Virus record (IMG/VR): IMGVR_UViG_3300030019_000003
Coordinates: 186,001-250,000 of that record
Strand: one strand, 5' to 3'
Length of the DNA stretch: 64,000 bases
This document shows, piece after piece, positions 1-64,000 of this stretch (positions within the stretch are counted from its first letter, which is position 1; each line of letters opens with the position of its first letter). A model generated the notes under the pieces. That model had not been told where the DNA came from, did not search any database, and saw only the letters and a list, made by a program, of their open reading frames with translations. The translations under genes were made by a program, and so were the position numbers.

Positions 1-5
1 GCGAT

Positions 6-656
6 ATGATGAGCAGTAATGGGCTATTAACAGCAGAGTCTATAGCTGAAGTAAAAAGGATTCTTAATACAAAAGAATACTATATTACTCCAGACGGTGA
101 AGCTACCTATACTATAGCTACAGATACTTTAGAATATGTTATGGCTCATTTATCAGATACTAGTCTATTATCTAAGGTATATCAATTTCAAGAGCTAACA
201 GATTTCATACCTGTTGATAAACTTTGCACCGCTTTAACAAAAATTTATAATACTTCTTTTGGTCATAATGAAACTGTAGAAACATTTAAAAAATGGTTAG
301 AGACACGAATATACCGAGAAGGTGATGAAGTTGATGTTGTTGCTAATGGTAAAGGTGATATATACGGATATGGTAGATACCGAGAATTTAATAAAGGTAC
401 AGAGATTTACTCACCTCTTTCTAAAACTAAGAGATATGGTTTTATTTCAGATCTAGCCAGTGTTGTTAAAGGAACTGGTACTAAGATACTAAACCATATA
501 TTAACCGAAGTAGATACTAAGAAAATAGATGTGATGCTTTTAGCTAGAACTGAAAGTCTTATACCTTACTATGAGAAATTTGGATTTAAAGTTGTTGATG
601 CTAAAGGTGTCAATGTAAAGATAACTAAACCTTTGATGGTGAGGTACGCACAGTAA
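6..656 (+). CDS. GNAT-family acetyltransferase domain protein (may begin upstream of the window)
   Basis: C-terminal GFISDLASVVKGTGTKILNHIL...LIPYYEKFGF matches GNAT motif A/B (acetyl-CoA loop and YxxxGF). Confidence 0.6.
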   Translation: MMSSNGLLTAESIAEVKRILNTKEYYITPDGEATYTIATDTLEYVMAHLSDTSLLSKVYQFQELTDFIPVDKLCTALTKIYNTSFGHNETVETFKKWLETRIYREGDEVDVVANGKGDIYGYGRYREFNKGTEIYSPLSKTKRYGFISDLASVVKGTGTKILNHILTEVDTKKIDVMLLARTESLIPYYEKFGFKVVDAKGVNVKITKPLMVRYAQ

Positions 657-1078
657 TGGCAACGTTAGTAGAAATTGACAAACTTGATGTTAAATTTCTA
701 AACAACCTTGATAGTGAACGTTTTGATAGGAGATATGCCTGTAACGATAGCGGACAAGTCTATTTGATTAAACAAGATGGTGGGAAGACATGGGTTGCGC
801 AACCCATGTCACCCTTTGTCACTCGCGATGGTTATGTAGAATATGTTTTAACGTCTATAACTAAAAGAAAGATACATATACAGGCGCAACGTATCGTTGC
901 TGGGTTATATTGTAAAAAGAAACCTGGTTGTAATTATGTTAATCATAAGAATGGTATTCGTTACGATAACCACTATAAGAATTTAGAGTGGGTTACCCAA
1001 TCTGATAATATTAAACATTCTTATAGAGTTTTAAGAACACGCTGGAATAGTAAAGCCAGTAAGTTTGAATTGTATTAA
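656..1078 (+). CDS. Free-standing HNH homing endonuclease (HNH_3/NUMOD-type)
   Basis: YVNHKNGIRYDNHYKNLEWVTQSDNIKH is the classic phage HNH motif; ATG overlaps the upstream stop. Confidence 0.85.
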   Translation: MATLVEIDKLDVKFLNNLDSERFDRRYACNDSGQVYLIKQDGGKTWVAQPMSPFVTRDGYVEYVLTSITKRKIHIQAQRIVAGLYCKKKPGCNYVNHKNGIRYDNHYKNLEWVTQSDNIKHSYRVLRTRWNSKASKFELY

Positions 1079-1124
1079 TTTTTGAACATATATTATTAAC
1101 ATAGAACAGCTCAAAGGAACAGTA

Positions 1125-1442
1125 ATGTCTGTGAAGTTTGTTTGTGTCGATTGTAGTGAGATTTTTGAAGCAGCCTCTATAGAGGATATTGCTTTAAGAG
1201 AAAAAAGGTGCGGCTATTGCTATAGCTGTTATATACAAAGTAAACGTTCTGGCTTAAGAGATTTACAACTACGGAAGGAAAAGGTTATACATGTTGATGA
1301 TAAGCACAAATTAAAGCATATTTTCATATGTTCAAATTGTGGTACATCGACTAAGCCACTTTCAGTTCCACCTCATAAGTGTCCAGAGTGTTTTAAAAAA
1401 GCATTTAAAAAACAAAAGGAGTGCGTCCATGTTATTATTTAG
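1125..1442 (+). CDS. Multi-zinc-finger protein
   Basis: CVDC, CGYC, CSNC and CPEC pairs; AAGGA RBS upstream. Confidence 0.6.
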   Translation: MSVKFVCVDCSEIFEAASIEDIALREKRCGYCYSCYIQSKRSGLRDLQLRKEKVIHVDDKHKLKHIFICSNCGTSTKPLSVPPHKCPECFKKAFKKQKECVHVII

Positions 1443-1737
1443 CCAATTACCGCAAGAAGAAAGAACTGAGATTACAGACACGCTGAGCGAAAGATTTACA
1501 GAGTTATTAGAACACAATGTAAAAGACTTTAAAGTTGTTTCAACAATACCAATGGGCGAAGAGACAGCCTATGATTATGAATCTGCTAGCGAATTCTTAG
1601 ATATTGAAAATCTAAGCGAATTATCAAAAGACTGCTCTATTGAAGCATTAGTAAATCTTTTGTACTATCTCAGCGAGTCTAAAAACCTTACAGTTGCTTT
1701 GAACTTTGTTCCAGGTAACTTCATCGTTCTGGAATAA
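1429..1737 (+). CDS. Hypothetical protein, probable paralog of the next ORF
   Basis: Start revised from 1339 to ATG 1429 (AAGGAG at 1416-1421); ends LLYYLS...NFVPGNFIVLE. Confidence 0.7.
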   Translation: MLLFSQLPQEERTEITDTLSERFTELLEHNVKDFKVVSTIPMGEETAYDYESASEFLDIENLSELSKDCSIEALVNLLYYLSESKNLTVALNFVPGNFIVLE

Positions 1738-1742
1738 CTGCC

Positions 1743-2045
1743 ATGGTGTATGGTGATATACCTAGACCATTATCGGATACGTTTAAAAAACACATTACTG
1801 AAGCAGTTAATCGTATGGTAATGGATCAGCCAAATCTTATCATTGAGAGTGCTGAAGAAGAGGCGTTATTTAATCGTAAAGTCGCAGCTAGGTATTTAAA
1901 ACTAGCTCCGATAATGCCTTCTGGAAATGAACCTATTTATAATATTGTTTCTTCCCAACATCTTGCTGGGTTACAATATTATATCAGTACGTGTGGTGAC
2001 CAGGATTTAATGTTCGATCTTATCCCAGGAAACTTTCTAATTTAA
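1743..2045 (+). CDS. Hypothetical protein, probable paralog of the previous ORF
   Basis: 100 aa; ends LQYYIS...DLIPGNFLI. Confidence 0.7.
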   Translation: MVYGDIPRPLSDTFKKHITEAVNRMVMDQPNLIIESAEEEALFNRKVAARYLKLAPIMPSGNEPIYNIVSSQHLAGLQYYISTCGDQDLMFDLIPGNFLI

Positions 2046-2065
2046 AAATAAAATAAGGAATATCA

Positions 2066-3103
2066 ATGTCTAACAAAATTGTAATTCATGCGTGCGGTGG
2101 TGCTGCCATCTCTGTTAGTAGTAAAGTTATCATGGCTAATCTTCCAGTAGGTTTTGGTTATGCTGAAGTAGATATTCACGCTGTTGATACTACTGATGCT
2201 GACTATAAAGATTCAAATCTTCTGAACCCATTATGGCTTATCAGTGGTGATTCACACTCTAAAGGTGTTATCAATGGTTCCGGTGGTGAAAGAGGTGAGA
2301 ACCTAAATGACATCAAAGCAGGTATTCCTAACTATCTTGATGACAAAGGTTTTAAACATCTTAAAGATGGCGAGTTTCATATTGTTATGTCAGCCCTTGG
2401 TGGTGGTTCTGGATCAGTTATAGGACCTATTATTTACAAAGGTCTTGCTGAGAGAAACATTCCTACGATCTATATCGGTATTGGCGATTCTAGAGATTTC
2501 CTACACGGTAATCACACCATCAACACTATCAAAACATTAGAGTCATTTGCTAAAAAAGCAGCTAAAGCATGCAGCTTTATTTATCTTAATAACACGACTG
2601 CTGATAAGGTGATGAATGTTGGTGAGGAAAAAGTCAATATGGAGATTAAAAATATCCTAACCGGGTTAACAATCTTCTTATCTGGTGAGAATCAGTCTTT
2701 GGATAATAAAGATATGATTAACCTCATGTGTATGGACGAGTATACCTCTATCGATATTCAACCAGGTATTTATGGTTTGAGTTTAGTGTCTAAAGTCCCT
2801 ACGCCACCAACAGGTTCTATCCCATTGGTAGCTAGGACATTGACGATTCCAAACATAAGTCCTGATCTTAACATTCAGACTTTCCATCACAAGTACGGCT
2901 ATGTTAAATCCCCAGAAATCATTGAGATCGTTGAAAAACAACTACCATTACATCTTATCAGCTATGGTAATGTTTTCGGTGCCATTACTCGTGAGATTAA
3001 CGAGATGGTATCAAAACAAAAAGAAGTGATCAGCTCTATCGTATATGATGGTGTTACTGGATCAGACAGCGCTACTGCAGACGATGACGGTATGTTTATT
3101 TAA
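2066..3103 (+). CDS. phuZ: Phage tubulin PhuZ (TubZ/FtsZ family; phiKZ gp39-like)
   Basis: ACGGAA N-terminal loop, GSGGERG, tubulin signature GGGSGS, acidic DDDGMFI C-terminal tail; AAGGA RBS. Confidence 0.92.
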   Translation: MSNKIVIHACGGAAISVSSKVIMANLPVGFGYAEVDIHAVDTTDADYKDSNLLNPLWLISGDSHSKGVINGSGGERGENLNDIKAGIPNYLDDKGFKHLKDGEFHIVMSALGGGSGSVIGPIIYKGLAERNIPTIYIGIGDSRDFLHGNHTINTIKTLESFAKKAAKACSFIYLNNTTADKVMNVGEEKVNMEIKNILTGLTIFLSGENQSLDNKDMINLMCMDEYTSIDIQPGIYGLSLVSKVPTPPTGSIPLVARTLTIPNISPDLNIQTFHHKYGYVKSPEIIEIVEKQLPLHLISYGNVFGAITREINEMVSKQKEVISSIVYDGVTGSDSATADDDGMFI

Positions 3104-3111
3104 TGTCAAAC

Positions 3112-3147
3112 TAACACTATAGAGAGGGAAGCCTCTCTATAGTGTTA
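3112..3147. terminator. 16-bp stem hairpin after phuZ
   Basis: TAACACTATAGAGAGG-gaag-CCTCTCTATAGTGTTA followed by a T-rich tract. Confidence 0.8.
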
Positions 3148-3198
3148 TGAATATTTTTTCTATTTCAGGTGTATATATGATAAGAGGGGGGAGTATCT

Positions 3199-3585
3199 AT
3201 GGTCACTTATAATAATACAACAGATTGCTTATTAGTAATAGATATCGATGATGTACTATTTTCACTCATAAACAATCTAAGAGAACGCAATATTGGAATA
3301 CTAAAAAAACATGTTGATACTATTGTACTGAACTCAATTGTCTATAGTTTAAACATGTTTGGATATTTTACAGTAAACTATGAACCTCCATTAACACCAA
3401 GATCTTTTAGTGTTATGCGGGGTAGGAATCTTATTTATGATTTCTATACTAGCATACGTGAAACTATGCTATCTAAAATCTTTAGTATACTTTCAAGTAC
3501 TCCATTAGTTTTTAATAAAGCTTACTTTATACGGGCTATAACTGTCAATACAAAAATATTCATAATATTAACAACTGAAAGGTAA
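3199..3585 (+). CDS. Hypothetical protein
   Basis: ORF with GGAG RBS; first gene of a tightly packed run. Confidence 0.65.
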   Translation: MVTYNNTTDCLLVIDIDDVLFSLINNLRERNIGILKKHVDTIVLNSIVYSLNMFGYFTVNYEPPLTPRSFSVMRGRNLIYDFYTSIRETMLSKIFSILSSTPLVFNKAYFIRAITVNTKIFIILTTER

Positions 3586-3590
3586 TACCT

Positions 3591-4304
3591 ATGGGTAGTG
3601 AATCACATGTACACAATACTGAATACCGTGAAGAAGAAGGACTCTGCGTTATACGCTATACGCGTAACCCAATGCTTTTGGAAAACAACTATATTATTCG
3701 TGAACAAAAAGCTCCGCACCGAACTGTCATTATTGATATTGACAATGAGCTCATCGTTATAGAAAATATACTTAAAAAATATATTCCAACTTCAAAATAC
3801 TGGTGGTTTACAGCGTCTACACGTTATCCTTTAACAGTAGAAGAAAAAATAGCATACTCTGAAACACATAAGATAGTTAACACGCCTTATTATCCTTTTA
3901 TAGGATTGCCTATCGTATTAGAGATACTTAAAAATATGGCTGTTGTAAACAGTGATGCTTATGAGCTATATTTTGGTAATCCTGTGCTAGATAAAAAAGA
4001 AGCTATCGTGTATGCCAATAGGGATAGAGTTAATACACAGCATGTTAATATAGTATTAGACTATATCGAAGATAACTCATCTGTTAATCTTAGGAATAGT
4101 GAACTTCTGAATGATGTGTCCTTTATAGTCAAGATTGTTGAAGAATTATTTACAAATAAGATAGCTTCTTTAGCGGCTGCATTTACAACGCACATCATTG
4201 ATTTTAATGTTACTGGCAAGTATGTTGTTATGTACAGTTATGGCGAAGCAGGATTAATTAGACTAGATGAAGCTACGGAGGTGATACGTGAGCGAGTATC
4301 TTAA
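3591..4304 (+). CDS. Hypothetical protein
   Basis: 237-aa ORF, AAGG RBS, overlaps the next gene. Confidence 0.7.
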   Translation: MGSESHVHNTEYREEEGLCVIRYTRNPMLLENNYIIREQKAPHRTVIIDIDNELIVIENILKKYIPTSKYWWFTASTRYPLTVEEKIAYSETHKIVNTPYYPFIGLPIVLEILKNMAVVNSDAYELYFGNPVLDKKEAIVYANRDRVNTQHVNIVLDYIEDNSSVNLRNSELLNDVSFIVKIVEELFTNKIASLAAAFTTHIIDFNVTGKYVVMYSYGEAGLIRLDEATEVIRERVS

Positions 4305-4875
4305 TAACCCAGATGTTCTTTACAGTATAGAGGATATGTACAGCCCTAAGAAAGCTAAAAAAGAGATGTTGGTTATACCTGCGGATATGCTACTTGAATT
4401 ACTTCCTGAGAAGTTCCTGCCATTATGCACTACTGCATACGCAGTTTTAACTTCAGATGAAAAGAATATGATACAAGCTGGTTTACTGGAAGGTCTTATA
4501 CGATTTATCACTACCTTTGGTTATGACGATTTATCAGTATGCCGAGTTAACCAACAATTTGTAAATACCTTTATTTCTATTTACTCTTATATTACAGAGA
4601 TACACTTTATAACGTATAATATTCTTGATATATCCTTAACAGAGAGTCAGGTGTACGAATATGTTTTCTTATTGAGACAAGCTGTTAATGATTTGCTACA
4701 TAATAATAACGTTGGATATAAAGATCTATCCGCAGCTGAGGATCCATCTGAGTTTAACATGTGCATGAAGTATTATGTTTATCTTGATGCTGATATTTCG
4801 TTAATAACAGATAACCATAAGAAGCAACCTTATTGTAACCTGTTTATAAAAAGGGTTACCTGTGCGCGAAATTAA
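4288..4875 (+). CDS. Hypothetical protein
   Basis: GTG start with GGAGG upstream; coupled to neighbours. Confidence 0.7.
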   Translation: MSEYLNNPDVLYSIEDMYSPKKAKKEMLVIPADMLLELLPEKFLPLCTTAYAVLTSDEKNMIQAGLLEGLIRFITTFGYDDLSVCRVNQQFVNTFISIYSYITEIHFITYNILDISLTESQVYEYVFLLRQAVNDLLHNNNVGYKDLSAAEDPSEFNMCMKYYVYLDADISLITDNHKKQPYCNLFIKRVTCARN

Positions 4876-5302
4876 AACAACCGTTATTGAAATTAACCTA
4901 ACAAGGCTTATGGGTCTAACTGGCAATATGATCCAAGACAGTCCAATAGAGTTGGAACTTATACCCTTATATAAGTATAGACATACAGAGGATAGCAACA
5001 CGTACACATTGTTCACAAACATCGTATTAGAAAAGTTATATGGCTCTGTTAAAAACTATACCCTAAGTGATATATACACGTTCATACCTAAAAAACGTTA
5101 TGAACATTGTTTCTTAAACTTTGTTCATACGTTGGAGATATTTATACTTAATAAGATACGACCTAATCCACTGGATATTGTGTTTCTTAAGTATAAAGTA
5201 TTTACTAAAGAAAGTATCATTGCTATCTTTAGAGTTGATTTTCTTAAGGAGAATTATAATGACGCTTTACCCATCGCTACTGACTCAGTATGTGCCGGAT
5301 AA
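4862..5302 (+). CDS. Hypothetical protein
   Basis: GTG start overlapping the upstream ORF end. Confidence 0.65.
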   Translation: MREIKTTVIEINLTRLMGLTGNMIQDSPIELELIPLYKYRHTEDSNTYTLFTNIVLEKLYGSVKNYTLSDIYTFIPKKRYEHCFLNFVHTLEIFILNKIRPNPLDIVFLKYKVFTKESIIAIFRVDFLKENYNDALPIATDSVCAG

Positions 5303-5768
5303 GATATCGTTTCTAGAATTTTCAGCAGTAGATCTATCTGACTTTGCCAATATTATTATGGGGGTACTTTCTAAAAACTACTCATATGACAAGGGCACAC
5401 TTCTTAATATTACTTTTTGTTTATTAGAATATGTTGCGATGGATTCAACTGAAGAAAATACTGATGCTGATACAGGGTTCTCTATTATTAGTTATCATAT
5501 GGAATACACCTTTGGATATAAAGTAACTGAGAAAGTATTAAGAAAACTATCGCCTGTCTTTGAACAAGCTTTAAAACGTATTCGAATCGTTACATCCACA
5601 TGCTTTAAAGACAATAACTCTGTTACTCCAAAATGCTGGCTGTATGACGATATGACAGGTACGTTTAAACTCTATCTCTTATCAGAGAGAAAGTATAAAT
5701 ATAACAGTGAGCTAATTGTTAATATTGCCGATAGAGTATATGATAGCATTCATAAGATAAGGAATTAA
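5259..5768 (+). CDS. Hypothetical protein
   Basis: Start revised from 5121 to ATG 5259 (AAGGAG at 5246-5251). Confidence 0.65.
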   Translation: MTLYPSLLTQYVPDKISFLEFSAVDLSDFANIIMGVLSKNYSYDKGTLLNITFCLLEYVAMDSTEENTDADTGFSIISYHMEYTFGYKVTEKVLRKLSPVFEQALKRIRIVTSTCFKDNNSVTPKCWLYDDMTGTFKLYLLSERKYKYNSELIVNIADRVYDSIHKIRN

Positions 5769-5769
5769 A

Positions 5770-6273
5770 ATGACCGATTTATCCTTAACCTTATATGGTG
5801 CTGAGGAGTATAAGCAGACTAAGTTTGAATATGAGGAAGGTATTAGATATACTATTGATTTAACCGATATTTTTATCATTCATGAGCATCTCTTTAAAGA
5901 AGAGGGTATGTCCATTACCGATACTGTTATGACGTTTAAATTTCTAGTAGAAGAGTACCTCCTAGCCATACGAGAACATGCAGATGTAAATACTTTTTTA
6001 CAAGCAAGTAAAAGTGATTGGTTTGCTTTGAAGTACGCAACCTGGGCAAGTGAGAATATTGTTGAGATACCTGATGTATCACATCATGGATTTATGAAAC
6101 TTTATACTGAACCTTTTTATTATCAAAAATTGATAGGTGAAATCACTGAACGTATTTTACTTCTTTGCAATCCAGATGATCTTGGCCGTAGATTAATAAC
6201 AATACCTGAAGAATGGTATATCATGCATAATAAGCATGATATTGTTTTTGTAAAATTAAAACTAATACTGTAA
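5770..6273 (+). CDS. Hypothetical protein
   Basis: AAGGA RBS; abuts the previous stop. Confidence 0.65.
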   Translation: MTDLSLTLYGAEEYKQTKFEYEEGIRYTIDLTDIFIIHEHLFKEEGMSITDTVMTFKFLVEEYLLAIREHADVNTFLQASKSDWFALKYATWASENIVEIPDVSHHGFMKLYTEPFYYQKLIGEITERILLLCNPDDLGRRLITIPEEWYIMHNKHDIVFVKLKLIL

Positions 6274-6283
6274 GGAGTATCCT

Positions 6284-6661
6284 ATGAATGATAAACAGTA
6301 TCTTCATATACCACATCCAGAGATGTTAACAATGTATTTGACATCTAACGGTATCATGATGCATACAGAGTTTACTAAAGTATTTTACGAAGAAGTACTT
6401 CATCTTGGTCCATCACGTATTTATGACACTGTTGGAGATGACTTTAGAGCTCTTCTAGAAGATAAGACTTATAGGTTAGCCCTGCAGAAAACTCCCTTAG
6501 GTTTGGTTGAGTGTGAAAAAGTTATCAAGACTACTTTGGATGTACTACTACAATATATCCCTATAAGTCGTATAACCGATTATATTCATATCATCGACAT
6601 TAAAGATACGCTCATTAATCTTGAGCTTGAAACTATTAATCTTGAATTAGAAAAAACATAG
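6284..6661 (+). CDS. Hypothetical protein
   Basis: AAGGAG RBS. Confidence 0.65.
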   Translation: MNDKQYLHIPHPEMLTMYLTSNGIMMHTEFTKVFYEEVLHLGPSRIYDTVGDDFRALLEDKTYRLALQKTPLGLVECEKVIKTTLDVLLQYIPISRITDYIHIIDIKDTLINLELETINLELEKT

Positions 6662-6670
6662 GAGTGACAC

Positions 6671-7075
6671 GTGGCTGAAGCAAAAACTTTCGAGTTAGGT
6701 AAGAGTTATGATTTTGAAACCCTAGCTCCCATTATATTAAATGCTAGTTATAAAAACGTCAGAGTTTTACAGATGATGCTTGCAGAGAAGGCTATAACTG
6801 AAGGTGATGTTGTCACAACACATGAGGTTTTAAAAGCGTATATCTCTGGATTACCAAACTCTATAAATGATTGTTCTTTTATACAATTTGTTACTCAAGA
6901 TGGTGTTGAGTTTATTCTTGCTAAAGAATATATCAATCCTTACAGTATCGTACAAGTTACTAAAACAAATCTTGTGTTAACTGCCGTTAGTGTAACCTCT
7001 ACGGATATCGCTAACGTCTTAAATGTCGTAAAAGAACTCGGTATTAGTTATACCTATACTACAGTAACAGAGTAG
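6671..7075 (+). CDS. Hypothetical protein, resembles a conserved phiKZ-like ORF found near the DNA polymerase
   Basis: GTG start with AGGAG; G(K)SYDFETLAPIIL motif recalled from phiKZ-like phages. Confidence 0.6.
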   Translation: MAEAKTFELGKSYDFETLAPIILNASYKNVRVLQMMLAEKAITEGDVVTTHEVLKAYISGLPNSINDCSFIQFVTQDGVEFILAKEYINPYSIVQVTKTNLVLTAVSVTSTDIANVLNVVKELGISYTYTTVTE

Positions 7076-7100
7076 ATCCTTTAAGGATCTACTCTGTTAC
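7064..7100. terminator. 18-bp-arm palindrome overlapping the stop codon
   Basis: GTAACAGAGTAGATCCTT-t-AAGGATCTACTCTGTTAC. Confidence 0.8.
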
Positions 7101-7174
7101 AATTTTCCTCACAGCTTTCTTTTTTGATTTAGGCACTAGTATGAAAATATGAGTTAAAACACAAGGGGAAATAT

Positions 7175-9373
7175 ATGGATTCTGAAGTAACAGATATTAA
7201 TAATCTATATAATGAAAAGTATGATCCGTATATATTTAAACGTGCCAATACGGCTTATGATATTCATCTTTCACCTGTAAGTGAGTATTTTAAACAAAGT
7301 ACCTCTTATATTAGTAAGATGACAGGTATGTCAGATGAGCTAGCTAATAAATGGGTTAAAAAAGCTTTAAAAACATTTAAATTAAAAAATCCAGAAGTAA
7401 CCTATAATGAGAAACAAGAAAATGGTGATATGGAAGTTAGTAGTTGTAAACTTACAGATTATATTAAAAATGTTTTAGCTTCAGGAGATGTTGTCGTACC
7501 CTCTTTTACAACATACATGCATCCTAGCAAAGAGAAAAGTCTACACGCTGACTTCTTGTCTATCAACATTGCTGCACGTAAATCTGATAAGAAGATGTCT
7601 CATAAGTTTGAACAAGCTTCAGAATCTGAAACAGCAACTCCTTCTGAAAAAGCTACTGCTAAAGATAAAGCATTATACTATGAGGTTATGCAGAAAACTC
7701 GTAAGGTTGCAAACAACTCATTATCAGGAGCATATGCTAGTAAATCATCTATCTTATTCAATCCATCAGCGCACTATACCTTAACCAGTATGACACGTTG
7801 TGTCGCTAGTATTGGTAATGCCATTACTGAATCTATGGTAGCAGGTAATAAGATGTTTAAAACACCCCAGGTAGTTTTAAATTATTTGGTTGCTATTGTA
7901 AGTAATATTAGTAAAGCTAAGGTTAACTATGCTTTACACAAATATAACTTACATGTTCCTACGCCAGAAGAGATTCTTAAAAGTATTAAACTAAGTTCTG
8001 ATAGGTATTGGCTTAACGCTGAGACAGATCAAGAGGTACTTGATTATTTAAATAAACTTGATGATGCTGAAAGAGCTGCTGTGCTCTATACTAACGATAT
8101 GTGGAATATGCGTAACTATAATGAAGATGTTGTGCGTATCCTAATAAGGCGAATGATTAAACGTGTTGAAAAAGGTTCCGTTAACCAACTTGATGATTTA
8201 TACCATTCACCTGAAGGTGTTACAACTACAGCTCACTTTATTTGTGCTAATGAAATCAAAGGTAAGAATATAGAATACGATAAGATGGTTGGATCAGAAT
8301 TATTAGAAACATTAGCCTCTACAACACGTAATATTTCTACGTGGTTGATATATTATAAACCTTTAATAGAAGCTTTCTTTACAACAGATATTTTACCATT
8401 GGATATTACCTATATTAGAGAGATGCTGCGTGATGTTATCGTGTTATCAGATACTGATAGTACATGTGGCTCTTACGATGAATGGGTACGTTGGTATTGT
8501 GGTGAGGATAACTTTGAAACGGTAGGGTCGTCTGTTGCGGCATGTGTTATGATGTTTAATACACAAGCTATGGATCATAACATTAAACAGTTTGCACGTA
8601 ATATGAATATTGATCCTGATAGGGTAGAACTTCTTAAGATGAAAAATGAATTCTATTGGCCAGTGTTTATTACGGCTAATAAGAATAAACATTATTTTGC
8701 TATGACCGCTGTTAAAGAAGGTAATGTTTTTGCTAAACCGAAACTAGAACGTAAAGGCGTCCATCTTATTGCTTCTGCTATTGATCAAGATCTTGTTAAA
8801 GTAAGTGAAGAGATGATGATAGAGGTCTCTAATAAGATTATTAAAAGAGAAGGTATTAATCTTTTTAGTTATGTTAAAAGAATAGCAGATATAGAAAGAG
8901 AGATTATACGTAAAATAGATAGCGGCGCTGTTAGTATGTATAAGCTTGAAAAAGTTAAGAATAAAGATAGCTACAAGAACGATGAAGACAAATCTCCTTA
9001 TATGCATCACATTGTATGGCGAGAGGTCTTTGCTGCCAAATATGGGTCAGCAGGTGATCCTATGTACATGGTTGTTAAAATACCTTTAAAAATAAAAGGT
9101 AAGAATGAATTGAAAGCATTTATGGAAAGTATCAAAGATACTGATATACGTGAACGTTGGTTGAAACTACTGGATGATTATGATAAAGATAGTATTGGTA
9201 CTTTTAAACCTCCTGTTATGATTGTGAATACACGTGGTATTCCTGAAGAAGTCAAAGCGGTTATTGATATTAAACGTATTGTTTTTGATAACTGTACCGT
9301 ATTCTATAACATCCTAGAGTCATTAGGCTTTTATAGAAAACCTAAGATGATGATTTGTGAGATGGGTTACTAG
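7175..9373 (+). CDS. Family B DNA polymerase, polymerase half of a split enzyme (phiKZ gp50-like)
   Basis: RKVANNSLSGAY (motif B-like KxxxNS) and LSDTDS (motif C); NKNKHY and KLERKG; no 3'-5' exonuclease motifs seen. Confidence 0.88.
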   Translation: MDSEVTDINNLYNEKYDPYIFKRANTAYDIHLSPVSEYFKQSTSYISKMTGMSDELANKWVKKALKTFKLKNPEVTYNEKQENGDMEVSSCKLTDYIKNVLASGDVVVPSFTTYMHPSKEKSLHADFLSINIAARKSDKKMSHKFEQASESETATPSEKATAKDKALYYEVMQKTRKVANNSLSGAYASKSSILFNPSAHYTLTSMTRCVASIGNAITESMVAGNKMFKTPQVVLNYLVAIVSNISKAKVNYALHKYNLHVPTPEEILKSIKLSSDRYWLNAETDQEVLDYLNKLDDAERAAVLYTNDMWNMRNYNEDVVRILIRRMIKRVEKGSVNQLDDLYHSPEGVTTTAHFICANEIKGKNIEYDKMVGSELLETLASTTRNISTWLIYYKPLIEAFFTTDILPLDITYIREMLRDVIVLSDTDSTCGSYDEWVRWYCGEDNFETVGSSVAACVMMFNTQAMDHNIKQFARNMNIDPDRVELLKMKNEFYWPVFITANKNKHYFAMTAVKEGNVFAKPKLERKGVHLIASAIDQDLVKVSEEMMIEVSNKIIKREGINLFSYVKRIADIEREIIRKIDSGAVSMYKLEKVKNKDSYKNDEDKSPYMHHIVWREVFAAKYGSAGDPMYMVVKIPLKIKGKNELKAFMESIKDTDIRERWLKLLDDYDKDSIGTFKPPVMIVNTRGIPEEVKAVIDIKRIVFDNCTVFYNILESLGFYRKPKMMICEMGY

Positions 9374-9394
9374 TTTAAATAAAAAAGGAATAAC

Positions 9395-10189
9395 ATGGGG
9401 TATGATAAAAGTATATCCTTTTATGGCATAGGTATCGTAGCTAAGAATAAAGAAGTTAATAGTCTCTATATAGAAGTAACACCTACAGAGACTATGCCTA
9501 CTATGGATGGTGAGCTTGGTAAACAAAATATTGTAACCTCTGAGTCTACAGATTCTTCTGGAAATGCCAGTATTAGTAAAGTAGATAAAACAGGAGCTAT
9601 AACCGCAAGGTGGCTGAATGATAATACCAGTAATGTTATCTCACCACCTCAAGTACGTGTAGGTGAGCAGGTTAAGCTTTATGTATTAGCAGGTGGTAAT
9701 GAGTATGGTTGGAAAACCTTAGGTTCTGATCACGATCTAAGAGATCGTGATCGCTATATCGTATTTGCTTCTAGTAAACCTGAGAAGTCTTCTGACTGGA
9801 TAACTAAAGGTTATTACGTATTGCTAGACGCTATTGATAAAAAAGTACAAATACATACTTCTACTGCTGATAGTGAACCAGTAGGATTTGATATGGTGTT
9901 TGATACTAAAGAAGGTGCATTCTTTTTGGTTGATACACTTGGTAACTATATCAAGCTAGACTCTGTTAAAGGTAACTACGAGATTGGTCTTATTAATAAG
10001 ATGGATATAAAGCTTAAAAAGTTCTCTGTTGATAATGGTACATGTAATCTAGTACAAACTCTTTCTGATCTATGCTCTGTATTAATAGCACAGTCACACA
10101 TAGATAGCATGCGCGGGCATACAACTATTTCACCAGAGACTAAGAGTGCCATAGAAGGCATAAAGTCTAAATTAAATACATTTATATAA
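9395..10189 (+). CDS. Putative baseplate spike/hub protein (gpV/gp5-like OB-fold plus beta repeats)
   Basis: GIGIVA...P.VGEQV.L OB-fold pattern; beta-rich GNYIKLDS.KG repeats; His pair near the C-terminus. Confidence 0.5.
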   Translation: MGYDKSISFYGIGIVAKNKEVNSLYIEVTPTETMPTMDGELGKQNIVTSESTDSSGNASISKVDKTGAITARWLNDNTSNVISPPQVRVGEQVKLYVLAGGNEYGWKTLGSDHDLRDRDRYIVFASSKPEKSSDWITKGYYVLLDAIDKKVQIHTSTADSEPVGFDMVFDTKEGAFFLVDTLGNYIKLDSVKGNYEIGLINKMDIKLKKFSVDNGTCNLVQTLSDLCSVLIAQSHIDSMRGHTTISPETKSAIEGIKSKLNTFI

Positions 10190-10200
10190 AGGATAAAAAT

Positions 10201-10518
10201 ATGCATGAGAGTACAGTTGAGGCGTTATTAAAATTAAGAAAAGCTTGGGCACCACGTTTAACGCCAGAGTTGATAGATGCTGCTATTATTAAAGAGAGCT
10301 ATTTAATCTTTCCAGAGACAACTGTTACCGTATGCTGTTTAACACTTGTAAATGGCTTTAACGTAGTTGGGTATAGCAGTTGTGCCTCTATAGAGAATTT
10401 TAATAAAGAGATAGGCGAGAAAGTTGCTAGAACTAATGCTAGAGATAAAATCTGGGATCTAGAAGGTTATCTTCTTAAACAAAAACTGTATGAGGACGCA
10501 CAAAATGTCACTGCCTAA
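10201..10518 (+). CDS. Phage gp49/gp66 family protein
   Basis: TVTVCCLTLVNGFNVVGYSSCASIENFNKEIGEKVA...IWDLEGYLLK family pattern. Confidence 0.85.
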   Translation: MHESTVEALLKLRKAWAPRLTPELIDAAIIKESYLIFPETTVTVCCLTLVNGFNVVGYSSCASIENFNKEIGEKVARTNARDKIWDLEGYLLKQKLYEDAQNVTA

Positions 10519-11134
10519 TACATATGTTATACCGCCTATCGGTACTAAAGGTGTCTTTAGTTTTAAAGCACCTTTTGATACAGTAGATAAGATAGGAGCT
10601 ACAGAGGAGTTAACGGTTACAGCGGTAAGATCTCTTATTGAGTTGGTTAACTCTGATGAGAAACCCTACGATACTATTTATACACCAATAGGTTTAACAA
10701 TTACTGAGTATAAAGAGGATCTTGATACTAATGTACCTATCATTGTTTTAATCAAAACAAACGGCGATCACTTTTATGTCCCGGCAGATAGAATAAAAAG
10801 TCTTCCTGACATTTCAGGTTATAGATATCGTAAGGTTATGATAGGTATGAATTTAGGTTCTTTACCAATGGATTATGATCTTACTTTACTTAAGGCTAAC
10901 CTTGAAAGTTCTGTTAAAGAGAGTACGGGTATAGTGACCGTAGCCACGGCTATTCCTATGTCGGCTATTACTTACGTAACTGCTGCAGAGCATAATAAGC
11001 TAAAAGCCTTATTAGAGAATAAATCTTCTGTTGATTTATCTTATAAAACTCTTTATGAACAACAGCTCTCGCTTAACACCACATTAAAAACTACAATTAC
11101 CTCTCTAGAAAATGAATTGAAGAAACATGTATAA
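10505..11134 (+). CDS. Conserved phiKZ-like hypothetical protein
   Basis: Start likely ATG 10505 (GAGG upstream); PPIGTKGVFSFKAPF and VP...I.SLPD motifs; coiled-coil C-terminus. Confidence 0.6.
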   Translation: MSLPNTYVIPPIGTKGVFSFKAPFDTVDKIGATEELTVTAVRSLIELVNSDEKPYDTIYTPIGLTITEYKEDLDTNVPIIVLIKTNGDHFYVPADRIKSLPDISGYRYRKVMIGMNLGSLPMDYDLTLLKANLESSVKESTGIVTVATAIPMSAITYVTAAEHNKLKALLENKSSVDLSYKTLYEQQLSLNTTLKTTITSLENELKKHV

Positions 11135-11165
11135 CACTACAGAGACATTGTCTCTGTAGTGTTAT
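11131..11165. terminator. Bidirectional 17-bp-arm palindrome between convergent genes
   Basis: ATAACACTACAGAGACA-t-TGTCTCTGTAGTGTTAT. Confidence 0.8.
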
Positions 11166-11169
11166 TTTC

Positions 11170-11994
11170 TTAACTGTTGATTGGTAACATACTTTTTATA
11201 AAAGCTGATTTAGATATGTTGTTATTAAAGAAGGCAACTTTCTTCCAGCGTTTTAATTCATCTGCATAGATTTGTGCTGCATCAGAATATTCATCTATTG
11301 TTTCTTTTACAGTAGAGAGCTCATGACCACCTAGAACATAACCCTTATCTAACTTTATTCTAAGATGTTTAAAAATATACATCTTGATACATGCTACAAC
11401 AAGATCCCCAAAAGCTAGATAAGATCTTGGATTAATATTTTCAAGATTCTTACTATTCTCTACAGTACATTTTAGGACACCTGTTGTAATCATAAAGTTA
11501 GGTTCTTCTACAATGATAGTATTCTCACCTATAACTTCTAATCGCGCTGTTTGGACTATGTTAAGATCGCTTAGCGCATTCATCATTTTTAATCCAGCTG
11601 TTAGCATAGGAGAAACCGTTAAGTTATTAAAACCATCATACCACATATTGCTGTTATTAGAAAAATAGGAATTAGCGTACATTGTGTTAGTAGAAAGAAT
11701 AGTGTTAGCACTAACGATACTGGCACCGTTAGTAAGTGATTTAGGTATTTCTAGAATAAATTTAGTAGGTTCTAATCTGCGAACATTCGCAGGTGAAAAG
11801 GGTACGACTAGGTCAATACCGCCAACAATGTTACAGTCTATTAATACCTTAGGACGTATAACCTTACACATTATTCGTTCATCAATACTGATGACTTGAT
11901 TTACCCTGTGTGTATTATCTATAAAGGCTATTTCTAAAACTTCTTCAGGTATTCTAAAATGGATTTCATTAAGTCCATAAAGTATTGCATTCAT
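11170..11994 (-). CDS. Conserved phiKZ-like virion structural protein (putative)
   Basis: MNAILYGLNEIHFRIPEEVLEIAF...KVIRPKVLIDCNIVGG pattern recalled from phiKZ-like phages; GAGG RBS. Confidence 0.6.
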   Translation of the reverse strand: MNAILYGLNEIHFRIPEEVLEIAFIDNTHRVNQVISIDERIMCKVIRPKVLIDCNIVGGIDLVVPFSPANVRRLEPTKFILEIPKSLTNGASIVSANTILSTNTMYANSYFSNNSNMWYDGFNNLTVSPMLTAGLKMMNALSDLNIVQTARLEVIGENTIIVEEPNFMITTGVLKCTVENSKNLENINPRSYLAFGDLVVACIKMYIFKHLRIKLDKGYVLGGHELSTVKETIDEYSDAAQIYADELKRWKKVAFFNNNISKSAFIKSMLPINS

Positions 11995-12022
11995 GATGAT
12001 CCTCTCATGGTGATAATATCAA

Positions 12023-12057
12023 CTAAGATAGTACTGGATTATCCAGTACTATCTTAG
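12023..12057. terminator. 17-bp-arm palindrome
   Basis: CTAAGATAGTACTGGAT-t-ATCCAGTACTATCTTAG. Confidence 0.8.
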
Positions 12058-12063
12058 CATTAT

Positions 12064-12561
12064 CTATTTTGTAGCAGGGGGCGTGTCTAGTACACCATCG
12101 CCGTCAGAATCAGTCCAACCTGTTTTACCAATGGAAACTGCTTTATCTTTAACATATGTTTGTACGGCTGCGCCATAAGTATTAATAAGACCTGGGTCAA
12201 CTTCTTTTAAGAAGTCAATACTGTGTTTATTTTTAGAAACAGCTGCACCAATAGCAGTTTCAGCCATTTTCTCTGCAAAGGTAATCGCACCCATAACTAA
12301 AGATTCAAAATGAGTTTCGTCATAACCGAACTCATTTAACTTCGCTTTAAAGCTATCACTAGAACGTGTTTTCTTAAACAGATAGTACGAACCAATCAAT
12401 AGAATGGCTACAATAATAACCATCACTACTTGAGTAATTAGCGCGTTAGTAGATGCTAACGCCGGATCAGGAACAACGGCTGTGCTATTTGCATCATCCG
12501 CAAAAAGAAAGCTTAAACAACTAGAAAACATTAACCCCATGAAAAAAAGCAATTTTTTCAT
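12064..12561 (-). CDS. Signal-peptide, single-TM membrane protein (holin-like?)
   Basis: MKKLLFF...FLFA/DD signal peptide; TM segment VVMVIIVAILLIGSYYLF; AAGGAG RBS. Confidence 0.55.
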   Translation of the reverse strand: MKKLLFFMGLMFSSCLSFLFADDANSTAVVPDPALASTNALITQVVMVIIVAILLIGSYYLFKKTRSSDSFKAKLNEFGYDETHFESLVMGAITFAEKMAETAIGAAVSKNKHSIDFLKEVDPGLINTYGAAVQTYVKDKAVSIGKTGWTDSDGDGVLDTPPATK

Positions 12562-12633
12562 ATGTGACTCCTTACGATAAGAATTTGAATAATCATTGAA
12601 TATTGTTTGATATTAATATTCTAAGGATCATTA

Positions 12634-12897
12634 ATGCCGTGTCTTTCAATTTCAGCAAAGTTACGAATAGAGACTAGCATAAAGAACATCGAAGACGAGC
12701 ATCTTGAACGACACATGACCTCTGCCGAAAGTGCTTGTTACGAAAATGCTAAAAAGATTAAAGAGACCTTTACTATAAAAGTAATGGGTACAGATTATCC
12801 TGTTAACACTTATGAAAAACTCCAAAGACACTTATTAAAAGTATCTAATGAGTTAAGTAACCTTGTGTGTATACTGCGAAAAAGAAGTTATAAGTAA
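12634..12897 (+). CDS. Hypothetical protein
   Basis: AAGGA RBS; stop codon lies in a palindrome arm. Confidence 0.55.
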   Translation: MPCLSISAKLRIETSIKNIEDEHLERHMTSAESACYENAKKIKETFTIKVMGTDYPVNTYEKLQRHLLKVSNELSNLVCILRKRSYK

Positions 12898-12923
12898 GAG
12901 AAGCGGATATCCGCTTCTCTTAC
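12894..12923. terminator. Perfect 30-bp palindrome holding the stops of both convergent genes
   Basis: GTAAGAGAAGCGGAT|ATCCGCTTCTCTTAC. Confidence 0.8.
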
Positions 12924-15727
12924 CATGATTTCATCAACTCTTCTAAACCTATTCTTCCGTACTGTATCGTTGGGGGTATCTCTTTATAATCCTCTGTCGA
13001 TACATTCATATCCGCCTCATTAATAATATCAACATCAGATGAGTAACCTGTTATCTTTTCCACTTCATCTTTAAAGAACGCGATAATATCAATATTACGA
13101 CTGTTAATATTAGGAACTTCTCCTGTATCTAATAGTGGTATATAAACATATGTTTGTTTATCTTGACCTCTACGCCACACACGGGCTATCGCTTGATCGT
13201 ATATGTACATCCTGAATGGGGTATCTAAGATGATAACAATATTAGCCGCTACAACAGGAACAGATTCACCTAGTGATTTGTAAGTCGCTATCAATGGGTT
13301 AACATTCTCATTCTCTGTAAATAACTTAACGGTTTGTGTTAAATGTTTAACATTTTCACCGTAGACACTAACAGGACTGTATCCCTCATTTCTTACATTT
13401 TTAAGAGCAGCATCACAAACATCTATATAGCTACTGAAAATAAGTGTTTTCTTTTCGGTAGATTCTATAATCTCTGTGAAATCAAAATGATACGCCATAT
13501 CCCTATGACATTCAATTCTAGCTTTACCTATAACCCCCGCTAACGCTTCACCCTGTACTTTTAAAGAAGGATATTTATAAATAGTTTTAGCCTCTTTAAA
13601 CAGTTTCTTTTCATCTCCCTGTAAAACAGGAAGCAAATACTTATTCTCAAAAACATTAGCATCTTTAATCGTTTGCGACATAAACATTAATTGTTTTCGT
13701 TTATAGCCATTTACGATATCTCTAATATTCTTTTCATAAGTATTAAAAAACTTAGGATCCACTTTATTTTTTAATTGTATCGCCTTAGCTTTCTCATAAA
13801 GTGACGTATAAAGTTTAGCATAGAGTTCTGCTTGCTTCTCAAGTTCTTCCATTCTCCTAGTTATAAATATTTTTAAATTAGTAGCTATAACTGGCAATGT
13901 GTAATCAACACCATTATCTAGTACCATGGGTATATTTCTAACAATAGGTTTTGGCCCAACATTATCTTTAGAAACTCTAACTGAGAAGTCCCCGTACCGC
14001 ATTCGTAATGTTTCTTTAAAAACATTACCAGGGTTCCTATATAATGCTAAGAAACGTTTTACAACAGCTCCTCTGAAGCGTAAGTCTAACATACTGATCA
14101 ATACTGCTAATTCAGCAACACCTGACTTAATAGGCGTTCCTGATAGTAATATAATATCTTCTGTATTTATAAGATCTAGTAACTTTAACAAAGCTACTGT
14201 TCTATTAGACTTAGCATCTAAGAAGTTATGTATTTCGTCTATGATGACAGTAATCTTCTTACCACTTATCTCTGGTAAAATATCAAAAAGTTTCTCTATT
14301 GACTCATAGTTACTTAAAATGAATTTTTCATTCTTATAACCTGTTTCATTCTTGACATTATAATAAGATTGTGGTTTCTTATAAATCTCTGTTGTCAATC
14401 CCTTTATCCAAACATTATCAACAGAGTTATTAGGAATAATACAGATAGCTACTTCAGTATTAACACATTCTGAAATAGCCAATGCTGTAAATGTATTATG
14501 GGTAGTAATGTAATTATCAACAACAAATAAATGATCTACATTATCTACTGCTATACAAGTAGCGTAATCAGATTTTGTTTTAACAATACTTTCTATGCCT
14601 AATAACATTTTTGTTTTAATAGGCTCAATAGTATTTATTAAATCCATATGGGCATTTGATGTAAAAAACTTATATGCTTCAGGGTGTTTAAACTTTAATA
14701 CACAAAGTCTTTTCTTGTTGTTTATCTTTGCTACTCCGCCAAGACTAAAAATGATAGACTGTAGATCTTTAACAAGAATTTCTGAATATGATGTGAATAT
14801 GAATTCACCTTCTTCGTTAACCGTGATATTTGCTTTATCAAAAATACCTTGCAATAAACTCCAGCGTTGTAATACACTACCATTCTTATACTCATTAGGT
14901 ATATACCAGTCTGTCGTTGCTAAGAAGTAAGGATCCTCTGGTAATGAAATAGAATCTATTTTCTCTGGGGTAATTAAGTCTATACTGGCTTTATTTCCAT
15001 TTATAGCTAGGAAATCAATAAGGTCCATTGTTGACATTATTTCATAATGACCTTGATTAACAAACGTATCCATTTCAGGATATATTTTCCATAAGTGATC
15101 ACCACAGGATACTATCTCACGACCATCTTCAAAACGTACAGTATATAAACATACGATACCTTGAGGATGTACCGAAAGTACTTTAGTAGGTTTACCGTCA
15201 TTACCTATAACTGTCTCACCTTTTATAAGACTGCCTATTGGCTTCCAACCGCCTGGTACTCTAACAGGTGTATCATCCCTTAAGGCTTTACCTGTACCAG
15301 TTCCCATATCAAAAAGTAACCCACGATAATGAAGTTTACTTTTATTTATCTCATATTTATCAAAAGCAGCCTGCTGATCTTCTAGTATCTTATAATGCAT
15401 TTTTTCATTAATAACCGATGTATCTAATGGTTCAACAGTATCATATTTTGATAGCTCTTTTATTTTAACAAGAAAAGCCCTTAAGGCTTTAATATTAACT
15501 CCGTACACGGAGTCACTGATAATAACATTCTCTAGGACATAAATAACTTCTGGAATAAAAAATCCATAGAAGCTAAAACCAATTAGTCCAAACTTAATAA
15601 ACAGAGCATCTATTTTTTGTATACCTAATTTACGTATAGATCTATTCCTAAAATTATTTCCGAAAAAACCTGTTACTGAGTATACATCATTTTTACTGTC
15701 ATAATTTATCATAACATTATTGAACAT
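12920..15727 (-). CDS. SNF2/DEAD-like superfamily 2 helicase containing an intein
   Basis: Walker A GTGTGK(intein)T, IIDEIH, LSGTP and motif VI QAIARVWRRGQ. Confidence 0.9.
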   Translation of the reverse strand: MFNNVMINYDSKNDVYSVTGFFGNNFRNRSIRKLGIQKIDALFIKFGLIGFSFYGFFIPEVIYVLENVIISDSVYGVNIKALRAFLVKIKELSKYDTVEPLDTSVINEKMHYKILEDQQAAFDKYEINKSKLHYRGLLFDMGTGTGKALRDDTPVRVPGGWKPIGSLIKGETVIGNDGKPTKVLSVHPQGIVCLYTVRFEDGREIVSCGDHLWKIYPEMDTFVNQGHYEIMSTMDLIDFLAINGNKASIDLITPEKIDSISLPEDPYFLATTDWYIPNEYKNGSVLQRWSLLQGIFDKANITVNEEGEFIFTSYSEILVKDLQSIIFSLGGVAKINNKKRLCVLKFKHPEAYKFFTSNAHMDLINTIEPIKTKMLLGIESIVKTKSDYATCIAVDNVDHLFVVDNYITTHNTFTALAISECVNTEVAICIIPNNSVDNVWIKGLTTEIYKKPQSYYNVKNETGYKNEKFILSNYESIEKLFDILPEISGKKITVIIDEIHNFLDAKSNRTVALLKLLDLINTEDIILLSGTPIKSGVAELAVLISMLDLRFRGAVVKRFLALYRNPGNVFKETLRMRYGDFSVRVSKDNVGPKPIVRNIPMVLDNGVDYTLPVIATNLKIFITRRMEELEKQAELYAKLYTSLYEKAKAIQLKNKVDPKFFNTYEKNIRDIVNGYKRKQLMFMSQTIKDANVFENKYLLPVLQGDEKKLFKEAKTIYKYPSLKVQGEALAGVIGKARIECHRDMAYHFDFTEIIESTEKKTLIFSSYIDVCDAALKNVRNEGYSPVSVYGENVKHLTQTVKLFTENENVNPLIATYKSLGESVPVVAANIVIILDTPFRMYIYDQAIARVWRRGQDKQTYVYIPLLDTGEVPNINSRNIDIIAFFKDEVEKITGYSSDVDIINEADMNVSTEDYKEIPPTIQYGRIGLEELMKSW
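14495..15286 (-). mobile_element. Class 3-type intein (264 aa) with degenerate LAGLIDADG domain
   Basis: Begins ALRDDTPV after GK; block B CGDHLW; block F ATCIAV; ends ITTHN with +1 Thr. Confidence 0.88.
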
Positions 15728-15797
15728 AAGTCCTCTCCTTTAACTCTCATTGAAATCGATCTATCTATTATATAAGTATCTTAAAACTGGGGTATAG

Positions 15798-18700
15798 TTG
15801 ATAAAACATGAAGGAATACACATGGTCTTTCCAGAATACAATAACCTATACCGGGCGGTGGGTACGACACGTTTAGTACACTTTGTAAGCCCTAGAATTA
15901 TAGACGGCGCGACGTTTAAATTCTGTAAAAATCCAATACTTTACTGGTTTACAGTTTCAGATATACCTGTTAAAATAGATAATACTTCTTCTTACTTAAA
16001 AGATATTAAGAAAACGTATATCAAAACTATTTTTGAATATATCGGTGAGGGTACGTTAGGTAACTTTCATAGGACTAATAATGTATCGACATCACAAGCA
16101 GTAAGCGAACTCGTTAAAAACGCACCTTACTTTAAATTCTTATCACCTACAGCAACAGAGTTAACAATGCCTAATACTACTCTAGCGATTGTTAATTATG
16201 GCTTATTAAATTCACGCTATCTGTATAGCTCTAACATACTTAATCCATATTATAAATGGTATAACGCTTTTCAAAAGATGTGTTCACAGCTATCTGATGC
16301 TACCTATAAAACAGATAGGCATCGTTTTGTTACTATTAATCTTCCTACATCATTGCCAACACGTAATCGTTTGGATATGTTTGCTGAAAAGATATTATCA
16401 TCACATCTTAAAGAACTCTCTATCTATCCTTATTTTACACTAGTAGATATTTGGAGATTCTTAACACCAGAATTAAAACAAACAAGCCTATTGGCAACTG
16501 TTCCAGAAAGTGAGTATCCTAATATAGATTTCATGTTTATAGTAGATACCAAAATAGTTCTCTTAAACTTTGGTATATTAGCAGGTCTTGTAAAAGAATA
16601 TAATCTACCAACAAAACTTCATGCTGATAGAGCTACCACTATTCGTAAACTCTTCTATCTGTTTTTACTTAATATTAACAGATTAACAAGTAAGCCTATT
16701 GATGAGATTATTAAAGATGGTGATAGTCAGCCTGATATCGCTATCACTGATAAACTCTTTGAGAAGATAGATACTTTTGGAACAGATGTAAATGCACCTA
16801 TACCAGTTGTAAACAATCCTGCAGTAGATATTAATCTAGAATTAGATAAACATGAGCCTGTTACGCCGGAAGAAGTTATTACAACGAATACTGATCTTCC
16901 TGAAGAATTAGTAGATGATTTTGACGAAGGTATTGATATCACAGCAGGTGAGTTAAGAGATCTTGCTAGTAGTAGCGATCATGTTGTTTATGATAATAAG
17001 GCTGAGATCTATAAAGAAGTAGCGCAGCCACAAGTCACCTTAGCAGTTCAAATAGGCGCTTTACAGGATTACGGTGTACTGACTAAATCTGAGGTAAACA
17101 AATACAATAACATCCTTATATCTCAAGAGTCATTACCTTCTCCTTATCCAGGAGATGTAACGCCGTTAAAAGATATGCTAAATAGTGCTCTAGATGTTTA
17201 TACACTGCCTGAAGAAGATTTAGCTATTACTGATAATCCTGTTGTTATTGACAAGAAAACACAAAAAGATGTTATAGGGACTATTAATAAAAACTATATC
17301 AAACATCAGCTTAAAAAAGATATTGTACGCTCCATCTATAAGATGCAAAGTGCGGGTGTTATCATCGATGACTATAAGGTAACTGATTCATCTACTATCC
17401 TAGGTGATTATAATCAGCATAGCTTTAGAATGATCCCACTAGATGGTAAAGCCTCTACTATTAAAGTAGCTTTTCCTGTTGTCAATGAGGATGGTACAAT
17501 TCGTTTATCCGGAAACCAATATAGAATGCGGGCTCAGCGTGCTGATTTTCCGATACGTAAGATAGATGCGACAACAGTATCTCTTTCTAGTAACTATGGT
17601 AAACTCTTTATAAGTAAAGCTGCTTATAAGAAGAATGATATAGGATATTGGTTACGAAATCTTATCATGACAAAGTATGATCTGAATGATGGATTAAGAG
17701 ATCTTGTTTTAGCAGAAGTTGATAATGAGGATTGTAAACAGCCATCACTTTACGGTTATCTATCCCGTTATATTAGATCTTTTAAGTACAACGATATTAT
17801 CTTCTCATTTGATTATAAACTACGGTACACATTATTAGCTAACACTACCGTTGAAGAGATTAAGAAGATTGAGGGCGATAAGTATATACTAATAGGTACA
17901 GAGAATGCTGTTCCAGTTTATGTTGATTTTGATAATAAACTGTATCATTATGTTGATGGAACTTTTCAAGTGTATTCTTCACTCTATGATGTTATCGGCA
18001 TTACTAAAGAGGATATGCCGTCAGAGCATACTGTTGTTAAAGTATTTAAACGTAGTGTTCCTACGGTATTAATGTTATCTTACTACATGGGTATCACAAA
18101 CCTTTTAAACATTTTAAAGGTTGAAGTTAGATATGTAGACTTTACCAGTCACCCTGGTGTAAAGATAAGAGAGAAGATGCCGGTAGGTGAACATCGCTTT
18201 ATGTTTAAAGATAAACTAGTCTATGTTAAAAAAGACTATGGCGATGCAGATCTTATTTTATCAGGTCTTAGTGAACTAGAGTCTTTAACACAACTATTTA
18301 ACTTTGAGGCTTTTAATAATAAAGAATCTTTTGAAACTATTTTCATACGTAGCGGGTTTAGTTATATGTATGTTAATGAAGTTAAATTAATGGAGTCTTT
18401 ATTTGTAGATCCTATTACCGAGACTATATTGAAAAAGATGGGTGAGCCATTAACTTTTAAAGGGCTATTACTAAGAGCCAATGAAATGCTCGTAGATGAT
18501 AACTATAAACACAGTAACAATGTTACTGAGATGACATTTAAAGGTTATGAGCGTGTACCAGGTATGTTCTATAATGAATTAGTTAAGGCAGTACGCGATC
18601 ATGAGAACAGAAGTTACTGGACTAAGTCTAGAGTAGTATTTCCAGAGTATAAAGTTATTGCTAATATAACTGAGGATAGCACTACTGTTATGGTTGATGA

Positions 18701-20117
18701 TACTAATCCTATAGCCTCTTTGAAGCAACGCGATGATACGACATACCTTGGCTATGGTGGGAGATCCCGTGAGGGAATGCAAAAGGATACTAGGCCTATT
18801 CATATTTCTGAAATAGGTATAACATCTGAAGCTACTAAAGATAGTGGAGATGTCGGTATTTCTTCTTATTTAACAGCTACTCCTAACCTAACGACTATAC
18901 GTGGTAACCCTGGTGTAACTGATGTAGCAAATGCTTCTTGGGGAGAGTTACTATCTGATACTGCCCTATTGTGTCCATTTTCCATAAATGATGATGCAAA
19001 ACGTTTAAATTTTGCTGGTATTCAAGCAGCACATGTTATTCCTATTATTAATTCTAGGGCTCCGTATGTAAGAACGGGACATGAAGCTATTATCCCTATT
19101 AAGGTAAAAGGTAGGTTCGTAACTATTGCAGAAGATAATGGAGTTGTTAAAAAAGTAACTTCTTCTAGTATGAAAGTTATGTATGAAAAACTAGGTGAAA
19201 AAGAGTATCCTATTTATTCATGGACAACCTCTAAAGAAGAATCCGGCTCATGTTATAGACATGATCTGGTTCCTAATCTTGTTGAAGGTGACGTGTTCGG
19301 AAAAGACGATACACTCATTTATGATATTGCTTTCTTTGAACCTGATATCTTTAATCGTAAACGTGTTGTTTATAAACAAGGTACTATGGTTAAAACAGCA
19401 TTTATAGATGATCCAGATACATATGAAGATAGTGGTGGAATTAGTAAACGATTTTGCGAGTCTCTTAAAACAAGACAAACAAAATATACTTCAGAAGTTA
19501 TTAGTAGTACAGACAATATACATAATCTTGTAAAACCTGGTGATAGAGTTGAAGCTACAACACCATTATTCAGTATAGCAGATGAGATGCTTAGTAATCT
19601 TGGTGATATGGACAAAAGAACTTTAAGTATTCTTCAAGAGTTAAAAATGAATACGCCTAAATCAAAAATAGCAGGTATCGTAAATAAGGTACACGTATTT
19701 TATAACTGTGCTTTAGAAGAACTTAGTCCGACACTGTTAGCTTTAGCAACAGAAGCTGATGCTGATTTACTTAAGAGTGCAGGTCATACAGGTAGAGTAA
19801 ATTCTAGTTATTCTATTGCAGGAGTTCCGTTATTACCAAATCAAGTAGAGGTAAAAGTCTATATTGATCTTATTGATAATATGGGTCTTGGTGATAAGGC
19901 TATTTTGGCTAATCAACTTAAATTTACTGTTGGTACTGTTGCCGATTATGAAATGACTACGGAATCAGGTGAGCCTATTGATCTATGGTTTGGTATACGA
20001 AGTGTCTCAGCTAGAATTGTTAATAGTGCCTATCTTATGGGAACTACAGCTTCTACTTTAGATGCTTTAAAAAACCTTATGGTTAAAACGTATAAAGAAC
20101 TTAAAGGCTCTAAATAA
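15798..20117 (+). CDS. Virion RNA polymerase beta subunit (phiKZ gp178-like)
   Basis: LNFAGIQAAH, YEDSGGIS, GDKAILANQLKFTVG and GEPIDL...SARIVN; heads a gp178-gp174-like gene block; TTG start. Confidence 0.9.
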   Translation: MIKHEGIHMVFPEYNNLYRAVGTTRLVHFVSPRIIDGATFKFCKNPILYWFTVSDIPVKIDNTSSYLKDIKKTYIKTIFEYIGEGTLGNFHRTNNVSTSQAVSELVKNAPYFKFLSPTATELTMPNTTLAIVNYGLLNSRYLYSSNILNPYYKWYNAFQKMCSQLSDATYKTDRHRFVTINLPTSLPTRNRLDMFAEKILSSHLKELSIYPYFTLVDIWRFLTPELKQTSLLATVPESEYPNIDFMFIVDTKIVLLNFGILAGLVKEYNLPTKLHADRATTIRKLFYLFLLNINRLTSKPIDEIIKDGDSQPDIAITDKLFEKIDTFGTDVNAPIPVVNNPAVDINLELDKHEPVTPEEVITTNTDLPEELVDDFDEGIDITAGELRDLASSSDHVVYDNKAEIYKEVAQPQVTLAVQIGALQDYGVLTKSEVNKYNNILISQESLPSPYPGDVTPLKDMLNSALDVYTLPEEDLAITDNPVVIDKKTQKDVIGTINKNYIKHQLKKDIVRSIYKMQSAGVIIDDYKVTDSSTILGDYNQHSFRMIPLDGKASTIKVAFPVVNEDGTIRLSGNQYRMRAQRADFPIRKIDATTVSLSSNYGKLFISKAAYKKNDIGYWLRNLIMTKYDLNDGLRDLVLAEVDNEDCKQPSLYGYLSRYIRSFKYNDIIFSFDYKLRYTLLANTTVEEIKKIEGDKYILIGTENAVPVYVDFDNKLYHYVDGTFQVYSSLYDVIGITKEDMPSEHTVVKVFKRSVPTVLMLSYYMGITNLLNILKVEVRYVDFTSHPGVKIREKMPVGEHRFMFKDKLVYVKKDYGDADLILSGLSELESLTQLFNFEAFNNKESFETIFIRSGFSYMYVNEVKLMESLFVDPITETILKKMGEPLTFKGLLLRANEMLVDDNYKHSNNVTEMTFKGYERVPGMFYNELVKAVRDHENRSYWTKSRVVFPEYKVIANITEDSTTVMVDDTNPIASLKQRDDTTYLGYGGRSREGMQKDTRPIHISEIGITSEATKDSGDVGISSYLTATPNLTTIRGNPGVTDVANASWGELLSDTALLCPFSINDDAKRLNFAGIQAAHVIPIINSRAPYVRTGHEAIIPIKVKGRFVTIAEDNGVVKKVTSSSMKVMYEKLGEKEYPIYSWTTSKEESGSCYRHDLVPNLVEGDVFGKDDTLIYDIAFFEPDIFNRKRVVYKQGTMVKTAFIDDPDTYEDSGGISKRFCESLKTRQTKYTSEVISSTDNIHNLVKPGDRVEATTPLFSIADEMLSNLGDMDKRTLSILQELKMNTPKSKIAGIVNKVHVFYNCALEELSPTLLALATEADADLLKSAGHTGRVNSSYSIAGVPLLPNQVEVKVYIDLIDNMGLGDKAILANQLKFTVGTVADYEMTTESGEPIDLWFGIRSVSARIVNSAYLMGTTASTLDALKNLMVKTYKELKGSK

Positions 20118-20126
20118 TGTTATACT

Positions 20127-20154
20127 ACATTAGGCTGGGAAACCAGCCTAATGT
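20127..20154 (+). terminator. GNRA-loop hairpin with T tract
   Basis: ACATTAGGCTGG-gaaa-CCAGCCTAATGT then TTT. Confidence 0.75.
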
Positions 20155-20188
20155 TTTAATGAATATTTTAAATTAAAGGACGGGACGT

Positions 20189-20389
20189 ATGATATCGAAC
20201 TTAAGAGAGTTAAACACCACCAATTTACGTCTAATGGTAAGTGTTTCTAAGAAGACACTTGATGCTGTTGTATCTGGTGATAGAACCGAGGCTTTTAGTC
20301 AACCATCAAACGTGGCTGAACTTGATGCTTTTAATCAACAAGTAGAAGCTATTATTGTAGATAAAATAAGAAATAGATTGAAGGTGTGA
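20189..20389 (+). CDS. Small hypothetical protein
   Basis: AAGGA upstream; TGA overlaps the GTG of the next gene. Confidence 0.5.
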   Translation: MISNLRELNTTNLRLMVSVSKKTLDAVVSGDRTEAFSQPSNVAELDAFNQQVEAIIVDKIRNRLKV

Positions 20390-21690
20390 CCATGGAAGAA
20401 ATTGAAATCTTAGCTAATAAACTAGCTGAAAAAGGCTCTCTATTCGATATTAAATCTAACAGCATTTTTACTGTTAGCCAATTACCTGGTGGCAATGCTG
20501 ACTTAGAAGAAATTGTGGCACAGGTAGGTATCAAACTTAGAAATGAAACAAGCTTATTTAGGATGAAAATAAATCCTTTACTAGGTGAATATGTTTCCGC
20601 TGTCACCGATGAGATCTCACGTTTAAGAGATACCAGTGAAGTCACTAAGTACATTATTAAAGAATGTACTATACCTAGTATAGCAGAAGAACTAAATTCA
20701 AAAGTTAGTTCTAGCTTAAAAGGTAGTATTTCTGCTGTTGGTATTTCATTTAGTATCCCCACTCCTGAGACCATCAAAGACTATTTTAAACCTGTAGGTG
20801 ATCTTAAGATCCCTGCGACAGAGTTCCTAGCAACACTAAGTGTTGATGTGATGATCGAGTTTTGGAATAAGTTTCTAACAAATATAAGTAGCGATAATAC
20901 TAATTACAATATTTTTAAATCAGGATCACCTGTAAACATTACTGATCTATGTTTAAATATTTTAGCTATCACTTTCTTAAGAGAAAATCAGCCATCTTAT
21001 GATACTACGGATAATACAGTTTATCGTAAATTCATGACTGAGACTTTGGAAGAATTAAAAGGCTTCTTAGCGTTTGCCATCACCGTTTATAAAGGCGAGA
21101 TCGATGTTAAGAAAGTAATCTCCGCTATTCCTGATAGATATACCGTTTATGTTAATCCGGCTGTATACGATGAGTTCTTAAAATTGGGTGGTAAGCCTGA
21201 GACTGTTTTAGGTTTCTTACTATCTGAACAAAAAGACAGTGAAAAATACATAGACACATTATTGAATAACGCAGCGATATTAGAAGGTGAGTGGTCTAGA
21301 CGTTATAACCTTTGTAGATTAGAGTCTATTGATCTTAATATCAGAAATCACAAAGCTATTCACAAGCTTTATGTTAATAAATTCTTTAACGAATTGTTAC
21401 CAAAATATCTAGTGGATTACGTACGGTTAACACCTGCTGAATCAGAGAGTAAGATTGATGAATTATTATCAGGTGTTGATAGTGCTACGATCGTTGATGT
21501 TGAAAAGATAAGCAGACTTATTTTTGGTATGGTGTATTTTGCATCTACGAACTATTTTGCATTCACAGAGTATATGCTTAGTTATCTTAAATTGTTTAAA
21601 GACAATGATCTTAAGAAAGCTGCATCTTTTGCTGTGCTTGACATTATTTTAGACTATCTATTCACACAGGTGGATGTTAGAGGTATCTAA
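20386..21690 (+). CDS. Conserved virion protein (phiKZ gp177-like by synteny)
   Basis: Lies between the vRNAP beta and gp176/gp175-like genes; RYTVYVNPAVYDEFLKLGGKPE.V.G motif. Confidence 0.65.
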   Translation: MTMEEIEILANKLAEKGSLFDIKSNSIFTVSQLPGGNADLEEIVAQVGIKLRNETSLFRMKINPLLGEYVSAVTDEISRLRDTSEVTKYIIKECTIPSIAEELNSKVSSSLKGSISAVGISFSIPTPETIKDYFKPVGDLKIPATEFLATLSVDVMIEFWNKFLTNISSDNTNYNIFKSGSPVNITDLCLNILAITFLRENQPSYDTTDNTVYRKFMTETLEELKGFLAFAITVYKGEIDVKKVISAIPDRYTVYVNPAVYDEFLKLGGKPETVLGFLLSEQKDSEKYIDTLLNNAAILEGEWSRRYNLCRLESIDLNIRNHKAIHKLYVNKFFNELLPKYLVDYVRLTPAESESKIDELLSGVDSATIVDVEKISRLIFGMVYFASTNYFAFTEYMLSYLKLFKDNDLKKAASFAVLDIILDYLFTQVDVRGI

Positions 21691-22418
21691 TGGAAGTCAT
21701 TTATCCTGATAAACTAACCAGAAATAGTGAAGCTATTAAAAGTTGTTTTAATATTATAGGGGATGTTACTATAGCAACTAGAGATATTAAGATTGTTTTT
21801 CCTACACGTTATATCAATAGGAATCTAGCGGTACTTGGTAGTACCGTTAAAACATTATCAGTATATGCTATTATCGACGAAGATGATAACTATGATATCT
21901 CAATCGCCCCTATTATTGAGGGGCTATCCCCTTACAGCGTTCATGATGCTGTACTTTATGAATCTGATTATAAGATACTTACCTTTAGAAAAAATGACGT
22001 TGTTATTGCAAATAACAATCTTGTTATGTCAGATGGTTTTCTTTATGAGATGTTTGATGAGTTTTTTATTAAAGGTAACATACCTTTTTTCTTAGACTAC
22101 GACGATGTCGGTAATCTATTTTTAGAGACTATGAAATATGCTAATAGCCGTATTGGTAAGAACATGCTAACTTTTGAATTATTAGCATCTATCATAGCAA
22201 GAGATCCTGATGATAAACGTATCTTTTTTAGGCAGACCCTTAAAACAGTAGAAGATCTTAAAAAGAAACCTGCTTACGTTGGAATCAATAACGTCTTCTA
22301 TAGTTTAAATACAACTGCTGCTAAACTAATAGGTGGGTATTTTAGACAAGGAATTAAAACAGCTCTTGTAGATAATGAGGTAACTACCTCAAAACTTTCA
22401 GAGATATTAAGAAAATAA
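21690..22418 (+). CDS. phiKZ gp176-like protein (probable vRNAP-associated subunit)
   Basis: Directly upstream of the protease; GNIPFFLDYDD, ARDPDD and TTAAKLIGGYF motifs. Confidence 0.7.
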   Translation: MEVIYPDKLTRNSEAIKSCFNIIGDVTIATRDIKIVFPTRYINRNLAVLGSTVKTLSVYAIIDEDDNYDISIAPIIEGLSPYSVHDAVLYESDYKILTFRKNDVVIANNNLVMSDGFLYEMFDEFFIKGNIPFFLDYDDVGNLFLETMKYANSRIGKNMLTFELLASIIARDPDDKRIFFRQTLKTVEDLKKKPAYVGINNVFYSLNTTAAKLIGGYFRQGIKTALVDNEVTTSKLSEILRK

Positions 22419-22431
22419 CCAAGGTGATAAC

Positions 22432-23223
22432 ATGAGTTTACCAAGAATATCATTTACAAATATCGATGTCCTTCCTCAGAACAAGAAACTGGAGAAAGAT
22501 GCTGATGGATATTATAAGATGGACGTTGGAGCATTTAACTGCTTCAACTCTGCTGGAGAATTTTATCTTAAAGACAATATAGAAGAAACGATCAAAGGTA
22601 GTTCGAGTGCATTCATGCGTCGTATTACTTCAGGATACCTTAAAGGTGAAGCAGGGCATCCTGCTTTTGTACCTGGTATGTCTGCCGCTCAGTATTATGC
22701 TAGAAACATGCGTATTGAATTAACAAATGTGTCACACCATATTAAGGCAGTTGATCTTGTTCCCACTGCTACCGATTCAGGATTAGCGGGTAAAGGTAAC
22801 ATTATTAAAGTTGTTGCCTGGTTAAGACCTACTGGAGCTATGGGTGATGGTTTAGCTAAAGATCTTGAAGACCCTAATTGTAATGTTGCTTTTTCTATAC
22901 GTTGCATTACTAATAACCAAATTATTGGTGGTGTAAATCATAAAGCATTAGACACTATTATAACATGGGACTGGGTTTTAGAACCTGGTATTAAATATGC
23001 TAATAAGGCGGATACTTTAAAAAATAGTTTAGGTTTAACTATTGAAAGTTTAGATACACAAACTCTTGATATTAAAGCTTTATTATCCGGTGTTTCACTG
23101 CAGCAGATTTTAGGTGGCGGTAACTTCTCGATTGAAGATAGTGCTTATCTAAATGAAATCACAATGGAACTTAGGGCCAAATACTCTGTAGATCCTGCTT
23201 TTAAACATTTACGTAAATGGTAA
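22432..23223 (+). CDS. Prohead maturation protease (phiKZ gp175-like)
   Basis: YLKGEAGHP (catalytic His), AFSIR (catalytic Ser) and ITWDWVLEPGI; TIE|S and SIE|D possible autocleavage sites. Confidence 0.88.
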   Translation: MSLPRISFTNIDVLPQNKKLEKDADGYYKMDVGAFNCFNSAGEFYLKDNIEETIKGSSSAFMRRITSGYLKGEAGHPAFVPGMSAAQYYARNMRIELTNVSHHIKAVDLVPTATDSGLAGKGNIIKVVAWLRPTGAMGDGLAKDLEDPNCNVAFSIRCITNNQIIGGVNHKALDTIITWDWVLEPGIKYANKADTLKNSLGLTIESLDTQTLDIKALLSGVSLQQILGGGNFSIEDSAYLNEITMELRAKYSVDPAFKHLRKW

Positions 23224-23254
23224 CTAACTTAGGGCTTAAGCCCTAAGTTAGTTA
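23221..23254. terminator. Perfect 34-bp palindrome starting at the stop codon
   Basis: TAACTAACTTAGGGCTT|AAGCCCTAAGTTAGTTA then T7. Confidence 0.85.
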
Positions 23255-23287
23255 TTTTTTTGATTATGAGATTATAAGGAGCTTTAA

Positions 23288-25465
23288 ATGGCTGAAGATA
23301 CAACTGGGTTAGGGATAACTGATTTATACCCAACCTATGATATAAGTTCCGTTATCAAAACAACAACTGATAAAGAAAGTGCTAATAATAACAGTGTTAA
23401 AGTTATTGATAAAGATTGGGTTGATTTTAGATTTTTTATGTCAGATGATCAATTAGAAGATATAGATGCTGTTAATAGGTACTTTACAACAACAGCCTGG
23501 AAATTCTCAGATACAACACTAGGTGGTAATATCGCCATTAATGCCAGACCACAATTTACACGCTATGCTGATATACGTAGTGGAAGTAGGGTTACACGTA
23601 ACGAAGTTACAGTTCCATCTCATGAAGGTAATTACGGTATGGGACGTTACTATTCTGAGGCTATAGATGATAACTTACAATTAATTTATTTTACGTTTGG
23701 TGTAGCTGAATTTAACAGTTTACCTAACTTCTTTACTAGAGCTATAGATTATACCGATAGTGTTGTAGCTAATACAGGTAAGGTTCCTGTTGGTTATATT
23801 GTAGGTCAATTTCTTGGAGATGGTATCATGCTTGCCGCATTCCCTATGATAACCTTATCGATATGGGCATTAAAGTTAGTTTCTAAATTGATATTAGGCA
23901 GTGAAGAATTTAACTTTTACTACATGAAACCCGCCATGCATGCCTATTGGGGTACTGTTAATACATTGGTAACTACATTAGCTACTGAAATGGGCATATT
24001 AATACCAGAGCTAATGAATGACTCTACTGTAGCACAACGTATGGGTTTACCGGTACGATTGAATCAAGAAGATCTAAGTGAGATGCGTAGACAATTTCCA
24101 ATGTTACTAAGTAACAATAACTATATAGATGTTTATGCCATAGCCGCTAGACCACAAATCATTGCTAATCACCAACACTATTATGAACGAGAACTTTATG
24201 ATCAAAATCCTGATGGTGCTTTTAACTTTGTAGGTTATGTTAAAAATGAAAACGCAACATCTTCTCAGAATAGTCCATCAAGTTTAATATCCATGATGAA
24301 TACCGCTATATCCTTTGAAAGAACAGTTGTAAAATTTCAAGATTTTCTAGATAAGATGGTTAAAGGTAGTGAGTTATACGGAGAAAGATTTAACGATACG
24401 TCTACGGCAACTACATCGCAAACAGCCACAACAACATCTGCTGATAGTACAACTACTAAGCCAAACTATACTAAAGATAATGCTGGTACCTATCCTGGTA
24501 AAGATGATCCGGATAGAGAGGGTTACTTAAATAAGTTAACACGAGCTTTAGACTCTAGTATTAGAGATGGTGCTATGCATGCTGTGTTTGCTGTTGACTA
24601 CTCCGGTCCTGTAAGTGAATCTTTTAGTAACTCTACCGGCAATATAGGATTAGCAGATAAGATTAAAAGTGTCGCTACCGCTGCTAGAAATATTAAGTTT
24701 GATCTAGAGGGGGGTAATATTAATGATACTGTAACTGCTGGGCTAGCTACAGTTAAGAATGTTCTTTCTGGTGCATTAGATAGTGTGTCTTTTGGGTTAT
24801 CTGGTGCTATAGCTACAGCTACAGGTAGCGCTTTCGTAGATATACCTAAAAAATGGGAAGATTCAGATATGAGCATGCCGTCAGCATCTTATACGATACA
24901 ATTGATATCACCTTACGGTAATACTATATCTCAGATGCAAAATATTTATATACCACTTTGTATGCTACTAGCAGGGACGTTACCACTATCTGCAGGTATG
25001 AGTTCCTACGCTTCGCCTTATTTATGTTCTGCGTTTTGTAAAGGTGTACAAAATATTAAGATGGGTATGATAACGAGTTTAAGTATTACCAGAGGAACTT
25101 CTAACTTAGGGTTTAGTAAAACACGTAGACCACTTGCTATTGATGTTAGTTTTACAGTTACAGATTTTAGTAATAAAATAACTGCACCAGTATCAAGTAG
25201 TATTTTTAGTTCATTTGGTGTTGCGCTTAATGACAATACTCCTATGGGTAATTATCTAGCGGTACTAGGTTCTAGAGATATTCTAACCAGTAAGTATACT
25301 GTTCCTAAGATTAAATTAAGAGCTTCTAGGTTATTGATGTCTTTTGATCAAATGATATCACCTGCGTCTATGGGTGTTAGAATGGGTGCAGGAGGATTAA
25401 ATAATATCCTAGGTGGTCTTCTTATGGATCATACTGTTAACGTTAACCAGTTAAACAAATACTAA
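23288..25465 (+). CDS. Virion structural protein (phiKZ gp174-like)
   Basis: DTTLGGNIAINARPQFTRYADI, GMGRYYSEAIDDN and SLSITRGTSNLGF; synteny after the protease. Confidence 0.7.
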   Translation: MAEDTTGLGITDLYPTYDISSVIKTTTDKESANNNSVKVIDKDWVDFRFFMSDDQLEDIDAVNRYFTTTAWKFSDTTLGGNIAINARPQFTRYADIRSGSRVTRNEVTVPSHEGNYGMGRYYSEAIDDNLQLIYFTFGVAEFNSLPNFFTRAIDYTDSVVANTGKVPVGYIVGQFLGDGIMLAAFPMITLSIWALKLVSKLILGSEEFNFYYMKPAMHAYWGTVNTLVTTLATEMGILIPELMNDSTVAQRMGLPVRLNQEDLSEMRRQFPMLLSNNNYIDVYAIAARPQIIANHQHYYERELYDQNPDGAFNFVGYVKNENATSSQNSPSSLISMMNTAISFERTVVKFQDFLDKMVKGSELYGERFNDTSTATTSQTATTTSADSTTTKPNYTKDNAGTYPGKDDPDREGYLNKLTRALDSSIRDGAMHAVFAVDYSGPVSESFSNSTGNIGLADKIKSVATAARNIKFDLEGGNINDTVTAGLATVKNVLSGALDSVSFGLSGAIATATGSAFVDIPKKWEDSDMSMPSASYTIQLISPYGNTISQMQNIYIPLCMLLAGTLPLSAGMSSYASPYLCSAFCKGVQNIKMGMITSLSITRGTSNLGFSKTRRPLAIDVSFTVTDFSNKITAPVSSSIFSSFGVALNDNTPMGNYLAVLGSRDILTSKYTVPKIKLRASRLLMSFDQMISPASMGVRMGAGGLNNILGGLLMDHTVNVNQLNKY

Positions 25466-25501
25466 TAACACAGACTAGGACTAATGTCCTAGTCTGTGTT
25501 A
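25466..25501. terminator. Bidirectional hairpin between convergent genes
   Basis: TAACACAGACTAGGAC-taat-GTCCTAGTCTGTGTTA. Confidence 0.8.
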
Positions 25502-25502
25502 C

Positions 25503-26666
25503 TTACGCCACTGCGTTTATTGCGTAGATAGTTTCTGATTCTGAAAGACTGGTATTATAAGTACCAGATGTATCTGTAGAACTTTTACCAGTAACATCTG
25601 TTGCCGATAGGGATGATAATCTTTTATTACCATTAGTTCTATAATAGTTTGTATCTCCTGCAGAGTCTTTATTCCAAGAAGAGTCAACATTGTTTAAACC
25701 TGTAACAACATTCTTATAGTCACCTGTGCCATAGGTAGTGTTAGTGTTTGTTGTGTTATCTAGATTACCTATAACGTTATCTAGACTTGATTTAGTATAA
25801 TTTTGAGATAATGAACCTGAACCTGCTGGATCTGTGCTTACAACTGAATTTAAAACAGAAAGCTTTGTCTCAGTATTATTATCATTTGTCCCACTTAAAG
25901 AATATCCTAAACCACTGTAGATAGTATCTCTACTTGTACCATTTGATAGCATACCATCTATAAAGGTAGATGATGTTGCTGCGCCAGAGCTACTAACATG
26001 ATTAATAACACTCCCTGTTGTAGCTGTTGTAACACTACTATTTGACATAATACCACTAACAGCTTTAGTTAAACAACGTGCTAAACTAGAATTAAGTAAG
26101 TTTGTTAAACCTAGCTTTCTGGATAATGATGAACCTATCTTATTTAAGGCACTTAGGAGGCCACTCAGTACACTTCCTATCAAACAGACAGGTATTGATA
26201 TCAAACCACCTATGGTTGACCCAAATAAGCTTGTAGCTGTAGAGTTAATCATATTCGTAAGACCCATGATACTGGTTGTTGGTAATCTTACACTAACGTT
26301 ATCAAAACTACTTAAGTTATTAACATTTCCTAAAACACCGTCCATACCATTACTACGACGTCCATTACTACATAACGTTGAACCACCATAACCTAAATTT
26401 CTAGAATCACGAGAAGTATAATAGTTACTTCGTTGGTTAGAAGATAGTCCAGAGGTGTTACACGATGTATCAAACATTCCTAAAGATGATGATAAACTTT
26501 GATTACCCATTCTGACATTACTACCAATACCACTCATAATGTCACTACCACTATCGGATAATGAACGAGTATTATTAACAGCATTAGTATCGGATGCTGT
26601 AGAGTAGTTACCGACTGGTATGTCGGTTAGGCTTGATAATGATAGCCTGTCCGTGGATATAGCCAT
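25503..26666 (-). CDS. Ser/Thr/Asn/Gly-rich protein, putative virion component
   Basis: 387-aa low-complexity ORF; AGGAG RBS. Confidence 0.65.
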   Translation of the reverse strand: MAISTDRLSLSSLTDIPVGNYSTASDTNAVNNTRSLSDSGSDIMSGIGSNVRMGNQSLSSSLGMFDTSCNTSGLSSNQRSNYYTSRDSRNLGYGGSTLCSNGRRSNGMDGVLGNVNNLSSFDNVSVRLPTTSIMGLTNMINSTATSLFGSTIGGLISIPVCLIGSVLSGLLSALNKIGSSLSRKLGLTNLLNSSLARCLTKAVSGIMSNSSVTTATTGSVINHVSSSGAATSSTFIDGMLSNGTSRDTIYSGLGYSLSGTNDNNTETKLSVLNSVVSTDPAGSGSLSQNYTKSSLDNVIGNLDNTTNTNTTYGTGDYKNVVTGLNNVDSSWNKDSAGDTNYYRTNGNKRLSSLSATDVTGKSSTDTSGTYNTSLSESETIYAINAVA

Positions 26667-26760
26667 AAGCTCCTCCTGTATATTTATAAATCAAAAAATA
26701 CAGTTTAGACTATTGTATAGACATATATTATTTAAGTATAAACTACTAAAGGAGAATCCT

Positions 26761-27645
26761 ATGGGATTAGCAATTAAGGATATCAACATTACTAGACTGG
26801 CAACACATGATGCAGCCTTTGGTGATGTTATTGAAAAAATAATAATCAGTATTAAGGATACTGATACTAATGTTGTAACAAACTATCCCATTGATGAGAT
26901 GGAGATAGGTACTGATATCATTATAGCCGATGATGTTACTGAAGGGGCTAGAGTTACAGTAATACTTAAAAATGGTAAACCTTCTAACAAGGAACAATCT
27001 ATTAACCATGTTATAGGATTGTTTGTAGGTCGCGAAACAGCATATGTGTGCGTAAAAGCCAAGAATGGGTTTAAGGTTTTTGTAATTGGGTCTATAGAAC
27101 ATCTCGTTGGATTAAGTACAGCTAATAAGGTATTTAAAACTGAACCGCATGTAACATGTAGCTTTGGTTGGTTTCCACTTTATGCTGGTGGTGTCACTAA
27201 GTATTTTAAATCTTTTAGTGCCGGAGCTGACTTCATTGTTTATTACGCTGATAAGGCTGAAACAACCTATGCTGGTAAGAATAACTACGATGAGTATAGC
27301 GATGGAGAAGCACTATTAGCTTTACCATATGGTGTTGTTTATGCTAATAAAGTTTTAGTTCCAGATGTTAAACAAATAGAGGCTACTTTAAGTTACTCTG
27401 GGTTATGTAAAAATAAGCTTATTAATAACGCAGTAACAGTGTTAACAACTGAGATTAATCATAGACCTAATGCTACACTTAAATTGGTAAAGGGCCTTAT
27501 GAATGATGTATTTGTAACTGTTACACCTGAAACTAAAAAAGAGTGCGAAGCATTCCTAGCATTAAAAGAAGCGCAAGGAGGTATTCTATTACAGAATATT
27601 GATTTCGGTGGTGTTCTTGTTTTAAATAAAGAAAAGGGCAACTAA
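26761..27645 (+). CDS. Hypothetical protein
   Basis: Start revised from 26620 to ATG 26761 (AAGGAG upstream). Confidence 0.7.
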   Translation: MGLAIKDINITRLATHDAAFGDVIEKIIISIKDTDTNVVTNYPIDEMEIGTDIIIADDVTEGARVTVILKNGKPSNKEQSINHVIGLFVGRETAYVCVKAKNGFKVFVIGSIEHLVGLSTANKVFKTEPHVTCSFGWFPLYAGGVTKYFKSFSAGADFIVYYADKAETTYAGKNNYDEYSDGEALLALPYGVVYANKVLVPDVKQIEATLSYSGLCKNKLINNAVTVLTTEINHRPNATLKLVKGLMNDVFVTVTPETKKECEAFLALKEAQGGILLQNIDFGGVLVLNKEKGN

Positions 27646-29030
27646 TGAAATATATTAATAACGAAAAACACCAGTTAGTATTAACAATTAACAGTCCGTT
27701 TGACCCATTCCCTTCTACGCTATCCCATCAAAAATTAAATACTATTGTTGATGAGGCTATCTGTTTTGAAGATGTTTTAGTGTCTTTTTACAAGGCTATG
27801 AAACTGCATTCTAAATCTATCGAGTTACTTGGTAAAGCTTATGTTTATAAAAATGAACTTGAAACTGATCCTAGTAAAGATTATATTAAACATATGAAAA
27901 CGTTATCTAAACTTTACACAGAGCTTACACAGTTACTTAAAGAAACCGGTGCCGGTGTGATCAAAGATGTTAAAATCACCACTGAAGATAAAGAAATGAT
28001 ACTAACGATTACATACGAATATTTAGTAGTAACTCTTCTTGATTTTATTAAGAAGGCTGAAAACTTCTTTAGGTCCGCTGGTAATACAAAGCCTATTACA
28101 GGAACACGAGAAACATATCTTAATCTGATTAGGGATGAGTCTTACACGTTTTTATCTGGATTTTCAAATGGTATATTGCACATTAACCCTGATAAAATAC
28201 TTGAAAAGCTACTTATGACTAATGGTAGTAAAATGAATATTAGTACTATCATAGCTACAGCTGCTTTTATTAAATCAAGATATGATATTAGTAAAGTGCT
28301 TCAGGCCTATAATGATGACGGTATCAATACTTCCAGGAACTCTTTACATCTGGTTTTCGGTAAGGTAACCGATGCTTACACACAAGCCTTGAATAACCCT
28401 AAGTATGAACACTATATAAAATTTATTACTCGTAGCAAAAGTGATGAATCCTTCGAATTATCCTATGATGATAAAAGTATGGAAGATGTAAAACTTAATA
28501 TCTCACATCTGATAAATGAACTTGATGTATTCGAGCCAACTGTGAATAATCGTTTTGCAGGTACTGTTATCCTAAATGCCGAGGCTACACTCTATAAGAA
28601 CGAGCACTTGCTCACATCGCTTATAAAATACAAAGATGTAGAACAACACTATGAGAAATATCTTAAGAAGGGTATTGATCCTGAAGGAGATATTGTTACA
28701 TCAGAAGATACTATGTTGCCATCGACATTTATGAATCTTGTACATACTTTGTTAAATATCAATATCGCTACTTTAATTAGTATGGATTTAGAAAAACGTC
28801 TTGATAAGAATAAATCTGAACCTATAGTTTTAAATAGAGATATCCTAACTCCCGAATTCTTAAAAGAGCAGCCTGGTGCATATGAGGATATTGTTCATTA
28901 CAGTCTTATTGTACCAATGTTAGCTAAAGCTACCAAGTTAGGTTATTTTTACAAACGTGTTGTTACTATGATAAATACGCTTACATTGTTAAGAATTATT
29001 CTTGATACTGATAAGCCAATGAGTAACTAG
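27645..29030 (+). CDS. Hypothetical protein
   Basis: 461-aa ORF, TAATG-coupled to the upstream gene. Confidence 0.75.
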   Translation: MKYINNEKHQLVLTINSPFDPFPSTLSHQKLNTIVDEAICFEDVLVSFYKAMKLHSKSIELLGKAYVYKNELETDPSKDYIKHMKTLSKLYTELTQLLKETGAGVIKDVKITTEDKEMILTITYEYLVVTLLDFIKKAENFFRSAGNTKPITGTRETYLNLIRDESYTFLSGFSNGILHINPDKILEKLLMTNGSKMNISTIIATAAFIKSRYDISKVLQAYNDDGINTSRNSLHLVFGKVTDAYTQALNNPKYEHYIKFITRSKSDESFELSYDDKSMEDVKLNISHLINELDVFEPTVNNRFAGTVILNAEATLYKNEHLLTSLIKYKDVEQHYEKYLKKGIDPEGDIVTSEDTMLPSTFMNLVHTLLNINIATLISMDLEKRLDKNKSEPIVLNRDILTPEFLKEQPGAYEDIVHYSLIVPMLAKATKLGYFYKRVVTMINTLTLLRIILDTDKPMSN

Positions 29031-29052
29031 AACAGAGGTTGTGTTAATTGTT

Positions 29053-29085
29053 AATAAATTTTAACACTATATTATTTAGTTAGAG
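29053..29085 (+). promoter_or_regulatory. Putative early promoter, near-identical to the chmA upstream element
   Basis: AATAAATTTTAACACTATATTATTTAGTTAGAG; 30/33 identical to 43372-43404; TATATTA core like phiKZ early promoters. Confidence 0.65.
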
Positions 29086-29124
29086 TGTATACGCTCTAGA
29101 AAAAATCACCGGTGAGGAGAAAAT

Positions 29125-29589
29125 ATGTCAGAAGAGAAAAAACCAGTAGAGATTACGGGTTCGTTTAAAGTTGAAGTTGTCGGTAAAGTAGCGTCAGCTG
29201 TTCTTGATAATCAAGAAGCATTCGTTGAAGCGGCTAAAGGTCAAGGTATTACAAAAGTGGTTCTGGAAGATGTACAACGTTTTCAAAAAGCTTACATTGA
29301 TGCTGCAGGTGAAAAAGCTGTTGAAGAAGGTAAGAAGATTCTTAAAGGTAACAAAGATCTTGATTCTGTTTCACTTCAAGCGCCATATACTACAAATGCA
29401 AATGGCTCTGTAGCGTATACTGTTACTCGTGAGAAAACCTTTACACCTGGATTCGGTTCTGGTGAGCCTGTAACAAAATCAACTATTCGTACCGTTATCA
29501 CTGATCCTTATGCAAAACCAACACAAAAATTTATCAAAGGTTTGGAAGCGATGCTTACAAAAGACCTTCTTGGTATTGATCTAAAATAA
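29125..29589 (+). CDS. Small jumbo-phage protein with HU/IHF-like sequence features
   Basis: GITK helix, then GSVAYTVTREKTFTPGFGSGEPVTK arm and KPTQKFIKGL helix; GAGGAG RBS; fold is inferred. Confidence 0.55.
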   Translation: MSEEKKPVEITGSFKVEVVGKVASAVLDNQEAFVEAAKGQGITKVVLEDVQRFQKAYIDAAGEKAVEEGKKILKGNKDLDSVSLQAPYTTNANGSVAYTVTREKTFTPGFGSGEPVTKSTIRTVITDPYAKPTQKFIKGLEAMLTKDLLGIDLK

Positions 29590-29619
29590 CTGCTGGTGAA
29601 AGTCAAACTGTAAAAAATA

Positions 29620-29653
29620 ACAACTACATATCCAGAAATGGATATGTAGTTGT
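29620..29653. terminator. 15-bp stem, GAAA loop, between convergent genes
   Basis: ACAACTACATATCCA-gaaa-TGGATATGTAGTTGT. Confidence 0.8.
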
Positions 29654-29728
29654 GTGTTTATCTATTTTTTTGCTATCTAGCTGGCTCTAGAATCAACGAT
29701 CCCTATAGCGTAGGTATCATTTATCAAG

Positions 29729-30613
29729 TTAAGCAGAAGGCGTGTCAGAATACCCAACACCTGTTTGTGCGGTAACACTTGAATCAATTGCTGTAGGAAC
29801 AATGATCTTAGTGTCAGGCATATATTTAAGAGTGTTGATCGTTGGAAGAATCGTAGCTGCTAGAGCATGCGTTGCTTCGTTATTAATAGTAATGTTTTTA
29901 AATTCAATACTAATATCTTTAGTATCACCTGCTGAGTGTAAGTCACGTGAACCTGTTCTGTCACCTGCGGTTGAAGGATAGAAGTTAGTAGAATACCAAG
30001 CATCAACAACAACAAGTTGTGTAATATCTGGTTCGATAAACAACATAGTACCCGCATAGAAATCTGGAGTATACGCACCTGTAAATGCACTTGAAAAAGC
30101 ATCTAAGTTTGCTACTAAAGGTTTCTTAGTAAATGGATCCATAATTGTGTAACGAATTACTTTATCCCAGAACTTAACAACAGACTTTAAACTCTTCTCT
30201 TTCCAAGTATAAGTAATACTGGATTGTGAATAGGTACTGTTAGTTGGTTCTGATTGTTGTTCGCCACCACCACCAAATGGATGATCATCAGAATCAACCG
30301 TTAGTGTTGTGTTAAGACCATCAATAGTTTCCATCGCTGTTTCCAACAAATGCTTATACGCTTTAATCCACTCTTCAGAGTTTGGTAAATAAGTAAATGC
30401 TGTTGGAGCTGCAATAAGAATAGGAATAACATTTCTACGTACATACGCTTGATTACTTACATAAACATGAGCGTATTCGCCACCATCCATAGCGCCAAGA
30501 ACAGGCATCTGCCCACTTTGGCCACCACGGGATAAATTCATACTTGCTGTATTGGTATCAGAATAGCCTGTACCCTTAGCTATCAATAAGTCGCTTAATG
30601 TTTTAGTTGCCAT
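29729..30613 (-). CDS. Tail tube protein (phiKZ gp30-like)
   Basis: VSNQAYVRRNVIPILIAAP, TIDGLN.TL and FIEPD motifs; directly downstream of the sheath gene. Confidence 0.85.
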   Translation of the reverse strand: MATKTLSDLLIAKGTGYSDTNTASMNLSRGGQSGQMPVLGAMDGGEYAHVYVSNQAYVRRNVIPILIAAPTAFTYLPNSEEWIKAYKHLLETAMETIDGLNTTLTVDSDDHPFGGGGEQQSEPTNSTYSQSSITYTWKEKSLKSVVKFWDKVIRYTIMDPFTKKPLVANLDAFSSAFTGAYTPDFYAGTMLFIEPDITQLVVVDAWYSTNFYPSTAGDRTGSRDLHSAGDTKDISIEFKNITINNEATHALAATILPTINTLKYMPDTKIIVPTAIDSSVTAQTGVGYSDTPSA

Positions 30614-30623
30614 ATGCTATCCT

Positions 30624-32822
30624 TTAGTTGCTAGTTGATGTAAGATCAGATGCACGATATACACCTGTGTTATAGACTTGTTTAGTCTTAATAACATTAC
30701 CATAAAGCTTACATATAGCATGCCAACTGTAACCTCTGGCTGTGTCATTGTCGTCAATATAGACAACAGGAACAACAGTAAATAAGCTTCCGAACACATC
30801 TTTTAACTCTTTGTTGTAATCCGCTTTAACTTTATCTATGAACTCAGCATCTGTTAGTTTTGTACTACCAGTATTCATACGCCAAACTTTATCACTTGTT
30901 TTAGCTAACACTGTTAATGCAAAAGAACCCCACCAGCTATTTAACACTGAGGTATCATCACTGTAGACAGTTTGCCATGCAGCAACATGATAAGATGATC
31001 TGTCATAAGGTTGTGCATAAACAAGACCGTTATTCCATAATGTTGTTTTATAAGACTCAGGAATATCTTCAGGTTTGTAATTGATGATATAATCTAACTT
31101 AGCTTTAGGAGCTGTATCAAAAAGTTCGTCGATTTTCCATAGTCCATTAGAGGCACCCATCATAGCTGCGTTTTTAACAGCAAGTTCATAAGTCAATGGT
31201 ACCAAATTGGTATAGTCAGAATTTTTAATATTACCTTCACCCAGACAAATGATACATCTCGCAACACTTGTTCCAAAATAGGTTGACTCTGGAGCTAACA
31301 TCAAACGAGTTTCCAAGGCTGTTCCAATAGCAGCAGCATCTGTTAGTGATTGGTATTTTTCACCCATAGAGGCAAGATAGGTTGCTAATGCTACAGCAGT
31401 ATCTTTACGTACAGTGATATAGTTAATCATAGCCATTTTAATAGGCAAAGAGAAACCTGAATCGTACATAATAGAATCGACATTGATAGCCGTATCCATA
31501 ACACCCGTATCATCAGAATCTAAATAACGTTTTAACTCAACAGCAAAAGCATCTTCAAATGCTTGGTCTGTTAATGTACCATCGTCGCTACCTGATAAAT
31601 AAATAGGTGTTGAACCTGAGAATTGTACTTCAGCTTGAGTACCTGTTAATGTAGAACTTTCAGTATCTTTACTAATTGTAAAATACTGTACAGCCGTAGA
31701 TGATTTACATACGAATGGATTCATTAAGTAAATATCATTTATAATTGCTGTAGCATCCGTAGTTGTAAAATCAAACCATGATGAAGATGCTGCATTGATG
31801 CCGTCGTTCCATGCTGCAGGTGTATTGCTAAGATACTTAACTTCTTCATTAACAAAAAGTTTAAGAGCAGTTTCAAAGTTACTTCTGTAGAAATACAACC
31901 CATCATACTCTTTATATGCAATACGTTTTGTTTTATCTGTTTCGTTAAACCATAAGTTTTTAAACACACTCTCAAAGTCAATCTTACCATTAGTAGCAGG
32001 GTGAATAGCTTTCTCTTTTAAAGAAATTATTACTGAGGTTTCACCTGATAATGTTCTAACATTAATAGGGCTGCTGTTTTCAGTTACTTTGTTAACAAGA
32101 TACAAACCATAAGGTAATGCTTTTGTTTTAGAAATGATTGTAGTATCAGCATCCGAATTATACATCGTTGTTAAACCAAAACCATTAAGATTATAACCTG
32201 AACCTTTTTCAGAAGCTCTTGCCTCATAGATAGGAACCATAATGGATTGATTCGTACCATCTGTCATGGTACCTGTTTTAGATTTTTTAAGACCTAGAGG
32301 TACGCTATCAGGATCAAATGTAATTTTACCACTAACATCTTTAGCATAAGTATCATACTCAGAGATGTACTTAATCTTATAACCTTTAATAGTAGGCGTT
32401 GTAGGGTCTACTTTATAGGCTCCTGTTGAAGAATCTGCTACAAGATCACCTGTAGAGGTTCTAAGGTAATTAGGAACATCTGTATAGAGATAATCCATAT
32501 AGACAGTTACATTAGCTTTTGGACCTGCATCTAAAGATACAAGACGTAGCCCCATAACAATATTACCTTGGTTAAAAAGACCTTCTATAAAAGGTGTTTG
32601 ATGGTGATAAAACTTACCTGATTTATCAATAGCTGCATCTGTTGCGGCTAATCTAAATTTGTCCGATGTGAAAATCGTACGTTTAGTAGGGCCCTTAGGT
32701 GCTCTATAGACAACCCACGGCATGTGCGTTGGAATATCCTCTTCCGTAGCAAGTACCGTCCTTGGACTTTGATCATCAGCACCCAAATTAACAGAACCAG
32801 GCGTAGCGCTATAATAGCTCAT
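30624..32822 (-). CDS. Tail sheath protein (phiKZ gp29-like)
   Basis: 732 aa; GADDQS, PTHMPWV...APKGP, PIYLSGSDDG, YDSGFSL, PESTYFGTSVAR and RGYSWH. Confidence 0.88.
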   Translation of the reverse strand: MSYYSATPGSVNLGADDQSPRTVLATEEDIPTHMPWVVYRAPKGPTKRTIFTSDKFRLAATDAAIDKSGKFYHHQTPFIEGLFNQGNIVMGLRLVSLDAGPKANVTVYMDYLYTDVPNYLRTSTGDLVADSSTGAYKVDPTTPTIKGYKIKYISEYDTYAKDVSGKITFDPDSVPLGLKKSKTGTMTDGTNQSIMVPIYEARASEKGSGYNLNGFGLTTMYNSDADTTIISKTKALPYGLYLVNKVTENSSPINVRTLSGETSVIISLKEKAIHPATNGKIDFESVFKNLWFNETDKTKRIAYKEYDGLYFYRSNFETALKLFVNEEVKYLSNTPAAWNDGINAASSSWFDFTTTDATAIINDIYLMNPFVCKSSTAVQYFTISKDTESSTLTGTQAEVQFSGSTPIYLSGSDDGTLTDQAFEDAFAVELKRYLDSDDTGVMDTAINVDSIMYDSGFSLPIKMAMINYITVRKDTAVALATYLASMGEKYQSLTDAAAIGTALETRLMLAPESTYFGTSVARCIICLGEGNIKNSDYTNLVPLTYELAVKNAAMMGASNGLWKIDELFDTAPKAKLDYIINYKPEDIPESYKTTLWNNGLVYAQPYDRSSYHVAAWQTVYSDDTSVLNSWWGSFALTVLAKTSDKVWRMNTGSTKLTDAEFIDKVKADYNKELKDVFGSLFTVVPVVYIDDNDTARGYSWHAICKLYGNVIKTKQVYNTGVYRASDLTSTSN

Positions 32823-32871
32823 GATTACTCCTTATTAAAATTTAAAATATTTCATAGAATACTGTGGAATT

Positions 32872-34677
32872 TTATTTGAAAACCAGTGTTATAAGCTCAT
32901 TTTCTTTATCTTCCCAAAACTCTTTATAGTTATAGCGTATAAGCCCTATGTCACCATTTAGAAATGATAATGATGTTGTAGGTACCTTATCTTTTTCAAA
33001 GACATACGGTACTTCTGTAAAAAGTGATGTTTGATAATTGAAATGTAACATTGAATTTTCAGTCTCAGGTTTATACGATGTTTTATAAATAAGAACATCA
33101 CCATTAATAAGTTTAACAGATTTAAGCTCCCTATTAACAAACGTATTAGGGTAAGTACTAACACCTTCAGTAACAAGATTATCTTGTATATCATAAAGAT
33201 AGTTAGTATAATCTCCACCTATGATTAGTATCCTACCACCACTTACTCTAAAGATGATACCTGTGTTCATATTAGCATTAGGAACTACAAGAAGATCTAC
33301 CATTGTAGCAGTAACAATGTTATATTTACGTAGCGTATTTAATCCTACTGGTAAATAGATAAACTCGGTATCAGATACCCACACGATAGCATTTGTTTTA
33401 CCAATACCTATAGTTTCATCATTTCTACTATAAGTAGATATAAGAGTTGCCGTATTAGTTCCTCTATTATAAGTATAATGTAAAAAACAAGGATGACCAC
33501 TACCATTATCTGTATCAATAAGTAAGTTATCACCTGGCAAAACCTTAATATAGGTATTATCAACATTGGTAGAAAGTAAACTCAATCCTATAACAATACC
33601 TTTATTTTCATACAGCCCCGTAGTTGTGTTTAAAACAAATCTTGATACTGTCTTATTGCCATAAATAGGTACTAAAATAGTACTATTAGGTAACTCCTCT
33701 GATACTGTTCCGTTAGGAACAAATGTTTGATCCATGAAAGCACTAGCTGCTACTGTATCCGTATAGTTAAAACTGGGATCATTAACATCGATCTCTTTAC
33801 CTTTTTGAACACTAAGTTTCTTAGTAGTAAAAGACAGGTCTCCATTACTATTTCTAGCATTAATAACAAGATTAAAAACATAATTAGGATTAAGAACATA
33901 CCAGGGTATTGTTATAAAGTCATCCTCTTGAAGAATCTTGTTGTAATAGGTTTGTCCTGTGCTGGCTTCGTTAACATCAATGCTGACGATACCATTACTG
34001 ATATTAGCATTAATTTTATTAAAGACAACCTTTAAATCTTTTAAAGGAATAACTTGTTCTAGATTGGTACCAAGCTCAAAGTTATAACTTGTAAGTTCTA
34101 TAATAGCTGTACCAACTGGACTCTCAACACCTAACATAGAGATATGAATACATGAGAATTTAAGAACATTCTTATTAAGCATATCACTTGTTTTAGTAAT
34201 CGTTATACTTTCTAAATTTGTACCTACGGATTTAGTATAAAAAAGTACATCGTCATTTCCATCTCTAATGATCCATATCGAACCTTGCTGGGCATCATTA
34301 CCTTTATACTTTGAAGAAGTAACTGTAAATGAAACAGCATCTGATAAGACATCATCTTTGCTTACATTTACTGTAGGGGTAATGATCTCAATTTCATCTT
34401 CTAACAGTATTGTTGACTCTGGTGAATCTGTACCAAGTGTTTTTCTATATGCCGTAGTATAATCATAGCTTGGTGTATCAAAATGTCTGATAGCCCTACC
34501 ATACCATACTTCACCTGCAGGAACATTTAGATTATAAGTAGAAAGGTTTAATTTAGTTGTAGATTTTTCATCTACTATAAGCACAGCAAAATCAGTATCT
34601 CTTGATACCTGCCACGTGGTGGCAATTTGTACCTCTCCGGATACGGGAACATATTGCTTTAATCGTAATACAAGCAT
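32872..34677 (-). CDS. Putative virion protein with Ig/FN3-like N-terminus and beta-propeller-like C-terminus
   Basis: ATTWQVSRDTDF and SIWII beta motifs; C-terminal repeats such as L.GGRILIIGG and LINGDVLI. Confidence 0.55.
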   Translation of the reverse strand: MLVLRLKQYVPVSGEVQIATTWQVSRDTDFAVLIVDEKSTTKLNLSTYNLNVPAGEVWYGRAIRHFDTPSYDYTTAYRKTLGTDSPESTILLEDEIEIITPTVNVSKDDVLSDAVSFTVTSSKYKGNDAQQGSIWIIRDGNDDVLFYTKSVGTNLESITITKTSDMLNKNVLKFSCIHISMLGVESPVGTAIIELTSYNFELGTNLEQVIPLKDLKVVFNKINANISNGIVSIDVNEASTGQTYYNKILQEDDFITIPWYVLNPNYVFNLVINARNSNGDLSFTTKKLSVQKGKEIDVNDPSFNYTDTVAASAFMDQTFVPNGTVSEELPNSTILVPIYGNKTVSRFVLNTTTGLYENKGIVIGLSLLSTNVDNTYIKVLPGDNLLIDTDNGSGHPCFLHYTYNRGTNTATLISTYSRNDETIGIGKTNAIVWVSDTEFIYLPVGLNTLRKYNIVTATMVDLLVVPNANMNTGIIFRVSGGRILIIGGDYTNYLYDIQDNLVTEGVSTYPNTFVNRELKSVKLINGDVLIYKTSYKPETENSMLHFNYQTSLFTEVPYVFEKDKVPTTSLSFLNGDIGLIRYNYKEFWEDKENELITLVFK

Positions 34678-34731
34678 GGTGCTTCTCCTTAGTTCAATTC
34701 ATTTAAGTGAATTTTATCTTAAGGAGTAGGG

Positions 34732-35145
34732 ATGTTTGATATGATAAAAAAGTATAGGGATATGGCCGTAGCTATTATTATAACTGCCGCTATTATAGGT
34801 GTTGGAGGAGGTATTATTTACAAATATCTTAGCCTGACTGGGGAGATAGAAAAACTGAATAAAGCTGCTACAACTAAGGATCTTGATATCTCTAGACTTA
34901 ATGAAAAAGTGGGCGCACTCACTGCTTCTAAACTAGCATTAGAAAAATCACTTGATGATCAAAATACTGAGCTTCAAAAGCGACAAGTTAATATTGATGA
35001 AAGAGATGCAGAGATTCAAAAACTTAGAGATATGACGACAGCTCAACGTTATGGTGCTGATAGTAATATAACAAAAGCCTATAATGATACTGAAATACAT
35101 TCTAAACTCAGAACAATAGCAGGAATAAAATATGAAGATCTTTAA
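34732..35145 (+). CDS. Inner-membrane spanin (Rz-like)
   Basis: N-terminal TM segment plus long coiled coil; overlaps a lipoprotein gene by 14 nt. Confidence 0.75.
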   Translation: MFDMIKKYRDMAVAIIITAAIIGVGGGIIYKYLSLTGEIEKLNKAATTKDLDISRLNEKVGALTASKLALEKSLDDQNTELQKRQVNIDERDAEIQKLRDMTTAQRYGADSNITKAYNDTEIHSKLRTIAGIKYEDL

Positions 35146-35443
35146 TCTTATAGCGTTCAGCATCGCTATTTTAACCATGCTTATAGGTTGTGGAGCAAAA
35201 CAACAACCGGATACTGTTTACTTAACTAACACTAAGAAGGTATACATTCCAGTATACTGTAACACTAGAGTTAAAGTAAAATGTGAATTTAATAATCCTG
35301 AGGATACTAAAGTAATTGATGGAATGTTGACATGTATCATAAGTCAAAAAGACGTCATATCGGCATGTAGTGAAGATAAACTACGTAAGCATGTCGATGA
35401 CCTTATAGCAAAAGATAAAGAAGATGATAATACTACTAAGTAG
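35132..35443 (+). CDS. Outer-membrane lipoprotein spanin (Rz1-like)
   Basis: Signal peptide with lipobox LIG-C; KVYIPVYC; additional Cys residues. Confidence 0.78.
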   Translation: MKIFNLIAFSIAILTMLIGCGAKQQPDTVYLTNTKKVYIPVYCNTRVKVKCEFNNPEDTKVIDGMLTCIISQKDVISACSEDKLRKHVDDLIAKDKEDDNTTK

Positions 35444-35467
35444 TCCCATATGGGACTACTTAGTAGT
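35432..35467. terminator. Perfect 36-bp palindrome overlapping the o-spanin stop
   Basis: ACTACTAAGTAGTCCCAT|ATGGGACTACTTAGTAGT. Confidence 0.82.
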
Positions 35468-35478
35468 TATGTTTTTTT

Positions 35479-36450
35479 TTATGCTGGTTCTGATGTTGGT
35501 TTAAATTGCTTATAAAGTCTTTCGAGTTCACTGTAGACATAGTCACCGGTAATATCTTCTTTAGAGTCAACAATCTCTAAGAGATAAACGTTGTCTTCAA
35601 CATCTCCCCAAAGTTTAGTATACTCTTGTGTTTTATAACCGTTGTCTTGTCTAAACTTATTAAGCATGTGTTTACCGATGTAAAGTTTATATAAAGAATT
35701 GAAATTAAATCCTTTATACTCTTTACCTAAGATAACACAAAGTGCCAAGAATCTTACAAGTAGGTTATCTGTATCATAAGTGTAGAAGCTAAGTTGTTTT
35801 AACAACATAACGATTCTTGATTTAGTATCGGTCACTTCATTATAGAAACCCTGTAGTAGGATATCAACCTCACTTCTTAATGTCTTAATAGATTCTTTTG
35901 TTACAAGACCCTCTATCACCTCGTCAATCTTGCTATTATAAGTTAGCCTATCAACAGGTGTGTATGTTGTTGTTAGCATGATATGATTTTGCAGATAATT
36001 AAGATCTCTTATTTTTAGAGATTTATAGTAATTATCAATAAGAATACTCATACCAAAATGAATACTGTCAACAATCTCCATACGAAGGTTAGACACATTG
36101 ACATGACCATCTATATTAGCCCAATGTTTCCAAGGGAAACAATCTAATGACTCAAACAGCTCACCTTTAAAAGCAGCAACCCAATCTATGACTCTGTTTT
36201 CTTTTGTATAACCTTCAAGCCATACTTCACCATTGGTTGTAAAGTTTAGACTGGCTTGTAGTCTAAATAAGGATACTACCTTTTGAAAGAAATCGCCACA
36301 CTCTTCAACATCAGCGATGCACTCTACTTCTTCTAATACAGGTTCAACATATAAGGTAGTTGTACCTGTATTGTCAATTTCATTTTGAGCAATTGTTTCA
36401 TTTGATAAGCCACGTACTGCAGCTTCTTCTTCACTTGTTAACATAATCAT
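35479..36450 (-). CDS. Dimeric all-alpha dUTPase (dUTPase_2 family) with N-terminal extension
   Basis: ELFESLDCFPWKHW, EIVDSIHF, YIGKHMLNKFRQDNGYK and EDN motifs, as in the C. jejuni-type enzyme. Confidence 0.88.
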   Translation of the reverse strand: MIMLTSEEEAAVRGLSNETIAQNEIDNTGTTTLYVEPVLEEVECIADVEECGDFFQKVVSLFRLQASLNFTTNGEVWLEGYTKENRVIDWVAAFKGELFESLDCFPWKHWANIDGHVNVSNLRMEIVDSIHFGMSILIDNYYKSLKIRDLNYLQNHIMLTTTYTPVDRLTYNSKIDEVIEGLVTKESIKTLRSEVDILLQGFYNEVTDTKSRIVMLLKQLSFYTYDTDNLLVRFLALCVILGKEYKGFNFNSLYKLYIGKHMLNKFRQDNGYKTQEYTKLWGDVEDNVYLLEIVDSKEDITGDYVYSELERLYKQFKPTSEPA

Positions 36451-36474
36451 CCTTCTTAGTGTTTAATCATTTAT

Positions 36475-36993
36475 TTACAGGTTAATAAAATATTCTTTTA
36501 CAGGATTAATCTCAGAGACTATTGCGTGTGTTCTTACTGTTCCGTTAGCCTGTATATATTTAGACATGTTTTCTTCATGTATCCACACATTAACAGTTCC
36601 TGATGTGTCATATTCAGACGGTCTAGTTGATATGAATGTCCAACCTTTTTTCTTAAGTAGTTTTTCTAATACGGGATTAGACGTTGTTAATTCATGTACA
36701 GTAGTATTGCTCACGACCCAATCTAATAACTTGCTGGCATAACCTCTATCTCTAAATGGATAGTAAACTATAAAACCAAATAAGGTAACATCTGAAAAAC
36801 AAAATCTTGCTACACAATAATCTCTACATCCTGCTACACGATCATGAACCTCTACAAAATTAAGAGTTCCCCAGTTACCCATACCGTATAAACTTTCATC
36901 TTCAATAACGCTCACAGGATCAGTTCTTTCAGAATAGCCTGTTTTTAATAACCAATCATAACCATCTACACTATTTTGAACACAGAGCCTCAT
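36475..36993 (-). CDS. GNAT-family acetyltransferase
   Basis: IVYYPFRDRGYASKLL (V.P..R.+G.A) and LLKKKGW. Confidence 0.7.
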   Translation of the reverse strand: MRLCVQNSVDGYDWLLKTGYSERTDPVSVIEDESLYGMGNWGTLNFVEVHDRVAGCRDYCVARFCFSDVTLFGFIVYYPFRDRGYASKLLDWVVSNTTVHELTTSNPVLEKLLKKKGWTFISTRPSEYDTSGTVNVWIHEENMSKYIQANGTVRTHAIVSEINPVKEYFINL

Positions 36994-37119
36994 AGGTATC
37001 CTTTTAGTATAATCTATTTAATTATACGTATGTTATATTTTAATAATGGTTAATGATATATTATTTAACTAATAACCTATAACTAGTTAAGTTACAAGTA
37101 TAACCCCAAAGGAATAAAT

Positions 37120-37569
37120 ATGAAAGATATTAACAAGCTAACTTCACAAAGAGTTGATGAACTTTACACTACCTGTCTATCTCAGAGTGAAGAAAACACT
37201 GCTGTAACTATTAAAGGTATTATACTATCAGCAACATTCTCTGTAGCTAATCTGAATGCTGTTAAAGAGGATATTGTAGAATTGATCATGCAGTTACCAG
37301 AAGGTGCCTTTAAAGGTTCAAAAGATAATGGTCTGTCATTCTTAACATTGTGTCATGATAAAGATGAAGAACAATGGACGTCTTTTCACGCATGTGTAGA
37401 AAGGCTTATGATGCTAGCTATGTGTATTCAACGTTGTGTGTTCTTGATGCCTAGAAATATGTGGAAGGTTCTACCAGGCGGGCTACCATACTTATTATTT
37501 AATACTGAGGACTTCACCAGTAATGAAATGTGTGCGTGTTCTGATCTTGAAAATGAACTTTCAAAATGA
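37120..37569 (+). CDS. Conserved phage hypothetical protein
   Basis: QWT..H..VERLM.L...MPRNMWKVLPGGLPY motif; AAGGA RBS. Confidence 0.7.
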   Translation: MKDINKLTSQRVDELYTTCLSQSEENTAVTIKGIILSATFSVANLNAVKEDIVELIMQLPEGAFKGSKDNGLSFLTLCHDKDEEQWTSFHACVERLMMLAMCIQRCVFLMPRNMWKVLPGGLPYLLFNTEDFTSNEMCACSDLENELSK

Positions 37570-37572
37570 TAG

Positions 37573-37605
37573 CTAACTAGGTAACCACGATGGTTACCTA
37601 GTTAG
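37573..37605. terminator. 15-bp stem hairpin
   Basis: CTAACTAGGTAACCA-cga-TGGTTACCTAGTTAG. Confidence 0.8.
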
Positions 37606-38121
37606 ATTTATACTACTTTTTTTACTCTATTTAACAACAAGGTTCCCCCATTCAGTCGGGGAGCTAACGCTCCCCTCCTCCCCCTCCAAAAAAAAGATTA
37701 TTATATATACGGTTTTTTATTCTTATCTTTACTCTTTTTAATTCACTCATTTCATTCGTTCATTAAAAAGGATTTTTGATCAAATTTTATTTTTTTTTGT
37801 TTTTAGTACGTATGATGTAGATAAGCTATAGACAAGATATATTAAAATATTTAACTATTATTTTTTTAATAATAGTTATGTTTTATAAAAGTAACAAATA
37901 GATACGTAAGTATCTTATATAAAATAAAAAACTAAAATATACTATTTTAGTGAGTATGTATATGTATGTGTTACCACCTTGTAAAGTTGATTTTGGGATT
38001 TTTGAGATACATACTCACCTTTTATCTACTAGTAGAGTTTTTGGACTCTACTAGTAGTGAGAGGAGTATCAAAATTTGATTATTAAAATATTAAGTAGAT
38101 AAGACTATTAAGGGTACGATT
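37606..38121. other. Long AT-rich non-coding region with clustered inverted repeats
   Basis: No ORF; inverted repeats at about 37660-37677, 37734-37770, 37852-37878, 37950-38018 and 38026-38057. Confidence 0.6.
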
Positions 38122-40584
38122 ATGACCATTACTAAATTGATACTCTCAGGGTATAAGAGATTATTTTTAAATACAATAGAGGTACTAGAATTTACACCTG
38201 TTAACATCGTTAATATTATACTAGGTGCTAATGGTTCTGGTAAGTCTTCTTTACTTTATATGTTGAATCCTTTACCAGCTGACTTAAAGAAAGACTTTAA
38301 AGAAGATGGTTATAAGTATATAGAGATAGATCATCATAACAAAAAGTACATACTATCCTCTGGAATGATTACTAAAAATAAACATAGTTTCAAATGTGAT
38401 GATATTGAATACAATGAAGGTGGTACCCGTAAGGTACAACTAGAACTAGTAAGAGAACATTTTAATATTACTAATGATATTAATAATATTTTGATCGGTA
38501 ACGTTAACTTCTCTAGTATGGGGCTACAAGAACGTAAATATTGGTTCTCAGAACTTAGCACGATAGATTACAAGTTTCCTATTAGTGTTTATAATAGTTT
38601 AAAACAAAGAGAACGAGATATACTAGGTGGTATAAAACTATCTCAAGAACAGCTTATAAAAGCTGAGACGAATATACTATCACAGGAAGGCTTAGATAAG
38701 CTTATAACGGATAGTGTTATGCTAGAGAAGTATATTGATCATTGTGTGTCATTATACGATCACAGCGTTGCTGTACACGGAACGAGTCATACTTTAGAAA
38801 GTATACGTGAAGCGAATACTACTGTTAGATATATCATGAAGAATTTGAATACAAATGAAAGTTTAGAAGATATACGAAACAAGATACACTATTTTACAGA
38901 ATATGAAAAAACTCTTAAAGACAAATTAATAACGATCAATAATGATATTCATACCTTAGAAGACAGTTACTGCCCTATTGATAATCTAAAAGAGGCTGAG
39001 GATGCTAAGAAGGACTATTTAGATAAACTTGATGAATTAAAAAATAACATGTTTATAGCCATACCTCTTAACACTATAGAATCAGTTATCACTTCGTATA
39101 ACTTTATCATAAATGATGTACTAGGATGTTTTAATCAATTATCCGATTATAGCAGTTACGATAGTAGCAAAGATAACATAGAGTTATTAATGATTAAGAG
39201 AACTAACCTTGCAAGAGAACTCAAGGTTATCTTAACAGAAATAACAATATTAACAGCTGAACAGAATATGATTATTAAATCTAAGCAAGAGGATAATCTT
39301 GTTAAATGTGGTAATTGTAATCATGAGTGGTATTTAGGATATGACGAGAATAAATTAAACAGTATCCTAAAGAGATTAAAGAAGATAGAAGAGGATAAAG
39401 AGATTAAAGAAAAAGAATCTTTAATCTTAGAAGAACTCTACACTTCAATAGTAGCTAAAGCAGAGATTATAAATAACATTAAACATCTCATAAGTTCTAA
39501 CACATACTTAAAAGAAATATGGTCTTATGTTTTTAATCGACATAATATTCATAAGGATAGTCCATCTGTTTTTGTAAGCGATCTTAATAAGATAAGTGGT
39601 ATGCTTGAACAGTGTAAAGAGTATAGTAACTTTGAAAAACATTTATGGGAACTAGAGAAGAATATTTTACTTTTAAGAGATGTTAATAAGGCTAAGGATG
39701 ATGTTATTTCTATACGAGTAGCAACACTTGAAAAAGAGCTTATCTCTATAACAACTAAACTTACTCAAAATAGTAATGACCTAAGGGCCTATTCTACTAT
39801 ACTAATCTTAAAAGAGAAGTTATATACTACTCGAAAAGATCTTGTTACTATGATCCGTAAGTATCGTAAAGAGATAGAAAATGAGATCATCATAGAGAGG
39901 AATAAAACACTCTCTGAATTAGTGACACATTTAAAATCAGAACTGGTTGGCATCCTTCAAACGATTAACACTTCTAAACAACTCGTTAGAGACACAGAAA
40001 TGGTCAAAAAACGATTAGAAGAGTATAAGCTTAGGGATAAGGTGTTAAGTCATTTATTAAAGGCTCTATCCCCTTCTGAGGGTATCATTGCTAAAAGTAT
40101 TAATAGTTTCTTAAATGTCTTTATAACTGAAATGAATCATATTATTAATTCAGTATGGAGTTATAGTATGATCTTGTTACCTTGTGAGGTAACAGAAGAA
40201 AATGATTTAGATTATAAATTCAGAGTAAGAGTAAATAATACCGATACTATTGAAGATATTAGTAAGTTATCAACCTCCATGCAAGAGATTGTTAACTTAG
40301 CGTTTAAAATAGTCTTTGTTAAATATCTTAAGATAGCAGATACACCATTATTCCTAGATGAGTTTGGTAGGACTATGGATCCAGCACATCGTATCAGTGC
40401 TTATAATGTTGTTGATAGGATCTTAAGTAGTAACTTTAGCCAGATATTTATAGTCTCACATTTTGAGAGTATGTACGGTAGATTTGCTAATGCGGATATT
40501 TCTGTTCTCGATCCTAAGAATTTAGAACTCAATCCAGACGTATCTTATAACACGGTATTAAAAATAAACCATAGTAAGAGATAA
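38122..40584 (+). CDS. sbcC: SbcC/Rad50-like SMC ATPase (phiKZ gp165-like)
   Basis: Walker A GANGSGKS, zinc hook CGNC in a long coiled coil, signature LSTSMQ and Walker B FLDE. Confidence 0.9.
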   Translation: MTITKLILSGYKRLFLNTIEVLEFTPVNIVNIILGANGSGKSSLLYMLNPLPADLKKDFKEDGYKYIEIDHHNKKYILSSGMITKNKHSFKCDDIEYNEGGTRKVQLELVREHFNITNDINNILIGNVNFSSMGLQERKYWFSELSTIDYKFPISVYNSLKQRERDILGGIKLSQEQLIKAETNILSQEGLDKLITDSVMLEKYIDHCVSLYDHSVAVHGTSHTLESIREANTTVRYIMKNLNTNESLEDIRNKIHYFTEYEKTLKDKLITINNDIHTLEDSYCPIDNLKEAEDAKKDYLDKLDELKNNMFIAIPLNTIESVITSYNFIINDVLGCFNQLSDYSSYDSSKDNIELLMIKRTNLARELKVILTEITILTAEQNMIIKSKQEDNLVKCGNCNHEWYLGYDENKLNSILKRLKKIEEDKEIKEKESLILEELYTSIVAKAEIINNIKHLISSNTYLKEIWSYVFNRHNIHKDSPSVFVSDLNKISGMLEQCKEYSNFEKHLWELEKNILLLRDVNKAKDDVISIRVATLEKELISITTKLTQNSNDLRAYSTILILKEKLYTTRKDLVTMIRKYRKEIENEIIIERNKTLSELVTHLKSELVGILQTINTSKQLVRDTEMVKKRLEEYKLRDKVLSHLLKALSPSEGIIAKSINSFLNVFITEMNHIINSVWSYSMILLPCEVTEENDLDYKFRVRVNNTDTIEDISKLSTSMQEIVNLAFKIVFVKYLKIADTPLFLDEFGRTMDPAHRISAYNVVDRILSSNFSQIFIVSHFESMYGRFANADISVLDPKNLELNPDVSYNTVLKINHSKR

Positions 40585-40605
40585 CCCATATGGGTTATCT
40601 CTTAC
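40574..40605. terminator. Perfect 32-bp palindrome encoding the C-termini of both convergent genes
   Basis: GTAAGAGATAACCCAT|ATGGGTTATCTCTTAC; both proteins end KR-stop. Confidence 0.82.
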
Positions 40606-41689
40606 CTATGATCTCTTTAATTTTAAAAGTATAACTATCAAGTTTAGCTAACTGTACACCAGGAAGCCTAACAGTTGTTGAACGATTTTCTAGTCTACGT
40701 ATCATAGCAGGTAGATAATAAAGTTCATCTTTATTTTTAACTTCACCCTTCTTACCAATATACAACATCAGATCGTAAATATAACGTATACGACTAACCC
40801 AGAGTATCCATTCAGATTGTCGTGTAAAGAATTGCTTATGCAATCTCAACACACCATCCATGTTTTCTTGTTCGATAGCAGGTATCGTTAGAAATAATTG
40901 TTCAAGATAAAGATCTTCACCGGAGGTATCATAGTTTATACTGTTTAATAGTCTATCAATATCTCTTGTGAAATCCATAACCTGTATAGGATGTTCAAAC
41001 CTAAATTTAGGTATCTCTTCTTGTTTATTAATTTTAAAGAGTCTATTAAGAATAGCCAAGTCAGTCATACTACCTATCATGTTAGGCATAACGTACATCG
41101 CTAGAAAACGTGTTGGGTTAGTAGACATGTTGTTTTCAATACGTTCCAAAGACCAATACCTATACTGTGCCATCAGGAGTATGATATCTATCTCATAGAC
41201 AAACAATGCTTGGTCCTGTAGTTCCATCGTACCAAACATAGGGTAATAGTTAATATCTGTTAGCTCGTGATAAACACAACGAATAGGTATGGCATCACGC
41301 CATGTTTTTTCTAGAGTGAACCAATCCACATCATTCTCAACAGCATATAAAACTTCAATAGCGTTCTTACTAAAGAATAAATTTTCATGGTAGAAGCCAT
41401 CATTGATATTAGAAACAATTTCCAGCTGCTTAACCGTATAAAGATAACTTGCTTTTATCGTAGCTCTGTAAGCCATATCACTTAGTTCTATGTTACTAGA
41501 ACACATAGAAATTAATCTGTTAAGCATGTGACTATTATTGACGCCACGTTCTCTATTCCTATAGTATTTTTTTAATCGCGCTATTTCAGAAACCATCATT
41601 CGTTTTACATAATCCATACGACTATATTTTTTTATAGTAAAGTCTCTGGATGGTGGAAGTTTATAATATTTAGTAAATAAATCAAACAT
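40595..41689 (-). CDS. Conserved phiKZ-like protein (putative virion protein)
   Basis: 364 aa convergent on sbcC, as in the phiKZ gp164/165 region; QYRYW and FLAMYVMPNM motifs. Confidence 0.6.
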   Translation of the reverse strand: MFDLFTKYYKLPPSRDFTIKKYSRMDYVKRMMVSEIARLKKYYRNRERGVNNSHMLNRLISMCSSNIELSDMAYRATIKASYLYTVKQLEIVSNINDGFYHENLFFSKNAIEVLYAVENDVDWFTLEKTWRDAIPIRCVYHELTDINYYPMFGTMELQDQALFVYEIDIILLMAQYRYWSLERIENNMSTNPTRFLAMYVMPNMIGSMTDLAILNRLFKINKQEEIPKFRFEHPIQVMDFTRDIDRLLNSINYDTSGEDLYLEQLFLTIPAIEQENMDGVLRLHKQFFTRQSEWILWVSRIRYIYDLMLYIGKKGEVKNKDELYYLPAMIRRLENRSTTVRLPGVQLAKLDSYTFKIKEIIGKR

Positions 41690-41715
41690 TGGGTTCTCCT
41701 AGAGTTTCATTAAAA

Positions 41716-42153
41716 ATGAATAACATATTATTCATATGGAAACTATTTACAGAAAGGACTATTGTGAAGAAAGATATTGATAAAGACCATGTAACTAAAA
41801 TACTTGCAACACCGAGTTTATGTAACTACATGGTTTACTACATGCCGCATTATCCAGAAGATAAAAAACATTTAGAAATCTGCCTAGGATTTGGTACGAA
41901 AATACGATTAGGAGCAGACATAATCTACTTTACTAATAGTAAAAGAAAAGAGTCTAAAACAGATAAAGGTCACTGGTGGGTTATGACCGATCATAAATGT
42001 ATTTCCATACCTAAAAGATTTAATACCGCAGATGCAGCTGTTGATTATGCCCGCAAGCAATATGCAAAATGGTGTAAGAAAGAACTTGCTAAAACTGTTG
42101 AAGATATCGTTGAGGCTAATAAGCTTAGGGCTGAGGCTACTGAAATTAATTAA
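41716..42153 (+). CDS. Hypothetical protein
   Basis: ATG 41716 preferred over TTG 41689, which overlaps the divergent gene's start. Confidence 0.55.
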   Translation: MNNILFIWKLFTERTIVKKDIDKDHVTKILATPSLCNYMVYYMPHYPEDKKHLEICLGFGTKIRLGADIIYFTNSKRKESKTDKGHWWVMTDHKCISIPKRFNTADAAVDYARKQYAKWCKKELAKTVEDIVEANKLRAEATEIN

Positions 42154-42166
42154 AAAAGGATAGTGT

Positions 42167-43267
42167 ATGTTGTTTAATAAACAAGTGTTGATACTCATGA
42201 CAGACTTCATGATAAATGATGGTATCATAACCAATGATGTTGGAGGATCTATTAAGGATATGTATCTTTACGATAGACCTGAGGATTTAACAGATATACG
42301 TTATAGTCTGTTTTTCAAAAATGTATTCAGATATATTAATACCAAAATAGAAACAGAAAATATTGATCAACAGTCTATTCCAAAACTTATGCTTAAAGCA
42401 CTGACTAACTTAACAGGGATACTTGAAGATAAATACACAATTAGGGATAACATTATCCCTATCGATAACCTTGAAAAATTCTTAGGAAAAGAGATTATAA
42501 CCATCGCTGGTTTAGATAAACATTTGTTAGTTTATGAAGCTTACTGTAGAGTAGTAAGTCACGATGAACATAGAACAATACAGCTAATTCATATTATTGG
42601 TTTGAAACTAGCCATAATCATACGTGATGATTTGCTCATTGTTATTGACTTTGTTACAGGTAGACTGATAACGCCTACTTATAATTCTGTTGTAAACATT
42701 AAGAATATTCTGAAATCTCGCGATGAAATAAAAGCAGTAGACACTATTGACGATGAGCAGGATACTTTTAATAAACGTAAGTTTTATCTTTTAGCCGAAC
42801 TCGCTAAGACACCTACAAAACCTTTTACGCCACACGAGGTAGATGCTATAGGTATTAATCTTTACGATGCTCTTGGCTACGATGATGAGGGTAGTCCTAT
42901 TTCTATCTCTAGAGAAGAACTGCACTCCATGACACTTCACTCCATGACACTTAGAAACTTTATAGATACTATTGAAAAATCTACATGTTATCTAGGATGC
43001 TTGGATCAAGCTGGCGGGATCTCTTTAGAGGTAGCCGCTAAGTTAGAACGTGAAATATTGTTAGGTAAGAACTATGAATATTTCAATAATGGTGATCCAG
43101 GGGAATTAGCTAAATGGATTGCTAATCCAAATATAGCTACCTTACCAAACATAGTGGTTAATGATGAATTTGTCGTTATAAGATTAGAGTATGACATCAT
43201 GCTAAATGTTAATAAACTTACAGGGGAGTTACAGTTTATGTTTAAGAGCCTTATCCATTTAGAATAA
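42167..43267 (+). CDS. Hypothetical protein
   Basis: 366-aa ORF; AAGGA RBS. Confidence 0.7.
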   Translation: MLFNKQVLILMTDFMINDGIITNDVGGSIKDMYLYDRPEDLTDIRYSLFFKNVFRYINTKIETENIDQQSIPKLMLKALTNLTGILEDKYTIRDNIIPIDNLEKFLGKEIITIAGLDKHLLVYEAYCRVVSHDEHRTIQLIHIIGLKLAIIIRDDLLIVIDFVTGRLITPTYNSVVNIKNILKSRDEIKAVDTIDDEQDTFNKRKFYLLAELAKTPTKPFTPHEVDAIGINLYDALGYDDEGSPISISREELHSMTLHSMTLRNFIDTIEKSTCYLGCLDQAGGISLEVAAKLEREILLGKNYEYFNNGDPGELAKWIANPNIATLPNIVVNDEFVVIRLEYDIMLNVNKLTGELQFMFKSLIHLE

Positions 43268-43371
43268 TTTTTCTTAACATATCCTATTATATGATAAAAA
43301 TCTCATTGGTGAAAACCGATGAGGTAAGATAGGGCATGTATAAGATTGCGTTTTTAATTATTGTTAAAATG

Positions 43372-43404
43372 AATAATTTTTAACAACATATTATTTAGTT
43401 AGAG
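43372..43404 (+). promoter_or_regulatory. Putative early promoter of chmA
   Basis: AATAATTTTTAACAACATATTATTTAGTTAGAG, followed by a hairpin at 43403-43426. Confidence 0.65.
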
Positions 43405-43472
43405 AACAATAACGTACTGTTGTTCTTAAAAATACTTTTGTCGACAAAAGTACAACATCACAAGGAGATACC

Positions 43473-45332
43473 ATGAATGGTAACAACAATGGAGCAGGGT
43501 TAACGTTTGATGAAAATGAGGGTACTGGAAATCCAGCAGTAGGTCAAAATGAGAATTTGCAGCAACCTAATGGATACGCGCCTTATCAAAATGAGGGTTC
43601 AACCACGTATGATAATGGATTCAATTTGTTTCAAAGTGGCTTCTTATCAACACAACCTGGCTCAGAACTTACTGCGAAATACTCTAAAGGTATTTTAGAG
43701 TTTATCGAAAAAATTAAAAGAACCGGTTTTAAAGTTAGCGAACTTGACAACGCTACGATTACAAATTTAAAATACAGTTCTATCATCATCTCTGCGGTCA
43801 ATGGACCAGAAGTACTTTATTACACATTGCTTATTGCCGCTACAGGTAAAGCTTCTCATAATGTTAAAGATTACTTCAATGTTCTTTCTGATGCAGAACG
43901 TATGAGTCTTAAAGATGCAGATGAAGCAGTGCGCTCATTGTACTTACCTTATATCGCATTTGATAATGACTATAAAGCAGCGATCGAAGCAAAACTTGAT
44001 GAAACTTATGGTACAAAATACAAATACGTTTCTCTTGATGGTTTCATCATTCATGAAGATGTTGTTGACAGTGAAGATCTATATCGTCATATGTTTGCAA
44101 AAGCGTTTAATGCGTTCCATGCTGAAACAAAAATGAGTGATGGTGTTGGCGATGCTACTATTGAAAACATTGCAAGATCTGCAAACTATCGTATCGCAAG
44201 TAACGGATGTAGAAACAGCGTTTCAGCATTGACTCCATTTGGTGCTGCTGTTAGAACTGACTGGCAGTTATCTTTGATTCCACAACCTCGTAAACAATCT
44301 TCTAACAGTATTCACACTGAAGGTGCTGTTGGACCTATCTTAACAGTTGGTGGTTTTGTAGATGCTATCCCTGAACAAACAATGATCCAAGAAGGCTTTG
44401 GTCAAATTGCAGGTATCCGTTATCACCCACATATTATCGTAACAAATGTTGCAAGTGCGTATGAAACAACGGGTATGGCTCTTCTTGCTATTACTGTTGG
44501 TGTAAGTATGGTTAAACCTGAAATGTATCTTGCGTCATTATCGCCAAGAGCTAAAAACAATCCAGGCGCATTGAATGTATTTGCTAACCTTGCTAACAAT
44601 CCAAATGGTGGTGAGTTCTTAGATATGACAACTGCAGCGTATACTCCTGATGCTATCATGGATTCATTGTCTAAAATGTTTACATTGGCTCCAGTGTTCT
44701 CTATTGATATTGAAACTTTTGGTCCTGATGCTTATACACTTTCTGCATTCACAAGTCTTACTAAAGAGAACCCAACAACATTCGCAGGTGCTGCAGCTTA
44801 CTTGGTTAACGTTGCGTCTAAACTTACAAAAGGCATGTTTCCTACTGAATATGACCTTAACAAAGTTATTGCTGGATTTACACGTGTCCCAACAGGTTCA
44901 TATATTGATCATGGTTCTAATGTACCATCTGATATTCGTGACTTTGATATGATCCGTGTTGTTAATGAGTCTGTTAACAATCCTAAATTGATTTACAAAT
45001 GGTACAACTCTAACACTAACCCAAATGGTTACAATGAAAAAGTTGAAGTTCTTGCAGCTATTAATCCAGGTGCTAAGATCACTGGTGAAGCAAGACGTGT
45101 TACGTTACATCCTGAGTTTATTGCAACACTTGTTAACGCAGTTTCTGCAAATAACCTTAGACCAAGTGCTACTCCTGAGGTTGAACTACAAACAACAAAT
45201 GGTTTCGTAGGTGGTGGTTTCTTTGCTACTGCTGGTGTTACCAATGTTGGTTTTGGTAACTTTGGTGGATTTGGTACAAATAGACCTGTAGGCTTTGGTA
45301 ACAACCAAGCTACATTTAGTAATCGTTTCTAA
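43473..45332 (+). CDS. chmA: Chimallin, phage nuclear shell protein (phiKZ gp54 / 201phi2-1 gp105-like)
   Basis: 619 aa; collinear motifs FGAAVRTD, PHIIVTNV, NPGALN, PVFSIDIETFG, SDIRDFD and TGEARRVTLHPEFI; lies upstream of the nvRNAP beta' gene. Confidence 0.9.
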   Translation: MNGNNNGAGLTFDENEGTGNPAVGQNENLQQPNGYAPYQNEGSTTYDNGFNLFQSGFLSTQPGSELTAKYSKGILEFIEKIKRTGFKVSELDNATITNLKYSSIIISAVNGPEVLYYTLLIAATGKASHNVKDYFNVLSDAERMSLKDADEAVRSLYLPYIAFDNDYKAAIEAKLDETYGTKYKYVSLDGFIIHEDVVDSEDLYRHMFAKAFNAFHAETKMSDGVGDATIENIARSANYRIASNGCRNSVSALTPFGAAVRTDWQLSLIPQPRKQSSNSIHTEGAVGPILTVGGFVDAIPEQTMIQEGFGQIAGIRYHPHIIVTNVASAYETTGMALLAITVGVSMVKPEMYLASLSPRAKNNPGALNVFANLANNPNGGEFLDMTTAAYTPDAIMDSLSKMFTLAPVFSIDIETFGPDAYTLSAFTSLTKENPTTFAGAAAYLVNVASKLTKGMFPTEYDLNKVIAGFTRVPTGSYIDHGSNVPSDIRDFDMIRVVNESVNNPKLIYKWYNSNTNPNGYNEKVEVLAAINPGAKITGEARRVTLHPEFIATLVNAVSANNLRPSATPEVELQTTNGFVGGGFFATAGVTNVGFGNFGGFGTNRPVGFGNNQATFSNRF

Positions 45333-45339
45333 CGCTTAA

Positions 45340-45373
45340 AACTACAGGTAAGGTTAACGCCTTACCTGTAGTT
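45340..45373 (+). terminator. Terminator after chmA
   Basis: AACTACAGGTAAGG-ttaacg-CCTTACCTGTAGTT then T tracts. Confidence 0.8.
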
Positions 45374-45399
45374 ATTTTTGTTTTTTTAAGGGGAGAACT

Positions 45400-45606
45400 A
45401 TGGCCTACACACCATATGTAAAAGTAACTACAGAAGATATTAAGGAAATGATAGCCTCAGGACAAATCACACCAGGCTCAACGGTGTGCGATAGCTGTCA
45501 TGGTACTGGCGAGTGTCCTATTGATATTTACGACGAAGATGATAAAAGAAATGATGATCTTTATGAAGAGTGCAAAGTATGCGGTGGTAATGGACATGTA
45601 TGTTAA
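45400..45606 (+). CDS. Small DnaJ-type zinc-finger protein
   Basis: CDSCHGTG and CKVCGGNG (CxxCxGxG twice); GGAG RBS. Confidence 0.7.
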   Translation: MAYTPYVKVTTEDIKEMIASGQITPGSTVCDSCHGTGECPIDIYDEDDKRNDDLYEECKVCGGNGHVC

Positions 45607-45641
45607 TGTTCTGTTCACCGAACGTTTATAAGGAGAAATAA

Positions 45642-46916
45642 ATGGCTATAACACAAACGCTTATACCTATAGATCAACTCTATCAACGTACAGGTGCCAA
45701 GATCATATTGAATAAGCTAAATGCCTTCAGTATGACTGATCAAGAAACCTTGTCTAAAAGTATCATGACTGTTTATGATAATGTTGACGTTATTTCTACG
45801 ATACCGCAATGTGATTGTGGCGCTATTAAAGGTAGGTACCTATTAGGAACACGTTGCCATACCTGCGGTACTGAGTGTAAAGAACTACATGAGAAAGTAG
45901 ATCCTATCCTATGGTTAGAAGCTATGGATAAAGGTTTACGATTCTTAAATCCAGGATTCTGGATGTTGATGTCCGAGATACTAGATTCTAAAAAACTGGT
46001 AGATTGGCTAAGATGGCTATGTGATCCAACCTATAGTAATGAAACACCTGTTCCACCACATATACAAGGAATTTATCTTGACGTCTTAAAAAGTAAACGT
46101 GAGTATAATAATACGATGTTACGCTTAAGAGATATCATGGTTTATATTCTTAATATACCAAGACCAACAGCAAAAGCAGATAGCTTATCTAAAGTATCTA
46201 TTATTAAACTAATAGAACTGTATGATCAGTATACAGCAGATGATATTTTATTCTCAACATATCTTCCGATTGTTAATAAGAAATTGTTTGTTATGGAAAA
46301 TACGGCTAAGGGTAAGTTTGTTAATCTTGTTGTATCTGAGATTCTTGATATCGTACTATCGTGGGTTAAAAGTTCTAATGCATTTGAGATTGATAGGAAT
46401 CTTAAAAAAGCAGGCATCATTACAGCTATGGCAGTATCGGAATTAAGTAAGTTCTTTTCAGAATTTACGGATAAGTATATCTTGAAAAAATCAGGATTGT
46501 TTCGTAAGCATGTATATGGTTCACGAGGTCACTTTACTTTCCGATGTGTTATCGTGTCAATATCAGGTCCGCATGATTATGACGAGATACACATACCTTG
46601 GGCTGTAGGTGTAACTGTTTTACGACCTATGCTTCTTAATAAGCTACGCCAACGCGGTGTAACCTATAAAGCAAGTCATAAGTTGCTTATGCAATCTGTT
46701 AAAAAGTTTGATCCGTTAATAAATGAGTTACTATTAGAGTTACTAGCAGAATCTCCATTAGGAAAACTACCAGTAATATCACAACGTAACCCATCACTAA
46801 CACAATCTAGTGCACTATTAACGTATATTACTAAAGTAAAGACGGATGTTGATGATAAGACTGTAGGTATTAGCAGCCTTGTTTGTAAACTACCTAATGC
46901 TGATTTTGATGGGGAT
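45642..46916 (+). CDS. Non-virion RNA polymerase beta' N-terminal subunit, exon 1 (phiKZ gp55-like)
   Basis: Zn motif CDCG...CHTC, KKSGLFRKHVYGSR, QRNPSL and catalytic NADFDGD; the ORF-track end at 46949 is read-through into the intron. Confidence 0.92.
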
Positions 46917-47400
46917 GAACATTTCGTCCCCCTAGGCATTGCTGCCTAGTAAAAAACCTCTCTAATTGCGGGAACCGACTTAAGACTATAGCTACTACTC
47001 GTACCTAGAAATAGAGTATGATACTTACGGAGTAATGTTTCCAGTAAGAAAAGTAAAAACGCTATAATATTGCGGAATCGACGCAGCGAAGCTTCTAAGT
47101 CCGATGAGGATATGAAGTAGGCTCAACGACTATCGAAACGACGCACTACAGTGTATGAGATGCCTATAGACGGTGTCGGTATAGGTAACTATACTCAACG
47201 GAGTAGAGTAGGGCCCAAGTGGGTGGGTATAGAATCCCTTAAATCGAAACGAGAGGAATTTGTAATTTTTAATTACAAGTTATGATATAGTCTATGCGAC
47301 TTATAAGTCTTTCCTAGTTTACAAACTAGGTCATCGTGTAAAACACACGAGCCGCATGTAAAGATGCGAGTATATTTAACGAATATGCTAAATATTTTAA
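46917..47400 (+). ncRNA. Group I self-splicing intron (IA-like), no internal ORF
   Basis: P1 with U.G pair (GGGGAU/GUCCCC); P AAUUGCGGGA; Q AAUCGACGCAGC; R CUCAACGACUAU; S GAUAUAGUC; P3 CCUCUC/GAGAGG; P8 hairpin; P10 AUUUC/GAAAU. Confidence 0.92.
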
Positions 47401-47634
47401 GAAATTAATTTTACGTTAATTTTAGATACTTATCTACATGAGTTAGCTAAAACGTTCGCACCACATCACAATGTATTTGATGGTGCTAAACCTTATAGTA
47501 TCAATGGGTTTATTACATTATTAACACCTGCTAATGCTTTGTTATCAGACGCGCTAGATGATGATGAAGAAAGACCACTAGAAGACACTATTTATGACAA
47601 GTTAAAGTTTGTAAAAGTAGGTGTTAATAAATAA
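47401..47634 (+). CDS. nvRNAP beta' exon 2 (77 aa; absent from the ORF track)
   Basis: Reads EINFTLILDTYLHELAKTFAPHHNVF...VGVNK-stop, continuing NADFDGD in frame; the spliced product is 502 aa. Confidence 0.88.
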   Translation, partial: EINFTLILDTYLHELAKTFAPHHNVFDGAKPYSINGFITLLTPANALLSDALDDDEERPLEDTIYDKLKFVKVGVNK

Positions 47635-47684
47635 GCATATATTATTCATTTGTACTGTGAGAAAGATTATTAGAAAGGAGATTT

Positions 47685-48287
47685 ATGACAGTGACATTGC
47701 ACGAAACAGGTACTGCAGGATTCAATGCACTACTGTATACTCCACCATCACAACCATTGATTGATTATATTGGACGGCATGTAAATGCAGCCATGGAGGC
47801 TACAGGCACGCTCGGTCAAAGATTTGTGGACAATGTCAAATCTATTTATAATAGGTTTGGCAGCGAGAGAAGTATCTTGGATAGCAAAAGACTTCTTGCG
47901 CAAACAGGTCCAGGGTTTAGGGATGATGTTATTTATAATGTTGGTTATAATGACTTAGGGAATGCAAACCTTTGGATGCAACATTATATTATGGCTAATC
48001 CTAGAGTAGGTGATCTATACAGTAAAGGTATGTGTCATGGTTATGCAGATACATATATTAATTCTGAAAAAGACACTTATGGTGAGAACACTATGTTATA
48101 TATGGATGTTATGGACGGGGTCTATGATCTCGAAAAAGACACACTCCATCACTACTATCATACAGAGATGTCTGATAATGGTATGGACACAGTTGACAAG
48201 ATGAGTGTTCTTAACACTTGGGACAATGTAGTAGAATCAATCTTTAAAGGATTGGATCCTACTGATCCAGATAAAGGGTCCTTATGA
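47685..48287 (+). CDS. Conserved phiKZ-like core protein downstream of nvRNAP beta'
   Basis: FNALLY, ANLWMQHYIMANP...GY.DTY and DPT motifs; AAGGAG RBS. Confidence 0.65.
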   Translation: MTVTLHETGTAGFNALLYTPPSQPLIDYIGRHVNAAMEATGTLGQRFVDNVKSIYNRFGSERSILDSKRLLAQTGPGFRDDVIYNVGYNDLGNANLWMQHYIMANPRVGDLYSKGMCHGYADTYINSEKDTYGENTMLYMDVMDGVYDLEKDTLHHYYHTEMSDNGMDTVDKMSVLNTWDNVVESIFKGLDPTDPDKGSL

Positions 48288-48411
48288 GACCCTTATTAAT
48301 TTTAACATAAAGGAGACATCGGCTATGACCATTTAGTGTGCTTGTTTAAATTTAAACTACTCTAAACAAAACACACTTAACCGAAGAATTGAAGCTAATA
48401 AGGAGTTAATT

Positions 48412-49161
48412 ATGAAAAAGCTTATATTATTGTTAATGGTACTCGTTGTATCGTTATTCGCAAAACCATTAAAACCAGAGAGTGTTCTTGCTAAAGAACT
48501 TACCAAACTAGATAAGGGTCAGCAAGAATTACTATTTAAATCTTACATTTATGCTGAACAAAATGGATACGGGTATACATTAACAGCTGTGGCTTGGAAA
48601 GAAAGTAACTTTGGTAAGATAGTTGCTAATCCAAAAGAGGGAAAGTACGGAACGTACGGACCATATCAATCTAAAGTAGAAGATGTCCTAGCAAGGAACC
48701 ATTTAAAGCCTACTAAAGATAATATCGCTAAGGTGAGAGAGCAATTATTGCACGATCTTAAATTCGCGGCTAATGATGCCATAATCGAATTAAAAGCATG
48801 GGATCATTCACATGCTAAAAAGAAAAAGGTAAATGTATATCGCAGTACACTAGCAGCTTATAATGCAGGTACGGCAGCGGAGAAATCTAGCTTAGGAAAA
48901 GGATACGCTGAAGATATCGTACATCGATTACCAATCGTTAAAAAGTACATAATGAGTAAGCCTGAACTTTTAGCATCTTATAAAGAACATGCAAAGACAA
49001 TAGATAGATTGTCATCTTTTATAAAAGTTTCAGATCCTAAGGATATACGAATTATCTTATCTTGTACTACGTTTGACTTAAAACCGCTAGGTGCTACTTA
49101 TCTTAGTACTGTCACAGCGCGGGAGTTAATACCTAGTTTAGCAAAAGACGAATTAGTTTAA
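48412..49161 (+). CDS. Lytic transglycosylase (SLT/lysozyme-like) with signal peptide; candidate endolysin
   Basis: MKKLILLLMVLVVSLFA signal; AVAWKESNFG (catalytic Glu), GPYQ and LAAYNAG. Confidence 0.85.
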   Translation: MKKLILLLMVLVVSLFAKPLKPESVLAKELTKLDKGQQELLFKSYIYAEQNGYGYTLTAVAWKESNFGKIVANPKEGKYGTYGPYQSKVEDVLARNHLKPTKDNIAKVREQLLHDLKFAANDAIIELKAWDHSHAKKKKVNVYRSTLAAYNAGTAAEKSSLGKGYAEDIVHRLPIVKKYIMSKPELLASYKEHAKTIDRLSSFIKVSDPKDIRIILSCTTFDLKPLGATYLSTVTARELIPSLAKDELV

Positions 49162-49174
49162 TACATGCTTAAAA

Positions 49175-49209
49175 TAACATACACAGAGACATAGTCTCTG
49201 TGTATGTTA
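49175..49209. terminator. Bidirectional 16-bp stem hairpin
   Basis: TAACATACACAGAGAC-ata-GTCTCTGTGTATGTTA. Confidence 0.8.
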
Positions 49210-49917
49210 AGATTTCTTTTTTCTACTAAAGTCAACTGAAAAATGTGCGGCATCTATAAACGATAAATCAATAACGGTACCTACGGCATAAGCCATGTTC
49301 ATAAAGGTTTCATACTTAGCAGCTGACTGCTTCATAGTACCTGTTAACAAAGCAGGTGCAAATAAAGAAACATTTAAGAGAGGCGTATTAATAAGGCTGC
49401 ACGTACCAACATGATAGTCTATCCAATCTAAAGCATCGTATTTAAACATGATACCTATATGCTCGTCTATCCATAACGGTGTTAATTCTGCATTATCAAC
49501 ATTAATAAAGTCTATCTTACAATCTGGTATTAGCGCCATGATGACAATACTAAATATCTCTTTCTCTTCTAGATCAAGACTATAGGGATAGGTGTTAATG
49601 AAAAGAGTAGGACGTTCACTTATGGTAATATCGTTAAGACCTGTTAATTCTTCACCGTAGTGTTTACGTATCATACCTATAATACGCGTTGGTAAAGCAA
49701 GTTTTAGAAGTTGTTTATCACGACTTCTATAGAACGCTCTAAAGATATCATAAGAGATCGTTTCAAACTCATCCTTAATACGTTTGTCATACTTACCTGT
49801 TGAACGCATACGTACCGCTATATCGTTATTAAACATATATAACAAAGGTAATCGTGTATCAAAAAGAGTATCGATATCTACATAGATATTCTTAGGTTGT
49901 TTTTTAACGTCTTCCAC
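49207..49917 (-). CDS. Conserved phiKZ-like protein (HAD-like DxD start)
   Basis: IYVDIDTLFDTRL; INTYPYSL; GGAG RBS. Confidence 0.65.
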   Translation of the reverse strand: MEDVKKQPKNIYVDIDTLFDTRLPLLYMFNNDIAVRMRSTGKYDKRIKDEFETISYDIFRAFYRSRDKQLLKLALPTRIIGMIRKHYGEELTGLNDITISERPTLFINTYPYSLDLEEKEIFSIVIMALIPDCKIDFINVDNAELTPLWIDEHIGIMFKYDALDWIDYHVGTCSLINTPLLNVSLFAPALLTGTMKQSAAKYETFMNMAYAVGTVIDLSFIDAAHFSVDFSRKKKS

Positions 49918-50305
49918 TGTCTTCTCCTAAAGAGCGTTTGATAGCATCTAGCTGATTTAAACTTTCTTCGTCTGCTTTACGTTTTTCCATTTTTAAAAGT
50001 TTAAGTTCTTCAATATAGGCATCCTTCTGAGAACGTGTCAACTCCATAAACTCACTCAACGACATACCAAAAAAATCTTTAAATTCATAAATATGATATT
50101 CCGCTATAAAATCTTTTAGTTCATTATGCTCTCGTGTTGATTCTTCTTCTTTGTATAGGGTTACTGAGAATACCGAATAAAGATCATCATCCTCAGGTTT
50201 CTTACTATAGTACATATTATTAAACGACTCTTTAAGAAGTAGTTTTGTACCTATACTTGATAAAGCTGTTGTGACATTGGAGTACAAATTATCAATATAC
50301 TCCAT
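49904..50305 (-). CDS. Tail/baseplate chaperone 'T'-like domain, probably expressed as a -1 frameshift fusion
   Basis: FKDFFGMSLSEFMEL motif; frame stays open upstream to 50413; no properly spaced RBS before ATG 50305. Confidence 0.65.
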   Translation of the reverse strand: MEYIDNLYSNVTTALSSIGTKLLLKESFNNMYYSKKPEDDDLYSVFSVTLYKEEESTREHNELKDFIAEYHIYEFKDFFGMSLSEFMELTRSQKDAYIEELKLLKMEKRKADEESLNQLDAIKRSLGEDSGRR

Positions 50306-50355
50306 TTTATTAACACGTGTATCACTCCAGTCAACACCTAAGATATGGGGTTTAC

Positions 50356-51885
50356 TTACCCCATCCTTCCTGCCAACAGCGTCGCGTTGAGAGAGCTTAG
50401 GGCGAAAAAATAGTCAACTATATTAAAAGGTATAATTTCTGGATGACCACCTTCCTTTGCAGCATTATCATTAAGTTCTTTACAACTAGGACATTCAAAG
50501 ATAGGAAATCCTATCGCTGTAATATAGGACGCATTGATAAAATCATAACAAACATCAATAACCTCGTCAGTGATAACGTTATCCCTAGATAACTCATCAA
50601 GAGCGTTATCTATAGCGGAACGTGTTGTCAATGTTACCACCTTGCCATTTTCATCTGTTAATGACATCTTCGCGATAACGGTATTATAGATACCTGCAAC
50701 AACGGTTCCAATAATATCTCTAACCTTGTTCTCTTTAGTAACATTATTATCAGCCGACGTAAATATCTCTTCAGCTATTTTAGATATTTTATTAATCCAT
50801 CTCACGCCGTTGACGCACATGTTCATAATATTAGGTATGGCCAACTCTAGTGTCAACACGGTACCTGCGGCAGAACCATCATAAATGGTGATCTCTTTTG
50901 TTGCTGTCATTTTACCTGCCAGCTTACTTTGATATTCTAATACTTCTTCAATACTAACAGAATTAGGATTTCGTTTAGAAAGTGTCAGTAGCATACTATC
51001 TGTAAACTGTGAATCATCACGAACCATCATAGCTGAAAGATCAACTCTACCTGTGATACTAAAATTACATTTAGGTCTACCATCAGAATCAAGAACGATG
51101 TTGTTTTTACAATAGCGTGTGATGATAGTTCCCTTAGGGTATTGTGACATTAAAAGTCCAAGTACTAATGAATAGTAATCATTACCAGAAATATAGTTTC
51201 TGACATCATCACCATCTGGACAGATCAATGTATAGCTACGAATATGAGAACAAATTAAGTCAACAATAGCGGTGTTAACAGTAGCACCAAGATTGTTAAA
51301 CGCGATGGTGTTAGTATCTTTACCAGCTCTAATAAGCTCTGCTGATATTCTATTTTGAAATGCTACGATAGTTGTTAATGTTGGAGCTTGCAAGGTTACC
51401 CAAAACCCAGAGTGTGGTAATGGGATATCGATGATATCTGTTTGCTTAGCAACAGATAAAAAACGCATAACATTGATATTAGAATCTTTGTTTGTTTTAT
51501 TTGTAGCCATAGGCGTAGGACCATGTATCAAATCTTTACCACCATAGCGCATAGCGTTATGCTTTGGGAGTGATTGATTATTTACCATGTTCTCTAGAAA
51601 AGCTGTACCGTATAGTAAACTTATTCCAGGTATTAGAGCTTTGAATTGTTGATCAATACCATCGGGTAATTTGATGTTCATATTTTCATCGGTAACACTT
51701 CGTAGGAATTCTTTAAAAACAGAAGTATTAGCAAAAGTATCAACAGGAAACGGCATGTTAACAGAAGCTATTTTAGATTCATCTTTAGAGTCAACAGGTA
51801 TGAACCAGTTCTTATTAAAGAAGTTATCATTTTTAGGGGGTTGTTGTTCTTCTGTAGGAAGATCTGCATTAATGTTAGAGTCCAC
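50356..51885 (-). CDS. Putative tail/baseplate assembly chaperone (T4 gp26-like Zn motifs)
   Basis: IPLPHSGFWVTLQAP, CKNN...C, FECPSC and C-terminal DYFF. Confidence 0.6.
   Translation of the reverse strand: MDSNINADLPTEEQQPPKNDNFFNKNWFIPVDSKDESKIASVNMPFPVDTFANTSVFKEFLRSVTDENMNIKLPDGIDQQFKALIPGISLLYGTAFLENMVNNQSLPKHNAMRYGGKDLIHGPTPMATNKTNKDSNINVMRFLSVAKQTDIIDIPLPHSGFWVTLQAPTLTTIVAFQNRISAELIRAGKDTNTIAFNNLGATVNTAIVDLICSHIRSYTLICPDGDDVRNYISGNDYYSLVLGLLMSQYPKGTIITRYCKNNIVLDSDGRPKCNFSITGRVDLSAMMVRDDSQFTDSMLLTLSKRNPNSVSIEEVLEYQSKLAGKMTATKEITIYDGSAAGTVLTLELAIPNIMNMCVNGVRWINKISKIAEEIFTSADNNVTKENKVRDIIGTVVAGIYNTVIAKMSLTDENGKVVTLTTRSAIDNALDELSRDNVITDEVIDVCYDFINASYITAIGFPIFECPSCKELNDNAAKEGGHPEIIPFNIVDYFFALSSLNATLLAGRMG
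50404..50410 (-). promoter_or_regulatory. Putative -1 ribosomal frameshift slippery site T TTT TTC
   Basis: X XXY YYZ heptamer in the frame of 50356-51885; the -1 frame is bounded by TGA (50414-50416) and is open to 49904. Confidence 0.65.
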
Positions 51886-51894
51886 AGTAATTCC

Positions 51895-52617
51895 TTAATG
51901 GTTAATTTTATCAATAATTGTTTTAGCGGCTAAGCTTATGTTCTTAATTTCTTCAGCGTATTTAGGATCGGCACCTACAGCAGGTATAACATCCAGTGCT
52001 ATCGCAGAGTATATCTCACCAATGGTTTGTCTAACCGTAACATAGCGTAGACCAAGACTACTGTAAGTCATGAAGTCTTCATCGGAATAGTTAATGGTAC
52101 CTTGTTTAAAACTGAAGATAGGCAAGAAAGGGTTGAGTACATGACCCACGCCATCAGGAATAAGTTTACTATCTGCAAAGATAGAAAAGCTATCATAATT
52201 AGTAATAGCTGCAGTATTCAAAGCAGTTGTTAAACGCTCGTTAAAAAGTGTATTGTATTGCTCAGGATTATTAACAATCTTAGCAGGTGTGCTCATACCA
52301 TTAAAAATAATAACAGTATCTGAAAATAGACCAGGGTATTCTCTAAGAACACTGTCTCTGATAGTATGTAAGTTAACACCGTGTTCAGCTCCTGTAGTAA
52401 GAATAATACTAGCAGCTTGATTTAAGCTAACAGTAGCTCCGTTAAATACTTCTTTAAGAGAGATGTCGCGTTCAATAACTGGAGCTAGTAATCGCTTACT
52501 CTCCTCAACATTATAATAGGCGTTGTTTAATTCCTTAATAACGGCTAGGAATTCTTCTCTCATAGTTTCCCAACTTAGAACTTCTTGTTTTTTAGGGAGT
52601 TGTTTCTTAGTGCTCAT
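51895..52617 (-). CDS. Hypothetical protein
   Basis: AAGGA RBS; 240 aa. Confidence 0.65.
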   Translation of the reverse strand: MSTKKQLPKKQEVLSWETMREEFLAVIKELNNAYYNVEESKRLLAPVIERDISLKEVFNGATVSLNQAASIILTTGAEHGVNLHTIRDSVLREYPGLFSDTVIIFNGMSTPAKIVNNPEQYNTLFNERLTTALNTAAITNYDSFSIFADSKLIPDGVGHVLNPFLPIFSFKQGTINYSDEDFMTYSSLGLRYVTVRQTIGEIYSAIALDVIPAVGADPKYAEEIKNISLAAKTIIDKINH

Positions 52618-52712
52618 GCTTCATCCTTAATGTGTGATTATCATAGATACCAATGGATACAAATAATTAATCGCCCAGAGATTAACTGAAATTATCAAAA
52701 AGGACATGCCTG

Positions 52713-53615
52713 ATGATGAACTATGAAATACAAGATTATCTTGACAGTTATTTAAGAGAGGCTTTAATTGCTAATAAATATGTTATGTATCGCCGTCTTT
52801 TTAATTTGTTGTTTAATCTCAACACTACGATCAAAAATAATAATCATATCGAGCTTGATGATCTTCAGGGTGAAATGATTGATACTATTACCGTATACGA
52901 AGACGATACGGACTCTGTTAATTTACATCTTGAGGTGGTGTTTACAAAAGCCATGAAAACTTATATTGGTAGATACGGCATTATTATAAGCGATGATGCA
53001 ACTTTATCAGATTATGAAGCGATACTATTAGGATATTATAACCTGATAAATCCTGATCCTAACATGATAGAATATATACAGATGCAGTTAGAGGATATAG
53101 AGTATGAAGATAACCTATTAAAACTTGCTAGTATCTTAAGTATGAATTCTACTAAATCAGTTACATCAGTATATGAAGTACTGGATGATGTTAGAGAGGA
53201 TATTTTTATACTACTAGCAACTTACTTCAGTAACATGCTAGATGTTAATGGTGAACCACTTACGGATAATACTATCGATATTGTGTTAGCTTTAACAAAA
53301 GCTGATCCAGGTTTTAATAATACCTTTATATTAAAAGATGTTATTATTAATGGTTACCGTGCTGTTGGTATTGACATGCTGTTAACAGATCTTTACAGTA
53401 ATATTAATAAGCATACTAATGATTACAATCTTATACCCTATGAGATCGTTGCGACGCTATACATAGCAAATGATACTAAGGATGACATGTTGTCAGGATA
53501 CTTAGAAAAATTTAATATGGAAGCATTAGTGTTCATGCAGAATGAAAGTGGTAAAGAAGTTATTAATGCTGCCGTAGAAATGTTAATAAATAAGATATAT
53601 GCGAGTCTAACATGA
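52713..53615 (+). CDS. Conserved phiKZ-like protein upstream of vRNAP beta' (gp79-like by synteny)
   Basis: Acidic helical 300-aa ORF, ATGA-type overlap with the next gene. Confidence 0.6.
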   Translation: MMNYEIQDYLDSYLREALIANKYVMYRRLFNLLFNLNTTIKNNNHIELDDLQGEMIDTITVYEDDTDSVNLHLEVVFTKAMKTYIGRYGIIISDDATLSDYEAILLGYYNLINPDPNMIEYIQMQLEDIEYEDNLLKLASILSMNSTKSVTSVYEVLDDVREDIFILLATYFSNMLDVNGEPLTDNTIDIVLALTKADPGFNNTFILKDVIINGYRAVGIDMLLTDLYSNINKHTNDYNLIPYEIVATLYIANDTKDDMLSGYLEKFNMEALVFMQNESGKEVINAAVEMLINKIYASLT

Positions 53616-54877
53616 AAGCAACTGAATACTTTTTAAAAATGATACAAACAGATCATGTCTTTAAACTTAAATGGTATTATTCTGTTTTTGCACTTATAAG
53701 TAAGAATGCGACTGCTAATGAGTACCTTAAGATAGAAGAAGACAGTTACTACGTTCTTATAGAAAAAGAATGGATTAAGATAGATGATAGACTTCCTGTT
53801 GATGGCGCGTTATTAAGTATGATGGAACCTATCGTTTTAGAAAAAGATAGTTTAGAGAATGTACATGAGCGTTTAGAAACAACAATCGGTCTAACAGTTA
53901 TGAATGTTCTTTACTTCACATCTATCTTTGGTACTATGTTTAATTTTCAAAATAAAGCTATGACACCTAAAAGTGTTGAGAATATGGTCATCACCGCCTA
54001 TAAAAAAGATGCTATAACGGTAGAACAATATCACAGCTTTATGGATGTTGGTACCTTCTTAGAAGGTCTTGCAAGAATCATAACCGTATCAATTACGCCT
54101 AAGACCATTGTTCCTCCCCCTGGTATTAAGGAATACTCTATAAAAGTGCGAGAAGAGATGGTTGCCAAGTATGGTACTAACTGGGTAAAAGATAGATCTA
54201 GAATTGTTGAGTATGAAGAGGCTCTTAAGAAGTATGATAAGGCTTGGCTAAAAGATGATCCTTCTTTAGGTAAACTTATGTCTGGTAAGATACTTAATGA
54301 TGCCAGGGTTAAAATGAATTTAGGATTTGGGGCAGAGTCTGCGTTTGATGAAACAGGTACCGATGTTAATCTTATTACTAACTCATTACTAGACGGTTAT
54401 CCGAAGGATGCTGCTTCATTAGCTGTTATTTTTAACACTTCAAGAGCAGGGTCATTCTTTAGGGGCCATGAGACACAGAAAGGCGGTGCCAGTGCTAAAG
54501 ACCTACTAAGAGCTACTGCTGGTATCGTTATTGTTCCTGGCGATTGTAACACCCGCCTAGGCCATCCTGTGACGGTTGGTAAATGGATGGGAGATAATCT
54601 TACAGGTAGATATATTATAGAAGGTGACAAAGTTTCTAAAATAGAAAACATGTTTGATTATATAGGTAAGACTATTGTTATTAGATCTCCACAATATTGT
54701 AATCAGGCTAATGGTATTTGTTCTATATGTTCAGGTGAGGTTATGGCTAAATATCCTAACGGTGTATCTATTTTAGCCACAGATATTTCAGGAGCTATGT
54801 TAAATAGTTCGTTAAAGAAAATGCATGCTTCAAAGTCAACAACTATGAAGTTTAATATAAAAGAAACTATCCGCTAA
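53612..54877 (+). CDS. Virion RNA polymerase beta' C-terminal subunit (phiKZ gp80-like)
   Basis: SRAGSFFRGHETQKGG (bridge helix-like), DCNT, IRSPQYC, CSICSG and LKKMH. Confidence 0.88.
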   Translation: MKATEYFLKMIQTDHVFKLKWYYSVFALISKNATANEYLKIEEDSYYVLIEKEWIKIDDRLPVDGALLSMMEPIVLEKDSLENVHERLETTIGLTVMNVLYFTSIFGTMFNFQNKAMTPKSVENMVITAYKKDAITVEQYHSFMDVGTFLEGLARIITVSITPKTIVPPPGIKEYSIKVREEMVAKYGTNWVKDRSRIVEYEEALKKYDKAWLKDDPSLGKLMSGKILNDARVKMNLGFGAESAFDETGTDVNLITNSLLDGYPKDAASLAVIFNTSRAGSFFRGHETQKGGASAKDLLRATAGIVIVPGDCNTRLGHPVTVGKWMGDNLTGRYIIEGDKVSKIENMFDYIGKTIVIRSPQYCNQANGICSICSGEVMAKYPNGVSILATDISGAMLNSSLKKMHASKSTTMKFNIKETIR

Positions 54878-54930
54878 TATTTTATATACAGTGTAATAGT
54901 TGATAAAACAACATTAAGAAGGGGTTCCGT

Positions 54931-55761
54931 ATGGACGATATTTTAGATTTGTTAGAGAGTAATGAGAAACCGTCGTTTCAGAATGAAGGTAACTCCGCAG
55001 AAAAACCTGCAACTGAGTGGAAACCTAAAAGTGACTGGAAGCCACGTGGGGAGTGGAAACCTAACAGTAACTATAGTGGTGGTACTCGTAAACCATTTGT
55101 AAGTCTTTGGAATAAAAAAGACTTTACACCTAAAGAGATTAAGATCTCTGAGTTAACACGTAAAAAAGCATTTATGGTTGTTATTGCCAACAAAACCTCT
55201 TTACCAGATAACATTAATAAACTTCTCGTTAACATGTCGTTGATGTTGTCTAAAGCAGGTTATACTTTTAGATGTAATGCTGACAAAAACGATGTCGTGC
55301 AGCTTACGATTCTAAACAAGATTAAAGAAGAGGGTGATGCCGCTAAAGGTGACCCTAAATTTGAAGTTTACTTACCTTGGGCAAAGTTTAACGAGGATAT
55401 TGAAAAACCAACGATGACGTATCCTAATGAGGCTGGTTACAGTATTGCTGTTAATATGCACAATACATTCTACGATCAAAAAGAGTCTGTGAGAGCAATC
55501 ATCTCGAGAGATGTTCATATGAGTCTAGGTACAACAGGTACCGAAGCTGTAGAGTTCATGGTGATCTATACAGAGTGTGGATCAGAATCTATTGGACAAC
55601 ATCCTGATTATAGAAAACTAGGTAATGCTACATTCTATATTAAACTTGCCGAGAAGGCAAACATTCCTGTATTCAATGTTAAGAATCCAGAATCGATTAA
55701 AAGACTGTCAGAGTTTATTAAATCAAAACAGGCGCTAGCCGAGGTTACAGGTGAGGAGTAA
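54931..55761 (+). CDS. DprA/SLOG-like nucleotide-binding protein
   Basis: GYTFR..AD, EVYLPW..FN, RDVH..LG, FMVIYT..G and A....IPVFN pattern; N-terminal WKP repeats. Confidence 0.6.
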   Translation: MDDILDLLESNEKPSFQNEGNSAEKPATEWKPKSDWKPRGEWKPNSNYSGGTRKPFVSLWNKKDFTPKEIKISELTRKKAFMVVIANKTSLPDNINKLLVNMSLMLSKAGYTFRCNADKNDVVQLTILNKIKEEGDAAKGDPKFEVYLPWAKFNEDIEKPTMTYPNEAGYSIAVNMHNTFYDQKESVRAIISRDVHMSLGTTGTEAVEFMVIYTECGSESIGQHPDYRKLGNATFYIKLAEKANIPVFNVKNPESIKRLSEFIKSKQALAEVTGEE

Positions 55762-55803
55762 TCCTCATCTGTTTTTTTGAATATCATACATTAAGGAAAC
55801 ACA

Positions 55804-56772
55804 ATGGCTAGAAATACTAAAGATACCGAATCAGGTGTAACACCAGTAGACGAAACTACTGCAGTACCTGATAGTAATACAGCAATCGATACTACAGGTA
55901 CATCACCAGTAGATGAATCACCTGATCTTGACACAGTTGATCAAGCTCCAGAACAAGAATCTACACCAGATGTAGAAAGTGCGTCAGTTGATACAAGTAC
56001 GCCACCAGATATGCTTCAGGTAGAATCTCAACCTGCAGATGGCGCAACATCGACACCGGCTACTGAGGAACCTAATACTGATATACCTCCTGTAGATCAA
56101 ACGCTTACTCCCGCAGATGTTGAAAAAGAACCAGAGGTAGTACAACAAGACCCAGCTACAAATCAAGCATTACCAGAAGCACCACTTGATGATGCATCTG
56201 CTGATAGTATTGAAACAGCAACACCAGAAGTAGAGACTATTCCTACTCCTGTAAGTCCTAGCGTTGTTAGCGTTAAAGCGATCATTGCTTCTGACGATAA
56301 AACAATTATCGAAAAACTTGAAGCTATCATGGCTTGCGGTATTCCTGTTTATCAATTGTTAGCAGGTAATCTACATAACTATATTAAACGTATGGATGGC
56401 ACTGAAGTTGTTAGTAACACTGAAGGTGCTGCTTTAAATCATAGCCTTTACACCACTATTGTTAATGCTGCAGATACCGAAGACAAGTCAACGTTTAAAA
56501 CGCTTTTTGATATCATCAACCTAACATTCGCACATCATAAAGAGGGTGTGTTTAGTTTGGAATCATTAATGCGATTTGACCAAGATTGGAAATACGGTGC
56601 TGAGAAATTACTAGGATTTAGATATATCGCGACATTGATTCATCATTTATCGGATATCACAACTCGTAAAGACAATCTTAATTCTATCAGCATTGATGCT
56701 GCGGTTAAACCTGAGAGAACAGGTTTTGGAAAAACACTGATCGATAACATTAAACATTACTATATGTCATAA
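55804..56772 (+). CDS. Conserved phiKZ-like protein with acidic Pro/Thr-rich N-terminus
   Basis: About 150-aa low-complexity N-terminus; C-terminal GVFSLESLMRF motif. Confidence 0.7.
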   Translation: MARNTKDTESGVTPVDETTAVPDSNTAIDTTGTSPVDESPDLDTVDQAPEQESTPDVESASVDTSTPPDMLQVESQPADGATSTPATEEPNTDIPPVDQTLTPADVEKEPEVVQQDPATNQALPEAPLDDASADSIETATPEVETIPTPVSPSVVSVKAIIASDDKTIIEKLEAIMACGIPVYQLLAGNLHNYIKRMDGTEVVSNTEGAALNHSLYTTIVNAADTEDKSTFKTLFDIINLTFAHHKEGVFSLESLMRFDQDWKYGAEKLLGFRYIATLIHHLSDITTRKDNLNSISIDAAVKPERTGFGKTLIDNIKHYYMS

Positions 56773-56784
56773 CGATGTTAAAGC

Positions 56785-56818
56785 CTAACACTAACCAGGA
56801 TATCCTGGTTAGTGTTAG
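56785..56818. terminator. Perfect 34-bp palindrome
   Basis: CTAACACTAACCAGGAT|ATCCTGGTTAGTGTTAG then T tract. Confidence 0.82.
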
Positions 56819-57044
56819 TTACTTTTTTCAATAGTATATCTTAAGGTGATAAAAAAACACTAGATAACGAACTTAACCATTATCTAGTGAAATTCATAAA
56901 GGGGCCCCAACGCGTACTTAAGAAGGGTCGGTTGTAATGTTAGGGCAGTGAGACGGGAGGATAGGGCATCTCAACTAATAGGTTATTAAATCCCAAGAAG
57001 TTATAAATATATATTATAAAGGTAATAACTTAAAGGAGTATCCT

Positions 57045-57317
57045 ATGAAAAAAGAAATTATTGTGTTGTGCTTATGCGCACTAATAAGTTTTGTGTTAGT
57101 TCTTATCTACATGTCATGTGATCTAGAAATAAAACTAGGTGTCGTGATTGGATTACTAGTGTCATCAATAATTGCGTGGAAAAAAGGTTTAAAAGAGTTT
57201 AAAAGTCTTAATACTATTAATACTGTCAACAACAGATTACTTAATGATATTAATACGATGCAAAAAATGTCTAGAAGAGACAACACGTTACTACGTGCAT
57301 TAACCTGTAAAGGATAA
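57045..57317 (+). CDS. Small two-TM membrane protein
   Basis: Two hydrophobic segments; AAGGAG RBS; TATATTATA element upstream. Confidence 0.65.
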   Translation: MKKEIIVLCLCALISFVLVLIYMSCDLEIKLGVVIGLLVSSIIAWKKGLKEFKSLNTINTVNNRLLNDINTMQKMSRRDNTLLRALTCKG

Positions 57318-57320
57318 GTA

Positions 57321-58118
57321 ATGAAAAAGATTGCTGTGCATGATGGTAAATTTCATGCTGATGAGATTCTAGCAGTAGCTCTGCTAGATGTATTTCTAAA
57401 AGAAAATTTTGATGTTACACGCGTTGGTCATGATGAAGTAGAGTTTGATAACTATGATTTCGTTATTGATGTTGGTCTACACTATGATCGTGTTAAATAT
57501 TTTGATCACCATCAGAATGCTAAGGGAACACCTGCAGCTTGTTTCATGGTATGGGAGTATTTAAAATACAGATTAAGTCTTGAACAATATGGCTATACCG
57601 AAATCGATGAACTTGTTAAGTACTGTAGCGAAAACGATGTTGGTAACAACATGGCTATCGTAGGTAGTTTACCTTATATTGTCGGATTGTATAACAATGA
57701 AAATATTTACAGTCCTAAACAACATGTTGCCTTTCTTAATGTTCTTACATTAGTAACTTCTATCATTGGAGCTATGAAAGAAATGCAGGATAAGATCAAT
57801 TGTGAGAACGCTGTTGTAGATTCATTATCGATCGACGAATGTGGTATCCTATGGTTGCCATGTTATTTACACGCGATGAAAAGAATTAATGGTTTTACAA
57901 GACCAGAGGTTAAATACATAGCGTGGTATGAGAGTGAGAAGCAACAATGGTATCTCAGAGTACCTAATACAGGTGATGGTAGCTATAACCTTGTTAGTGA
58001 TCCATTACAGTCATCTGAGTTGGCAACATTTGTACATGCTTCTGGTTTCTTAGCTACTTTTAAAACAGAAGAGAATATTAAAAAATATTTTAAGGAATTC
58101 CTATGCAAGACGATTTAA
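57321..58118 (+). CDS. MYG1/UPF0160 family hydrolase (DHH-superfamily nuclease)
   Basis: HDGKFHADE, DVG, FDHHQ and FVHASGF. Confidence 0.85.
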   Translation: MKKIAVHDGKFHADEILAVALLDVFLKENFDVTRVGHDEVEFDNYDFVIDVGLHYDRVKYFDHHQNAKGTPAACFMVWEYLKYRLSLEQYGYTEIDELVKYCSENDVGNNMAIVGSLPYIVGLYNNENIYSPKQHVAFLNVLTLVTSIIGAMKEMQDKINCENAVVDSLSIDECGILWLPCYLHAMKRINGFTRPEVKYIAWYESEKQQWYLRVPNTGDGSYNLVSDPLQSSELATFVHASGFLATFKTEENIKKYFKEFLCKTI

Positions 58119-58585
58119 CAATTATAAAAGAGTTGGTATTACTAAGAGTAGACGAAGACAGTCTTCCTAAGTTAACAAGTAGAAATGATACTTTTCAAGC
58201 GGTTATTAATCGTATTGTTAAAGTAGCCCCTACCTTAAATAAACTGGATGCTGCTTCAGTACACAATGTTCCTGTGAAATTAGATGCAGGTGATTTCTTT
58301 ATCACTGCATTTCATTCTAAGAAACCCTATGCGGATATGTTACCTGAGACACAAATCATTGTGTTCAGGGTATTGGAAGAAGCCGATCCTATCATTGAGA
58401 CCTATCGTGCCTTTGTACCAGCATCTGAGAACATCGTGAAGATGGTAAGATTACTTCCACATGAATATATGCGATCATGCCCTATGTTAGGAAGTATCAT
58501 TAGTGGCATCAGTGCCGAATTAACATACTTCATCGCTAACACTCCTGTGTTAGAGATAACTGATCCAGATGAAGAACTAGTCTAG
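58103..58585 (+). CDS. Hypothetical protein
   Basis: AAGGA RBS; overlaps the MYG1 gene end. Confidence 0.65.
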   Translation: MQDDLTIIKELVLLRVDEDSLPKLTSRNDTFQAVINRIVKVAPTLNKLDAASVHNVPVKLDAGDFFITAFHSKKPYADMLPETQIIVFRVLEEADPIIETYRAFVPASENIVKMVRLLPHEYMRSCPMLGSIISGISAELTYFIANTPVLEITDPDEELV

Positions 58586-58614
58586 CAGATACAGGGATAT
58601 CCCTGTATCTGCTA
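58583..58614. terminator. Perfect 32-bp palindrome between convergent genes
   Basis: TAGCAGATACAGGGAT|ATCCCTGTATCTGCTA. Confidence 0.82.
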
Positions 58615-58618
58615 TTAA

Positions 58619-59833
58619 CTAACTTTTATTTTTGTACATCGATCTTAAAAATACATAAAGTAAAATACCTATTGTTATAGTCGTTATCATCCACTTTGTC
58701 TTAACACCTGTAGCGGATTGAGCTATATTAAATAAATAGTTTTTAATATACTTAACTTCGGGACTCTTTACAGAGCTACTGCTCCAAAATCCTTTCATAC
58801 GATTAAGACAATCTAAAACCTGTTTATTATACTCATCTACGATACCACACTGGCGTAAGTAACTAATAGAGGTTATAATACCGATTCCTATAAAATCATT
58901 CTTAGTAGATGATTCAACAGGTATCTTCTCAGAAAGATAACGCAAGGTTGTAACAAAATGTTCCTCAGGTATATTCGGCATAACATGCTTTATTAAATAG
59001 ACAAGATCGTTATTAATAAAGTCATTAGGACGACTATAGGTATCTCGTACATAATGTACATAAGATTCATGAGAACTAGTAACAGCCTTTGAACCCATAC
59101 CGCCTTCATCATCTTCTTCTAGTACTGAGCTAGAATAGACTTTCTCATTCTTCTTATTAACATCTATTAGTACAGTATAGATGTTCTTAATAGCCTCTCT
59201 TATCCTACCCTGCATATCAGCAATGGCTCTAACAGCATCCTCTGTTGTACCACGTTTAACTCTATCATAATGTAGACCACCTAGGATAACATCTTTAGCA
59301 CGGTGATCAAAGACCTTTTGCCATGTTCCAAAACGTTTAATCAAATATCTATTAGATAGTCTTTCATAAACAGCTTTGGCTGTAGCAATATCAACATTAT
59401 AAATAAAGTAATGCGTTATAAGGGAACTTATTACCTTATAAGCAAAAACATAATAAGCTTCAATAACATCATTAGGATACTGGCTAATCTTATTTTCATT
59501 CTTTGTAAACATGTGCATTAACCAGAAGATTGTTAGATAAGTAGGATTACTTGTAGTTGCTCTGGTTTTATCAATTCCTGGTACTTTGTAAAGGTCATAA
59601 CGTAAAGAAGGTAAATCACATTTTACAACATTTGTGTAAAAGAGATTCTCATCTGCATCGCTAAAACGGATGGGGTGAACACCAGTTAAGTTACCACCTA
59701 AAAAATCAACATACATGTCTGACTTTTGTGTCCATTTTATTCTAAAGCGTTGTAGAGCAGAGTAAAGCTCCTTGTCATAACTGATGTGTTTGAGGTGTTC
59801 CTCAAACACATCCTTTATTTCATTATGTTTCAC
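58619..59833 (-). CDS. Conserved phiKZ-like virion protein (putative)
   Basis: FLGGNLTGVHPIRFS, SNPTYL, LSNRYLIKRFGTW and ADMQGRIRE motifs. Confidence 0.65.
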   Translation of the reverse strand: MKHNEIKDVFEEHLKHISYDKELYSALQRFRIKWTQKSDMYVDFLGGNLTGVHPIRFSDADENLFYTNVVKCDLPSLRYDLYKVPGIDKTRATTSNPTYLTIFWLMHMFTKNENKISQYPNDVIEAYYVFAYKVISSLITHYFIYNVDIATAKAVYERLSNRYLIKRFGTWQKVFDHRAKDVILGGLHYDRVKRGTTEDAVRAIADMQGRIREAIKNIYTVLIDVNKKNEKVYSSSVLEEDDEGGMGSKAVTSSHESYVHYVRDTYSRPNDFINNDLVYLIKHVMPNIPEEHFVTTLRYLSEKIPVESSTKNDFIGIGIITSISYLRQCGIVDEYNKQVLDCLNRMKGFWSSSSVKSPEVKYIKNYLFNIAQSATGVKTKWMITTITIGILLYVFLRSMYKNKS

Positions 59834-60009
59834 TTCGTATCTTTAAGCATGGCCGCAGCCTGTTGCCTAATAGTTTGCCCCATGTACGCAGCAGGGGTTG
59901 ATGGTTTTTTAGATTTATCCGTAGCGTTTGTATTAAATACTCTTGGAGGTTTCTTCTCCCCCATTTTTACAATAGCCATAGATGAATCACTATGATTTCT
60001 TGTCATCAT
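59830..60009 (-). CDS. Small basic protein
   Basis: Start revised from 60036 to ATG 60009 (GGAGG upstream); Lys-rich. Confidence 0.5.
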   Translation of the reverse strand: MMTRNHSDSSMAIVKMGEKKPPRVFNTNATDKSKKPSTPAAYMGQTIRQQAAAMLKDTK

Positions 60010-60595
60010 TTGCAGCCTCCTCTTTAACGATTTCATTAATTTTAAATGTGTTAAGTTTATCCTTAGGATTAACTTCTATGGTCTGGCTATAAACATTACC
60101 TTGTGAATCTTTACCACGCCACGATAACACACATTCACCTACGATCTCTAATACAGGATAAGGTGAGATGTATTCATTATTACCACGGATCTTGCCACTC
60201 GCACCAGCGCCTAATAATGCAGCTTTTACAGAATGCTTATAGGTAACATCTACAAAGTTAAAGTTAGGAATTTCCCAGAAGAGTAAGATATCTTGTTTGT
60301 GACCAGGATCGTTATCAATAGTGATACAATAGAGTTCGTTACCGCGAGTATCTTTAACACAAACTCCTTTTTTCATAACAGGTTTTAGAATGTAATTATT
60401 ATTATTAAGCTCTAATACGTCATTAACAGTTCTAGGTGAAAAAAACTTATGGTTAAGAGAACACACATAGCTCCATAATTTCTGAGCTCTGCGCCCATGC
60501 CATATATTAAAATAGAGACTTCCTGTTCTTAAGTTTTCGATAACGGTAGCTTGGGCTGGACTAGCTGTTTCACTATTTAATCTTACAACTCGCAT
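59990..60595 (-). CDS. Conserved phiKZ-like hypothetical protein
   Basis: HGRRAQKLW and ILLFWEIPN motifs. Confidence 0.65.
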   Translation of the reverse strand: MRVVRLNSETASPAQATVIENLRTGSLYFNIWHGRRAQKLWSYVCSLNHKFFSPRTVNDVLELNNNNYILKPVMKKGVCVKDTRGNELYCITIDNDPGHKQDILLFWEIPNFNFVDVTYKHSVKAALLGAGASGKIRGNNEYISPYPVLEIVGECVLSWRGKDSQGNVYSQTIEVNPKDKLNTFKINEIVKEEAANDDKKS

Positions 60596-60686
60596 TAGAT
60601 ATCCTTGTCATTTTGTCACTGAATACGGTATGGGTAATATTCGATAATGACTGGAATAATTGAAAGAATGAAAAAAAGGAAAGCCC

Positions 60687-62495
60687 GTGGTATTGACAAA
60701 ATATACTTTAGGGGAATATGGTTTCTTATTAAAAGATCCACCATCCTCTCCGGAATTTAACAAAATAGCGACGGACTTGTCGCCTATGCAATTAGCTGTA
60801 GTGGCCAATCGTGTTAGTGCTACTGTGAAAAGTGAAGAATTAATAGAGCTTGTCTATAATAATCTTAACCTTTATAAGGATATAGAATTATTAAAAGATG
60901 TCTATGTAGGTGCTGATCTTATCGTATCCCATATTAACAAAGGGTCGCGAATAGGTTTAGTTACAGACTACGATTCTGATGGTATTAACTCAGCCGTTGT
61001 TTTAACAAAAACGATGCTAGATGTTTTTAAAATACCTAAAGAAAAAGTTGTTACTATTATTAATAAACGAAAAAATGGTAACGGATTTAATAAGATTCTT
61101 ATAGATACGGTACTAACAGAAAAGAATACAAGAGGACTAGATATTATTATTTGTGCTGATCATGGCTCAAGTGATAATATTGCTTTTAAGGTACTTAAAG
61201 AAGCTGGTCTAGATATAGTATTAACCGATCACCATCAGATTCCTGAAAGTAATTATCCAGCCTATGCAGATGTTGTTATTAACAATCAGAGAGCAGATAG
61301 TTATTTTTCTAAGGATGTCTCTGGGTGCTGTGTTGCGTTCATAACAATGTTAGCGACATTTGAAAAACTATACGGTCGTAAAGCCGAAACAGAATTTGAT
61401 GCTATTCTTCCTTATGTATGTATCTCTACAGTTACAGATGTTATGGCATTAAATGTTTCTTATAATCGACACCTTATAGCCTCAGGTCTTAATGAGATTA
61501 ATTCTTATAGAAATAAAACATGGGCTGCTATCTTTAGTGCGCTAGGCATTTCTGGAAAGATAACCTATAAAGATATAGGTTTTAAAATAGGACCATTGAT
61601 AAACACAGGTAATAGATTAGATTGTGAAGAGTTAGTATTTGAACTCTTAATGGAAAAAGAGCACAAACAGGCATTTCAATTAGCTCTTAAGTTATCAGAA
61701 TTTAACGATTACCGTAAAGAGGTAACTAAAAAGCTTCATAAGCATATTATTGCTAATTATGAACATGATGATGCTAAAGTAGTCGTATGTGTTACCGAAA
61801 CAGATATTGATGTTAAAGGTATCATTGCTACTAAAGTAGGATTAATGCTAGGTAAGACATGTGTATGTTTTACAGAAAAAGATACTAAGTACTCTGGTAG
61901 TGCTAGAGGAATTGTTTATGGTGTTAATGTTCATGATGCTTTAACACGTATTACAACAGAACATCCTGGTATCATTTGTATAGCTGATAGCGGACAACCA
62001 GAATACGGTGGTCATGAGGGTGCTGCTGGTGTTAATGTTTATAAAGATAAACTAGACGCTTTTAAAGAGGCTTTTAATACTTATATTTCAGAACAACTTT
62101 CTAATATAGTAGTATCAGATACAATTACGGTAGATGCTATTATTAAAAATGTAGATATAACCCCTAACTTACCTATGGTCTTAGATGTTTGTGGCCCATA
62201 TGGTAAAGACTGGGAGAAACCTCTTTTAATCTCTACCTTTAAACTTGATACTATTATTAATATGGGATCAATATGTAAAATCATGTTACGATGTGACAAC
62301 GGGGCTATTGTAGAAGGATTCCATTTCTTTAACACTATTGGTAAATATACTGCTAAGAACATTAAAGAATTTATACATAGAGGTGACGAAGTAGTTGTAT
62401 CGTATAATGTTGACATAGAACGATATAACGATGTCTATGGTGTATCTATAACGATCAACTCTATTGAAAAAATAAGGACAAATGATGGGGACTAA
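60687..62495 (+). CDS. recJ: RecJ-like ssDNA exonuclease (DHH/DHHA1)
   Basis: DYDSDG, DHG, DHH, TVTDVM, GPLINTGNRL, GSARG and GGHEGAAG. Confidence 0.9.
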   Translation: MVLTKYTLGEYGFLLKDPPSSPEFNKIATDLSPMQLAVVANRVSATVKSEELIELVYNNLNLYKDIELLKDVYVGADLIVSHINKGSRIGLVTDYDSDGINSAVVLTKTMLDVFKIPKEKVVTIINKRKNGNGFNKILIDTVLTEKNTRGLDIIICADHGSSDNIAFKVLKEAGLDIVLTDHHQIPESNYPAYADVVINNQRADSYFSKDVSGCCVAFITMLATFEKLYGRKAETEFDAILPYVCISTVTDVMALNVSYNRHLIASGLNEINSYRNKTWAAIFSALGISGKITYKDIGFKIGPLINTGNRLDCEELVFELLMEKEHKQAFQLALKLSEFNDYRKEVTKKLHKHIIANYEHDDAKVVVCVTETDIDVKGIIATKVGLMLGKTCVCFTEKDTKYSGSARGIVYGVNVHDALTRITTEHPGIICIADSGQPEYGGHEGAAGVNVYKDKLDAFKEAFNTYISEQLSNIVVSDTITVDAIIKNVDITPNLPMVLDVCGPYGKDWEKPLLISTFKLDTIINMGSICKIMLRCDNGAIVEGFHFFNTIGKYTAKNIKEFIHRGDEVVVSYNVDIERYNDVYGVSITINSIEKIRTNDGD

Positions 62496-62901
62496 TGTTG
62501 TTGGTATACCTACCCTAACCGCTGATGGTTCAATAACAGATTATTACGAAATACTCAAAAAGCAATTTGAATATTTCTTAGCCTGTGATCATTCGCAGTC
62601 TAATTATTTTATAGGTAACATACAGAGTTTGAAGTATATACTTACTTTAAAGAAAGATCCTAACGATATAGCCTATGCTATTAAAGAGGCTCTTAAAGCT
62701 TTGTATGCTAGTTACTTTACGTCAACAACAATAAGTATCAACATCGATGATAGTACAAGTATTGTTGTCTATACTATTGATGTTAAAGCCTATGTTGGAA
62801 CAACTCTTTATGAAATGAGCGGAGTTATTGATGGAACGCTTGCTAACACTAACAACTACGCTGAAGCGTTAGCTAATCTGATTAAAAAATACTATTATTA
62901 A
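62482..62901 (+). CDS. Putative baseplate wedge (gp25-like) protein
   Basis: YFLACDHSQSNYF.GNIQSL and LKALYASYF motifs; size consistent. Confidence 0.5.
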   Translation: MMGTNVVGIPTLTADGSITDYYEILKKQFEYFLACDHSQSNYFIGNIQSLKYILTLKKDPNDIAYAIKEALKALYASYFTSTTISINIDDSTSIVVYTIDVKAYVGTTLYEMSGVIDGTLANTNNYAEALANLIKKYYY

Positions 62902-62909
62902 GGCAACCT

Positions 62910-63572
62910 ATGGATACGTCAAAAACACAATCACCTACGGCTACAGTAGGTGTTGATAAAAATTTGTTACAAGATTATGCTAAAGAATTGCAGCTTGAAG
63001 CTAGCGATCAAATTGGCAAAGATATTCATGCTATTTTTGTGGATATTACACGTGAGGATACTAAGACTATTCCTGAATCTGTTTTTAAAGCAAGATTTCT
63101 TGGAAAGTTTAAAGCTATTCGAGAGGATACTAAAGGTGAAGGAAATCATGAAGCAGTTGTTCGTGAGTTTATAACCTATACAGGATCACCTTACGCAGGT
63201 GTTGACGTTATAAATTCCGCAGGAGAAGTTGTTGTAACAACTCCTGGTATTTATAGTCGCGCTAATGTTGACCTAGCGGAAACAGGTAAACAAGGTATTT
63301 CGGATAAGATGTTAACCTATAAAGAAAAGGTAGCCTTCTCCCCTATCCAAGCAAATGCTTTCATACGCAGTGTGATGAGCGCATCTGTTCAAACATTAAG
63401 AACTGATATTAATACAGACGCAGACCAATGGAAACAAGTGTTTGATACTTTTGATACGACTAAGAAAAAAGTAGTTGCAGCTGAGAATAATAATGAAGAT
63501 GAAGCCGTATTTAAACCAAAAGGGCTTGGAAAATCATTAAGTCAGTTAGCTGCTGAAGATACGGATCAATAG
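62910..63572 (+). CDS. Conserved phiKZ-like hypothetical protein
   Basis: IPESVFK..FL and YTGSPYAGVDVI...G motifs. Confidence 0.6.
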   Translation: MDTSKTQSPTATVGVDKNLLQDYAKELQLEASDQIGKDIHAIFVDITREDTKTIPESVFKARFLGKFKAIREDTKGEGNHEAVVREFITYTGSPYAGVDVINSAGEVVVTTPGIYSRANVDLAETGKQGISDKMLTYKEKVAFSPIQANAFIRSVMSASVQTLRTDINTDADQWKQVFDTFDTTKKKVVAAENNNEDEAVFKPKGLGKSLSQLAAEDTDQ

Positions 63573-63886
63573 TGTTTAGTAAGATTAGCGATACTGAGTA
63601 TCTTTTAAAAGAACCCAGACCGTTTATAGAACAGGCTGATCAGGTATTTAAATTAATACATGGTAATGATCTTACTGATTTTGAACCTGTAACCTCTAAA
63701 GAACTTTATAACAGTATACTATCTCGCATAGTAGCAGTAGAGTTCTTAAAGAAAGGAATGCCTGAAACGTCTACTAACTTTGTAAACATACGTGTTAAGG
63801 CTAAAGATGAGGAGATACTGTGTGTAGCAGGTACTCTTGTATTAAACGATAAATGTAAAAAAACGTCAGGTGTACTATACAAGTAG
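63572..63886 (+). CDS. Hypothetical protein
   Basis: GTG start overlaps the upstream TAG; stop lies in a palindrome. Confidence 0.55.
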   Translation: MFSKISDTEYLLKEPRPFIEQADQVFKLIHGNDLTDFEPVTSKELYNSILSRIVAVEFLKKGMPETSTNFVNIRVKAKDEEILCVAGTLVLNDKCKKTSGVLYK

Positions 63887-63907
63887 GGAATTCCCTACTT
63901 GTATAGT
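63874..63907. terminator. Perfect 34-bp palindrome
   Basis: ACTATACAAGTAGGGAA|TTCCCTACTTGTATAGT. Confidence 0.8.
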
Positions 63908-64000
63908 TATGCTGTTTTTTCTTGGTCTATAGGTTTTGTAACCATGATAAATAGAATAGCGCTAAGTGTTTTCTTAGCAAAATTATAACTGTAAAAAATA

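What the first reader, a model, noticed from the sequence alone, without database searches (positions are those of the whole stretch)
2066..54877. Complete nucleus-forming toolkit in an AT-rich phage with a possible Campylobacterota host
Seen: ChmA, PhuZ, vRNAP and nvRNAP subunits, and a phiKZ-type protease, sheath and tube. The best-characterised nucleus-forming phages infect Gammaproteobacteria. The Campylobacter-type dimeric dUTPase, the low GC and a spanin pair (diderm host) suggest an epsilonproteobacterial host such as Sulfurimonas, Sulfurovum or Arcobacter. The host assignment is inference only.
Basis: partly seen in the sequence, partly recalled or inferred. Interest (0 to 1): 0.7.

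Follow-up and report, generated by a model that had tools for sequence, protein, structure and literature searches.

The report
Peat chimallivirus, host still unproven
The window belongs to a complete 252-kb genome of an uncultured, deeply divergent nucleus-forming jumbo phage from peat; the nucleus-forming genes are all there, but the proposed Campylobacterota host is a plausible lead and not an established fact.

Summary
Observation confirmed. The window is bases 186001-250000 of a complete 252,159-bp IMG/VR phage genome (34.1% GC) found in many peat metagenomes. It encodes ChmA (Pfam hit above cut-off, profile hit to solved chimallins at E 1e-42, predicted fold matching only chimallin), PhuZ, vRNAP and nvRNAP subunits, and a phiKZ-type protease, sheath and tube. 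It also encodes a two-component spanin and a Campylobacter-type dimeric dUTPase. Across the whole genome, all 4 vRNAP and all 5 nvRNAP subunits and a PicA/Imp1 (gp69) homologue are present. It is a deep-branching member of Chimalliviridae; identity to cultured relatives is at most about 30% for vRNAP and 22-25% for ChmA.

The host claim is only partly supported.
- Low GC says nothing: phiKZ itself is 36.8% GC.
- Spanins show only a diderm host.
- The dUTPase family is almost exclusively Campylobacterota among cellular genomes, but the phage copy sits on a very long branch outside every host genus. It is also syntenic in a related phage contig, so it is an old gene, not a recent capture.
- RecJ, MYG1, Tmk, the Vs.1-like 'SLT' and the tRNA give no Campylobacterota signal.
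- A new independent hint: a fibre N-terminal domain matches only Nitratiruptor phages and prophage-like genes in Campylobacterota genomes.

My estimate for a Campylobacterota host is about 0.4.

The parts
3..656 (+). 3' end of the vRNAP gp180-like subunit gene. The ORF starts upstream at genome position 184524 and encodes 710 aa, with a C-terminal extension of about 220 aa.
   Evidence: tblastn to phiKZ gp180: 34% identity, E 6e-73. phrog_2986 end positions 488-537/539.
656..1078 (+). HNH endonuclease
   Evidence: phrog_59 at 6.5e-21 and phrog_959. Weak hit to phiKZ gp56.
2066..3103 (+). PhuZ, phage tubulin
   Evidence: phrog_4733 at 1.1e-39. PDB PhuZ hits 3R4V, 3J5V, 3ZBP and 9PM9. GGGSGS nucleotide-binding loop and acidic C-terminal tail aligned with phiKZ gp39.
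7175..9373 (+). Divergent family B DNA polymerase (phiKZ gp50 homologue)
   Evidence: Pfam divDNApol at 5e-179. 30% identity to gp50.
12920..15727 (-). SNF2/DEAD-type helicase (phiKZ gp203 homologue)
   Evidence: Pfam Helicase_C, SNF2-rel_dom and ResIII. 33% identity to gp203.
15798..20117 (+). Virion RNA polymerase large subunit (phiKZ gp178 homologue)
   Evidence: phrog_3148 at 1063 bits over full length. 31% identity to gp178, E 1e-135. Best cultured relatives are 25-30% identical.
21690..22418 (+). Virion structural protein (phiKZ gp176 homologue)
   Evidence: phrog_2926 at 1e-57. 30% identity to gp176.
22432..23223 (+). Head maturation protease (phiKZ gp175 homologue)
   Evidence: phrog_3014 at 1e-57. 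35% identity to gp175.
23288..25465 (+). phiKZ gp182 homologue; function unknown, structural-like
   Evidence: phrog_3181 at 2.5e-151. 32% identity to gp182.
29729..30613 (-). Tail tube (phiKZ gp30 homologue)
   Evidence: phrog_3185 at 5e-64. 31% identity to gp30. The syntenic gene in L089 carries Pfam Phage_TTP_14.
30624..32822 (-). Tail sheath (phiKZ gp29 homologue)
   Evidence: Pfam phiKZ_gp29PR at 1.3e-11. Full-length tblastn to gp29, E 1e-34.
34732..35145 (+). i-spanin (Rz-like): N-terminal transmembrane helix followed by a coiled coil
   Evidence: Transmembrane helix at residues 11-29 and a heptad-rich remainder. phrog_739 'Rz-like spanin' at 7e-5.
35132..35443 (+). o-spanin (Rz1-like outer-membrane lipoprotein); overlaps the i-spanin gene by 14 nt
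   Evidence: Signal peptide with lipobox L-I-G-C20. Two small ORFs lie at the same place in the relative contig L089. No family hit.
35479..36450 (-). Dimeric (all-alpha) dUTPase, Campylobacter-type, with N-terminal and internal extensions (323 aa against about 225)
   Evidence: Pfam dUTPase_2 at 9e-20. PDB 1W2Y at 1.4e-31. Genome hits and tree.
38122..40584 (+). SbcC/SMC-like ATPase (phiKZ gp165 homologue)
   Evidence: Pfam SMC_N. phrog_77 at 1.8e-52. 26% identity to gp165.
40595..41689 (-). phiKZ gp52 homologue (virion protein)
   Evidence: phrog_3938 at 1.8e-58. 27% identity to gp52.
43473..45332 (+). Chimallin (ChmA), the nuclear shell protein
   Evidence: Pfam PF25677 at 33.7 bits, cut-off 27. 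482 homologues in an exhaustive search, the best 37% identical. Profile against PDB chimallins, E 1e-42. AF2 model pLDDT 79.8, with top PDB folds all chimallin.
45642..46916 (+). nvRNAP beta'-N subunit (phiKZ gp55 homologue), exon 1, ending at the catalytic NADFDGD motif. The exon end is approximate; the ORF reads on to a stop at 46949.
   Evidence: phrog_2987 positions 3-426/478 at 3e-100. Pfam RNA_pol_Rpb1_2. 27% identity to gp55. Sequence shown.
46907..47400 (+). Group I self-splicing intron without an ORF. The Rfam core spans 46907-47317; the 3' end is inferred from where the exon 2 frame opens.
   Evidence: Rfam RF00028 at 56.6 bits, gathering score 50, E 1e-11. Stops in the exon 2 frame up to 47400.
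47401..47631 (+). nvRNAP beta'-N subunit, exon 2 (about 77 aa)
   Evidence: phrog_2987 positions 424-465/478. tblastn to phiKZ 50558-50758, which is PHIKZ056.1 behind HNH gp56.
48412..49161 (+). Secreted T4 Vs.1-like protein, annotated in some phages as 'lytic murein transglycosylase F-like'.
   Evidence: Signal peptide. phrog_600 at 6.5e-28. 566 phage records at about 30-33% identity. No Pfam or PDB hit.
53612..54877 (+). vRNAP subunit (phiKZ gp80 homologue)
   Evidence: phrog_2962 at 3e-92. 29% identity to gp80.
54931..55761 (+). DprA-like recombination mediator
   Evidence: phrog_768 at 5.8e-16.
57321..58118 (+). MYG1/UPF0160-family protein
   Evidence: Pfam MYG1_exonuc at 5e-16, N-terminal part only. 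Atlas neighbours are all PF03690, with taxa Bacteroidota and Uroviricota.
60687..62495 (+). RecJ-like ssDNA exonuclease
   Evidence: phrog_2484 at 3e-63. Genome comparisons.

Best explanation
The window is the right-hand quarter of a complete genome of an uncultured jumbo phage of the family Chimalliviridae (252 kb, 34% GC), recovered from peat metagenomes.

By homology with phiKZ, 201phi2-1 and Goslar it should replicate as follows. This cycle is inferred, not observed.
1. A four-subunit virion RNA polymerase (homologues of gp178, gp180, gp149 and gp80) is injected with the DNA and transcribes early genes.
2. ChmA polymerises into a protein shell around the phage DNA.
3. A five-subunit non-virion RNA polymerase (homologues of gp55, gp68, gp71/73, gp74 and gp123) transcribes later genes inside the shell.
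4. A gp69/PicA-like protein helps import proteins into the shell.
5. PhuZ filaments position or rotate the shell.
6. Capsids matured by the gp175-like protease are filled at the shell and joined to contractile tails (sheath and tube).
7. Lysis of a two-membrane host is completed by an Rz/Rz1-type spanin pair.

The gp55-like subunit must be spliced from two exons around a group I intron placed at its catalytic NADFDGD motif.

The host is a diderm bacterium that uses Shine-Dalgarno initiation. Campylobacterota (Sulfurimonadaceae-like or relatives) is the best single candidate, at about 0.4, but it is not established. The dUTPase is a long-resident phage gene of Campylobacter-type ancestry, not a recent capture.
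For: Genome context: (252,159 bp, terminal repeat, CheckV 100%, 34.1% GC). (24 runs listed, 23 labelled peat and 1 wastewater).

Toolkit:
- family hits.
- 56 ORFs with phiKZ homologues, including all vRNAP and nvRNAP subunits, gp69, MCP, terminase and protease.
- ChmA sequence, profile and fold.
- PhuZ.
- The ChmA gene is followed directly by the RNAP subunit gene, as reported for 631 of 650 chimallins in bioRxiv 10.1101/2025.02.27.640493.
- Intron.

Diderm host. Shine-Dalgarno use: AAGGA-like motif at -11 to -7 in 65% of ORFs against 7% of control positions.

Leads towards Campylobacterota:
- dUTPase family distribution.
- Weaker cultured-phage homologues of the dUTPase.
- A fibre N-terminal domain found only in Nitratiruptor phages among 50,697 phage records.
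- The same domain in 3 of 401 Campylobacterota genomes (84 and 53 bits for the two best) against 1 of 401 Pseudomonadota genomes (27 bits).
Against: - No infection has been seen, so nucleus formation is inferred from homology only.
- ChmA is only 22-25% identical to studied chimallins.
- The dUTPase does not nest in any host genus, and it is syntenic in a related phage contig.
- RecJ is closer to Pseudomonadota.
- MYG1, Tmk, the SSF transporter and the Vs.1-like protein give other or mixed taxa.
- The tRNA-Met has no close copy in 201 Campylobacterota genomes.
- No chimallin was found in 401 Campylobacterota genomes, but none was found in 271 Pseudomonadota controls either.
- No contig of the one Sulfurimonas MAG I tested appeared in four phage-positive runs.
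- All cultured chimalliviruses found here infect Pseudomonadota.
- The fibre domain lies in the N-terminal part of the proteins, not the receptor-binding end. The G037 hit belongs to an NrS-like prophage, so it is not independent of the phage hits.
Confidence: 0.85

Rival explanations
1. The host is a member of Campylobacterota (for example freshwater Sulfurimonadaceae). The dUTPase and the fibre domain would be traces of a long association with that phylum and its phages.
For: - 78 of the 80 best genome hits of the dUTPase are Campylobacterota.
- The top PDB hit is the Campylobacter-type enzyme 1W2Y.
- The fibre N-terminal domain hits only Nitratiruptor phages NrS-2 and NrS-3 in INPHARED: 43% identity over 100 aa, E 1e-10.
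- The same domain hits a Sulfurimonas-like genome (84 bits) and a Nitratiruptor-like genome (53 bits). The best hit in 401 Pseudomonadota genomes is 27 bits.
- The Shine-Dalgarno motif AAGGA and the diderm lysis genes are compatible.
Against: - The dUTPase lies on a 2.79-long branch outside every genus clade and is old in the phage lineage.
- RecJ, MYG1, Tmk, the SSF transporter and the Vs.1-like protein show no Campylobacterota affinity.
- There is no tRNA match.
- There is no sign of the tested Sulfurimonas MAG in phage-positive runs.
- Peat is not a typical Campylobacterota habitat (general knowledge).
- No known chimallivirus infects this phylum.
Confidence: 0.4
2. The host is a member of Pseudomonadota (Gamma- or Betaproteobacteria), like all cultured chimalliviruses. 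The low GC would then be a family trait, as in phiKZ.
For: - Every cultured phage with a ChmA or vRNAP match infects Pseudomonadota, apart from chimallin-less Staphylococcus RNAP relatives.
- phiKZ is 36.8% GC.
- The best RecJ hits are in Pseudomonadota at 201-209 bits.
- The Vs.1-like protein is shared with 566 phages of Gammaproteobacteria.
- Two Gammaproteobacteria MAGs also carry this dUTPase type.
Against: - The phage database is dominated by Pseudomonadota phages, so the Vs.1 and ChmA tallies are biased.
- The RecJ difference is small and may reflect phage-like copies.
- The fibre domain and the dUTPase family point elsewhere.
Confidence: 0.33
3. The host is another diderm, Shine-Dalgarno-using lineage common in anoxic peat or wastewater, such as Spirochaetota, Desulfobacterota, Negativicutes or Fusobacteriota.
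For: - The source is peat.
- Atlas neighbours of Tmk, MYG1 and RecJ include Spirochaetota, Synergistota and Bacteroidota.
- The best cellular hits of the SSF transporter are Bacillota and Planctomycetota.
- Only two phyla could be sampled with the genome search.
Against: - No specific positive signal points to any of these phyla.
- Bacteroidota is disfavoured by the strong Shine-Dalgarno usage, given the general knowledge that Bacteroidota largely lack this motif.
Confidence: 0.25
4. The phage carries the genes but does not build a closed nucleus; for example, ChmA has another role in this lineage.
For: ChmA is only 22-25% identical to studied chimallins. Nothing has been observed in cells.
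Against: - Full-length chimallin fold with disordered N- and C-terminal tails.
- Complete vRNAP and nvRNAP sets, a gp69/PicA homologue and conserved gene order.
Confidence: 0.05

Closest known systems
Pseudomonas phage phiKZ and other cultured Chimalliviridae (201phi2-1, phiPA3, Goslar, RAY, Xanthomonas RTH11/LucasX, Burkholderia FLC9)
   Same: - ChmA, PhuZ, four-subunit vRNAP, five-subunit nvRNAP and gp69/PicA.
- gp175-type protease, gp29 sheath, gp30 tube, gp120 capsid protein and gp25 terminase.
- ChmA gene followed directly by the gp55 gene.
- Introns in RNAP genes.
- Low GC (phiKZ 36.8%).

   Different: - Only 22-35% protein identity; 56 ORFs are detectably shared with phiKZ.
- gp71 and gp73 are fused into one ORF.
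- Carries genes for which no phiKZ homologue was detected: a dimeric dUTPase, MYG1, a Na+/solute symporter and an array of RCC1-type fibres.
- Comes from peat; host unknown.
Metagenomic chimallin- and PhuZ-encoding phages surveyed in BMC Genomics 2025 (PMC12625630) and the 650 chimallins of the Huge Phage Genome Collection (bioRxiv 10.1101/2025.02.27.640493)
   Same: An uncultured jumbo phage from IMG/VR-type data with ChmA and PhuZ. Its GC lies inside the reported 27-59% range, and ChmA sits next to an RNAP subunit gene.
   Different: [quoted passage not shown] I could not check whether this genome is in their set, because no supplements are held.
Campylobacter jejuni dimeric dUTPase (PDB 1W2Y) and its Campylobacterota orthologues
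   Same: Pfam dUTPase_2. All motif columns conserved in alignment A1 are present. Best PDB and best cellular matches.
   Different: 30-37% identity. About 100 extra residues (N-terminal extension and an insert). A very long branch outside the host clades. The gene is fixed next to the spanin and tail genes in the phage lineage.
Tail fibre of Nitratiruptor phages NrS-2 and NrS-3 (temperate phages of deep-sea Campylobacterota)
   Same: A domain of about 100-150 aa (NrS-3 residues 116-262) is shared with six paralogous fibre-like proteins of this phage at 32-43% identity.
   Different: The distal parts differ: SBBP beta-propeller and Big_9 in NrS, against RCC1-like propellers or an F5/8 type C domain here. 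The virion type and genome size are also different.
Lambda Rz/Rz1-type two-component spanins
   Same: A type II membrane protein with a coiled coil, plus a small lipoprotein with a lipobox, encoded side by side.
   Different: The genes overlap by only 14 nt (overlapped or separated architecture, not embedded). The o-spanin has no family hit.

Membership tests
Chimalliviridae (nucleus-forming jumbo phages) | Encodes chimallin (ChmA) | tested here: met
   Pfam PF25677 above the gathering score. Profile against solved chimallins, E 1e-42 to 4e-37, full length. AF2 model: the nine top PDB hits are all chimallin at TM 0.63-0.78, with nothing else significant.
Chimalliviridae (nucleus-forming jumbo phages) | Two multisubunit RNA polymerases (virion and non-virion) | tested here: met
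   Homologues of gp178, gp180, gp149 and gp80, and of gp55, gp68, gp71/73, gp74 and gp123, found by tblastn against phiKZ. PHROG RNAP families.
Chimalliviridae (nucleus-forming jumbo phages) | Shared core genome: 72 core genes in conserved blocks (Prichard et al. 2023, PMC10299810) | tested here: inconclusive
   56 ORFs have phiKZ homologues at E<1e-3, including capsid protein, terminase, protease, gp69, helicases and polymerases, and local gene order is kept. The published list of 72 core and 21 unique genes was not available gene by gene.
Chimalliviridae (nucleus-forming jumbo phages) | PhuZ tubulin (accessory; present in about 66% of members) | tested here: met
Chimalliviridae (nucleus-forming jumbo phages) | Phage DNA enclosed in a protein shell during infection | not testable with these tools
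   Needs an infected host, or microscopy or cryo-ET.
Phage of a Campylobacterota host | Host-derived genes nest inside host clades in trees | tested here: not met
   The dUTPase tree places the phage plus P0040 outside all Campylobacterota genera, on an end branch of 2.79. RecJ is not closest to Campylobacterota.
Phage of a Campylobacterota host | Shares genes or domains with phages or prophages of that host group | tested here: met
   The fibre N-terminal domain is found only in Nitratiruptor phages among 50,697 records and in 3 of 401 Campylobacterota genomes. This is weak evidence: one domain, in the N-terminal part of the proteins.
Phage of a Campylobacterota host | CRISPR spacer matches from host genomes | not tested
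Phage of a Campylobacterota host | Phage tRNA nearly identical to a host tRNA | tested here: not met
   No match at E<=1e-10 in 201 Campylobacterota genomes.
Phage of a Campylobacterota host | Co-occurrence with the host in the source samples | tested here: inconclusive
   Only 35-65-nt fragments of one Sulfurimonas MAG locus were found in four phage-positive runs. One species was tested, and contigs show presence, not absence.
Two-component spanin (Rz/Rz1 type) | i-spanin with an N-terminal transmembrane helix and a periplasmic coiled coil; o-spanin with a lipoprotein signal; adjacent genes | tested here: met
   Transmembrane helix at residues 11-29. Lipobox LIGC with Cys20. Genes overlap by 14 nt. 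phrog_739 Rz-like at 7e-5.
Dimeric dUTPase (Pfam dUTPase_2, all-alpha NTP pyrophosphatase) | Family profile match above cut-off, with the family's conserved motifs present | tested here: met
   72 bits against a cut-off of 22.9. 47 invariant columns shared with 30 homologues. PDB 1W2Y at 1.4e-31.
Group I intron | Covariance-model match above the Rfam gathering score, plus flanking exons that restore one protein | tested here: met
   RF00028 at 56.6 bits against 50. Exon 1 and exon 2 match consecutive positions of phrog_2987. Splicing itself has not been observed.

The most novel reading that the evidence does not exclude
This is the first recognised lineage of nucleus-forming phages that infects Campylobacterota, that is, outside Pseudomonadota. 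It lives in peat and wetland sulfur-cycling communities. It carries an anciently captured Campylobacter-type dUTPase and an array of fibres whose N-terminal domain is shared with temperate Campylobacterota phages.
Probability: 0.38. Interest if true: 0.6.

Novelty: new member of a known kind. Interest (0 to 1): 0.42.

Why it matters
Nucleus-forming phages are studied almost only in Gamma- and Betaproteobacteria. This is a complete genome that keeps the whole toolkit at 22-35% identity. It shows which parts are indispensable: ChmA, both RNA polymerases, a gp69/PicA homologue and PhuZ. It also gives a very distant ChmA and PhuZ for structural and evolutionary comparison.

If the Campylobacterota lead is right, the phage nucleus would be shown to work in a second bacterial phylum, with different cell biology and defence repertoires. 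It would also point to isolation hosts (Sulfurimonas, Sulfuricurvum).

If the lead is wrong, the case is a useful warning. GC content and a single 'host-type' enzyme do not predict hosts for this family.

Tried and rejected
- Pattern searches in IMG/VR for ChmA relatives found nothing.
- The ChmA alignments were too divergent for pattern search.
- The word-based protein search found only ChmA itself. The exhaustive search was needed.
- Cluster look-up of dUTPase hits gave no names.
- Contexts of outlying dUTPases: P0027 is bacterial and P0044 sits on a 1-kb contig, so neither was informative.
- The contigs of the closest ChmA and SSF relatives are too short to help.
- The genome search cannot draw relatives for a virus or take taxon names. 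Only Campylobacterota and Pseudomonadota could be sampled, so other phyla were not tested.
- The tRNA-Met search was negative.
- The 16S genes needed for a co-occurrence test are missing from the three MAGs I tried.
- Laying four runs on one Sulfurimonas locus gave only short motif-level fragments.
- Chimallin was not found in 401 Campylobacterota genomes, nor in 271 Pseudomonadota genomes, so the negative is uninformative.
- No supplementary tables are held for PMC12625630.
- I rejected the idea that low GC indicates a low-GC host.
- I rejected Bacteroidota as host, because of the strong Shine-Dalgarno signal.
- I rejected the reading of 48412-49161 as a Pfam SLT-domain protein.

Full report
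WHAT THE WINDOW IS

The window is bases 186001-250000 of a single 252,159-bp IMG/VR virus record. The record has a 127-bp terminal repeat and a CheckV completeness of 100%. It is 34.1% GC and carries one tRNA-Met gene. The same sequence is held by 24 listed public runs, 23 labelled peat metagenome and one wastewater. A 100% identical copy of the vRNAP gene lies on a second IMG/VR contig of 150,674 bp. This is a real, recurrent and complete phage genome, not a chimeric bin.

THE OBSERVATION

- ChmA is at 43473-45332. It passes Pfam's chimallin cut-off (33.7 bits against 27). An exhaustive HMMER search found 482 cluster representatives, the best 37% identical and most 25-33% identical over the full length.
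- A profile of 38 of these sequences hits the solved chimallins of phiPA3, 201phi2-1 and Goslar at E 1e-42 to 4e-37.
- An AlphaFold model (pLDDT 79.8, pTM 0.80) has disordered N- and C-terminal tails. Its nine best PDB matches are all chimallin (TM 0.63-0.78), and nothing else is significant.
- PhuZ (2066-3103) matches the PhuZ PHROG at 1e-39 and the solved PhuZ structures. It keeps the GGGSGS loop and an acidic C-terminal tail.

A local tblastn of 261 ORFs against phiKZ, fetched with its annotation, found 56 homologues. In the window these include:
- gp178 (15798-20117)
- gp80 (53612-54877)
- the 3' end of gp180 (3-656)
- gp55 (45642-46949)
- the gp175 protease (22432-23223; also phrog_3014 at 1e-57)
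- gp176, gp182 and gp52
- sheath gp29 and tube gp30
- polymerase gp50, helicase gp203 and SbcC-like gp165

Outside the window lie gp149, gp68, a fused gp71/73, gp74, gp123, gp69 (PicA/Imp1), the capsid protein and the terminase. The toolkit is therefore complete, but only over the whole genome.

The nearest cultured phages are 25-30% identical in the large vRNAP subunit and 22-25% in ChmA. All of them infect Pseudomonadota.

LYSIS AND TRANSLATION SIGNALS

Two adjacent genes form a classical two-component spanin.
- 34732-35145 encodes a 137-aa protein with one N-terminal transmembrane helix and a coiled-coil remainder. It has a weak Rz-like PHROG hit.
- 35132-35443 encodes a 103-aa protein with a lipobox (LIGC, Cys20).

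This supports a diderm host. An AAGGA-like Shine-Dalgarno motif sits at -11 to -7 of 65% of ORFs, against 7% of control positions. The host therefore uses Shine-Dalgarno initiation, which argues against Bacteroidota (general knowledge). It does not separate Campylobacterota from Pseudomonadota and many other phyla.

THE HOST ARGUMENT, PIECE BY PIECE

1. GC content. phiKZ, recomputed from the fetched record, is 36.8% GC, although its Pseudomonas host is GC-rich (general knowledge). The published survey of chimallin phages reports 27-59% GC. Low GC is not unusual in this family and does not predict the host.

2. The dUTPase.
- It is a dimeric dUTPase_2 enzyme.
- Its best solved relative is 1W2Y, which from general knowledge is the Campylobacter jejuni enzyme.
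- In one genome per GTDB species, 78 of its 80 best matches are Campylobacterota, at 29-37% identity.
- Only six cultured phages have weaker homologues. 'Campylobacter-type' is therefore correct.
- In a tree of 140 sequences the Campylobacterota enzymes follow taxonomy. Sulfurimonas and Campylobacter each form one clade, at 99% support.
- The phage protein sits on a branch of 2.79 substitutions per site outside all of them, next to the metagenomic protein P0040.
- The contig of P0040 shows the same gene order: tube, sheath, a 600-aa gene, two small ORFs, dUTPase.
- The gene has therefore been resident in this phage lineage for a long time. It may record an old link with Campylobacterota, but it is not a recent host capture.

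- RecJ finds 163 bits at best in 151 Campylobacterota genomes and 201-209 bits in 151 Pseudomonadota genomes.
- Atlas neighbours of MYG1, Tmk and RecJ are Bacteroidota, Uroviricota, Spirochaetota, Pseudomonadota and Synergistota.
- The Pfam SLT domain exists only in the tail lysin outside the window.
- The secreted protein at 48412-49161 is a T4 Vs.1-like protein shared with 566 phages of Gammaproteobacteria.

4. The tRNA-Met has no close copy in 201 Campylobacterota genomes.

5. A new lead.
- The genome region 44.8-77.6 kb encodes six to eight paralogous fibre-like proteins. They carry RCC1-like beta-propellers or an F5/8 type C domain.
- Their shared N-terminal domain matches only the tail fibres of Nitratiruptor phages NrS-2 and NrS-3 among 50,697 phage records (43% identity over about 100 aa, E 1e-10).
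- The domain hits 3 of 401 Campylobacterota genomes. The best hit is 84 bits, in a genome whose dUTPase is 72% identical to those of Sulfurimonas MAGs. The second is 53 bits, in a Nitratiruptor/Hydrogenimonas-like genome.
- Against this, 1 of 401 Pseudomonadota genomes gave a hit, at 27 bits.
- The second hit has the NrS fibre architecture, so it is not independent of the phage hits.
- The domain is in the N-terminal part of the proteins, not the receptor-binding end. This is evidence of a shared gene pool, not proof of a shared host.

6. Negative checks of little weight.
- No chimallin was found in 401 Campylobacterota genomes, but none was found in 271 Pseudomonadota genomes either.
- Four phage-positive runs hold only motif-length fragments of one Sulfurimonas MAG locus.

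Weighing a strong prior for Pseudomonadota against two independent but weak Campylobacterota signals, I put the Campylobacterota host at about 0.4, Pseudomonadota at about 0.33 and other diderms at about 0.25.

HOW IT MOST LIKELY WORKS

This is inferred by homology with phiKZ-like phages. The virion RNA polymerase is injected and transcribes early genes. ChmA assembles the shell around the DNA. The non-virion polymerase works inside the shell. A gp69/PicA-like factor imports proteins. PhuZ positions the shell. Capsids processed by the gp175-like protease dock and are filled. Contractile tails are added. The spanins complete lysis of a two-membrane cell. None of these steps has been observed for this phage.

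SIDE FINDINGS

- The gp55-like nvRNAP gene is interrupted by an ORF-less group I intron immediately after its catalytic NADFDGD motif (Rfam 56.6 bits, window 46907-47317).
- A 77-aa second exon (about 47401-47631) continues the PHROG profile exactly where exon 1 stops. It matches phiKZ ORF 56.1, which lies behind the HNH gene gp56.
- A second group I intron splits the terminase gene.
- The phage also encodes an 11-helix Na+/solute symporter family protein next to a methyltransferase and a radical-SAM-like gene. This is unusual cargo for a phage.

COMPARISON AND NOVELTY

By every sequence and fold test available, this is a member of Chimalliviridae. Nucleus formation itself cannot be tested here.

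Metagenomic surveys have already listed more than a thousand chimallin-encoding genomes from many environments, spanning 27-59% GC (PMC12625630). A second collection holds 650 chimallins that usually lie next to an RNAP subunit gene. An AT-rich, uncultured chimallivirus is therefore a new member of a known kind.

I found no paper that links nucleus-forming phages to Campylobacterota hosts. If the host lead were confirmed it would be new. At present it is a hypothesis with modest support.

Noticed in passing
window 46907-47631 (with exon 1 at 45642-46916): An ORF-less group I intron splits the nvRNAP gp55-like gene right after the catalytic NADFDGD motif. A 77-aa exon 2 follows. phiKZ seems to have the same split, with HNH gp56 inside it and ORF 56.1 as exon 2.
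   Followed up: yes
genome 133634-136217 (L102:13634-16217), minus strand: The terminase large subunit is split into two ORFs by a second group I intron (Rfam 52.2 bits at genome 135070-135455). A further terminase-N-like ORF lies at genome 121161-122243.
   Followed up: partly
genome 52693-56721 (L097:7693-11721): The phage encodes a sodium:solute symporter family protein (426 aa, 11 predicted transmembrane helices) next to a methyltransferase and a radical-SAM-like gene. Relatives at 44-67% identity sit on short metagenomic contigs; cellular hits reach at most 38%.
   Followed up: partly
genome 44821-77620 (L096-L098): An array of six to eight paralogous fibre-like proteins (532-1399 aa) with a shared N-terminal domain. 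Their distal parts are RCC1-like beta-propellers or an F5/8 type C lectin-like domain, which suggests several receptor-binding proteins.
   Followed up: partly
genome 90023-91843 (L099:15023-16843): A 606-aa ORF with a weak Hint (intein or homing-endonuclease-associated) match. This may be an intein-containing gene.
   Followed up: no
window 3-1078: The gp180-like vRNAP subunit carries a C-terminal extension of about 220 aa that is absent from phiKZ gp180. It is followed directly by an HNH endonuclease gene.
   Followed up: no
genome 145315-147579: phiKZ encodes nvRNAP subunit gp71/73 as two ORFs around HNH gp72. Here it is a single 754-aa ORF.
   Followed up: no
window 48412-49161: A secreted T4 Vs.1-like protein (phrog_600) shared with 566 phages of Gammaproteobacteria. 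No Pfam or PDB sequence match; function unknown.
   Followed up: partly
window 57321-58118: A MYG1/UPF0160-family protein. Atlas neighbours show this family is common in phages and Bacteroidota-labelled bins. Its role in a phage is unknown.
   Followed up: partly
L122 (IMGVR_UViG_3300031521_000014): A 150,674-bp IMG/VR contig carries a 100% identical copy of the vRNAP large-subunit gene, so the same phage was assembled from another sample.
   Followed up: no
L089 (Logan DRR680742 contig, 12.4 kb): A related phage fragment with the same tube-sheath-600aa-spanin-dUTPase order. It is the nearest relative of the dUTPase, but its sample type could not be looked up.
   Followed up: partly

What the first reader, a model, noticed from the sequence alone, without database searches (positions are those of the whole stretch)
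29125..29589. Candidate HU/IHF-like phage chromatin protein co-regulated with chimallin
Seen: a 154-aa ORF inserted antisense among tail genes with its own promoter and terminator. Its promoter is 30/33 identical to that of chmA. The sequence order (GITK helix, strand, GSVAYTVTREKTFTPGFGSGEPVTK, KPTQKFIKGL) parallels HU (GLSK helix, GTFEVRERAARTGRNPQTGEEI, KPGKALK). Inference: an abundant early DNA-packaging protein for the phage nucleus.
Basis: inference. Interest (0 to 1): 0.68.

Follow-up and report, generated by a model that had tools for sequence, protein, structure and literature searches.

The report
Early essential jumbo-phage HU-like dimer
A small gene of an uncultured nucleus-forming jumbo phage, driven by the same early promoter type as the nuclear-shell gene, encodes a distant member of the essential but uncharacterised PhiKZ gp186 family; it is predicted to form an intertwined dimer with the strand/helix order of bacterial HU/IHF, but a relative's GFP fusion was diffuse in the cytoplasm, not in the phage nucleus.

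Summary
A 154-aa ORF (29125-29589, +) has a strong ribosome-binding site, its own promoter-like element and a 15-bp terminator hairpin, and converges on the tail tube and sheath genes. Its promoter belongs to a class of about 20 sites in the 252-kb genome, resembling promoter motifs predicted for other phiKZ-related jumbo phages. It shares with chmA an extension (TAGTTAGAG plus a leader hairpin) found nowhere else in the genome.

The protein has no Pfam or PDB sequence match. It belongs to a family of 81 representatives, linked by profile comparison, PHROG cross-hits and fold search to PhiKZ gp186, PhiPA3 gp222 and Goslar gp214. PhiKZ186 is published as early-expressed, and its knock-down abolishes plaques.

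HU membership fails on sequence (PF00216 absent, hhalign 2%) and on charge (pI 7.8; Pseudomonas-phage relatives 4.3-5.3; HU above 9). The PhiPA3 homologue's GFP fusion is diffuse cytoplasmic.

Verdict: a real early gene with a weakly supported HU-like fold. The 'phage-nucleus chromatin' reading is not supported.

The parts
29059..29085 (+). Early-class promoter-like element: TTTTAACA, 2 nt, ATATTATT, then the extension TAGTTAGAG shared only with chmA
   Evidence: The motif type matches the predicted OBP/N1M2/201phi2-1/phiKZ promoter motifs listed in PMC7058600 Table 2. Kept upstream of the homologous gene in relatives G002/L003, L041 and L042.
29080..29099 (+). Leader hairpin (8-bp stem) starting inside the promoter extension
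   Evidence: -8.2 kcal/mol. An analogous hairpin follows the chmA promoter (-9.9) and is seen in relatives. It is not general for the promoter class.
29114..29119 (+). Shine-Dalgarno GAGGAG, 5 nt before the ATG
   Evidence: read from the sequence
29125..29589 (+). CDS, 154 aa: PhiKZ gp186-family protein, predicted homodimer with DNABII-like topology and an extra N-terminal hairpin
29620..29653 (.). Bidirectional intrinsic-terminator-like hairpin (15 bp) between the converging ORF and the tail tube gene
29729..30613 (-). Tail tube protein gene (conserved neighbour)
   Evidence: PF23806 2.8e-64; phrog_3185. The same neighbourhood is seen in G002/L003, L042 and Goslar.
43378..43404 (+). The matching promoter-like element upstream of chmA
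43473..45332 (+). chmA (chimallin, major nuclear-shell protein)
   Evidence: phrog_4795 1.8e-22; PF25677 33.7 bits against a cut-off of 27

Best explanation
ORF154 is the representative, in this uncultured chimallin-encoding jumbo phage, of the PhiKZ gp186 / PhiPA3 gp222 / 201phi2-1 gp283 / Goslar gp214 family.

It is transcribed as its own unit from an early-class promoter, presumably read by the virion RNA polymerase. The promoter is of the same near-consensus sub-type as chmA's, is followed by a leader hairpin, and the unit ends at a strong terminator.

The product is a small, obligate, intertwined homodimer. Its core (residues ~28-138) has the a-a-b-b-b-a order of DNABII proteins (HU/IHF), with a longer second helix and an added N-terminal hairpin that pairs with the partner's sheet.

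I infer that it acts at the start of infection, outside the mature phage nucleus (cytoplasm, or the stage before the shell closes), as a factor needed to establish infection.

The mechanism I think most likely for this neutral-to-basic branch is binding of nucleic acid (the incoming genome or early phage transcripts) across the sheet and hairpin arms, in the manner of HU.

My sub-probabilities:
- real early gene: 0.9
- gp186-family membership: 0.85
- homodimer: 0.75
- genuine DNABII-like fold: 0.55
- nucleic-acid binding: 0.4
- chromatin of the phage nucleus: 0.1

Shown: gene anatomy, promoter class, family link, predicted fold and predicted dimer. Taken from the literature on homologues: early expression, essentiality, cytoplasmic GFP signal. 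Inferred: ligand and mechanism.
For: Gene and signals.

Conservation:
- 81 representatives at E<=1e-3, nearly all 137-165 aa.
- The same position between the head protease block and tube/sheath in G002/L003, L042 and Goslar.

Family link:
- AgentSmith gp75 matches the family profile at 2.6e-15 and Goslar gp214 at 1e-3.
- phrog_9746 hits Goslar gp214 (1.2e-10), AgentSmith gp75 (2.3e-8) and PhiKZ gp186 (1.9e-7). phrog_16459 is gp186/gp222 (1.7e-67 and 1.8e-63). Each of these two PHROGs hits 8 family members.
- hhalign of the family against 8 gp186-type proteins: 93.4%, E 2.4e-7, 73 columns.
- BFVD fold hits with probability 0.97-1.0 to proteins whose lengths equal the gp186 orthologues of Noxifer, Psa21, Phabio and KTN4.
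- The gp186 model has the same element order.

Fold: pLDDT 95.6; full-length HU/IHF superpositions.

Dimer: ipSAE 0.85 against 0.00 for the best of 3 controls. This mark was reached by 20 of 30 proteins solved as pairs and 1 of 23 solved as single chains. The runs agree in >=91% of contacts and the partner's pLDDT is >=89.

Conserved basic columns: 102 (99%), 118 (81%), 134 (83%), 138 (77%).

Literature:
- PhiKZ186 is an early transcript. Two antisense oligomers gave +++ and ++; Table 1 lists +++ PFU and +++ ChmA loss.
- PhiPA3 gp222 was labelled by both ChmA- and RecA-miniTurboID; its GFP fusion is diffuse cytoplasmic.
- Goslar gp214 has TATATTAC upstream. PhiKZ has it upstream of gp185, which precedes gp185.1 and gp186 on the same strand.
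Against: - There is no sequence signal to PF00216.
- Charge is unlike DNABII, and the Pseudomonas-phage branch is acidic with a short hairpin. A function shared by the whole family is therefore unlikely to rest on basic arms.
- The most conserved basic residues (102, 118) lie in the predicted subunit interface and may be structural.
- The link to gp186 covers only 73 columns. The gp186 model was built on an alignment of this family, so it is partly circular, and its pLDDT is only 73.
- ChmA loss after knock-down is seen for many essential genes, the capsid gene included, so it does not place the protein upstream of ChmA.
Confidence: 0.45

Rival explanations
1. One reading: a true HU/IHF-type protein made early in large amounts, imported into the chimallin shell, where it coats and compacts phage DNA (phage chromatin).
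For: - DNABII-like topology, a predicted intertwined dimer and hairpin arms absent from the listed interface contacts.
- A promoter shared with chmA.
- No canonical HU gene in the genome that could do the job instead.
- PhiPA3 gp222 was biotinylated by nuclear RecA-miniTurboID: 4th by peak area, but in 1 of 3 trials.
Against: - The GFP fusion of PhiPA3 gp222 is diffuse cytoplasmic at 45 min, whereas 8 other hits were nuclear.
- pI is 7.8 here and 4.3-5.3 in PhiKZ-type relatives, against 9.2-10.0 for DNABII controls.
- No PF00216 signal.
- RecA-miniTurboID is translated in the cytoplasm and could label abundant cytoplasmic proteins there (my inference).
Confidence: 0.1
2. A protein-binding early factor. 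The dimer is a scaffold that binds a host protein (takeover or counter-defence) or transiently handles ChmA or another early phage protein before the shell forms. On this reading the resemblance to HU is only a common helix-plus-sheet arrangement.
For: - Fast sequence divergence: tblastn finds only same-genus relatives, and the family is listed as 'non-core'.
- Acidic in Pseudomonas phages.
- Cytoplasmic GFP signal and labelling by ChmA-miniTurboID in 2 of 3 trials.
- The promoter sub-type and leader hairpin shared with chmA are kept in two phages whose ChmA proteins are 34% identical.
- Weak Z to HU; pilin and DUF155 matches score higher.
Against: - gp222 is not in the listed ChmA-GFP or ChmB pull-downs.
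- The family spans phages of Pseudomonas, Escherichia and Bacillus hosts and uncultured hosts, which argues for a phage-intrinsic or universal target.
- HU/IHF chains align over their full length in three independent libraries.
Confidence: 0.3
3. A virion or tail-associated protein, as its place beside the tube and sheath genes might suggest.
For: A conserved position next to the tail tube and sheath in four phages.
Against: - It is on the opposite strand to tube and sheath, with its own early-class promoter and terminator.
- The PhiKZ and PhiPA3 copies lie elsewhere, next to thymidylate kinase, and the record notes that mark neighbouring genes as structural do not mark them so.
- PhiKZ186 is described as an early transcript.
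- The GFP fusion is not in phage bouquets, unlike the tail proteins gp12, gp164 and gp166.
Confidence: 0.03

Closest known systems
PhiKZ gp186 family (PhiPA3 gp222, 201phi2-1 gp283, Goslar gp214, Bacillus phage AgentSmith gp75; PHROGs 16459, 9746, 32697)
   Same: - Size 134-161 aa, encoded by chimallin-type jumbo phages.
- Profile-profile match 93.4%; PHROG cross-hits; fold hits in BFVD.
- The same predicted element order.
- An early-type promoter motif upstream.
- In Goslar, the same place and orientation beside the tail tube.
   Different: - Identity to gp186 is below what tblastn or phmmer can detect.
- This branch has a longer b4-b5 hairpin (12- and 11-residue strands with a 9-residue Pro/Gly-rich loop) and is neutral to basic (median pI 7.8). 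The Pseudomonas-phage branch is acidic (4.3-5.3) with a short hairpin.
- In PhiKZ and PhiPA3 the gene sits next to thymidylate kinase, not next to the tail tube.
- No function is published for any member.
DNABII proteins: HU, IHF, Hbb, phage TF1, ASFV pA104R (Pfam PF00216)
   Same: - Element order a1-a2-b1-b2-b3-a3.
- Whole chains superpose on residues ~25-139 (85-93 residues, rmsd 3.7-5.6 A).
- ESM-Atlas rows 1 and 3 are PF00216 clusters.
- Predicted obligate intertwined dimer, with a2-a2' contacts on the dyad and a1-a2' contacts.
- Hairpin tip absent from the listed interface contacts.
- Conserved basic residues on b4, on b5 and at the start of a3.
   Different: - No PF00216 match at any threshold tried; hhalign 2.4%.
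- 154 aa against ~90 aa: an extra N-terminal hairpin (14-27) and a 32-residue second helix.
- pI 7.8 against 9.2-10.0.
- The homologue is cytoplasmic, not on phage DNA.
- DNA binding is untested.
Promoter motifs predicted for phiKZ-related jumbo phages (phiKZ TATATTAC; OBP/N1M2 TTTYARRYAKATATTATYWWADTG)
   Same: The motif here, tTTTAAcAAtATATTATTtA, fits the OBP/N1M2 consensus almost base for base. phiKZ chmA and Goslar gp214 carry TATATTAC upstream.
   Different: Assigning this class to early genes and to the virion RNA polymerase rests on my knowledge of phiKZ transcription studies, not on data for this phage. The extension TAGTTAGAG plus a leader hairpin is specific to this gene and chmA.

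Membership tests
DNABII / HU-IHF (Pfam PF00216 Bac_DNA_binding) | Sequence match to the PF00216 profile at or above the gathering score | tested here: not met
   - No Pfam hit at E<=10 for the protein.
- PF00216 is not among the 25 families listed (of 83) in the scan of 77 family members at E<=1.
- No hit in the six-frame genome at E<=10, while 11 of 14 control genomes ring.
- The family profile finds no HU/IHF chain in the PDB at E<=10.
DNABII / HU-IHF (Pfam PF00216 Bac_DNA_binding) | Profile-profile homology to HU/IHF | tested here: not met
   hhalign of A2 against 10 HU/IHF/TF1-type sequences gives probability 2.4% (relaxed) and 0.1% (global). The relaxed alignment is in the structural register but is not significant. 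The HU profile was small, so this is a weak test.
DNABII / HU-IHF (Pfam PF00216 Bac_DNA_binding) | Fold: a1-a2-b1-b2-b3-a3, superposable on solved HU/IHF | tested here: inconclusive
   [not shown]
DNABII / HU-IHF (Pfam PF00216 Bac_DNA_binding) | Obligate intertwined dimer built on a1/a2 | tested here: met
   Prediction only. ipSAE 0.85 against 0.00 for the best control; ~290 contacts; a2-a2' contacts (46, 50) and a2-a1' contacts (57 with 33/36/37).
DNABII / HU-IHF (Pfam PF00216 Bac_DNA_binding) | Protruding b-ribbon arms with a tip proline and basic residues that wrap DNA | tested here: inconclusive
   Residues 104-116 are absent from the listed interface contacts. Pro is the commonest residue in column 110, in 52% of members. 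Columns 102, 104 and 118 are basic in 99%, 60% and 81%. The arm is short in the gp186 branch.
DNABII / HU-IHF (Pfam PF00216 Bac_DNA_binding) | Strongly basic protein that binds DNA | tested here: not met
   Charge: pI 7.8 (net +1), family range 5.0-9.6, gp186 branch 4.3-5.3, against 9.2-10.0 in ten DNABII controls. DNA binding itself is not testable with these tools.
PhiKZ gp186 family | Detectable homology to gp186 / gp222 / Goslar gp214 | tested here: met
   hhalign 93.4%, E 2.4e-7. phrog_9746 and phrog_16459 each hit 8 family members, and also hit gp186, gp222, Goslar gp214 and AgentSmith gp75. The A2 profile hits AgentSmith gp75 at 2.6e-15. The direct single-sequence comparison is weak (5.5%).
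PhiKZ gp186 family | Same fold | tested here: met
   BFVD hits with probability 0.97-1.0 and TM 0.36-0.63 to proteins of Noxifer (228 aa), Psa21 (140 aa), Phabio (136 aa), KTN4 (134 aa), Eowyn and PhiEaH1. Three of these lengths equal those of the gp186 orthologues fetched. The gp186 model has the order a-a-b-b-b-a (its alignment came from this family, so the test is partly circular).
PhiKZ gp186 family | Encoded by a chimallin-encoding jumbo phage and expressed early | tested here: met
   chmA is present here and in relative G002. An early-type promoter motif lies upstream here and in G002, L041, L042 and Goslar. Actual timing is known only for PhiKZ186, from the literature.
PhiKZ-type early (virion RNA polymerase) promoter | Transcription start mapped downstream of the motif, and early timing | not testable with these tools
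Only the motif match is shown.

The most novel reading that the evidence does not exclude
Nucleus-forming phages carry a very diverged DNABII-type dimer, so far hidden as the 'non-core, uncharacterised' gp186 family. It is co-expressed with chimallin from a dedicated promoter-plus-leader module and handles the injected genome or the first transcripts in the window before the shell closes. On this reading the family is in fact conserved across Chimalliviridae, from Pseudomonas phages to a Bacillus phage.
Probability: 0.2. Interest if true: 0.75.

Novelty: new member of a known kind. Interest (0 to 1): 0.5.

Why it matters
PhiKZ186 is one of the strongest uncharacterised hits in the published antisense screen of PhiKZ (PMC12571901). 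No fold, oligomeric state or wider distribution has been reported for it in the library I could search.

This locus links that gene to a much larger family: 81 clusters at 50% identity, with members in phages of Pseudomonas, Escherichia and Bacillus hosts and in uncultured phages. It also gives:
- a confident model and a predicted obligate dimer;
- a concrete hypothesis (DNABII-like nucleic-acid binding) that gel-shift assays can test;
- a conserved promoter and leader module shared with chmA, which could be used to study early regulation.

It also shows that 'non-core' status in chimallivirus core-genome lists can come from sequence divergence rather than from true absence.

Tried and rejected
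- DNA and tblastn searches of the phage collection with the locus and the protein found nothing.
- The word-index protein search found only one relative.
- Pfam, PDB sequence and PDB profile searches found nothing.
- The ESM-Atlas feature search gave no usable hit, and the Atlas's own model is poor, pLDDT 0.48.
- Foldseek against the PDB gave nothing below E 0.098.
- hhalign of the family against single-sequence gp186 was too weak (5.5%). It became significant only with an 8-sequence gp186 alignment.
- A word search with gp186 found only near-identical proteins.
- The search for related loci with the 77-row alignment failed for lack of conserved stretches. The 10-row alignment found only the two known contigs.
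- hhalign against HU/IHF was not significant.
I left them out, did not send them elsewhere, and used A5 instead.
- One literature search was wasted on DOI strings. Searches for 'phage nucleus' with HU-like or IHF found no paper.
- The virion-protein reading was rejected (see rivals).
- No other genetic code was used, and no contig looked human.

Full report
CONTEXT. The window is bases 186001-250000 of a 252,159-bp IMG/VR virus record with direct terminal repeats, rated complete. It is a distant chimallivirus. It encodes chimallin (43473-45332; phrog_4795 at 1.8e-22; PF25677 at 33.7 bits against a cut-off of 27). It also encodes multi-subunit RNA polymerase pieces, a phiKZ-type tail sheath and tube, and an S80 head protease. 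No cultured phage is close: the best tail-tube identity is 37%, and the DNA searches are blank.

OBSERVATION. The 154-aa ORF at 29125-29589 (+) is real.
- GAGGAG sits 5 nt before the ATG.
- A perfect 15-bp hairpin at 29620-29653 lies between the ORF and the converging tail tube gene, and reads as a terminator on both strands (z -5.2).
- The element TTTTAACAnnATATTATTTAGTTAGAG lies at 29059-29085 and again at 43378-43404 before chmA. These are the only two copies in the genome, even with four mismatches allowed.

Two qualifications apply:
- The gene converges on the tail genes but shares its strand with the two unknown genes upstream.
- The element is the best-matching pair within a larger class. 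About 20 intergenic sites, all on the + strand and all 27-130 nt upstream of a start codon or so, share tTTTAAcAAtATATTATTtA.

That consensus fits the promoter motifs predicted for OBP, N1M2, 201phi2-1 and phiKZ (PMC7058600 Table 2). From my own knowledge, the phiKZ TATATTAC motif marks early genes read by the injected virion RNA polymerase.

The ORF154-chmA pair is 33/44 identical, against a class mean of 25.5 +/- 3.2. What is private to the pair is the extension TAGTTAGAG and a hairpin that starts inside it (-8.2 and -9.9 kcal/mol).

The module is conserved. In relative G002 (ChmA 34% identical), the homologous gene is preceded by ATATTATTTATGTAGAG and chmA by ATATCATTTAGATAGTG. Contigs L041 and L042 keep ATAT-AT...GTAG before the gene. 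Goslar gp214 has TATATTAC upstream, as does phiKZ chmA.

THE PROTEIN FAMILY. Pfam, PDB sequence, tblastn and word-index searches are blank or nearly so. The exhaustive search found 81 cluster representatives (18 at E<=1e-10), nearly all 137-165 aa; I aligned 77 of them as A2.

Several lines connect this family to known phage genes:
- A2 hits Bacillus phage AgentSmith gp75 (2.6e-15) and Goslar gp214 (1e-3).
- phrog_9746 hits Goslar gp214, AgentSmith gp75 and PhiKZ gp186 (1.2e-10, 2.3e-8, 1.9e-7). phrog_16459 is PhiKZ gp186 / PhiPA3 gp222. Each of these PHROGs hits eight A2 members.
- hhalign of A2 against eight gp186-type proteins gives 93.4% probability, E 2.4e-7, over 73 columns.
- The fold search in BFVD returns, at probability 0.97-1.0, uncharacterised proteins of Eowyn, PhiEaH1, Noxifer, Psa21, Phabio and KTN4. 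The lengths of three of these equal the gp186 orthologues I fetched.
- An AlphaFold model of gp186 (pLDDT 73, built on an alignment drawn from A2, so partly circular) has the same order of elements with a shorter hairpin.

The gene's position is kept in G000, G002, L042 and Goslar: S80 protease, one or two genes, this gene, then the converging tube and sheath. In PhiKZ and PhiPA3 it sits by thymidylate kinase.

FOLD. The model is confident (pLDDT 95.6, pTM 0.78). Its elements are b14-19, b22-27, a32-39, a44-75, b81-87, b95-106, b116-126 and a134-149.
- Foldseek against the PDB finds nothing below E 0.098.
- In the ESM Atlas, rows 1 and 3 of ten are PF00216 clusters. BFVD lists several phage HU-type proteins at E ~0.2.

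The DNABII topology is thus the only full-length match that recurs, but no single score is significant by the tool's own guide.

The homodimer test passes. ipSAE is 0.85 against 0.00 for the best of three controls. This mark was reached by 20 of 30 proteins solved as pairs and 1 of 23 solved as single chains. The runs agree in at least 91% of contacts and the partner's pLDDT is at least 89. The alignment was my own, so the calibration holds only roughly.

The interface is very large (~290 contacts). It comprises a2-a2' contacts on the dyad (46, 50), a2 with a1', the N-terminal hairpin with b3', and a3 with b5'. Residues 104-116 at the hairpin tip are not listed among the interface contacts, which the tool notes is not proof that they are free. 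An a1/a2-based intertwined dimer with a protruding hairpin is how I recall DNABII dimers being built.

AGAINST HU MEMBERSHIP.
- PF00216 is absent from the protein, from the families listed in the scan of 77 members, and from the genome.
- The family profile finds no HU chain in the PDB.
- hhalign against ten HU/IHF/TF1 sequences gives 2.4%.
- The pI is 7.8; the family ranges 5.0-9.6 with median 7.8; the gp186 branch is 4.3-5.3; ten DNABII controls are 9.2-10.0.
- The best-conserved basic residues (columns 102 and 118) lie in the predicted interface.

WHAT HOMOLOGUES DO.
- PhiKZ186 is called an early expressed transcript. Two antisense oligomers against it gave +++ and ++. Table 1 lists it as 'uncharacterized, non-core', with +++ loss of plaques and +++ loss of ChmA (10.1101/2024.07.31.605949; PMC12571901). 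ChmA loss is not specific, because the capsid gene shows it too.
- PhiPA3 gp222 was biotinylated by ChmA-miniTurboID (2 of 3 trials) and by RecA-miniTurboID (1 of 3 trials). Its GFP fusion in infected cells is 'diffuse cytoplasmic', and it is absent from the listed ChmA and ChmB pull-downs (PMC10643120). A GFP tag on a small intertwined dimer may mislead, and only 45 min was sampled. As it stands, this speaks against a resident nuclear chromatin protein.

CONCLUSION. The gene is a genuine member of the early promoter class and a new, distant member of the gp186 family. That family is far more widespread than its 'non-core' label suggests.

It remains statistically weak, and family membership fails on sequence and on charge.

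I rate the possibilities as follows:
- a real DNABII-like fold: about 0.55
- nucleic-acid binding: about 0.4
- a protein-binding early factor: about 0.3
- phage-nucleus chromatin: about 0.1

No reads tool was used on any stretch. No contig looked human. Table 11 was used throughout.

Noticed in passing
window 1090, 26725, 29069, 37058, 41725, 43388, 47639 (start of ATATTATT); 13 more sites elsewhere in the genome: A class of about 20 promoter-like sites with consensus tTTTAAcAAtATATTATTtA. All are on the + strand and nearly all are intergenic. They probably define this phage's early regulon.
   Followed up: partly
window 37058-37100 and genome positions 97639, 107453, 131306, 159353: A sub-family of the same promoter class carries ATATTATTTAATTAATAAC followed by a palindrome (AACTAGTTTACTAGTT or similar). 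The sites are up to 36/44 identical to each other, so this is a second co-regulated group or a repeated cassette.
   Followed up: no
window 29080-29099 and 43399-43424: The ORF154 and chmA leaders both begin with a stable hairpin directly after TAGTTAGAG. The same is seen upstream of G002 chmA and of the L041 and L042 homologues, but not in most other sites of the class. It may be a 5' stabiliser or part of promoter recognition.
   Followed up: partly
whole genome (not located in the window): Exact palindromes AGTAGGGAATTCCCTACT (4 copies) and ACAGGGATATCCCTGT (4 copies), and the direct repeat TCTGTTCACCGAAC (5 copies). Their function is unknown.
   Followed up: no
L003:9441-12824 and L042:8786-11995, compared with window 30624-32822: The tail sheath proteins of two relatives carry Kelch or RCC1/WD40-type beta-propeller insertions (1127 and 1069 aa). 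The sheath here is 732 aa without such an insertion.
   Followed up: no
window 25503-26666 (-): A 387-aa Ser/Thr/Asn-rich, low-complexity protein with no family match lies between the head-protease block and the genes upstream of ORF154.
   Followed up: no
window 26620-27645 (+): The mechanical ORF start at 26620 is probably wrong. An early-class promoter at 26725 and an RBS (AAAGGAGAATCC) precede an ATG near 26758, which would give a protein of ~295 aa. Neither it nor the 461-aa protein that follows (27645-29030) has any family match.
   Followed up: partly
L019:5218 (phiKZ 199217) and L006 (Goslar, ~125 nt upstream of gp214): The phiKZ-type motif TATATTAC lies upstream of phiKZ gp185, suggesting that gp185, gp185.1 and gp186 form one early unit. 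It also lies upstream of Goslar gp214, in a context very like that of phiKZ chmA (AAAAA-TTGAG-n-TATATTAC-TAA).
   Followed up: partly

What the first reader, a model, noticed from the sequence alone, without database searches (positions are those of the whole stretch)
46917..47400. Group I intron in the nvRNAP active-site motif that appears to end in A instead of omega-G
Seen: the beta' gene is split right after NADFDGD by a 484-nt ORF-less intron with complete P1-P10 elements. The IGS AUUUC-G-UCCCC (46921-46931) pairs with exon 1 GGGGAU through the canonical U.G and with GAAAU at 47401 (P10). Only exon 2 starting at 47401 restores the frame (DGD|EINFTL). The last intron base is then A47400 (...TTTTAA). 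Established: group I introns almost always end in G, and P7 here (GACUAU/AUAGUC) keeps a normal G-binding pair. Inference: either an omega-A splicing variant, or 5' cleavage shifted by one base using G47401. Intron and exon 2 both start GAA, so the mRNA alone cannot distinguish the two. I cannot say whether related jumbo-phage introns have been reported with this trait.
Basis: partly seen in the sequence, partly recalled or inferred. Interest (0 to 1): 0.82.

Follow-up and report, generated by a model that had tools for sequence, protein, structure and literature searches.

The report
Phage group I intron ending in A
A self-splicing (group I) intron sits inside the catalytic NADFDGD motif of a jumbo phage's RNA polymerase gene, and comparison with eight related introns at the same site indicates that it, and two relatives, end in A rather than the nearly universal G. 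This is a rare variant that still needs RNA-level proof.

Summary
Rfam finds one group I intron (46907-47317, 56.6 bits). Ungapped homology to 51 uninterrupted relatives fixes the mRNA junction at DGD|EINFTL. Three peat-metagenome assemblies reproduce both intron ends without a difference.

The intron is 46917-47400 and its last base is A47400. The only alternative that gives the same mRNA is 46918-47401.

I recovered both ends of eight more introns of the same family at the same site in related chimallin-encoding phages. Six end in G and two (L006, L007) end in A. L006 and L007 begin with A, so the shift-by-one model would put Lys after DGD. Lys is found in none of the 51 relatives.

Four features place the A at the omega position:
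- the U·G wobble in P1;
- P10 (5-6 bp, covarying);
- P9.0, in a fixed, covarying register across all nine introns;
- the length of the 3' tail.

The guanosine-binding pair in P7 is unchanged. L006 and L007 keep the same A-ending tail although their endonucleases are only 48% identical.

Best reading: omega-A group I introns (about 0.65). There is one precedent, a Coxiella 23S rRNA intron. No RNA data were available, so splicing and the exact intron ends remain unproven.

The parts
45642..46916 (+). Exon 1 of the non-virion RNA polymerase beta' N-terminal subunit gene (425 codons, ends NADFDGD)
   Evidence: ORF list. tblastn finds 285 jumbo-phage records at about 30% identity, annotated as RNAP beta/beta' subunits, including PhiPA3 gp54. 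Pfam PF00623 gives a partial hit at residues 377-425.
46917..47400 (+). Group I intron, 484 nt, without an endonuclease gene; last base is A47400
   Evidence: Rfam RF00028, 56.6 bits. Boundaries come from protein homology and from P1, P10 and P9.0.
46911..46931 (+). P1 hairpin. Exon GGGGAU (46911-46916) pairs with guide sequence GUCCCC (46926-46931), with U46916·G46926 at the 5' splice site. Intron GAA (46917-46919) pairs with UUC (46923-46925) as a P1 extension.
   Evidence: Sequence, Rfam alignment, pairing script. The wobble G is kept in L006 and L007.
46921..46925 (+). 5' part of the internal guide sequence (AUUUC), the P10 partner of exon 2 GAAAU (47401-47405)
   Evidence: 5 contiguous pairs directly next to P1. 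It covaries in the orthologues: L007 GAAUUA/UAAUUU and L006 GAGGUU/AAUCUU.
46932..46949 (+). P2 hairpin (CUAGGCA / UGCCUAG, loop UUGC)
   Evidence: Minimum-free-energy fold and Rfam alignment.
46957..46962 (+). P3 5' strand (CCUCUC), pairing with GAGAGG at 47251-47256
   Evidence: Rfam alignment. L006 and L007 have CCUUCC with GGAAGG, a compensatory change.
46966..47122 (+). P4-P5-P6 scaffold domain with an extended P5 arm
   Evidence: Rfam alignment.
47128..47133 (+). P7 5' strand GACUAU. G47128 pairs with C47292; this is the guanosine-binding pair, equivalent to Tetrahymena G264-C311.
   Evidence: Rfam alignment. The J6/7-P7 sequence is the same (CAACGACUAUCGAAA) in the three A-ending introns and in G-ending L057 and L009, and P7' (AUAUAGUC) in eight of the nine introns; L056 differs by a compensatory change (GACCA with AUGGUC) and the 5' strand was not located reliably in L061. 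The Tetrahymena equivalence is from established knowledge.
47134..47250 (+). Peripheral insertion between P7 and P3' (the position of P7.1/P7.2, a hallmark of subgroup IA). It contains the family-specific motif GGGUAU..AAUCCCUUAAAUCGAAA.
   Evidence: It appears as an insert in the Rfam alignment. The motif recovers 5 viral and 35 metagenome loci.
47260..47278 (+). P8 hairpin. In L006 and L007 the HNH endonuclease gene sits in this loop.
47287..47292 (+). P7 3' strand AUAGUC
47295..47296 (+). J7/9 nucleotides U47295 and G47296, the P9.0 partners of A47399 and U47398
   Evidence: The same register holds in all nine site-matched introns, with covariation.
47298..47388 (+). P9 and four further 3' hairpins (47298-47309, 47313-47330, 47335-47349, 47353-47368, 47370-47388)
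   Evidence: Fold. The same architecture is present in L006, L007, L057 and L009, with 106-110 nt from P7' to the intron end.
47389..47400 (+). Single-stranded 3' tail ending in A47400, the omega position
   Evidence: It aligns without gaps to the tails of L056 and L057, which end in omega-G. P9.0 register.
47401..47634 (+). Exon 2 (77 codons, EINFTLILD..., plus stop TAA at 47632-47634)
   Evidence: Translation and alignment with uninterrupted homologues.

Best explanation
This is a subgroup-IA-like group I intron, without an endonuclease gene, that interrupts the beta' N-terminal subunit gene of the non-virion RNA polymerase. The host is an uncultivated phage from peat that encodes the phage-nucleus shell protein chimallin. 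The intron sits exactly between the last Asp codon of NADFDGD and the following Glu codon.

Proposed mechanism:
1. Exogenous guanosine, bound at the normal G47128-C47292 pocket in P7, attacks after U46916 at the U·G wobble of P1 (inferred).
2. The 3' splice site is brought in by P9.0 (U47398-A47399 with U47295-G47296) and by a 5-bp P10 (GAAAU with AUUUC) (pairings shown; function inferred).
3. Exon 1 is ligated to G47401, releasing an intron whose last nucleotide is A47400 instead of the usual omega-G (inferred).

Two orthologous introns that carry an endonuclease gene (L006, L007) share this trait. Six other introns of the same family at the same site keep omega-G.

What is shown: the fold, the pairings, the junction and their conservation. 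What is inferred: that splicing occurs, and how A is tolerated in a G-specific pocket. Possible answers to the latter are a slow second step carried by P9.0 and P10, or a protein helper.
For: - Group I fold: Rfam 56.6 bits.
- Junction: ungapped homology to 4 plus 51 uninterrupted relatives.
- DNA sequence: confirmed in three assemblies.
- Orthologues L006 and L007 end ...AAGAGA|GAG and ...AAGAGA|GAA.
- They begin with A, so a one-base shift would encode Lys, seen in 0 of 51 relatives.
- The U·G wobble is kept in all three A-ending introns, and P10 is 5, 6 and 6 bp with covariation.
- P9.0 in a fixed register pairs in 9 of 9 introns at omega-1 and 8 of 9 at omega-2, with four pair types, only if the A is omega.
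- A47400 aligns with the omega-G of L056 and L057. The distance from the conserved UGAA to the intron end is 11 nt in L006 and L007, as in L009, L061, L063 and L064.
- Controls: ten other junctions in the same gene family, defined the same way, are canonical U·G plus omega-G.
- L006 and L007 have diverged (host protein 54% identical, endonuclease 48% identical, both ORFs intact) yet keep the identical A-ending tail.
- The phage sequence is present in more than 20 peat runs.
- Precedent: Raghavan et al. [quoted passage not shown]
Against: - No RNA evidence. No RNA run was listed, so neither splicing nor the intron ends have been observed.
- The P7 pocket is the standard G-C pair. By established mutational work on Tetrahymena (from my own knowledge), such a pocket discriminates strongly against A at omega.
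- For this window the shifted intron 46918-47401 gives the same mRNA.
- Only two evolutionarily independent A-ending lineages are known, because L006 and L007 share their tail. A is the commonest base in these AT-rich tails.
- A strong P10 is not exclusive to the A-ending introns: L064, which ends in G, also has 6 bp.
Confidence: 0.65

Rival explanations
1. Both splice sites are shifted one base downstream. Cleavage occurs after G46917 rather than after the wobble U, and G47401 serves as a normal omega-G. The intron is then 46918-47401 and the mRNA is unchanged.
For: It keeps omega-G, which matches the unchanged G-C pocket in P7. G46917 pairs with C46925, and AAAU with AUUU still gives a 4-bp P10. 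A G follows the terminal A in all three A-ending introns.
Against: The 5' splice site would no longer be at the conserved U·G wobble, which is kept in all three. In L006 and L007 this model gives DGD-K, absent from 51 relatives. P9.0 in the family's register drops to 1, 0 and 0 pairs. The tail would be one base longer than in four of the five G-ending introns that carry the UGAA motif.
Confidence: 0.12
2. Splicing is canonical at the RNA level (U46916 joined after G47401) and mostly yields a frameshifted mRNA (DGDKLILR*). Full-length protein would then come from a minor mis-spliced fraction or from recoding, so the A marks a leaky, down-regulating intron.
For: The next G downstream is the expected fallback when omega-G is lost (established for Tetrahymena mutants; from my own knowledge). 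The G-site is intact.
Against: The frameshifted products end after 1-8 codons in all three phages and share no conserved reading frame. P10 and P9.0 both point to the junction before G47401. The subunit is expected to be essential.
Confidence: 0.1
3. The intron no longer completes splicing. The gene is in effect split, or dead, at DGD.
For: Exon 1 runs into a stop 10 codons into the intron. In L006 and L007 an in-frame ATG or GTG lies 12 nt before exon 2. Jumbo-phage RNA polymerases are already built from split subunits.
Against: The window has no start codon before exon 2, because TAA lies directly upstream in frame. The ribozyme core, P1, P10 and P9.0 are conserved with compensatory changes. 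The endonuclease ORFs in L006 and L007 are intact. The phage is widespread in peat samples.
Confidence: 0.08
4. It is a sequence artefact: one G was lost from an original ...AAG|GAA during assembly.
For: None beyond the oddity itself.
Against: Contigs from three runs agree base for base at both ends. Two independent contigs from other metagenomes (L006, L007) show the same A|G arrangement.
Confidence: 0.02

Closest known systems
Coxiella burnetii 23S rRNA group I intron Cbu.L1917 (Raghavan et al. 2007, J Bacteriol 189:6572)
   Same: It is a natural, self-splicing group I intron reported to lack the canonical omega-G. The paper's title says so. From my memory of the abstract, its terminal base is A and it splices in vitro and in vivo.
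   Different: It is a bacterial rRNA intron of another subgroup; a citing paper lists the Coxiella L1917 element as IB2. The present case is in a phage protein-coding gene, is IA-like, occurs in three introns of probably two lineages, and has G-ending sister introns at the identical site. I could not read the paper itself, as it is not held.
PhiPA3 gp210 intron in an RNA polymerase subunit gene (Birkholz et al. 2024, PMC11620839)
   Same: It is a putative group I intron carrying an HNH endonuclease, inserted in a chimallivirus RNA polymerase gene directly after conserved catalytic Asp residues. L006 and L007 carry NUMOD4/HNH_3 endonucleases.
   Different: It is in a beta subunit gene of a Pseudomonas phage. 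The passages I retrieved report no unusual terminal base. The window's intron has no endonuclease gene.
Subgroup IA2 phage introns (T4 td, nrdB and nrdD; Twort; SPO1 DNA polymerase)
   Same: These are phage group I introns in conserved enzyme motifs, with P7.1/P7.2-type insertions and optional endonuclease genes in peripheral loops.
   Different: To my knowledge all of those end in G. Membership of IA2 specifically was not tested here.
Tetrahymena omega-G (G414) and G-site (G264-C311) mutants (Michel et al. 1989; Price and Cech 1988; from my own knowledge)
   Same: They define what an A at omega should do: impair exon ligation unless the G-site pair changes to A-U.
   Different: Here the natural introns keep the G-C pair, so the classical compensatory solution was not used.

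Membership tests
Group I intron (Rfam RF00028) | Covariance-model score at or above the curated gathering score | tested here: met
   56.6 bits against 50, E 1e-11, full model 1-253.
Group I intron (Rfam RF00028) | P1 formed by the end of exon 1 and an internal guide sequence, with a U·G wobble at the 5' splice site | tested here: met
   GGGGAU with GUCCCC, and U46916·G46926. The wobble is kept in L006 and L007.
Group I intron (Rfam RF00028) | Conserved P3-P8 core, with the guanosine-binding G-C pair in P7 | tested here: met
   P7 is GACUA with UAGUC, including G47128-C47292. The sequence matches the Tetrahymena consensus and the G-ending relatives.
Group I intron (Rfam RF00028) | P10 between the guide sequence and the start of exon 2 | tested here: met
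   5 bp in the window and 6 bp in L006 and L007, contiguous with P1 and covarying.
Group I intron (Rfam RF00028) | Last intron nucleotide is G (omega-G). This is nearly universal and is not part of the Rfam model. | tested here: not met
   The homology-defined junction leaves A47400 as the last base. The only G-ending register, 46918-47401, is disfavoured by the orthologues and by P9.0.
Group I intron (Rfam RF00028) | Guanosine-dependent two-step self-splicing | not testable with these tools
   No RNA run was listed. An in vitro assay is needed.
Subgroup IA (phage-type) group I introns | Extra helices P7.1/P7.2 between P7 and P3' | tested here: inconclusive
   A 117-nt structured insertion lies at that position (47134-47250). 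The helices were not modelled or compared with IA reference structures.
Natural omega-A group I introns (Coxiella Cbu.L1917 type) | The terminal intron base is A, shown by the exon junction | tested here: met
   The junction is inferred from protein homology, P10, P9.0 and tail alignment in three introns. This is comparative, not experimental.
Natural omega-A group I introns (Coxiella Cbu.L1917 type) | Demonstrated accurate splicing with the A-ending intron released | not testable with these tools
   No transcript data are available.
Mobile (homing) group I introns | An intron-encoded homing endonuclease | tested here: not met
   No ORF longer than 44 codons lies in 46917-47400. Orthologues L006 and L007 carry NUMOD4 + HNH_3 ORFs in P8, so the window's copy is an endonuclease-less relative.

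The most novel reading that the evidence does not exclude
A lineage of phage group I introns has given up the omega-G, probably twice independently at one insertion site. The window's intron groups with G-ending L056, while L006 and L007 form their own pair. These introns would still ligate exons accurately with an A at omega in an unaltered G-specific pocket, with 3' splice-site choice carried by P9.0 and P10. They would be the first such cases in a virus and in a protein-coding gene. G-ending sister introns at the identical site would serve as natural controls for how the second step of group I splicing tolerates loss of omega-G.
Probability: 0.55. Interest if true: 0.65.

Novelty: new variant of a known kind. 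Interest (0 to 1): 0.55.

Why it matters
Omega-G is one of the most conserved features of group I introns and is central to the accepted two-step mechanism. As far as I know, natural exceptions are limited to one bacterial rRNA intron.

This set offers a natural experiment on what positions the 3' splice site when the omega nucleotide cannot use the G pocket. It has three A-ending and six G-ending introns of one family, at one site, with identical P7 pockets.

There are two practical consequences:
- Gene callers truncate this essential polymerase subunit at the catalytic motif in over half of the relatives (69 of 120).
- Annotation rules that demand a terminal G would place the exon boundary wrongly.

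Tried and rejected
- RNA evidence: the search for RNA runs listed none. The single read-laying run could therefore only check DNA contigs. It showed no intron-less allele.
- Near-identical DNA in the GenBank phage collection: none. tblastn with exon 2 alone also found nothing.
- Alternative in-frame 3' site after G47415: rejected. It would delete EINFT, which is ungapped in all homologues, and it has no P10.
- For L006 and L007, a G four bases upstream would give DGD-R-E...: rejected. No relative has an insertion there, P10 would be poor, and the window cannot do the same because of the in-frame TAA.
- An automated solver for splice junctions of the roughly 30 paralogous introns (P1 + P10 + open frame) was too noisy in this AT-rich DNA. 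I did not use it, so the terminal bases of paralogues in other genes remain unsurveyed.
- The idea that a strong P10 compensates specifically for loss of omega-G was weakened: G-ending L064 also has a 6-bp P10.
- The contigs read for the most window-like relative (P0029) break 37 nt into the intron, so its 3' end could not be read.
- The Coxiella papers are not held. Only the title could be cited.
- Free-text searches for omega-A or omega-G gave nothing useful.

Full report
**Observation**

The window holds exactly one Rfam group I intron match, at 46907-47317 on the + strand (56.6 bits, gathering score 50, E 1e-11).

- It follows ORF 45642-46916, which ends ...KLPNADFDGD.
- By tblastn this ORF resembles the beta'-like N-terminal subunit of jumbo-phage RNA polymerases in 285 records at about 30% identity, including PhiPA3 gp54.
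- The gene upstream (43473-45332) matches the Pfam chimallin family (PF25677, 33.7 bits against a cut-off of 27). The host is therefore a nucleus-forming-type jumbo phage.
- The same sequence is IMG/VR contig IMGVR_UViG_3300030019_000003 (252 kb). More than 20 peat-metagenome runs hold it.

**Junction**

Joining 46916 to 47401 gives a 502-aa protein.

- Its sequence around the junction, NADFDGD-EINFTLILD, aligns without a gap to four uninterrupted phage homologues (NADFDGDQLNFT...QLNLT...ALNLA...QMQGM).
- It also aligns to 51 uninterrupted metagenomic relatives.
- An in-frame TAA at 47398-47400 forbids an earlier start for exon 2.
- A later in-frame start after G47415 would delete five aligned residues.
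- Joining U46916 to A47402, which is canonical U·G plus G47401 as omega, gives DGDKLILR*.

The mRNA must therefore read GAU|GAAAUU. The intron and exon 2 both begin with GAA, so four registers are formally possible.

**DNA check**

Logan contigs from three runs cover both intron ends with no difference, and no intron-less form appeared. No RNA run was listed.

**Relatives**

A search with the exon-1 protein returned 358 relatives. Of the best 120:

- 51 are full length.
- 69 stop within or near NADFDGD.

This marks an intron hot spot with insertions after QRN, after N[A/G], after DFDG and after DGD.

I recovered both ends of eight further introns at the DGD| site:

| Terminal base | Locus | 3' junction |
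|---|---|---|
| A | L006 | ...AAGAGA\|GAGGUU |
| A | L007 | ...AAGAGA\|GAAUUA |
| G | L057 | ...GAAACG\|GAA |
| G | L056 | ...AUAAUUG\|GAA |
| G | L061 | ...AUACUG\|GCA |
| G | L009 | ...CUAUUUG\|GCA |
| G | L063 | ...AUAACG\|CAA |
| G | L064 | ...AGAGUG\|GCU |

All belong to one family. The P7' strand is AUAUAGUC in eight of the nine, and the J6/7-P7 5' strand is the same where it was located, in L006, L007, L057, L009 and the window. L056 has a compensatory variant (GACCA with AUGGUC), and the 5' strand of L061 was not located reliably. The long-tailed members (window, L006, L007, L057, L009) share the same series of 3' hairpins, with 106-110 nt from P7' to the intron end.

Ten junctions in this gene family serve as controls. 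They are these six plus introns at other sites in L009, L010, L012 and L013. Defined by the same homology method, all are canonical U·G plus omega-G. The method therefore does not produce A-endings by itself.

**Which base is omega?**

- L006 and L007 begin with A. The shift-by-one model would there encode Lys after DGD. Among the 51 full-length relatives that residue is E 33, A 10, Q 6, C 1, S 1 and never K.
- The guide-sequence G opposite the last exon-1 U is kept in all three A-ending introns. P10 starts at the G of the Glu codon and is 5, 6 and 6 bp, with different sequences.
- P9.0 has a fixed register in all nine introns. The third nucleotide after P7' pairs with omega-1, and the fourth pairs with omega-2.
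  - It pairs at omega-1 in 9 of 9 introns and at omega-2 in 8 of 9.
  - The omega-1 pairs include A-U, G-C, C-G and U-A.
  - With the A as omega, the three A-ending introns give 2, 3 and 3 pairs. In the shifted register they give 1, 0 and 0.
- MAFFT aligns A47400 with the omega-G of L056 and L057 without a gap.
- The tail from the conserved UGAA to the intron end is 11 nt in L006 and L007, as in four G-ending relatives.

Together these place the A at the omega position.

**Is it functional?**

L006 and L007 differ substantially. Their host proteins are 54% identical, and their HNH endonucleases are 48% identical with both ORFs intact. Yet they share the identical ten-base A-ending tail. That argues for long maintenance in active elements.

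A small tree of core plus tail groups the window's intron with G-ending L056 (support 95/96), and L006 with L007 (89/93). This suggests two independent losses of omega-G. The inference is tentative, because the alignment has only 320 columns.

**Mechanism**

The most likely course is ordinary group I chemistry with an A at omega. The first step is at U46916·G46926. The 3' site is then docked by P9.0 and P10, and ligation is to G47401.

How the unchanged G-C pocket tolerates A is unknown. All three A-ending introns have a P10 of at least 5 bp, but so does G-ending L064, so P10 strength is not a clean explanation.

Rival readings are listed separately: the shifted register, mostly unproductive splicing at G47401, no splicing, and artefact.

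**Comparison with known cases**

The fold is a bona fide group I intron, and the omega-G feature is not met.

- One natural precedent exists: Coxiella Cbu.L1917. [quoted passage not shown] That its terminal base is A is from my memory, because the paper is not held.
- Group I introns with HNH endonucleases at catalytic Asp residues of chimallivirus RNA polymerase genes are already known (PhiPA3 gp210).

I found no report of A-ending introns in phages or in protein-coding genes, but the library is incomplete.

**Verdict**

- The omega-A reading is supported comparatively, at about 0.65.
- It is a new variant of a known kind.
- Interest is moderate until RNA ends are sequenced. That would be most decisive on L006 or L007, where the mRNA alone separates the two models.

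Noticed in passing
Relatives P0001-P0120; loci L009, L010, L012, L013: The NADFDGD-coding region of this polymerase subunit is an intron hot spot. 69 of the 120 closest relatives are truncated there, with insertions after QRN, after N[A/G], after DFDG and after DGD. L009 carries two introns in the gene, and L012 carries three.
   Followed up: partly
L012:4885-4896 and L013:5660-5671: A 12-nt mini-exon (GAUUUYGACGGU, encoding DFDG) lies between two adjacent group I introns. Both introns are canonical (U·G plus omega-G).
   Followed up: partly
window 47208-47252; loci L014-L053: A 45-nt stretch of the intron's P7.1/P7.2 region matches other contigs in the same peat samples with 3 differences. 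A 23-base motif from it recovers 5 viral and 35 metagenome loci. Most are paralogous introns in other genes, for example an RNAP beta-like gene (L014, L043) and a terminase-like gene (L016, L031).
   Followed up: partly
L014 (reverse strand, about 1160-1250) and L016 (reverse strand, about 4850-4935): In these paralogues the obvious P1 helix is fully Watson-Crick, with no U·G wobble visible. Their true splice sites were not determined, so other non-canonical junctions may exist in this family.
   Followed up: no
L054, L058, L059 (contigs carrying P0029): The contigs read for the most window-like relative break 37 nt into the intron. This is probably an assembly break at a repeated intron sequence. 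Its 3' terminal base is therefore unknown.
   Followed up: no
L006:3288-3521 and L007:6092-6325: An in-frame ATG (L006) or GTG (L007) 12 nt before exon 2 makes ORF finders call a separate 77-aa ORF (MNKRE...). No ribosome-binding site was evident.
   Followed up: no
window 45400-45606: A small 68-codon ORF with two Cys pairs (CDSCHGTGEC ... CKVCGGNGHVC) lies between the chimallin gene and the polymerase gene. It has no Pfam hit.
   Followed up: no
L057, L061, L062, L063, L064, L008: In these site-matched introns the HNH endonuclease gene lies near the 5' end, between the 5' splice site and the guide sequence. In L006 and L007 it lies in the P8 loop. The same intron family has therefore acquired endonuclease genes at two different positions.
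   Followed up: no

Follow-up and report, generated by a model that had tools for sequence, protein, structure and literature searches.

The window analyzed here is a 64,000-nt stretch of the IMG/VR record IMGVR_UViG_3300030019_000003, which represents an uncultured phage, with a genomic G+C content of 34%, from a peat metagenome. On its minus strand, we found a 509-aa gene followed by a small open reading frame (ORF) of 133 aa. According to sequence homology and gene neighborhood, the 509-aa gene is the homologue of phiKZ gp77, PhiPA3 gp074 and 201phi2-1 gp136, namely the Chimalliviridae core gene cg18, which is found in all nucleus-forming jumbo phages. The features of this locus are as follows.

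50356..51885 (-), the 0-frame gene of 509 aa, ending in NIVDYFFALSSLNATLLAGRMG before the stop
50414..50416 (-), a TGA that closes the -1 frame 3 nt upstream of the heptamer and sets the 5' limit of the shift window, in which a shift must happen
50404..50410 (-), the slippery heptamer T_TTT_TTC, with TTT (F493) as the P-site codon and TTC (F494) as the A-site codon
50359..50403 (-), a dual-coding overlap, in which the 0 frame encodes the last 15 residues of the short form and the -1 frame encodes RPKLSQRDAVGRKDG
50356..50358 (-), the 0-frame stop TAA, which ends the 509-aa product and sets the 3' limit of the shift window
50345..50364 (-), a hairpin, ATGGGG-taagtaaa-CCCCAT, spanning the 0-frame stop
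50306..50355 (-), a stretch annotated as intergenic that is coding in the -1 frame, reads SKPHILGVDWSDTRVNK and contains no ATG/GTG/TTG
49904..50305 (-), the called 133-aa ORF (ATG at 50305, stop at 49906-49904), which is the C-terminal part of the trans-frame extension and the homologue of phiKZ gp76.4, PhiPA3 gp073 and 201phi2-1 gp135

An earlier note, made from the sequence alone, had proposed that a programmed -1 frameshift fuses these two ORFs, and all the elements it described are present in the sequence. The codons TAT TTT TTC place the heptamer in the X_XXY_YYZ phase, and the heptamer ends 48 nt before the end of the 0-frame stop. From the TGA, the -1 frame reads L FF RPKLSQRDAVGRKDGVSKPHILGVDWSDTRVNK M into the 133-aa ORF and stays open for 168 codons, with no ATG/GTG/TTG for 105 nt. 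The predicted fusion is 494 + 166 = 660 aa, with the junction DYFFRPK. The only GGAG upstream of the ATG at 50305 ends 19 nt before it, whereas 61% of naive ORF starts in this genome have a well-spaced SD. Within this genome, there are 14 in-phase T_TTT_TTY heptamers in about 238 ORFs, and only this one is followed by a long -1 ORF (168 codons, against 13 for the next longest).

We wondered whether a homopolymer sequencing or assembly error, or a recent inactivating frameshift, had split a single 660-aa gene, since homopolymer runs are error-prone and the two pieces do behave as one protein family unit. However, five independent JGI assemblies give the same two ORFs, and contigs from two peat runs and from a roughly 98% identical wastewater variant show no indel at the T run. 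The same structure also appears in 37 independently sequenced phages, including viable ones, and none of the 150 best family representatives is an in-frame fusion, which fits a need for both products. In addition, the 0-frame tail is a conserved, confidently modeled helix. An artefact or a broken gene is therefore extremely unlikely.

To establish the identity of the two parts, we searched profile and sequence databases. The 509-aa protein matched phrog_4585 (E = 2.7e-61), and tblastn found 189-208 chimallivirus records, including phiKZ gp77 (1e-14) and PhiPA3 gp074 (9e-22); 1137 clusters were found in the representative search. Identity to phiKZ gp77 is about 23%, and the divergently arranged gp78-, gp79- and gp80-like neighbors are shared. 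Alignment of the family revealed four invariant cysteines, C259, C273, C465 and C468. The AF2 model of the 509-aa protein has a pLDDT of 87 and a pTM of 0.89, and the last 15 residues form part of its C-terminal helix (489-508). A search for related loci in viral contigs found nothing. tblastn with the 133-aa ORF alone also found nothing, and word-based homologue searches for the extension found only 5 proteins. The extension is too divergent for such searches, and its homology was instead shown through synteny-anchored alignment. phrog_12109 and related families match the extensions of the relatives. The extension is predicted to be helical with a long C-terminal helix (AF2 pLDDT 65 overall, and 84-89 for residues 100-160 of the extension), and substitutions in the 98%-identical variant fall mostly on third codon positions.

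As this arrangement on its own would be weak evidence in a genome of this composition, we compared the locus with 37 distant relatives (about 20-35% protein identity, more than 12 genera plus metagenomes), including phiKZ, PhiPA3, 201phi2-1 and SPN3US. In 37 of 37, the small downstream ORF is in the -1 frame, where one third would be expected by chance, and stays open back across the upstream stop, with overlaps of 52-256 nt. An in-phase N_TTT_TTN is kept at the same Phe-Phe site in 36 of 37: T_TTT_TT[T/C/G/A] is present in 33 (T_TTT_TTT in phiKZ) and G/A_TTT_TTY in three, while the remaining one has CTT TTT and keeps a T5 run. Four relatives lack a perfect X_XXY_YYZ. The site holds even where the 0-frame residue becomes Leu (TTG, TTA). 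In at least 12 genomes the -1 frame is closed 3-12 nt upstream of the heptamer, which pins the shift to the T run. An alternative heptamer, T_TTC_CCG, lies 36 nt upstream in PhiPA3 and PA1C, but it is not conserved, and in phiKZ it lies outside the open -1 frame.

We next examined synonymous positions. The first Phe codon is TTT in 25 of 25 genomes tested, against each gene's own codon preference (log10 P = -13); RSL2, for example, uses TTT 0 of 18 times elsewhere in the gene. The preceding codon ends in T in 22 of 25. Nucleotides just after the heptamer (CG.CC.A.GC) are conserved in the closest relatives. Across 32 genomes, 488 -1-frame codons lie beyond the 0-frame stop and before any ATG/GTG/TTG without a single stop, against 8.3% stops in the other two frames (P about 1e-18). 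The genomes are not phylogenetically independent, and these P values are thus overstated. Conserved motifs lie in this stretch, among them H-[IV]-L-x-[IV]-D-[WFY], which the window phage shares with relatives.

These data also bear on the possibility of two ordinary genes, in which the small ORF is translated on its own from ATG 50305, from a non-canonical start or by reinitiation, and the open -1 frame and the T run are incidental. Gene callers and all 30 GenBank records among the relatives annotate two genes, and 39% of naive ORF starts in this genome also lack a well-spaced SD. However, the length from the heptamer to the -1 stop is 153-182 aa in 35 of 36 complete cases (214 aa in the remaining one, L041), whereas annotated starts range from -78 to +279 nt, and start-codon positions from -84 to +261 nt from the heptamer. 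In phiKZ, the first start codon is 261 nt after the heptamer. Together with conserved, stop-free coding sequence upstream of any start codon in most genomes and a T run held against codon bias, this makes two separate genes very unlikely, although some independent initiation in addition to frameshifting cannot be excluded.

To find a stimulatory element, we analyzed RNA folding downstream of the site in three ways. The z-scores are mostly above -2 in 25 genomes, and no consensus structure was found in 10 close relatives. The hairpin pointed out in the earlier note starts 39 nt 3' of the heptamer, is not conserved and is not statistically unusual, the fold at this site in the window having z = -1.1 with 25 of 200 shuffles folding as well. 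It is probably not a frameshift stimulator. No SD-like element was seen upstream of the heptamer in the window or in phiKZ, as judged by eye. The efficiency of the shift is therefore unknown and may be low.

The lack of a stimulatory structure, of the kind often seen at ribosomal sites, raises the possibility that RNA polymerase rather than the ribosome slips, adding one extra U on the run so that a fraction of mRNAs encode the fusion in a single frame. The site is a homopolymer of 5-8 T's, and these phages use unusual multisubunit RNA polymerases, encoded next door, whose slippage behavior is unknown. However, the runs are short, with T6 in the window and T5 in PA1C, Noxifer and pVa-21, while known bacterial cases appear to need about 8-9. 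Moreover, the run never extends 3' of the heptamer, but is extended 5' by a T at the wobble position of the preceding codon in 22 of 25 genomes, which is the X position required for P-site re-pairing. Slippage during transcription thus seems unlikely, but it is not excluded, and no RNA reads were available.

Taken together, comparative evidence, in the absence of protein, ribosome-profiling or reporter evidence, indicates that the 509-aa gene and the 133-aa ORF are very probably one recoded gene. We infer that most ribosomes read TAT TTT TTC GCC and stop at TAA, giving the 509-aa protein, whose last helix completes the fold, while a minority slip back one base when the Phe-tRNAs sit on TTT and TTC, both of which can re-pair with UUU. 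The slipped ribosomes would continue as DYFF-RPKLSQ through the supposed intergenic region and the 133-aa ORF. In the resulting 660-aa protein, the last 15 residues are replaced by a flexible linker of about 35 residues and a helical module of about 130 residues that ends in a long helix. Both forms share the Zn-binding (four-cysteine) body, so that the cell would get a fixed ratio of a plain and an extended form. This arrangement is annotated in none of the 30 GenBank records; in the literature searched, cg18 is listed only as 'hypothetical protein' and no frameshift is mentioned.

If the frameshift is real, every genome in the family is mis-annotated at this locus: the small ORF has arbitrary starts, and in phiKZ more than half of the extension is missing. 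The protein of one of roughly 70 core genes of these intensively studied phages would then exist in this phage in two forms of about 57 and 75 kDa, and knock-out, Tn-seq, localization and interaction studies that treat the two ORFs separately would need re-reading. It would also add a deeply conserved case, with a U-rich heptamer and no visible stimulator, to the short list of phage frameshifts outside the tail-chaperone genes.

The inference of the earlier note that phiKZ-like phages share the recoding is strongly supported by comparison, but its label of a tail/baseplate chaperone gene pair is not established. As in lambda G/GT and P2 E/E+E', the slip would occur on an X_XXY_YYZ heptamer a few codons before the stop of the upstream gene, the downstream ORF has no dependable start of its own, two products would share an N-terminal part, and the arrangement is conserved where the sequence is not. 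However, the upstream protein is 509 aa (up to about 720 in relatives) rather than about 140, and the heptamer is U-rich rather than G_GGA_AAG. Pfam gave no tail-chaperone match for either part, the PHROG families are all of unknown function, and one Atlas feature hit to P2 GpE scored 0.83, below the level of a lead. Pfam hits to DUF3871 in 3 family members were not informative. Nor does the gene lie between tail-tube and tape-measure genes; its neighbors are RNA polymerase beta-like genes, a chimallin-like gene and unknown genes, and the phiKZ locus lies between the gp75 helicase and gp80. The Churi homologue is listed among early-expressed proteins from proteomics. The site also recalls the T7/T3 capsid gene 10A/10B, where Phe-tRNA slippage on a U-rich site near the gene end likewise appears to yield a minor extended form without a strong classical stimulator. 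The T7 extension, however, is short (about 50 aa) and dispensable, whereas here it is about 165 aa and a conserved protein module, and the arrangement is kept across a whole virus family.

The only support for a baseplate role is a remote likeness between predicted folds. Foldseek against BFVD found many 'baseplate hub' proteins of the T4 gp26/gp51 type (PF12322) at E 4e-4 to 1e-2 and TM about 0.5 by target, and an ESM Atlas cluster with PF12322 also gave TM 0.5; these are the only named proteins whose predicted folds resemble the 509-aa protein. They have a CPxC motif after a strand near the C-terminus. Searches of solved structures by sequence, by Foldseek and by VIA-align (all Z below 4) gave no relative. 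At the sequence level, the PF12322 HMM found nothing in this genome or in phiKZ, RP12, SPN3US and C-ZP2022, while T4 gave two hits; no member of the family set A1 hit PF12322, and hhalign to single T4 gp26 and gp51 sequences gave only a weak CPxC match (16-32% probability). The 509-aa protein is also twice the size and is not in a baseplate gene cluster. That it is a non-virion assembly factor distantly like T4 gp26/gp51 thus remains an inference; 201phi2-1 gp136 and gp135 carry no virion mass-spectrometry note, while the neighboring gp138 does. More speculatively, and with low likelihood, the recoding may be an obligatory, family-wide feature that works without any cis stimulator because the phage supplies the stimulus, either through a ribosome-binding protein of the gp014 type or translation localized at the nuclear shell, or through slippage of its own non-canonical RNA polymerase on T5-8 runs. 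The two isoforms would then be the chimallivirus equivalent of a chaperone/adaptor pair for hub or virion assembly, derived from the T4 gp26/gp51 lineage. Interestingly, T4 gene 26 also yields two nested products in its annotation, but these come from an internal start, not a frameshift.

To examine the putative recoding site, we first inspected the minus strand of the window, where the following features were identified:
51885..50356, minus strand, a 509-aa ORF ending ...NIVDYFFALSSLNATLLAGRMG before its stop codon
50416-50414, a TGA in the -1 frame
50410-50404, T_TTT_TTC, placed in the X_XXY_YYZ phase by the codons TAT TTT TTC of the 509-aa ORF
50364-50345, the hairpin ATGGGG/CCCCAT
50305 to 49904, the called 133-aa ORF (ATG at 50305, stop at 49906-49904)
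The heptamer ends 48 nt before the end of the stop codon. After the TGA, the -1 frame reads L-FF-RPKLSQRDAVGRKDGVSKPHILGVDWSDTRVNK-M... without a stop into the called 133-aa ORF, so that the fusion would be 494 + 166 = 660 aa, as stated in the earlier note. The only GGAG before the ATG ends 19 nt upstream, whereas 61% of naive ORF starts in this genome have a well-spaced SD. The arrangement described in the earlier note is therefore confirmed.

We wondered whether such a site might arise by chance in this genome. The window is part of a 252,159-bp virus record with terminal repeats from a peat metagenome, with 34% G+C, and T-rich heptamers are common in it: 14 in-phase T_TTT_TTY were found in about 238 ORFs. 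Of these, only this one is followed by a long -1 ORF, of 168 codons against 13 for the next longest. Five independent assemblies give the same two ORFs. Further, contigs from the two peat runs, and from a roughly 98% identical variant in a wastewater metagenome (run X17), a very different habitat from peat, show no indel at the T run. Over 571 bases (window 50034-50604) the variant has 11 substitutions and no gap; those in the 133-aa ORF fall mostly on third codon positions, and within the pre-ATG linker there is one synonymous and one Arg-to-His change.

To identify the gene, we compared the 509-aa protein with phage protein families and found that it belongs to phrog_4585 (E 2.7e-61). By tblastn it matches 189-208 phage records, all phiKZ-like jumbo phages, including phiKZ gp77, PhiPA3 gp074 and 201phi2-1 gp136. 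The phiKZ gp077 is core gene cg18 of the Chimalliviridae and is listed as 'hypothetical protein' (supplement of PMC10299810). The neighborhood also matches phiKZ, as a small gene lies directly upstream on the same strand, and gp79-like and RNA-polymerase-beta genes diverge from it. No tail genes are nearby. Other genes noted around the locus in the window are:
43473-45332, plus strand, a chimallin-like nuclear shell protein gene (phrog_4795, E 1.8e-22)
45642-46949 and 53612-54877, both plus strand, two phage multisubunit RNA polymerase beta-like genes
48412-49161, plus strand, a 249-aa ORF with an N-terminal hydrophobic, signal-like segment (MKKLILLLMVLVVSLFA), matching phrog_600, of unknown function
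The peat-metagenome phage is therefore a distant, uncultured nucleus-forming (chimallin-encoding) jumbo phage.

To further analyze the conservation of this arrangement, we collected the locus from 30 GenBank chimalliviruses of many genera and 8 metagenomic relatives, one of them cut by a contig end, in addition to the window itself. In 37 of 37 relatives, the small downstream ORF is in the -1 frame of the gp77 homologue, and the frame is open back across the upstream stop, with overlaps of 52-256 nt. By chance, the -1 relation alone would hold in one third of cases. At the conserved Phe-Phe position, the codons are TTT TT[T/C/G/A] in all relatives but one. A strict T_TTT_TTN is present in 33 relatives and G/A_TTT_TTY in three (PhiPA3, Noxifer, PA1C). 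The exception is Vibrio phage pVa-21 (locus L043, about 2422-2430), where the homologous codons are CTT TTT (Leu-Phe), leaving only a T5 run and a U_UUU tetramer, although the -1 relation and the open overlap are still kept. We noticed that PhiPA3 (position 4059 of locus L002) and PA1C (position 2433 of locus L027), which have an imperfect heptamer at the Phe-Phe site, carry a second formal heptamer, T_TTC_CCG, 36 nt upstream in the conserved FPHL motif and inside the open -1 frame; in phiKZ the same motif lies outside the open frame. The site persists where the 0-frame amino acid changes to Leu (TTG in pEa_SNUABM_54, TTA in the relative L040), and the constraint is therefore on the nucleotides, not on the amino acid. 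The first Phe codon is TTT in all 25 genomes tested, although most of these genes prefer TTC: RSL2 has 0 of 18 TTT elsewhere, and RSF1, RP12 and PhiPA3 each have 2 of 16-21. Treated as independent, this gives log10 P = -13. The preceding codon ends in T in 22 of 25.

Next, we asked whether the region lacking a start codon is coding. From the heptamer to the -1 stop, the length is 153-182 aa in 35 of 36 complete cases, and 214 aa in the relative L041. In contrast, public annotations of the small downstream ORF are inconsistent, with starts ranging from 78 nt before to 279 nt after the heptamer. phiKZ gp76.4 (4101-4604 of locus L001) starts 261 nt after the heptamer, so that more than half of the conserved extension is unannotated; Simmy50 gp271 (4026-4574 of locus L003) starts 78 nt before the heptamer and overlaps gp272 by 136 nt; and the ORF of the metagenomic relative L010 (4512-5060) is called at 89 aa out of 182. 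Inconsistent calls were also noted in the relatives L031 and L020. In most genomes, no ATG/GTG/TTG exists in the -1 frame for 60-260 nt after the heptamer (phiKZ 261 nt, L010 210 nt, window 105 nt), and in at least 12 genomes the -1 frame is closed by a stop 3-12 nt before the heptamer. Nevertheless, conserved residues lie in that stretch, namely FF[YR]P... and GH[IV]...FG in the phiKZ group, and FFRP[KML]...[HN][IV]LE[IV]D[WFY] in the window's group. Summed over 32 genomes, 488 -1-frame codons lie beyond the 0-frame stop and before any start codon without a single stop, while the other two frames carry 8.3% stops there, giving P about 1e-18. The genomes are related, so these probabilities are overstated; however, the proteins are only about 20% identical, and the spacing around the site varies (27-135 nt to the 0-frame stop). 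The simplest reading is that this sequence is reached from the upstream frame, and the only place it can be reached is the T run.

We also searched exhaustively for members of the family in which the two parts are fused in frame. Of the 1137 family clusters found, the best 150 are 290-645 aa long and all end within a few residues of the position where the query ends. The few longer ones are extended at the N-terminus, and none carries the extension in frame, which fits a requirement for both products.

As for the mechanism, the T run is extended 5' through the wobble base of the preceding codon and is never extended 3' of the heptamer, a phase-specific pattern that tandem re-pairing of P- and A-site tRNAs needs. 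We then looked for a stimulatory RNA structure downstream and found none. Folding of 80 nt downstream in 25 genomes gave z-scores mostly between +1 and -2, ten close relatives have no consensus structure, and the window's own fold has z = -1.1. The hairpin proposed in the earlier note starts 39 nt after the heptamer and is not conserved, and is probably irrelevant. Thus, the efficiency is unknown and, by inference, may be a few per cent. ARAGORN found only one tRNA gene in the whole phage genome, tRNA-Met (CAT), outside the window (93003-93077 of contig C1), and no phage tRNA-Phe that could influence slippage. Slippage by RNA polymerase on the same run would give the same protein; in the absence of usable RNA reads, it is only argued against by the runs of only 5-6 T's in several genomes, including the window. 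Taken together, recoding is very likely, and ribosomal -1 slippage is the most likely mechanism, held with somewhat less but still good confidence.

Programmed frameshifting is a known mechanism, but the instance appears to be new, in that it concerns a core gene of a whole phage family. None of the 30 GenBank records carries a joined CDS at this locus, and no report of it was found in full-text searches, which did not cover most subscription journals, nor in the core-genome paper or a 2025 review; prior mention elsewhere cannot be excluded.

To obtain clues to the function of the protein, we built an AlphaFold model from 89 family members, which is confident (pLDDT 87, pTM 0.89). Four cysteines are invariant across these members, as two CxxC-like pairs far apart in the sequence, C465/C468 and C259/C273 (window 50482-50493 and 51067-51111, minus strand), which suggests a structural Zn site in the cg18/gp77 family. 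In the model, the Phe-Phe site (F493, F494) lies at the start of the last helix (489-508), and the long form therefore loses most of that helix and gains the extension. The extension itself models poorly (pLDDT 65), with a predicted disordered first 34 residues, followed by helices and ending in a long helix (126-164).

No solved structure was found to resemble the body. Among predicted viral structures, the chimallivirus homologues are followed by many proteins named baseplate hub subunit or hub assembly protein, at E 4e-4 to 1e-2 and TM about 0.5 by target, and the ESM Atlas gives the same single named link, PF12322. T4 gp26 and gp51 (3803-4429, minus strand, and 4480-5229, plus strand, of the phage T4 locus L036) both match PF12322, so they are paralogues; T4 gene 26 is annotated with a nested second product, 26', a different way of making two forms of a hub-assembly protein. 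However, the PF12322 HMM finds nothing in this or four chimallivirus genomes, and hhalign gives only a weak CPxC match. Evidence on where and when the protein acts is thin: 201phi2-1 gp136 and gp135 carry no virion mass-spectrometry note, unlike the neighboring gp138, and the Churi homologue (gp256) is listed among early-expressed proteins from proteomic experiments (PMC11849849). We therefore regard a non-virion assembly factor distantly related to T4 gp26/gp51 as a lead, not a finding. The earlier note had called the two ORFs a tail/baseplate chaperone gene pair; this identity is unproven, and the locus does not satisfy the criteria for a tail chaperone of the G/GT family.

Additionally, we noticed that the next gene (window 49207-49917, minus strand; 236 aa, phrog_3328, GTG start) overlaps the end of the extension ORF by 14 nt. 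It follows the extension ORF in the window's closer relatives (233-243 aa), so it may be part of the same operon.
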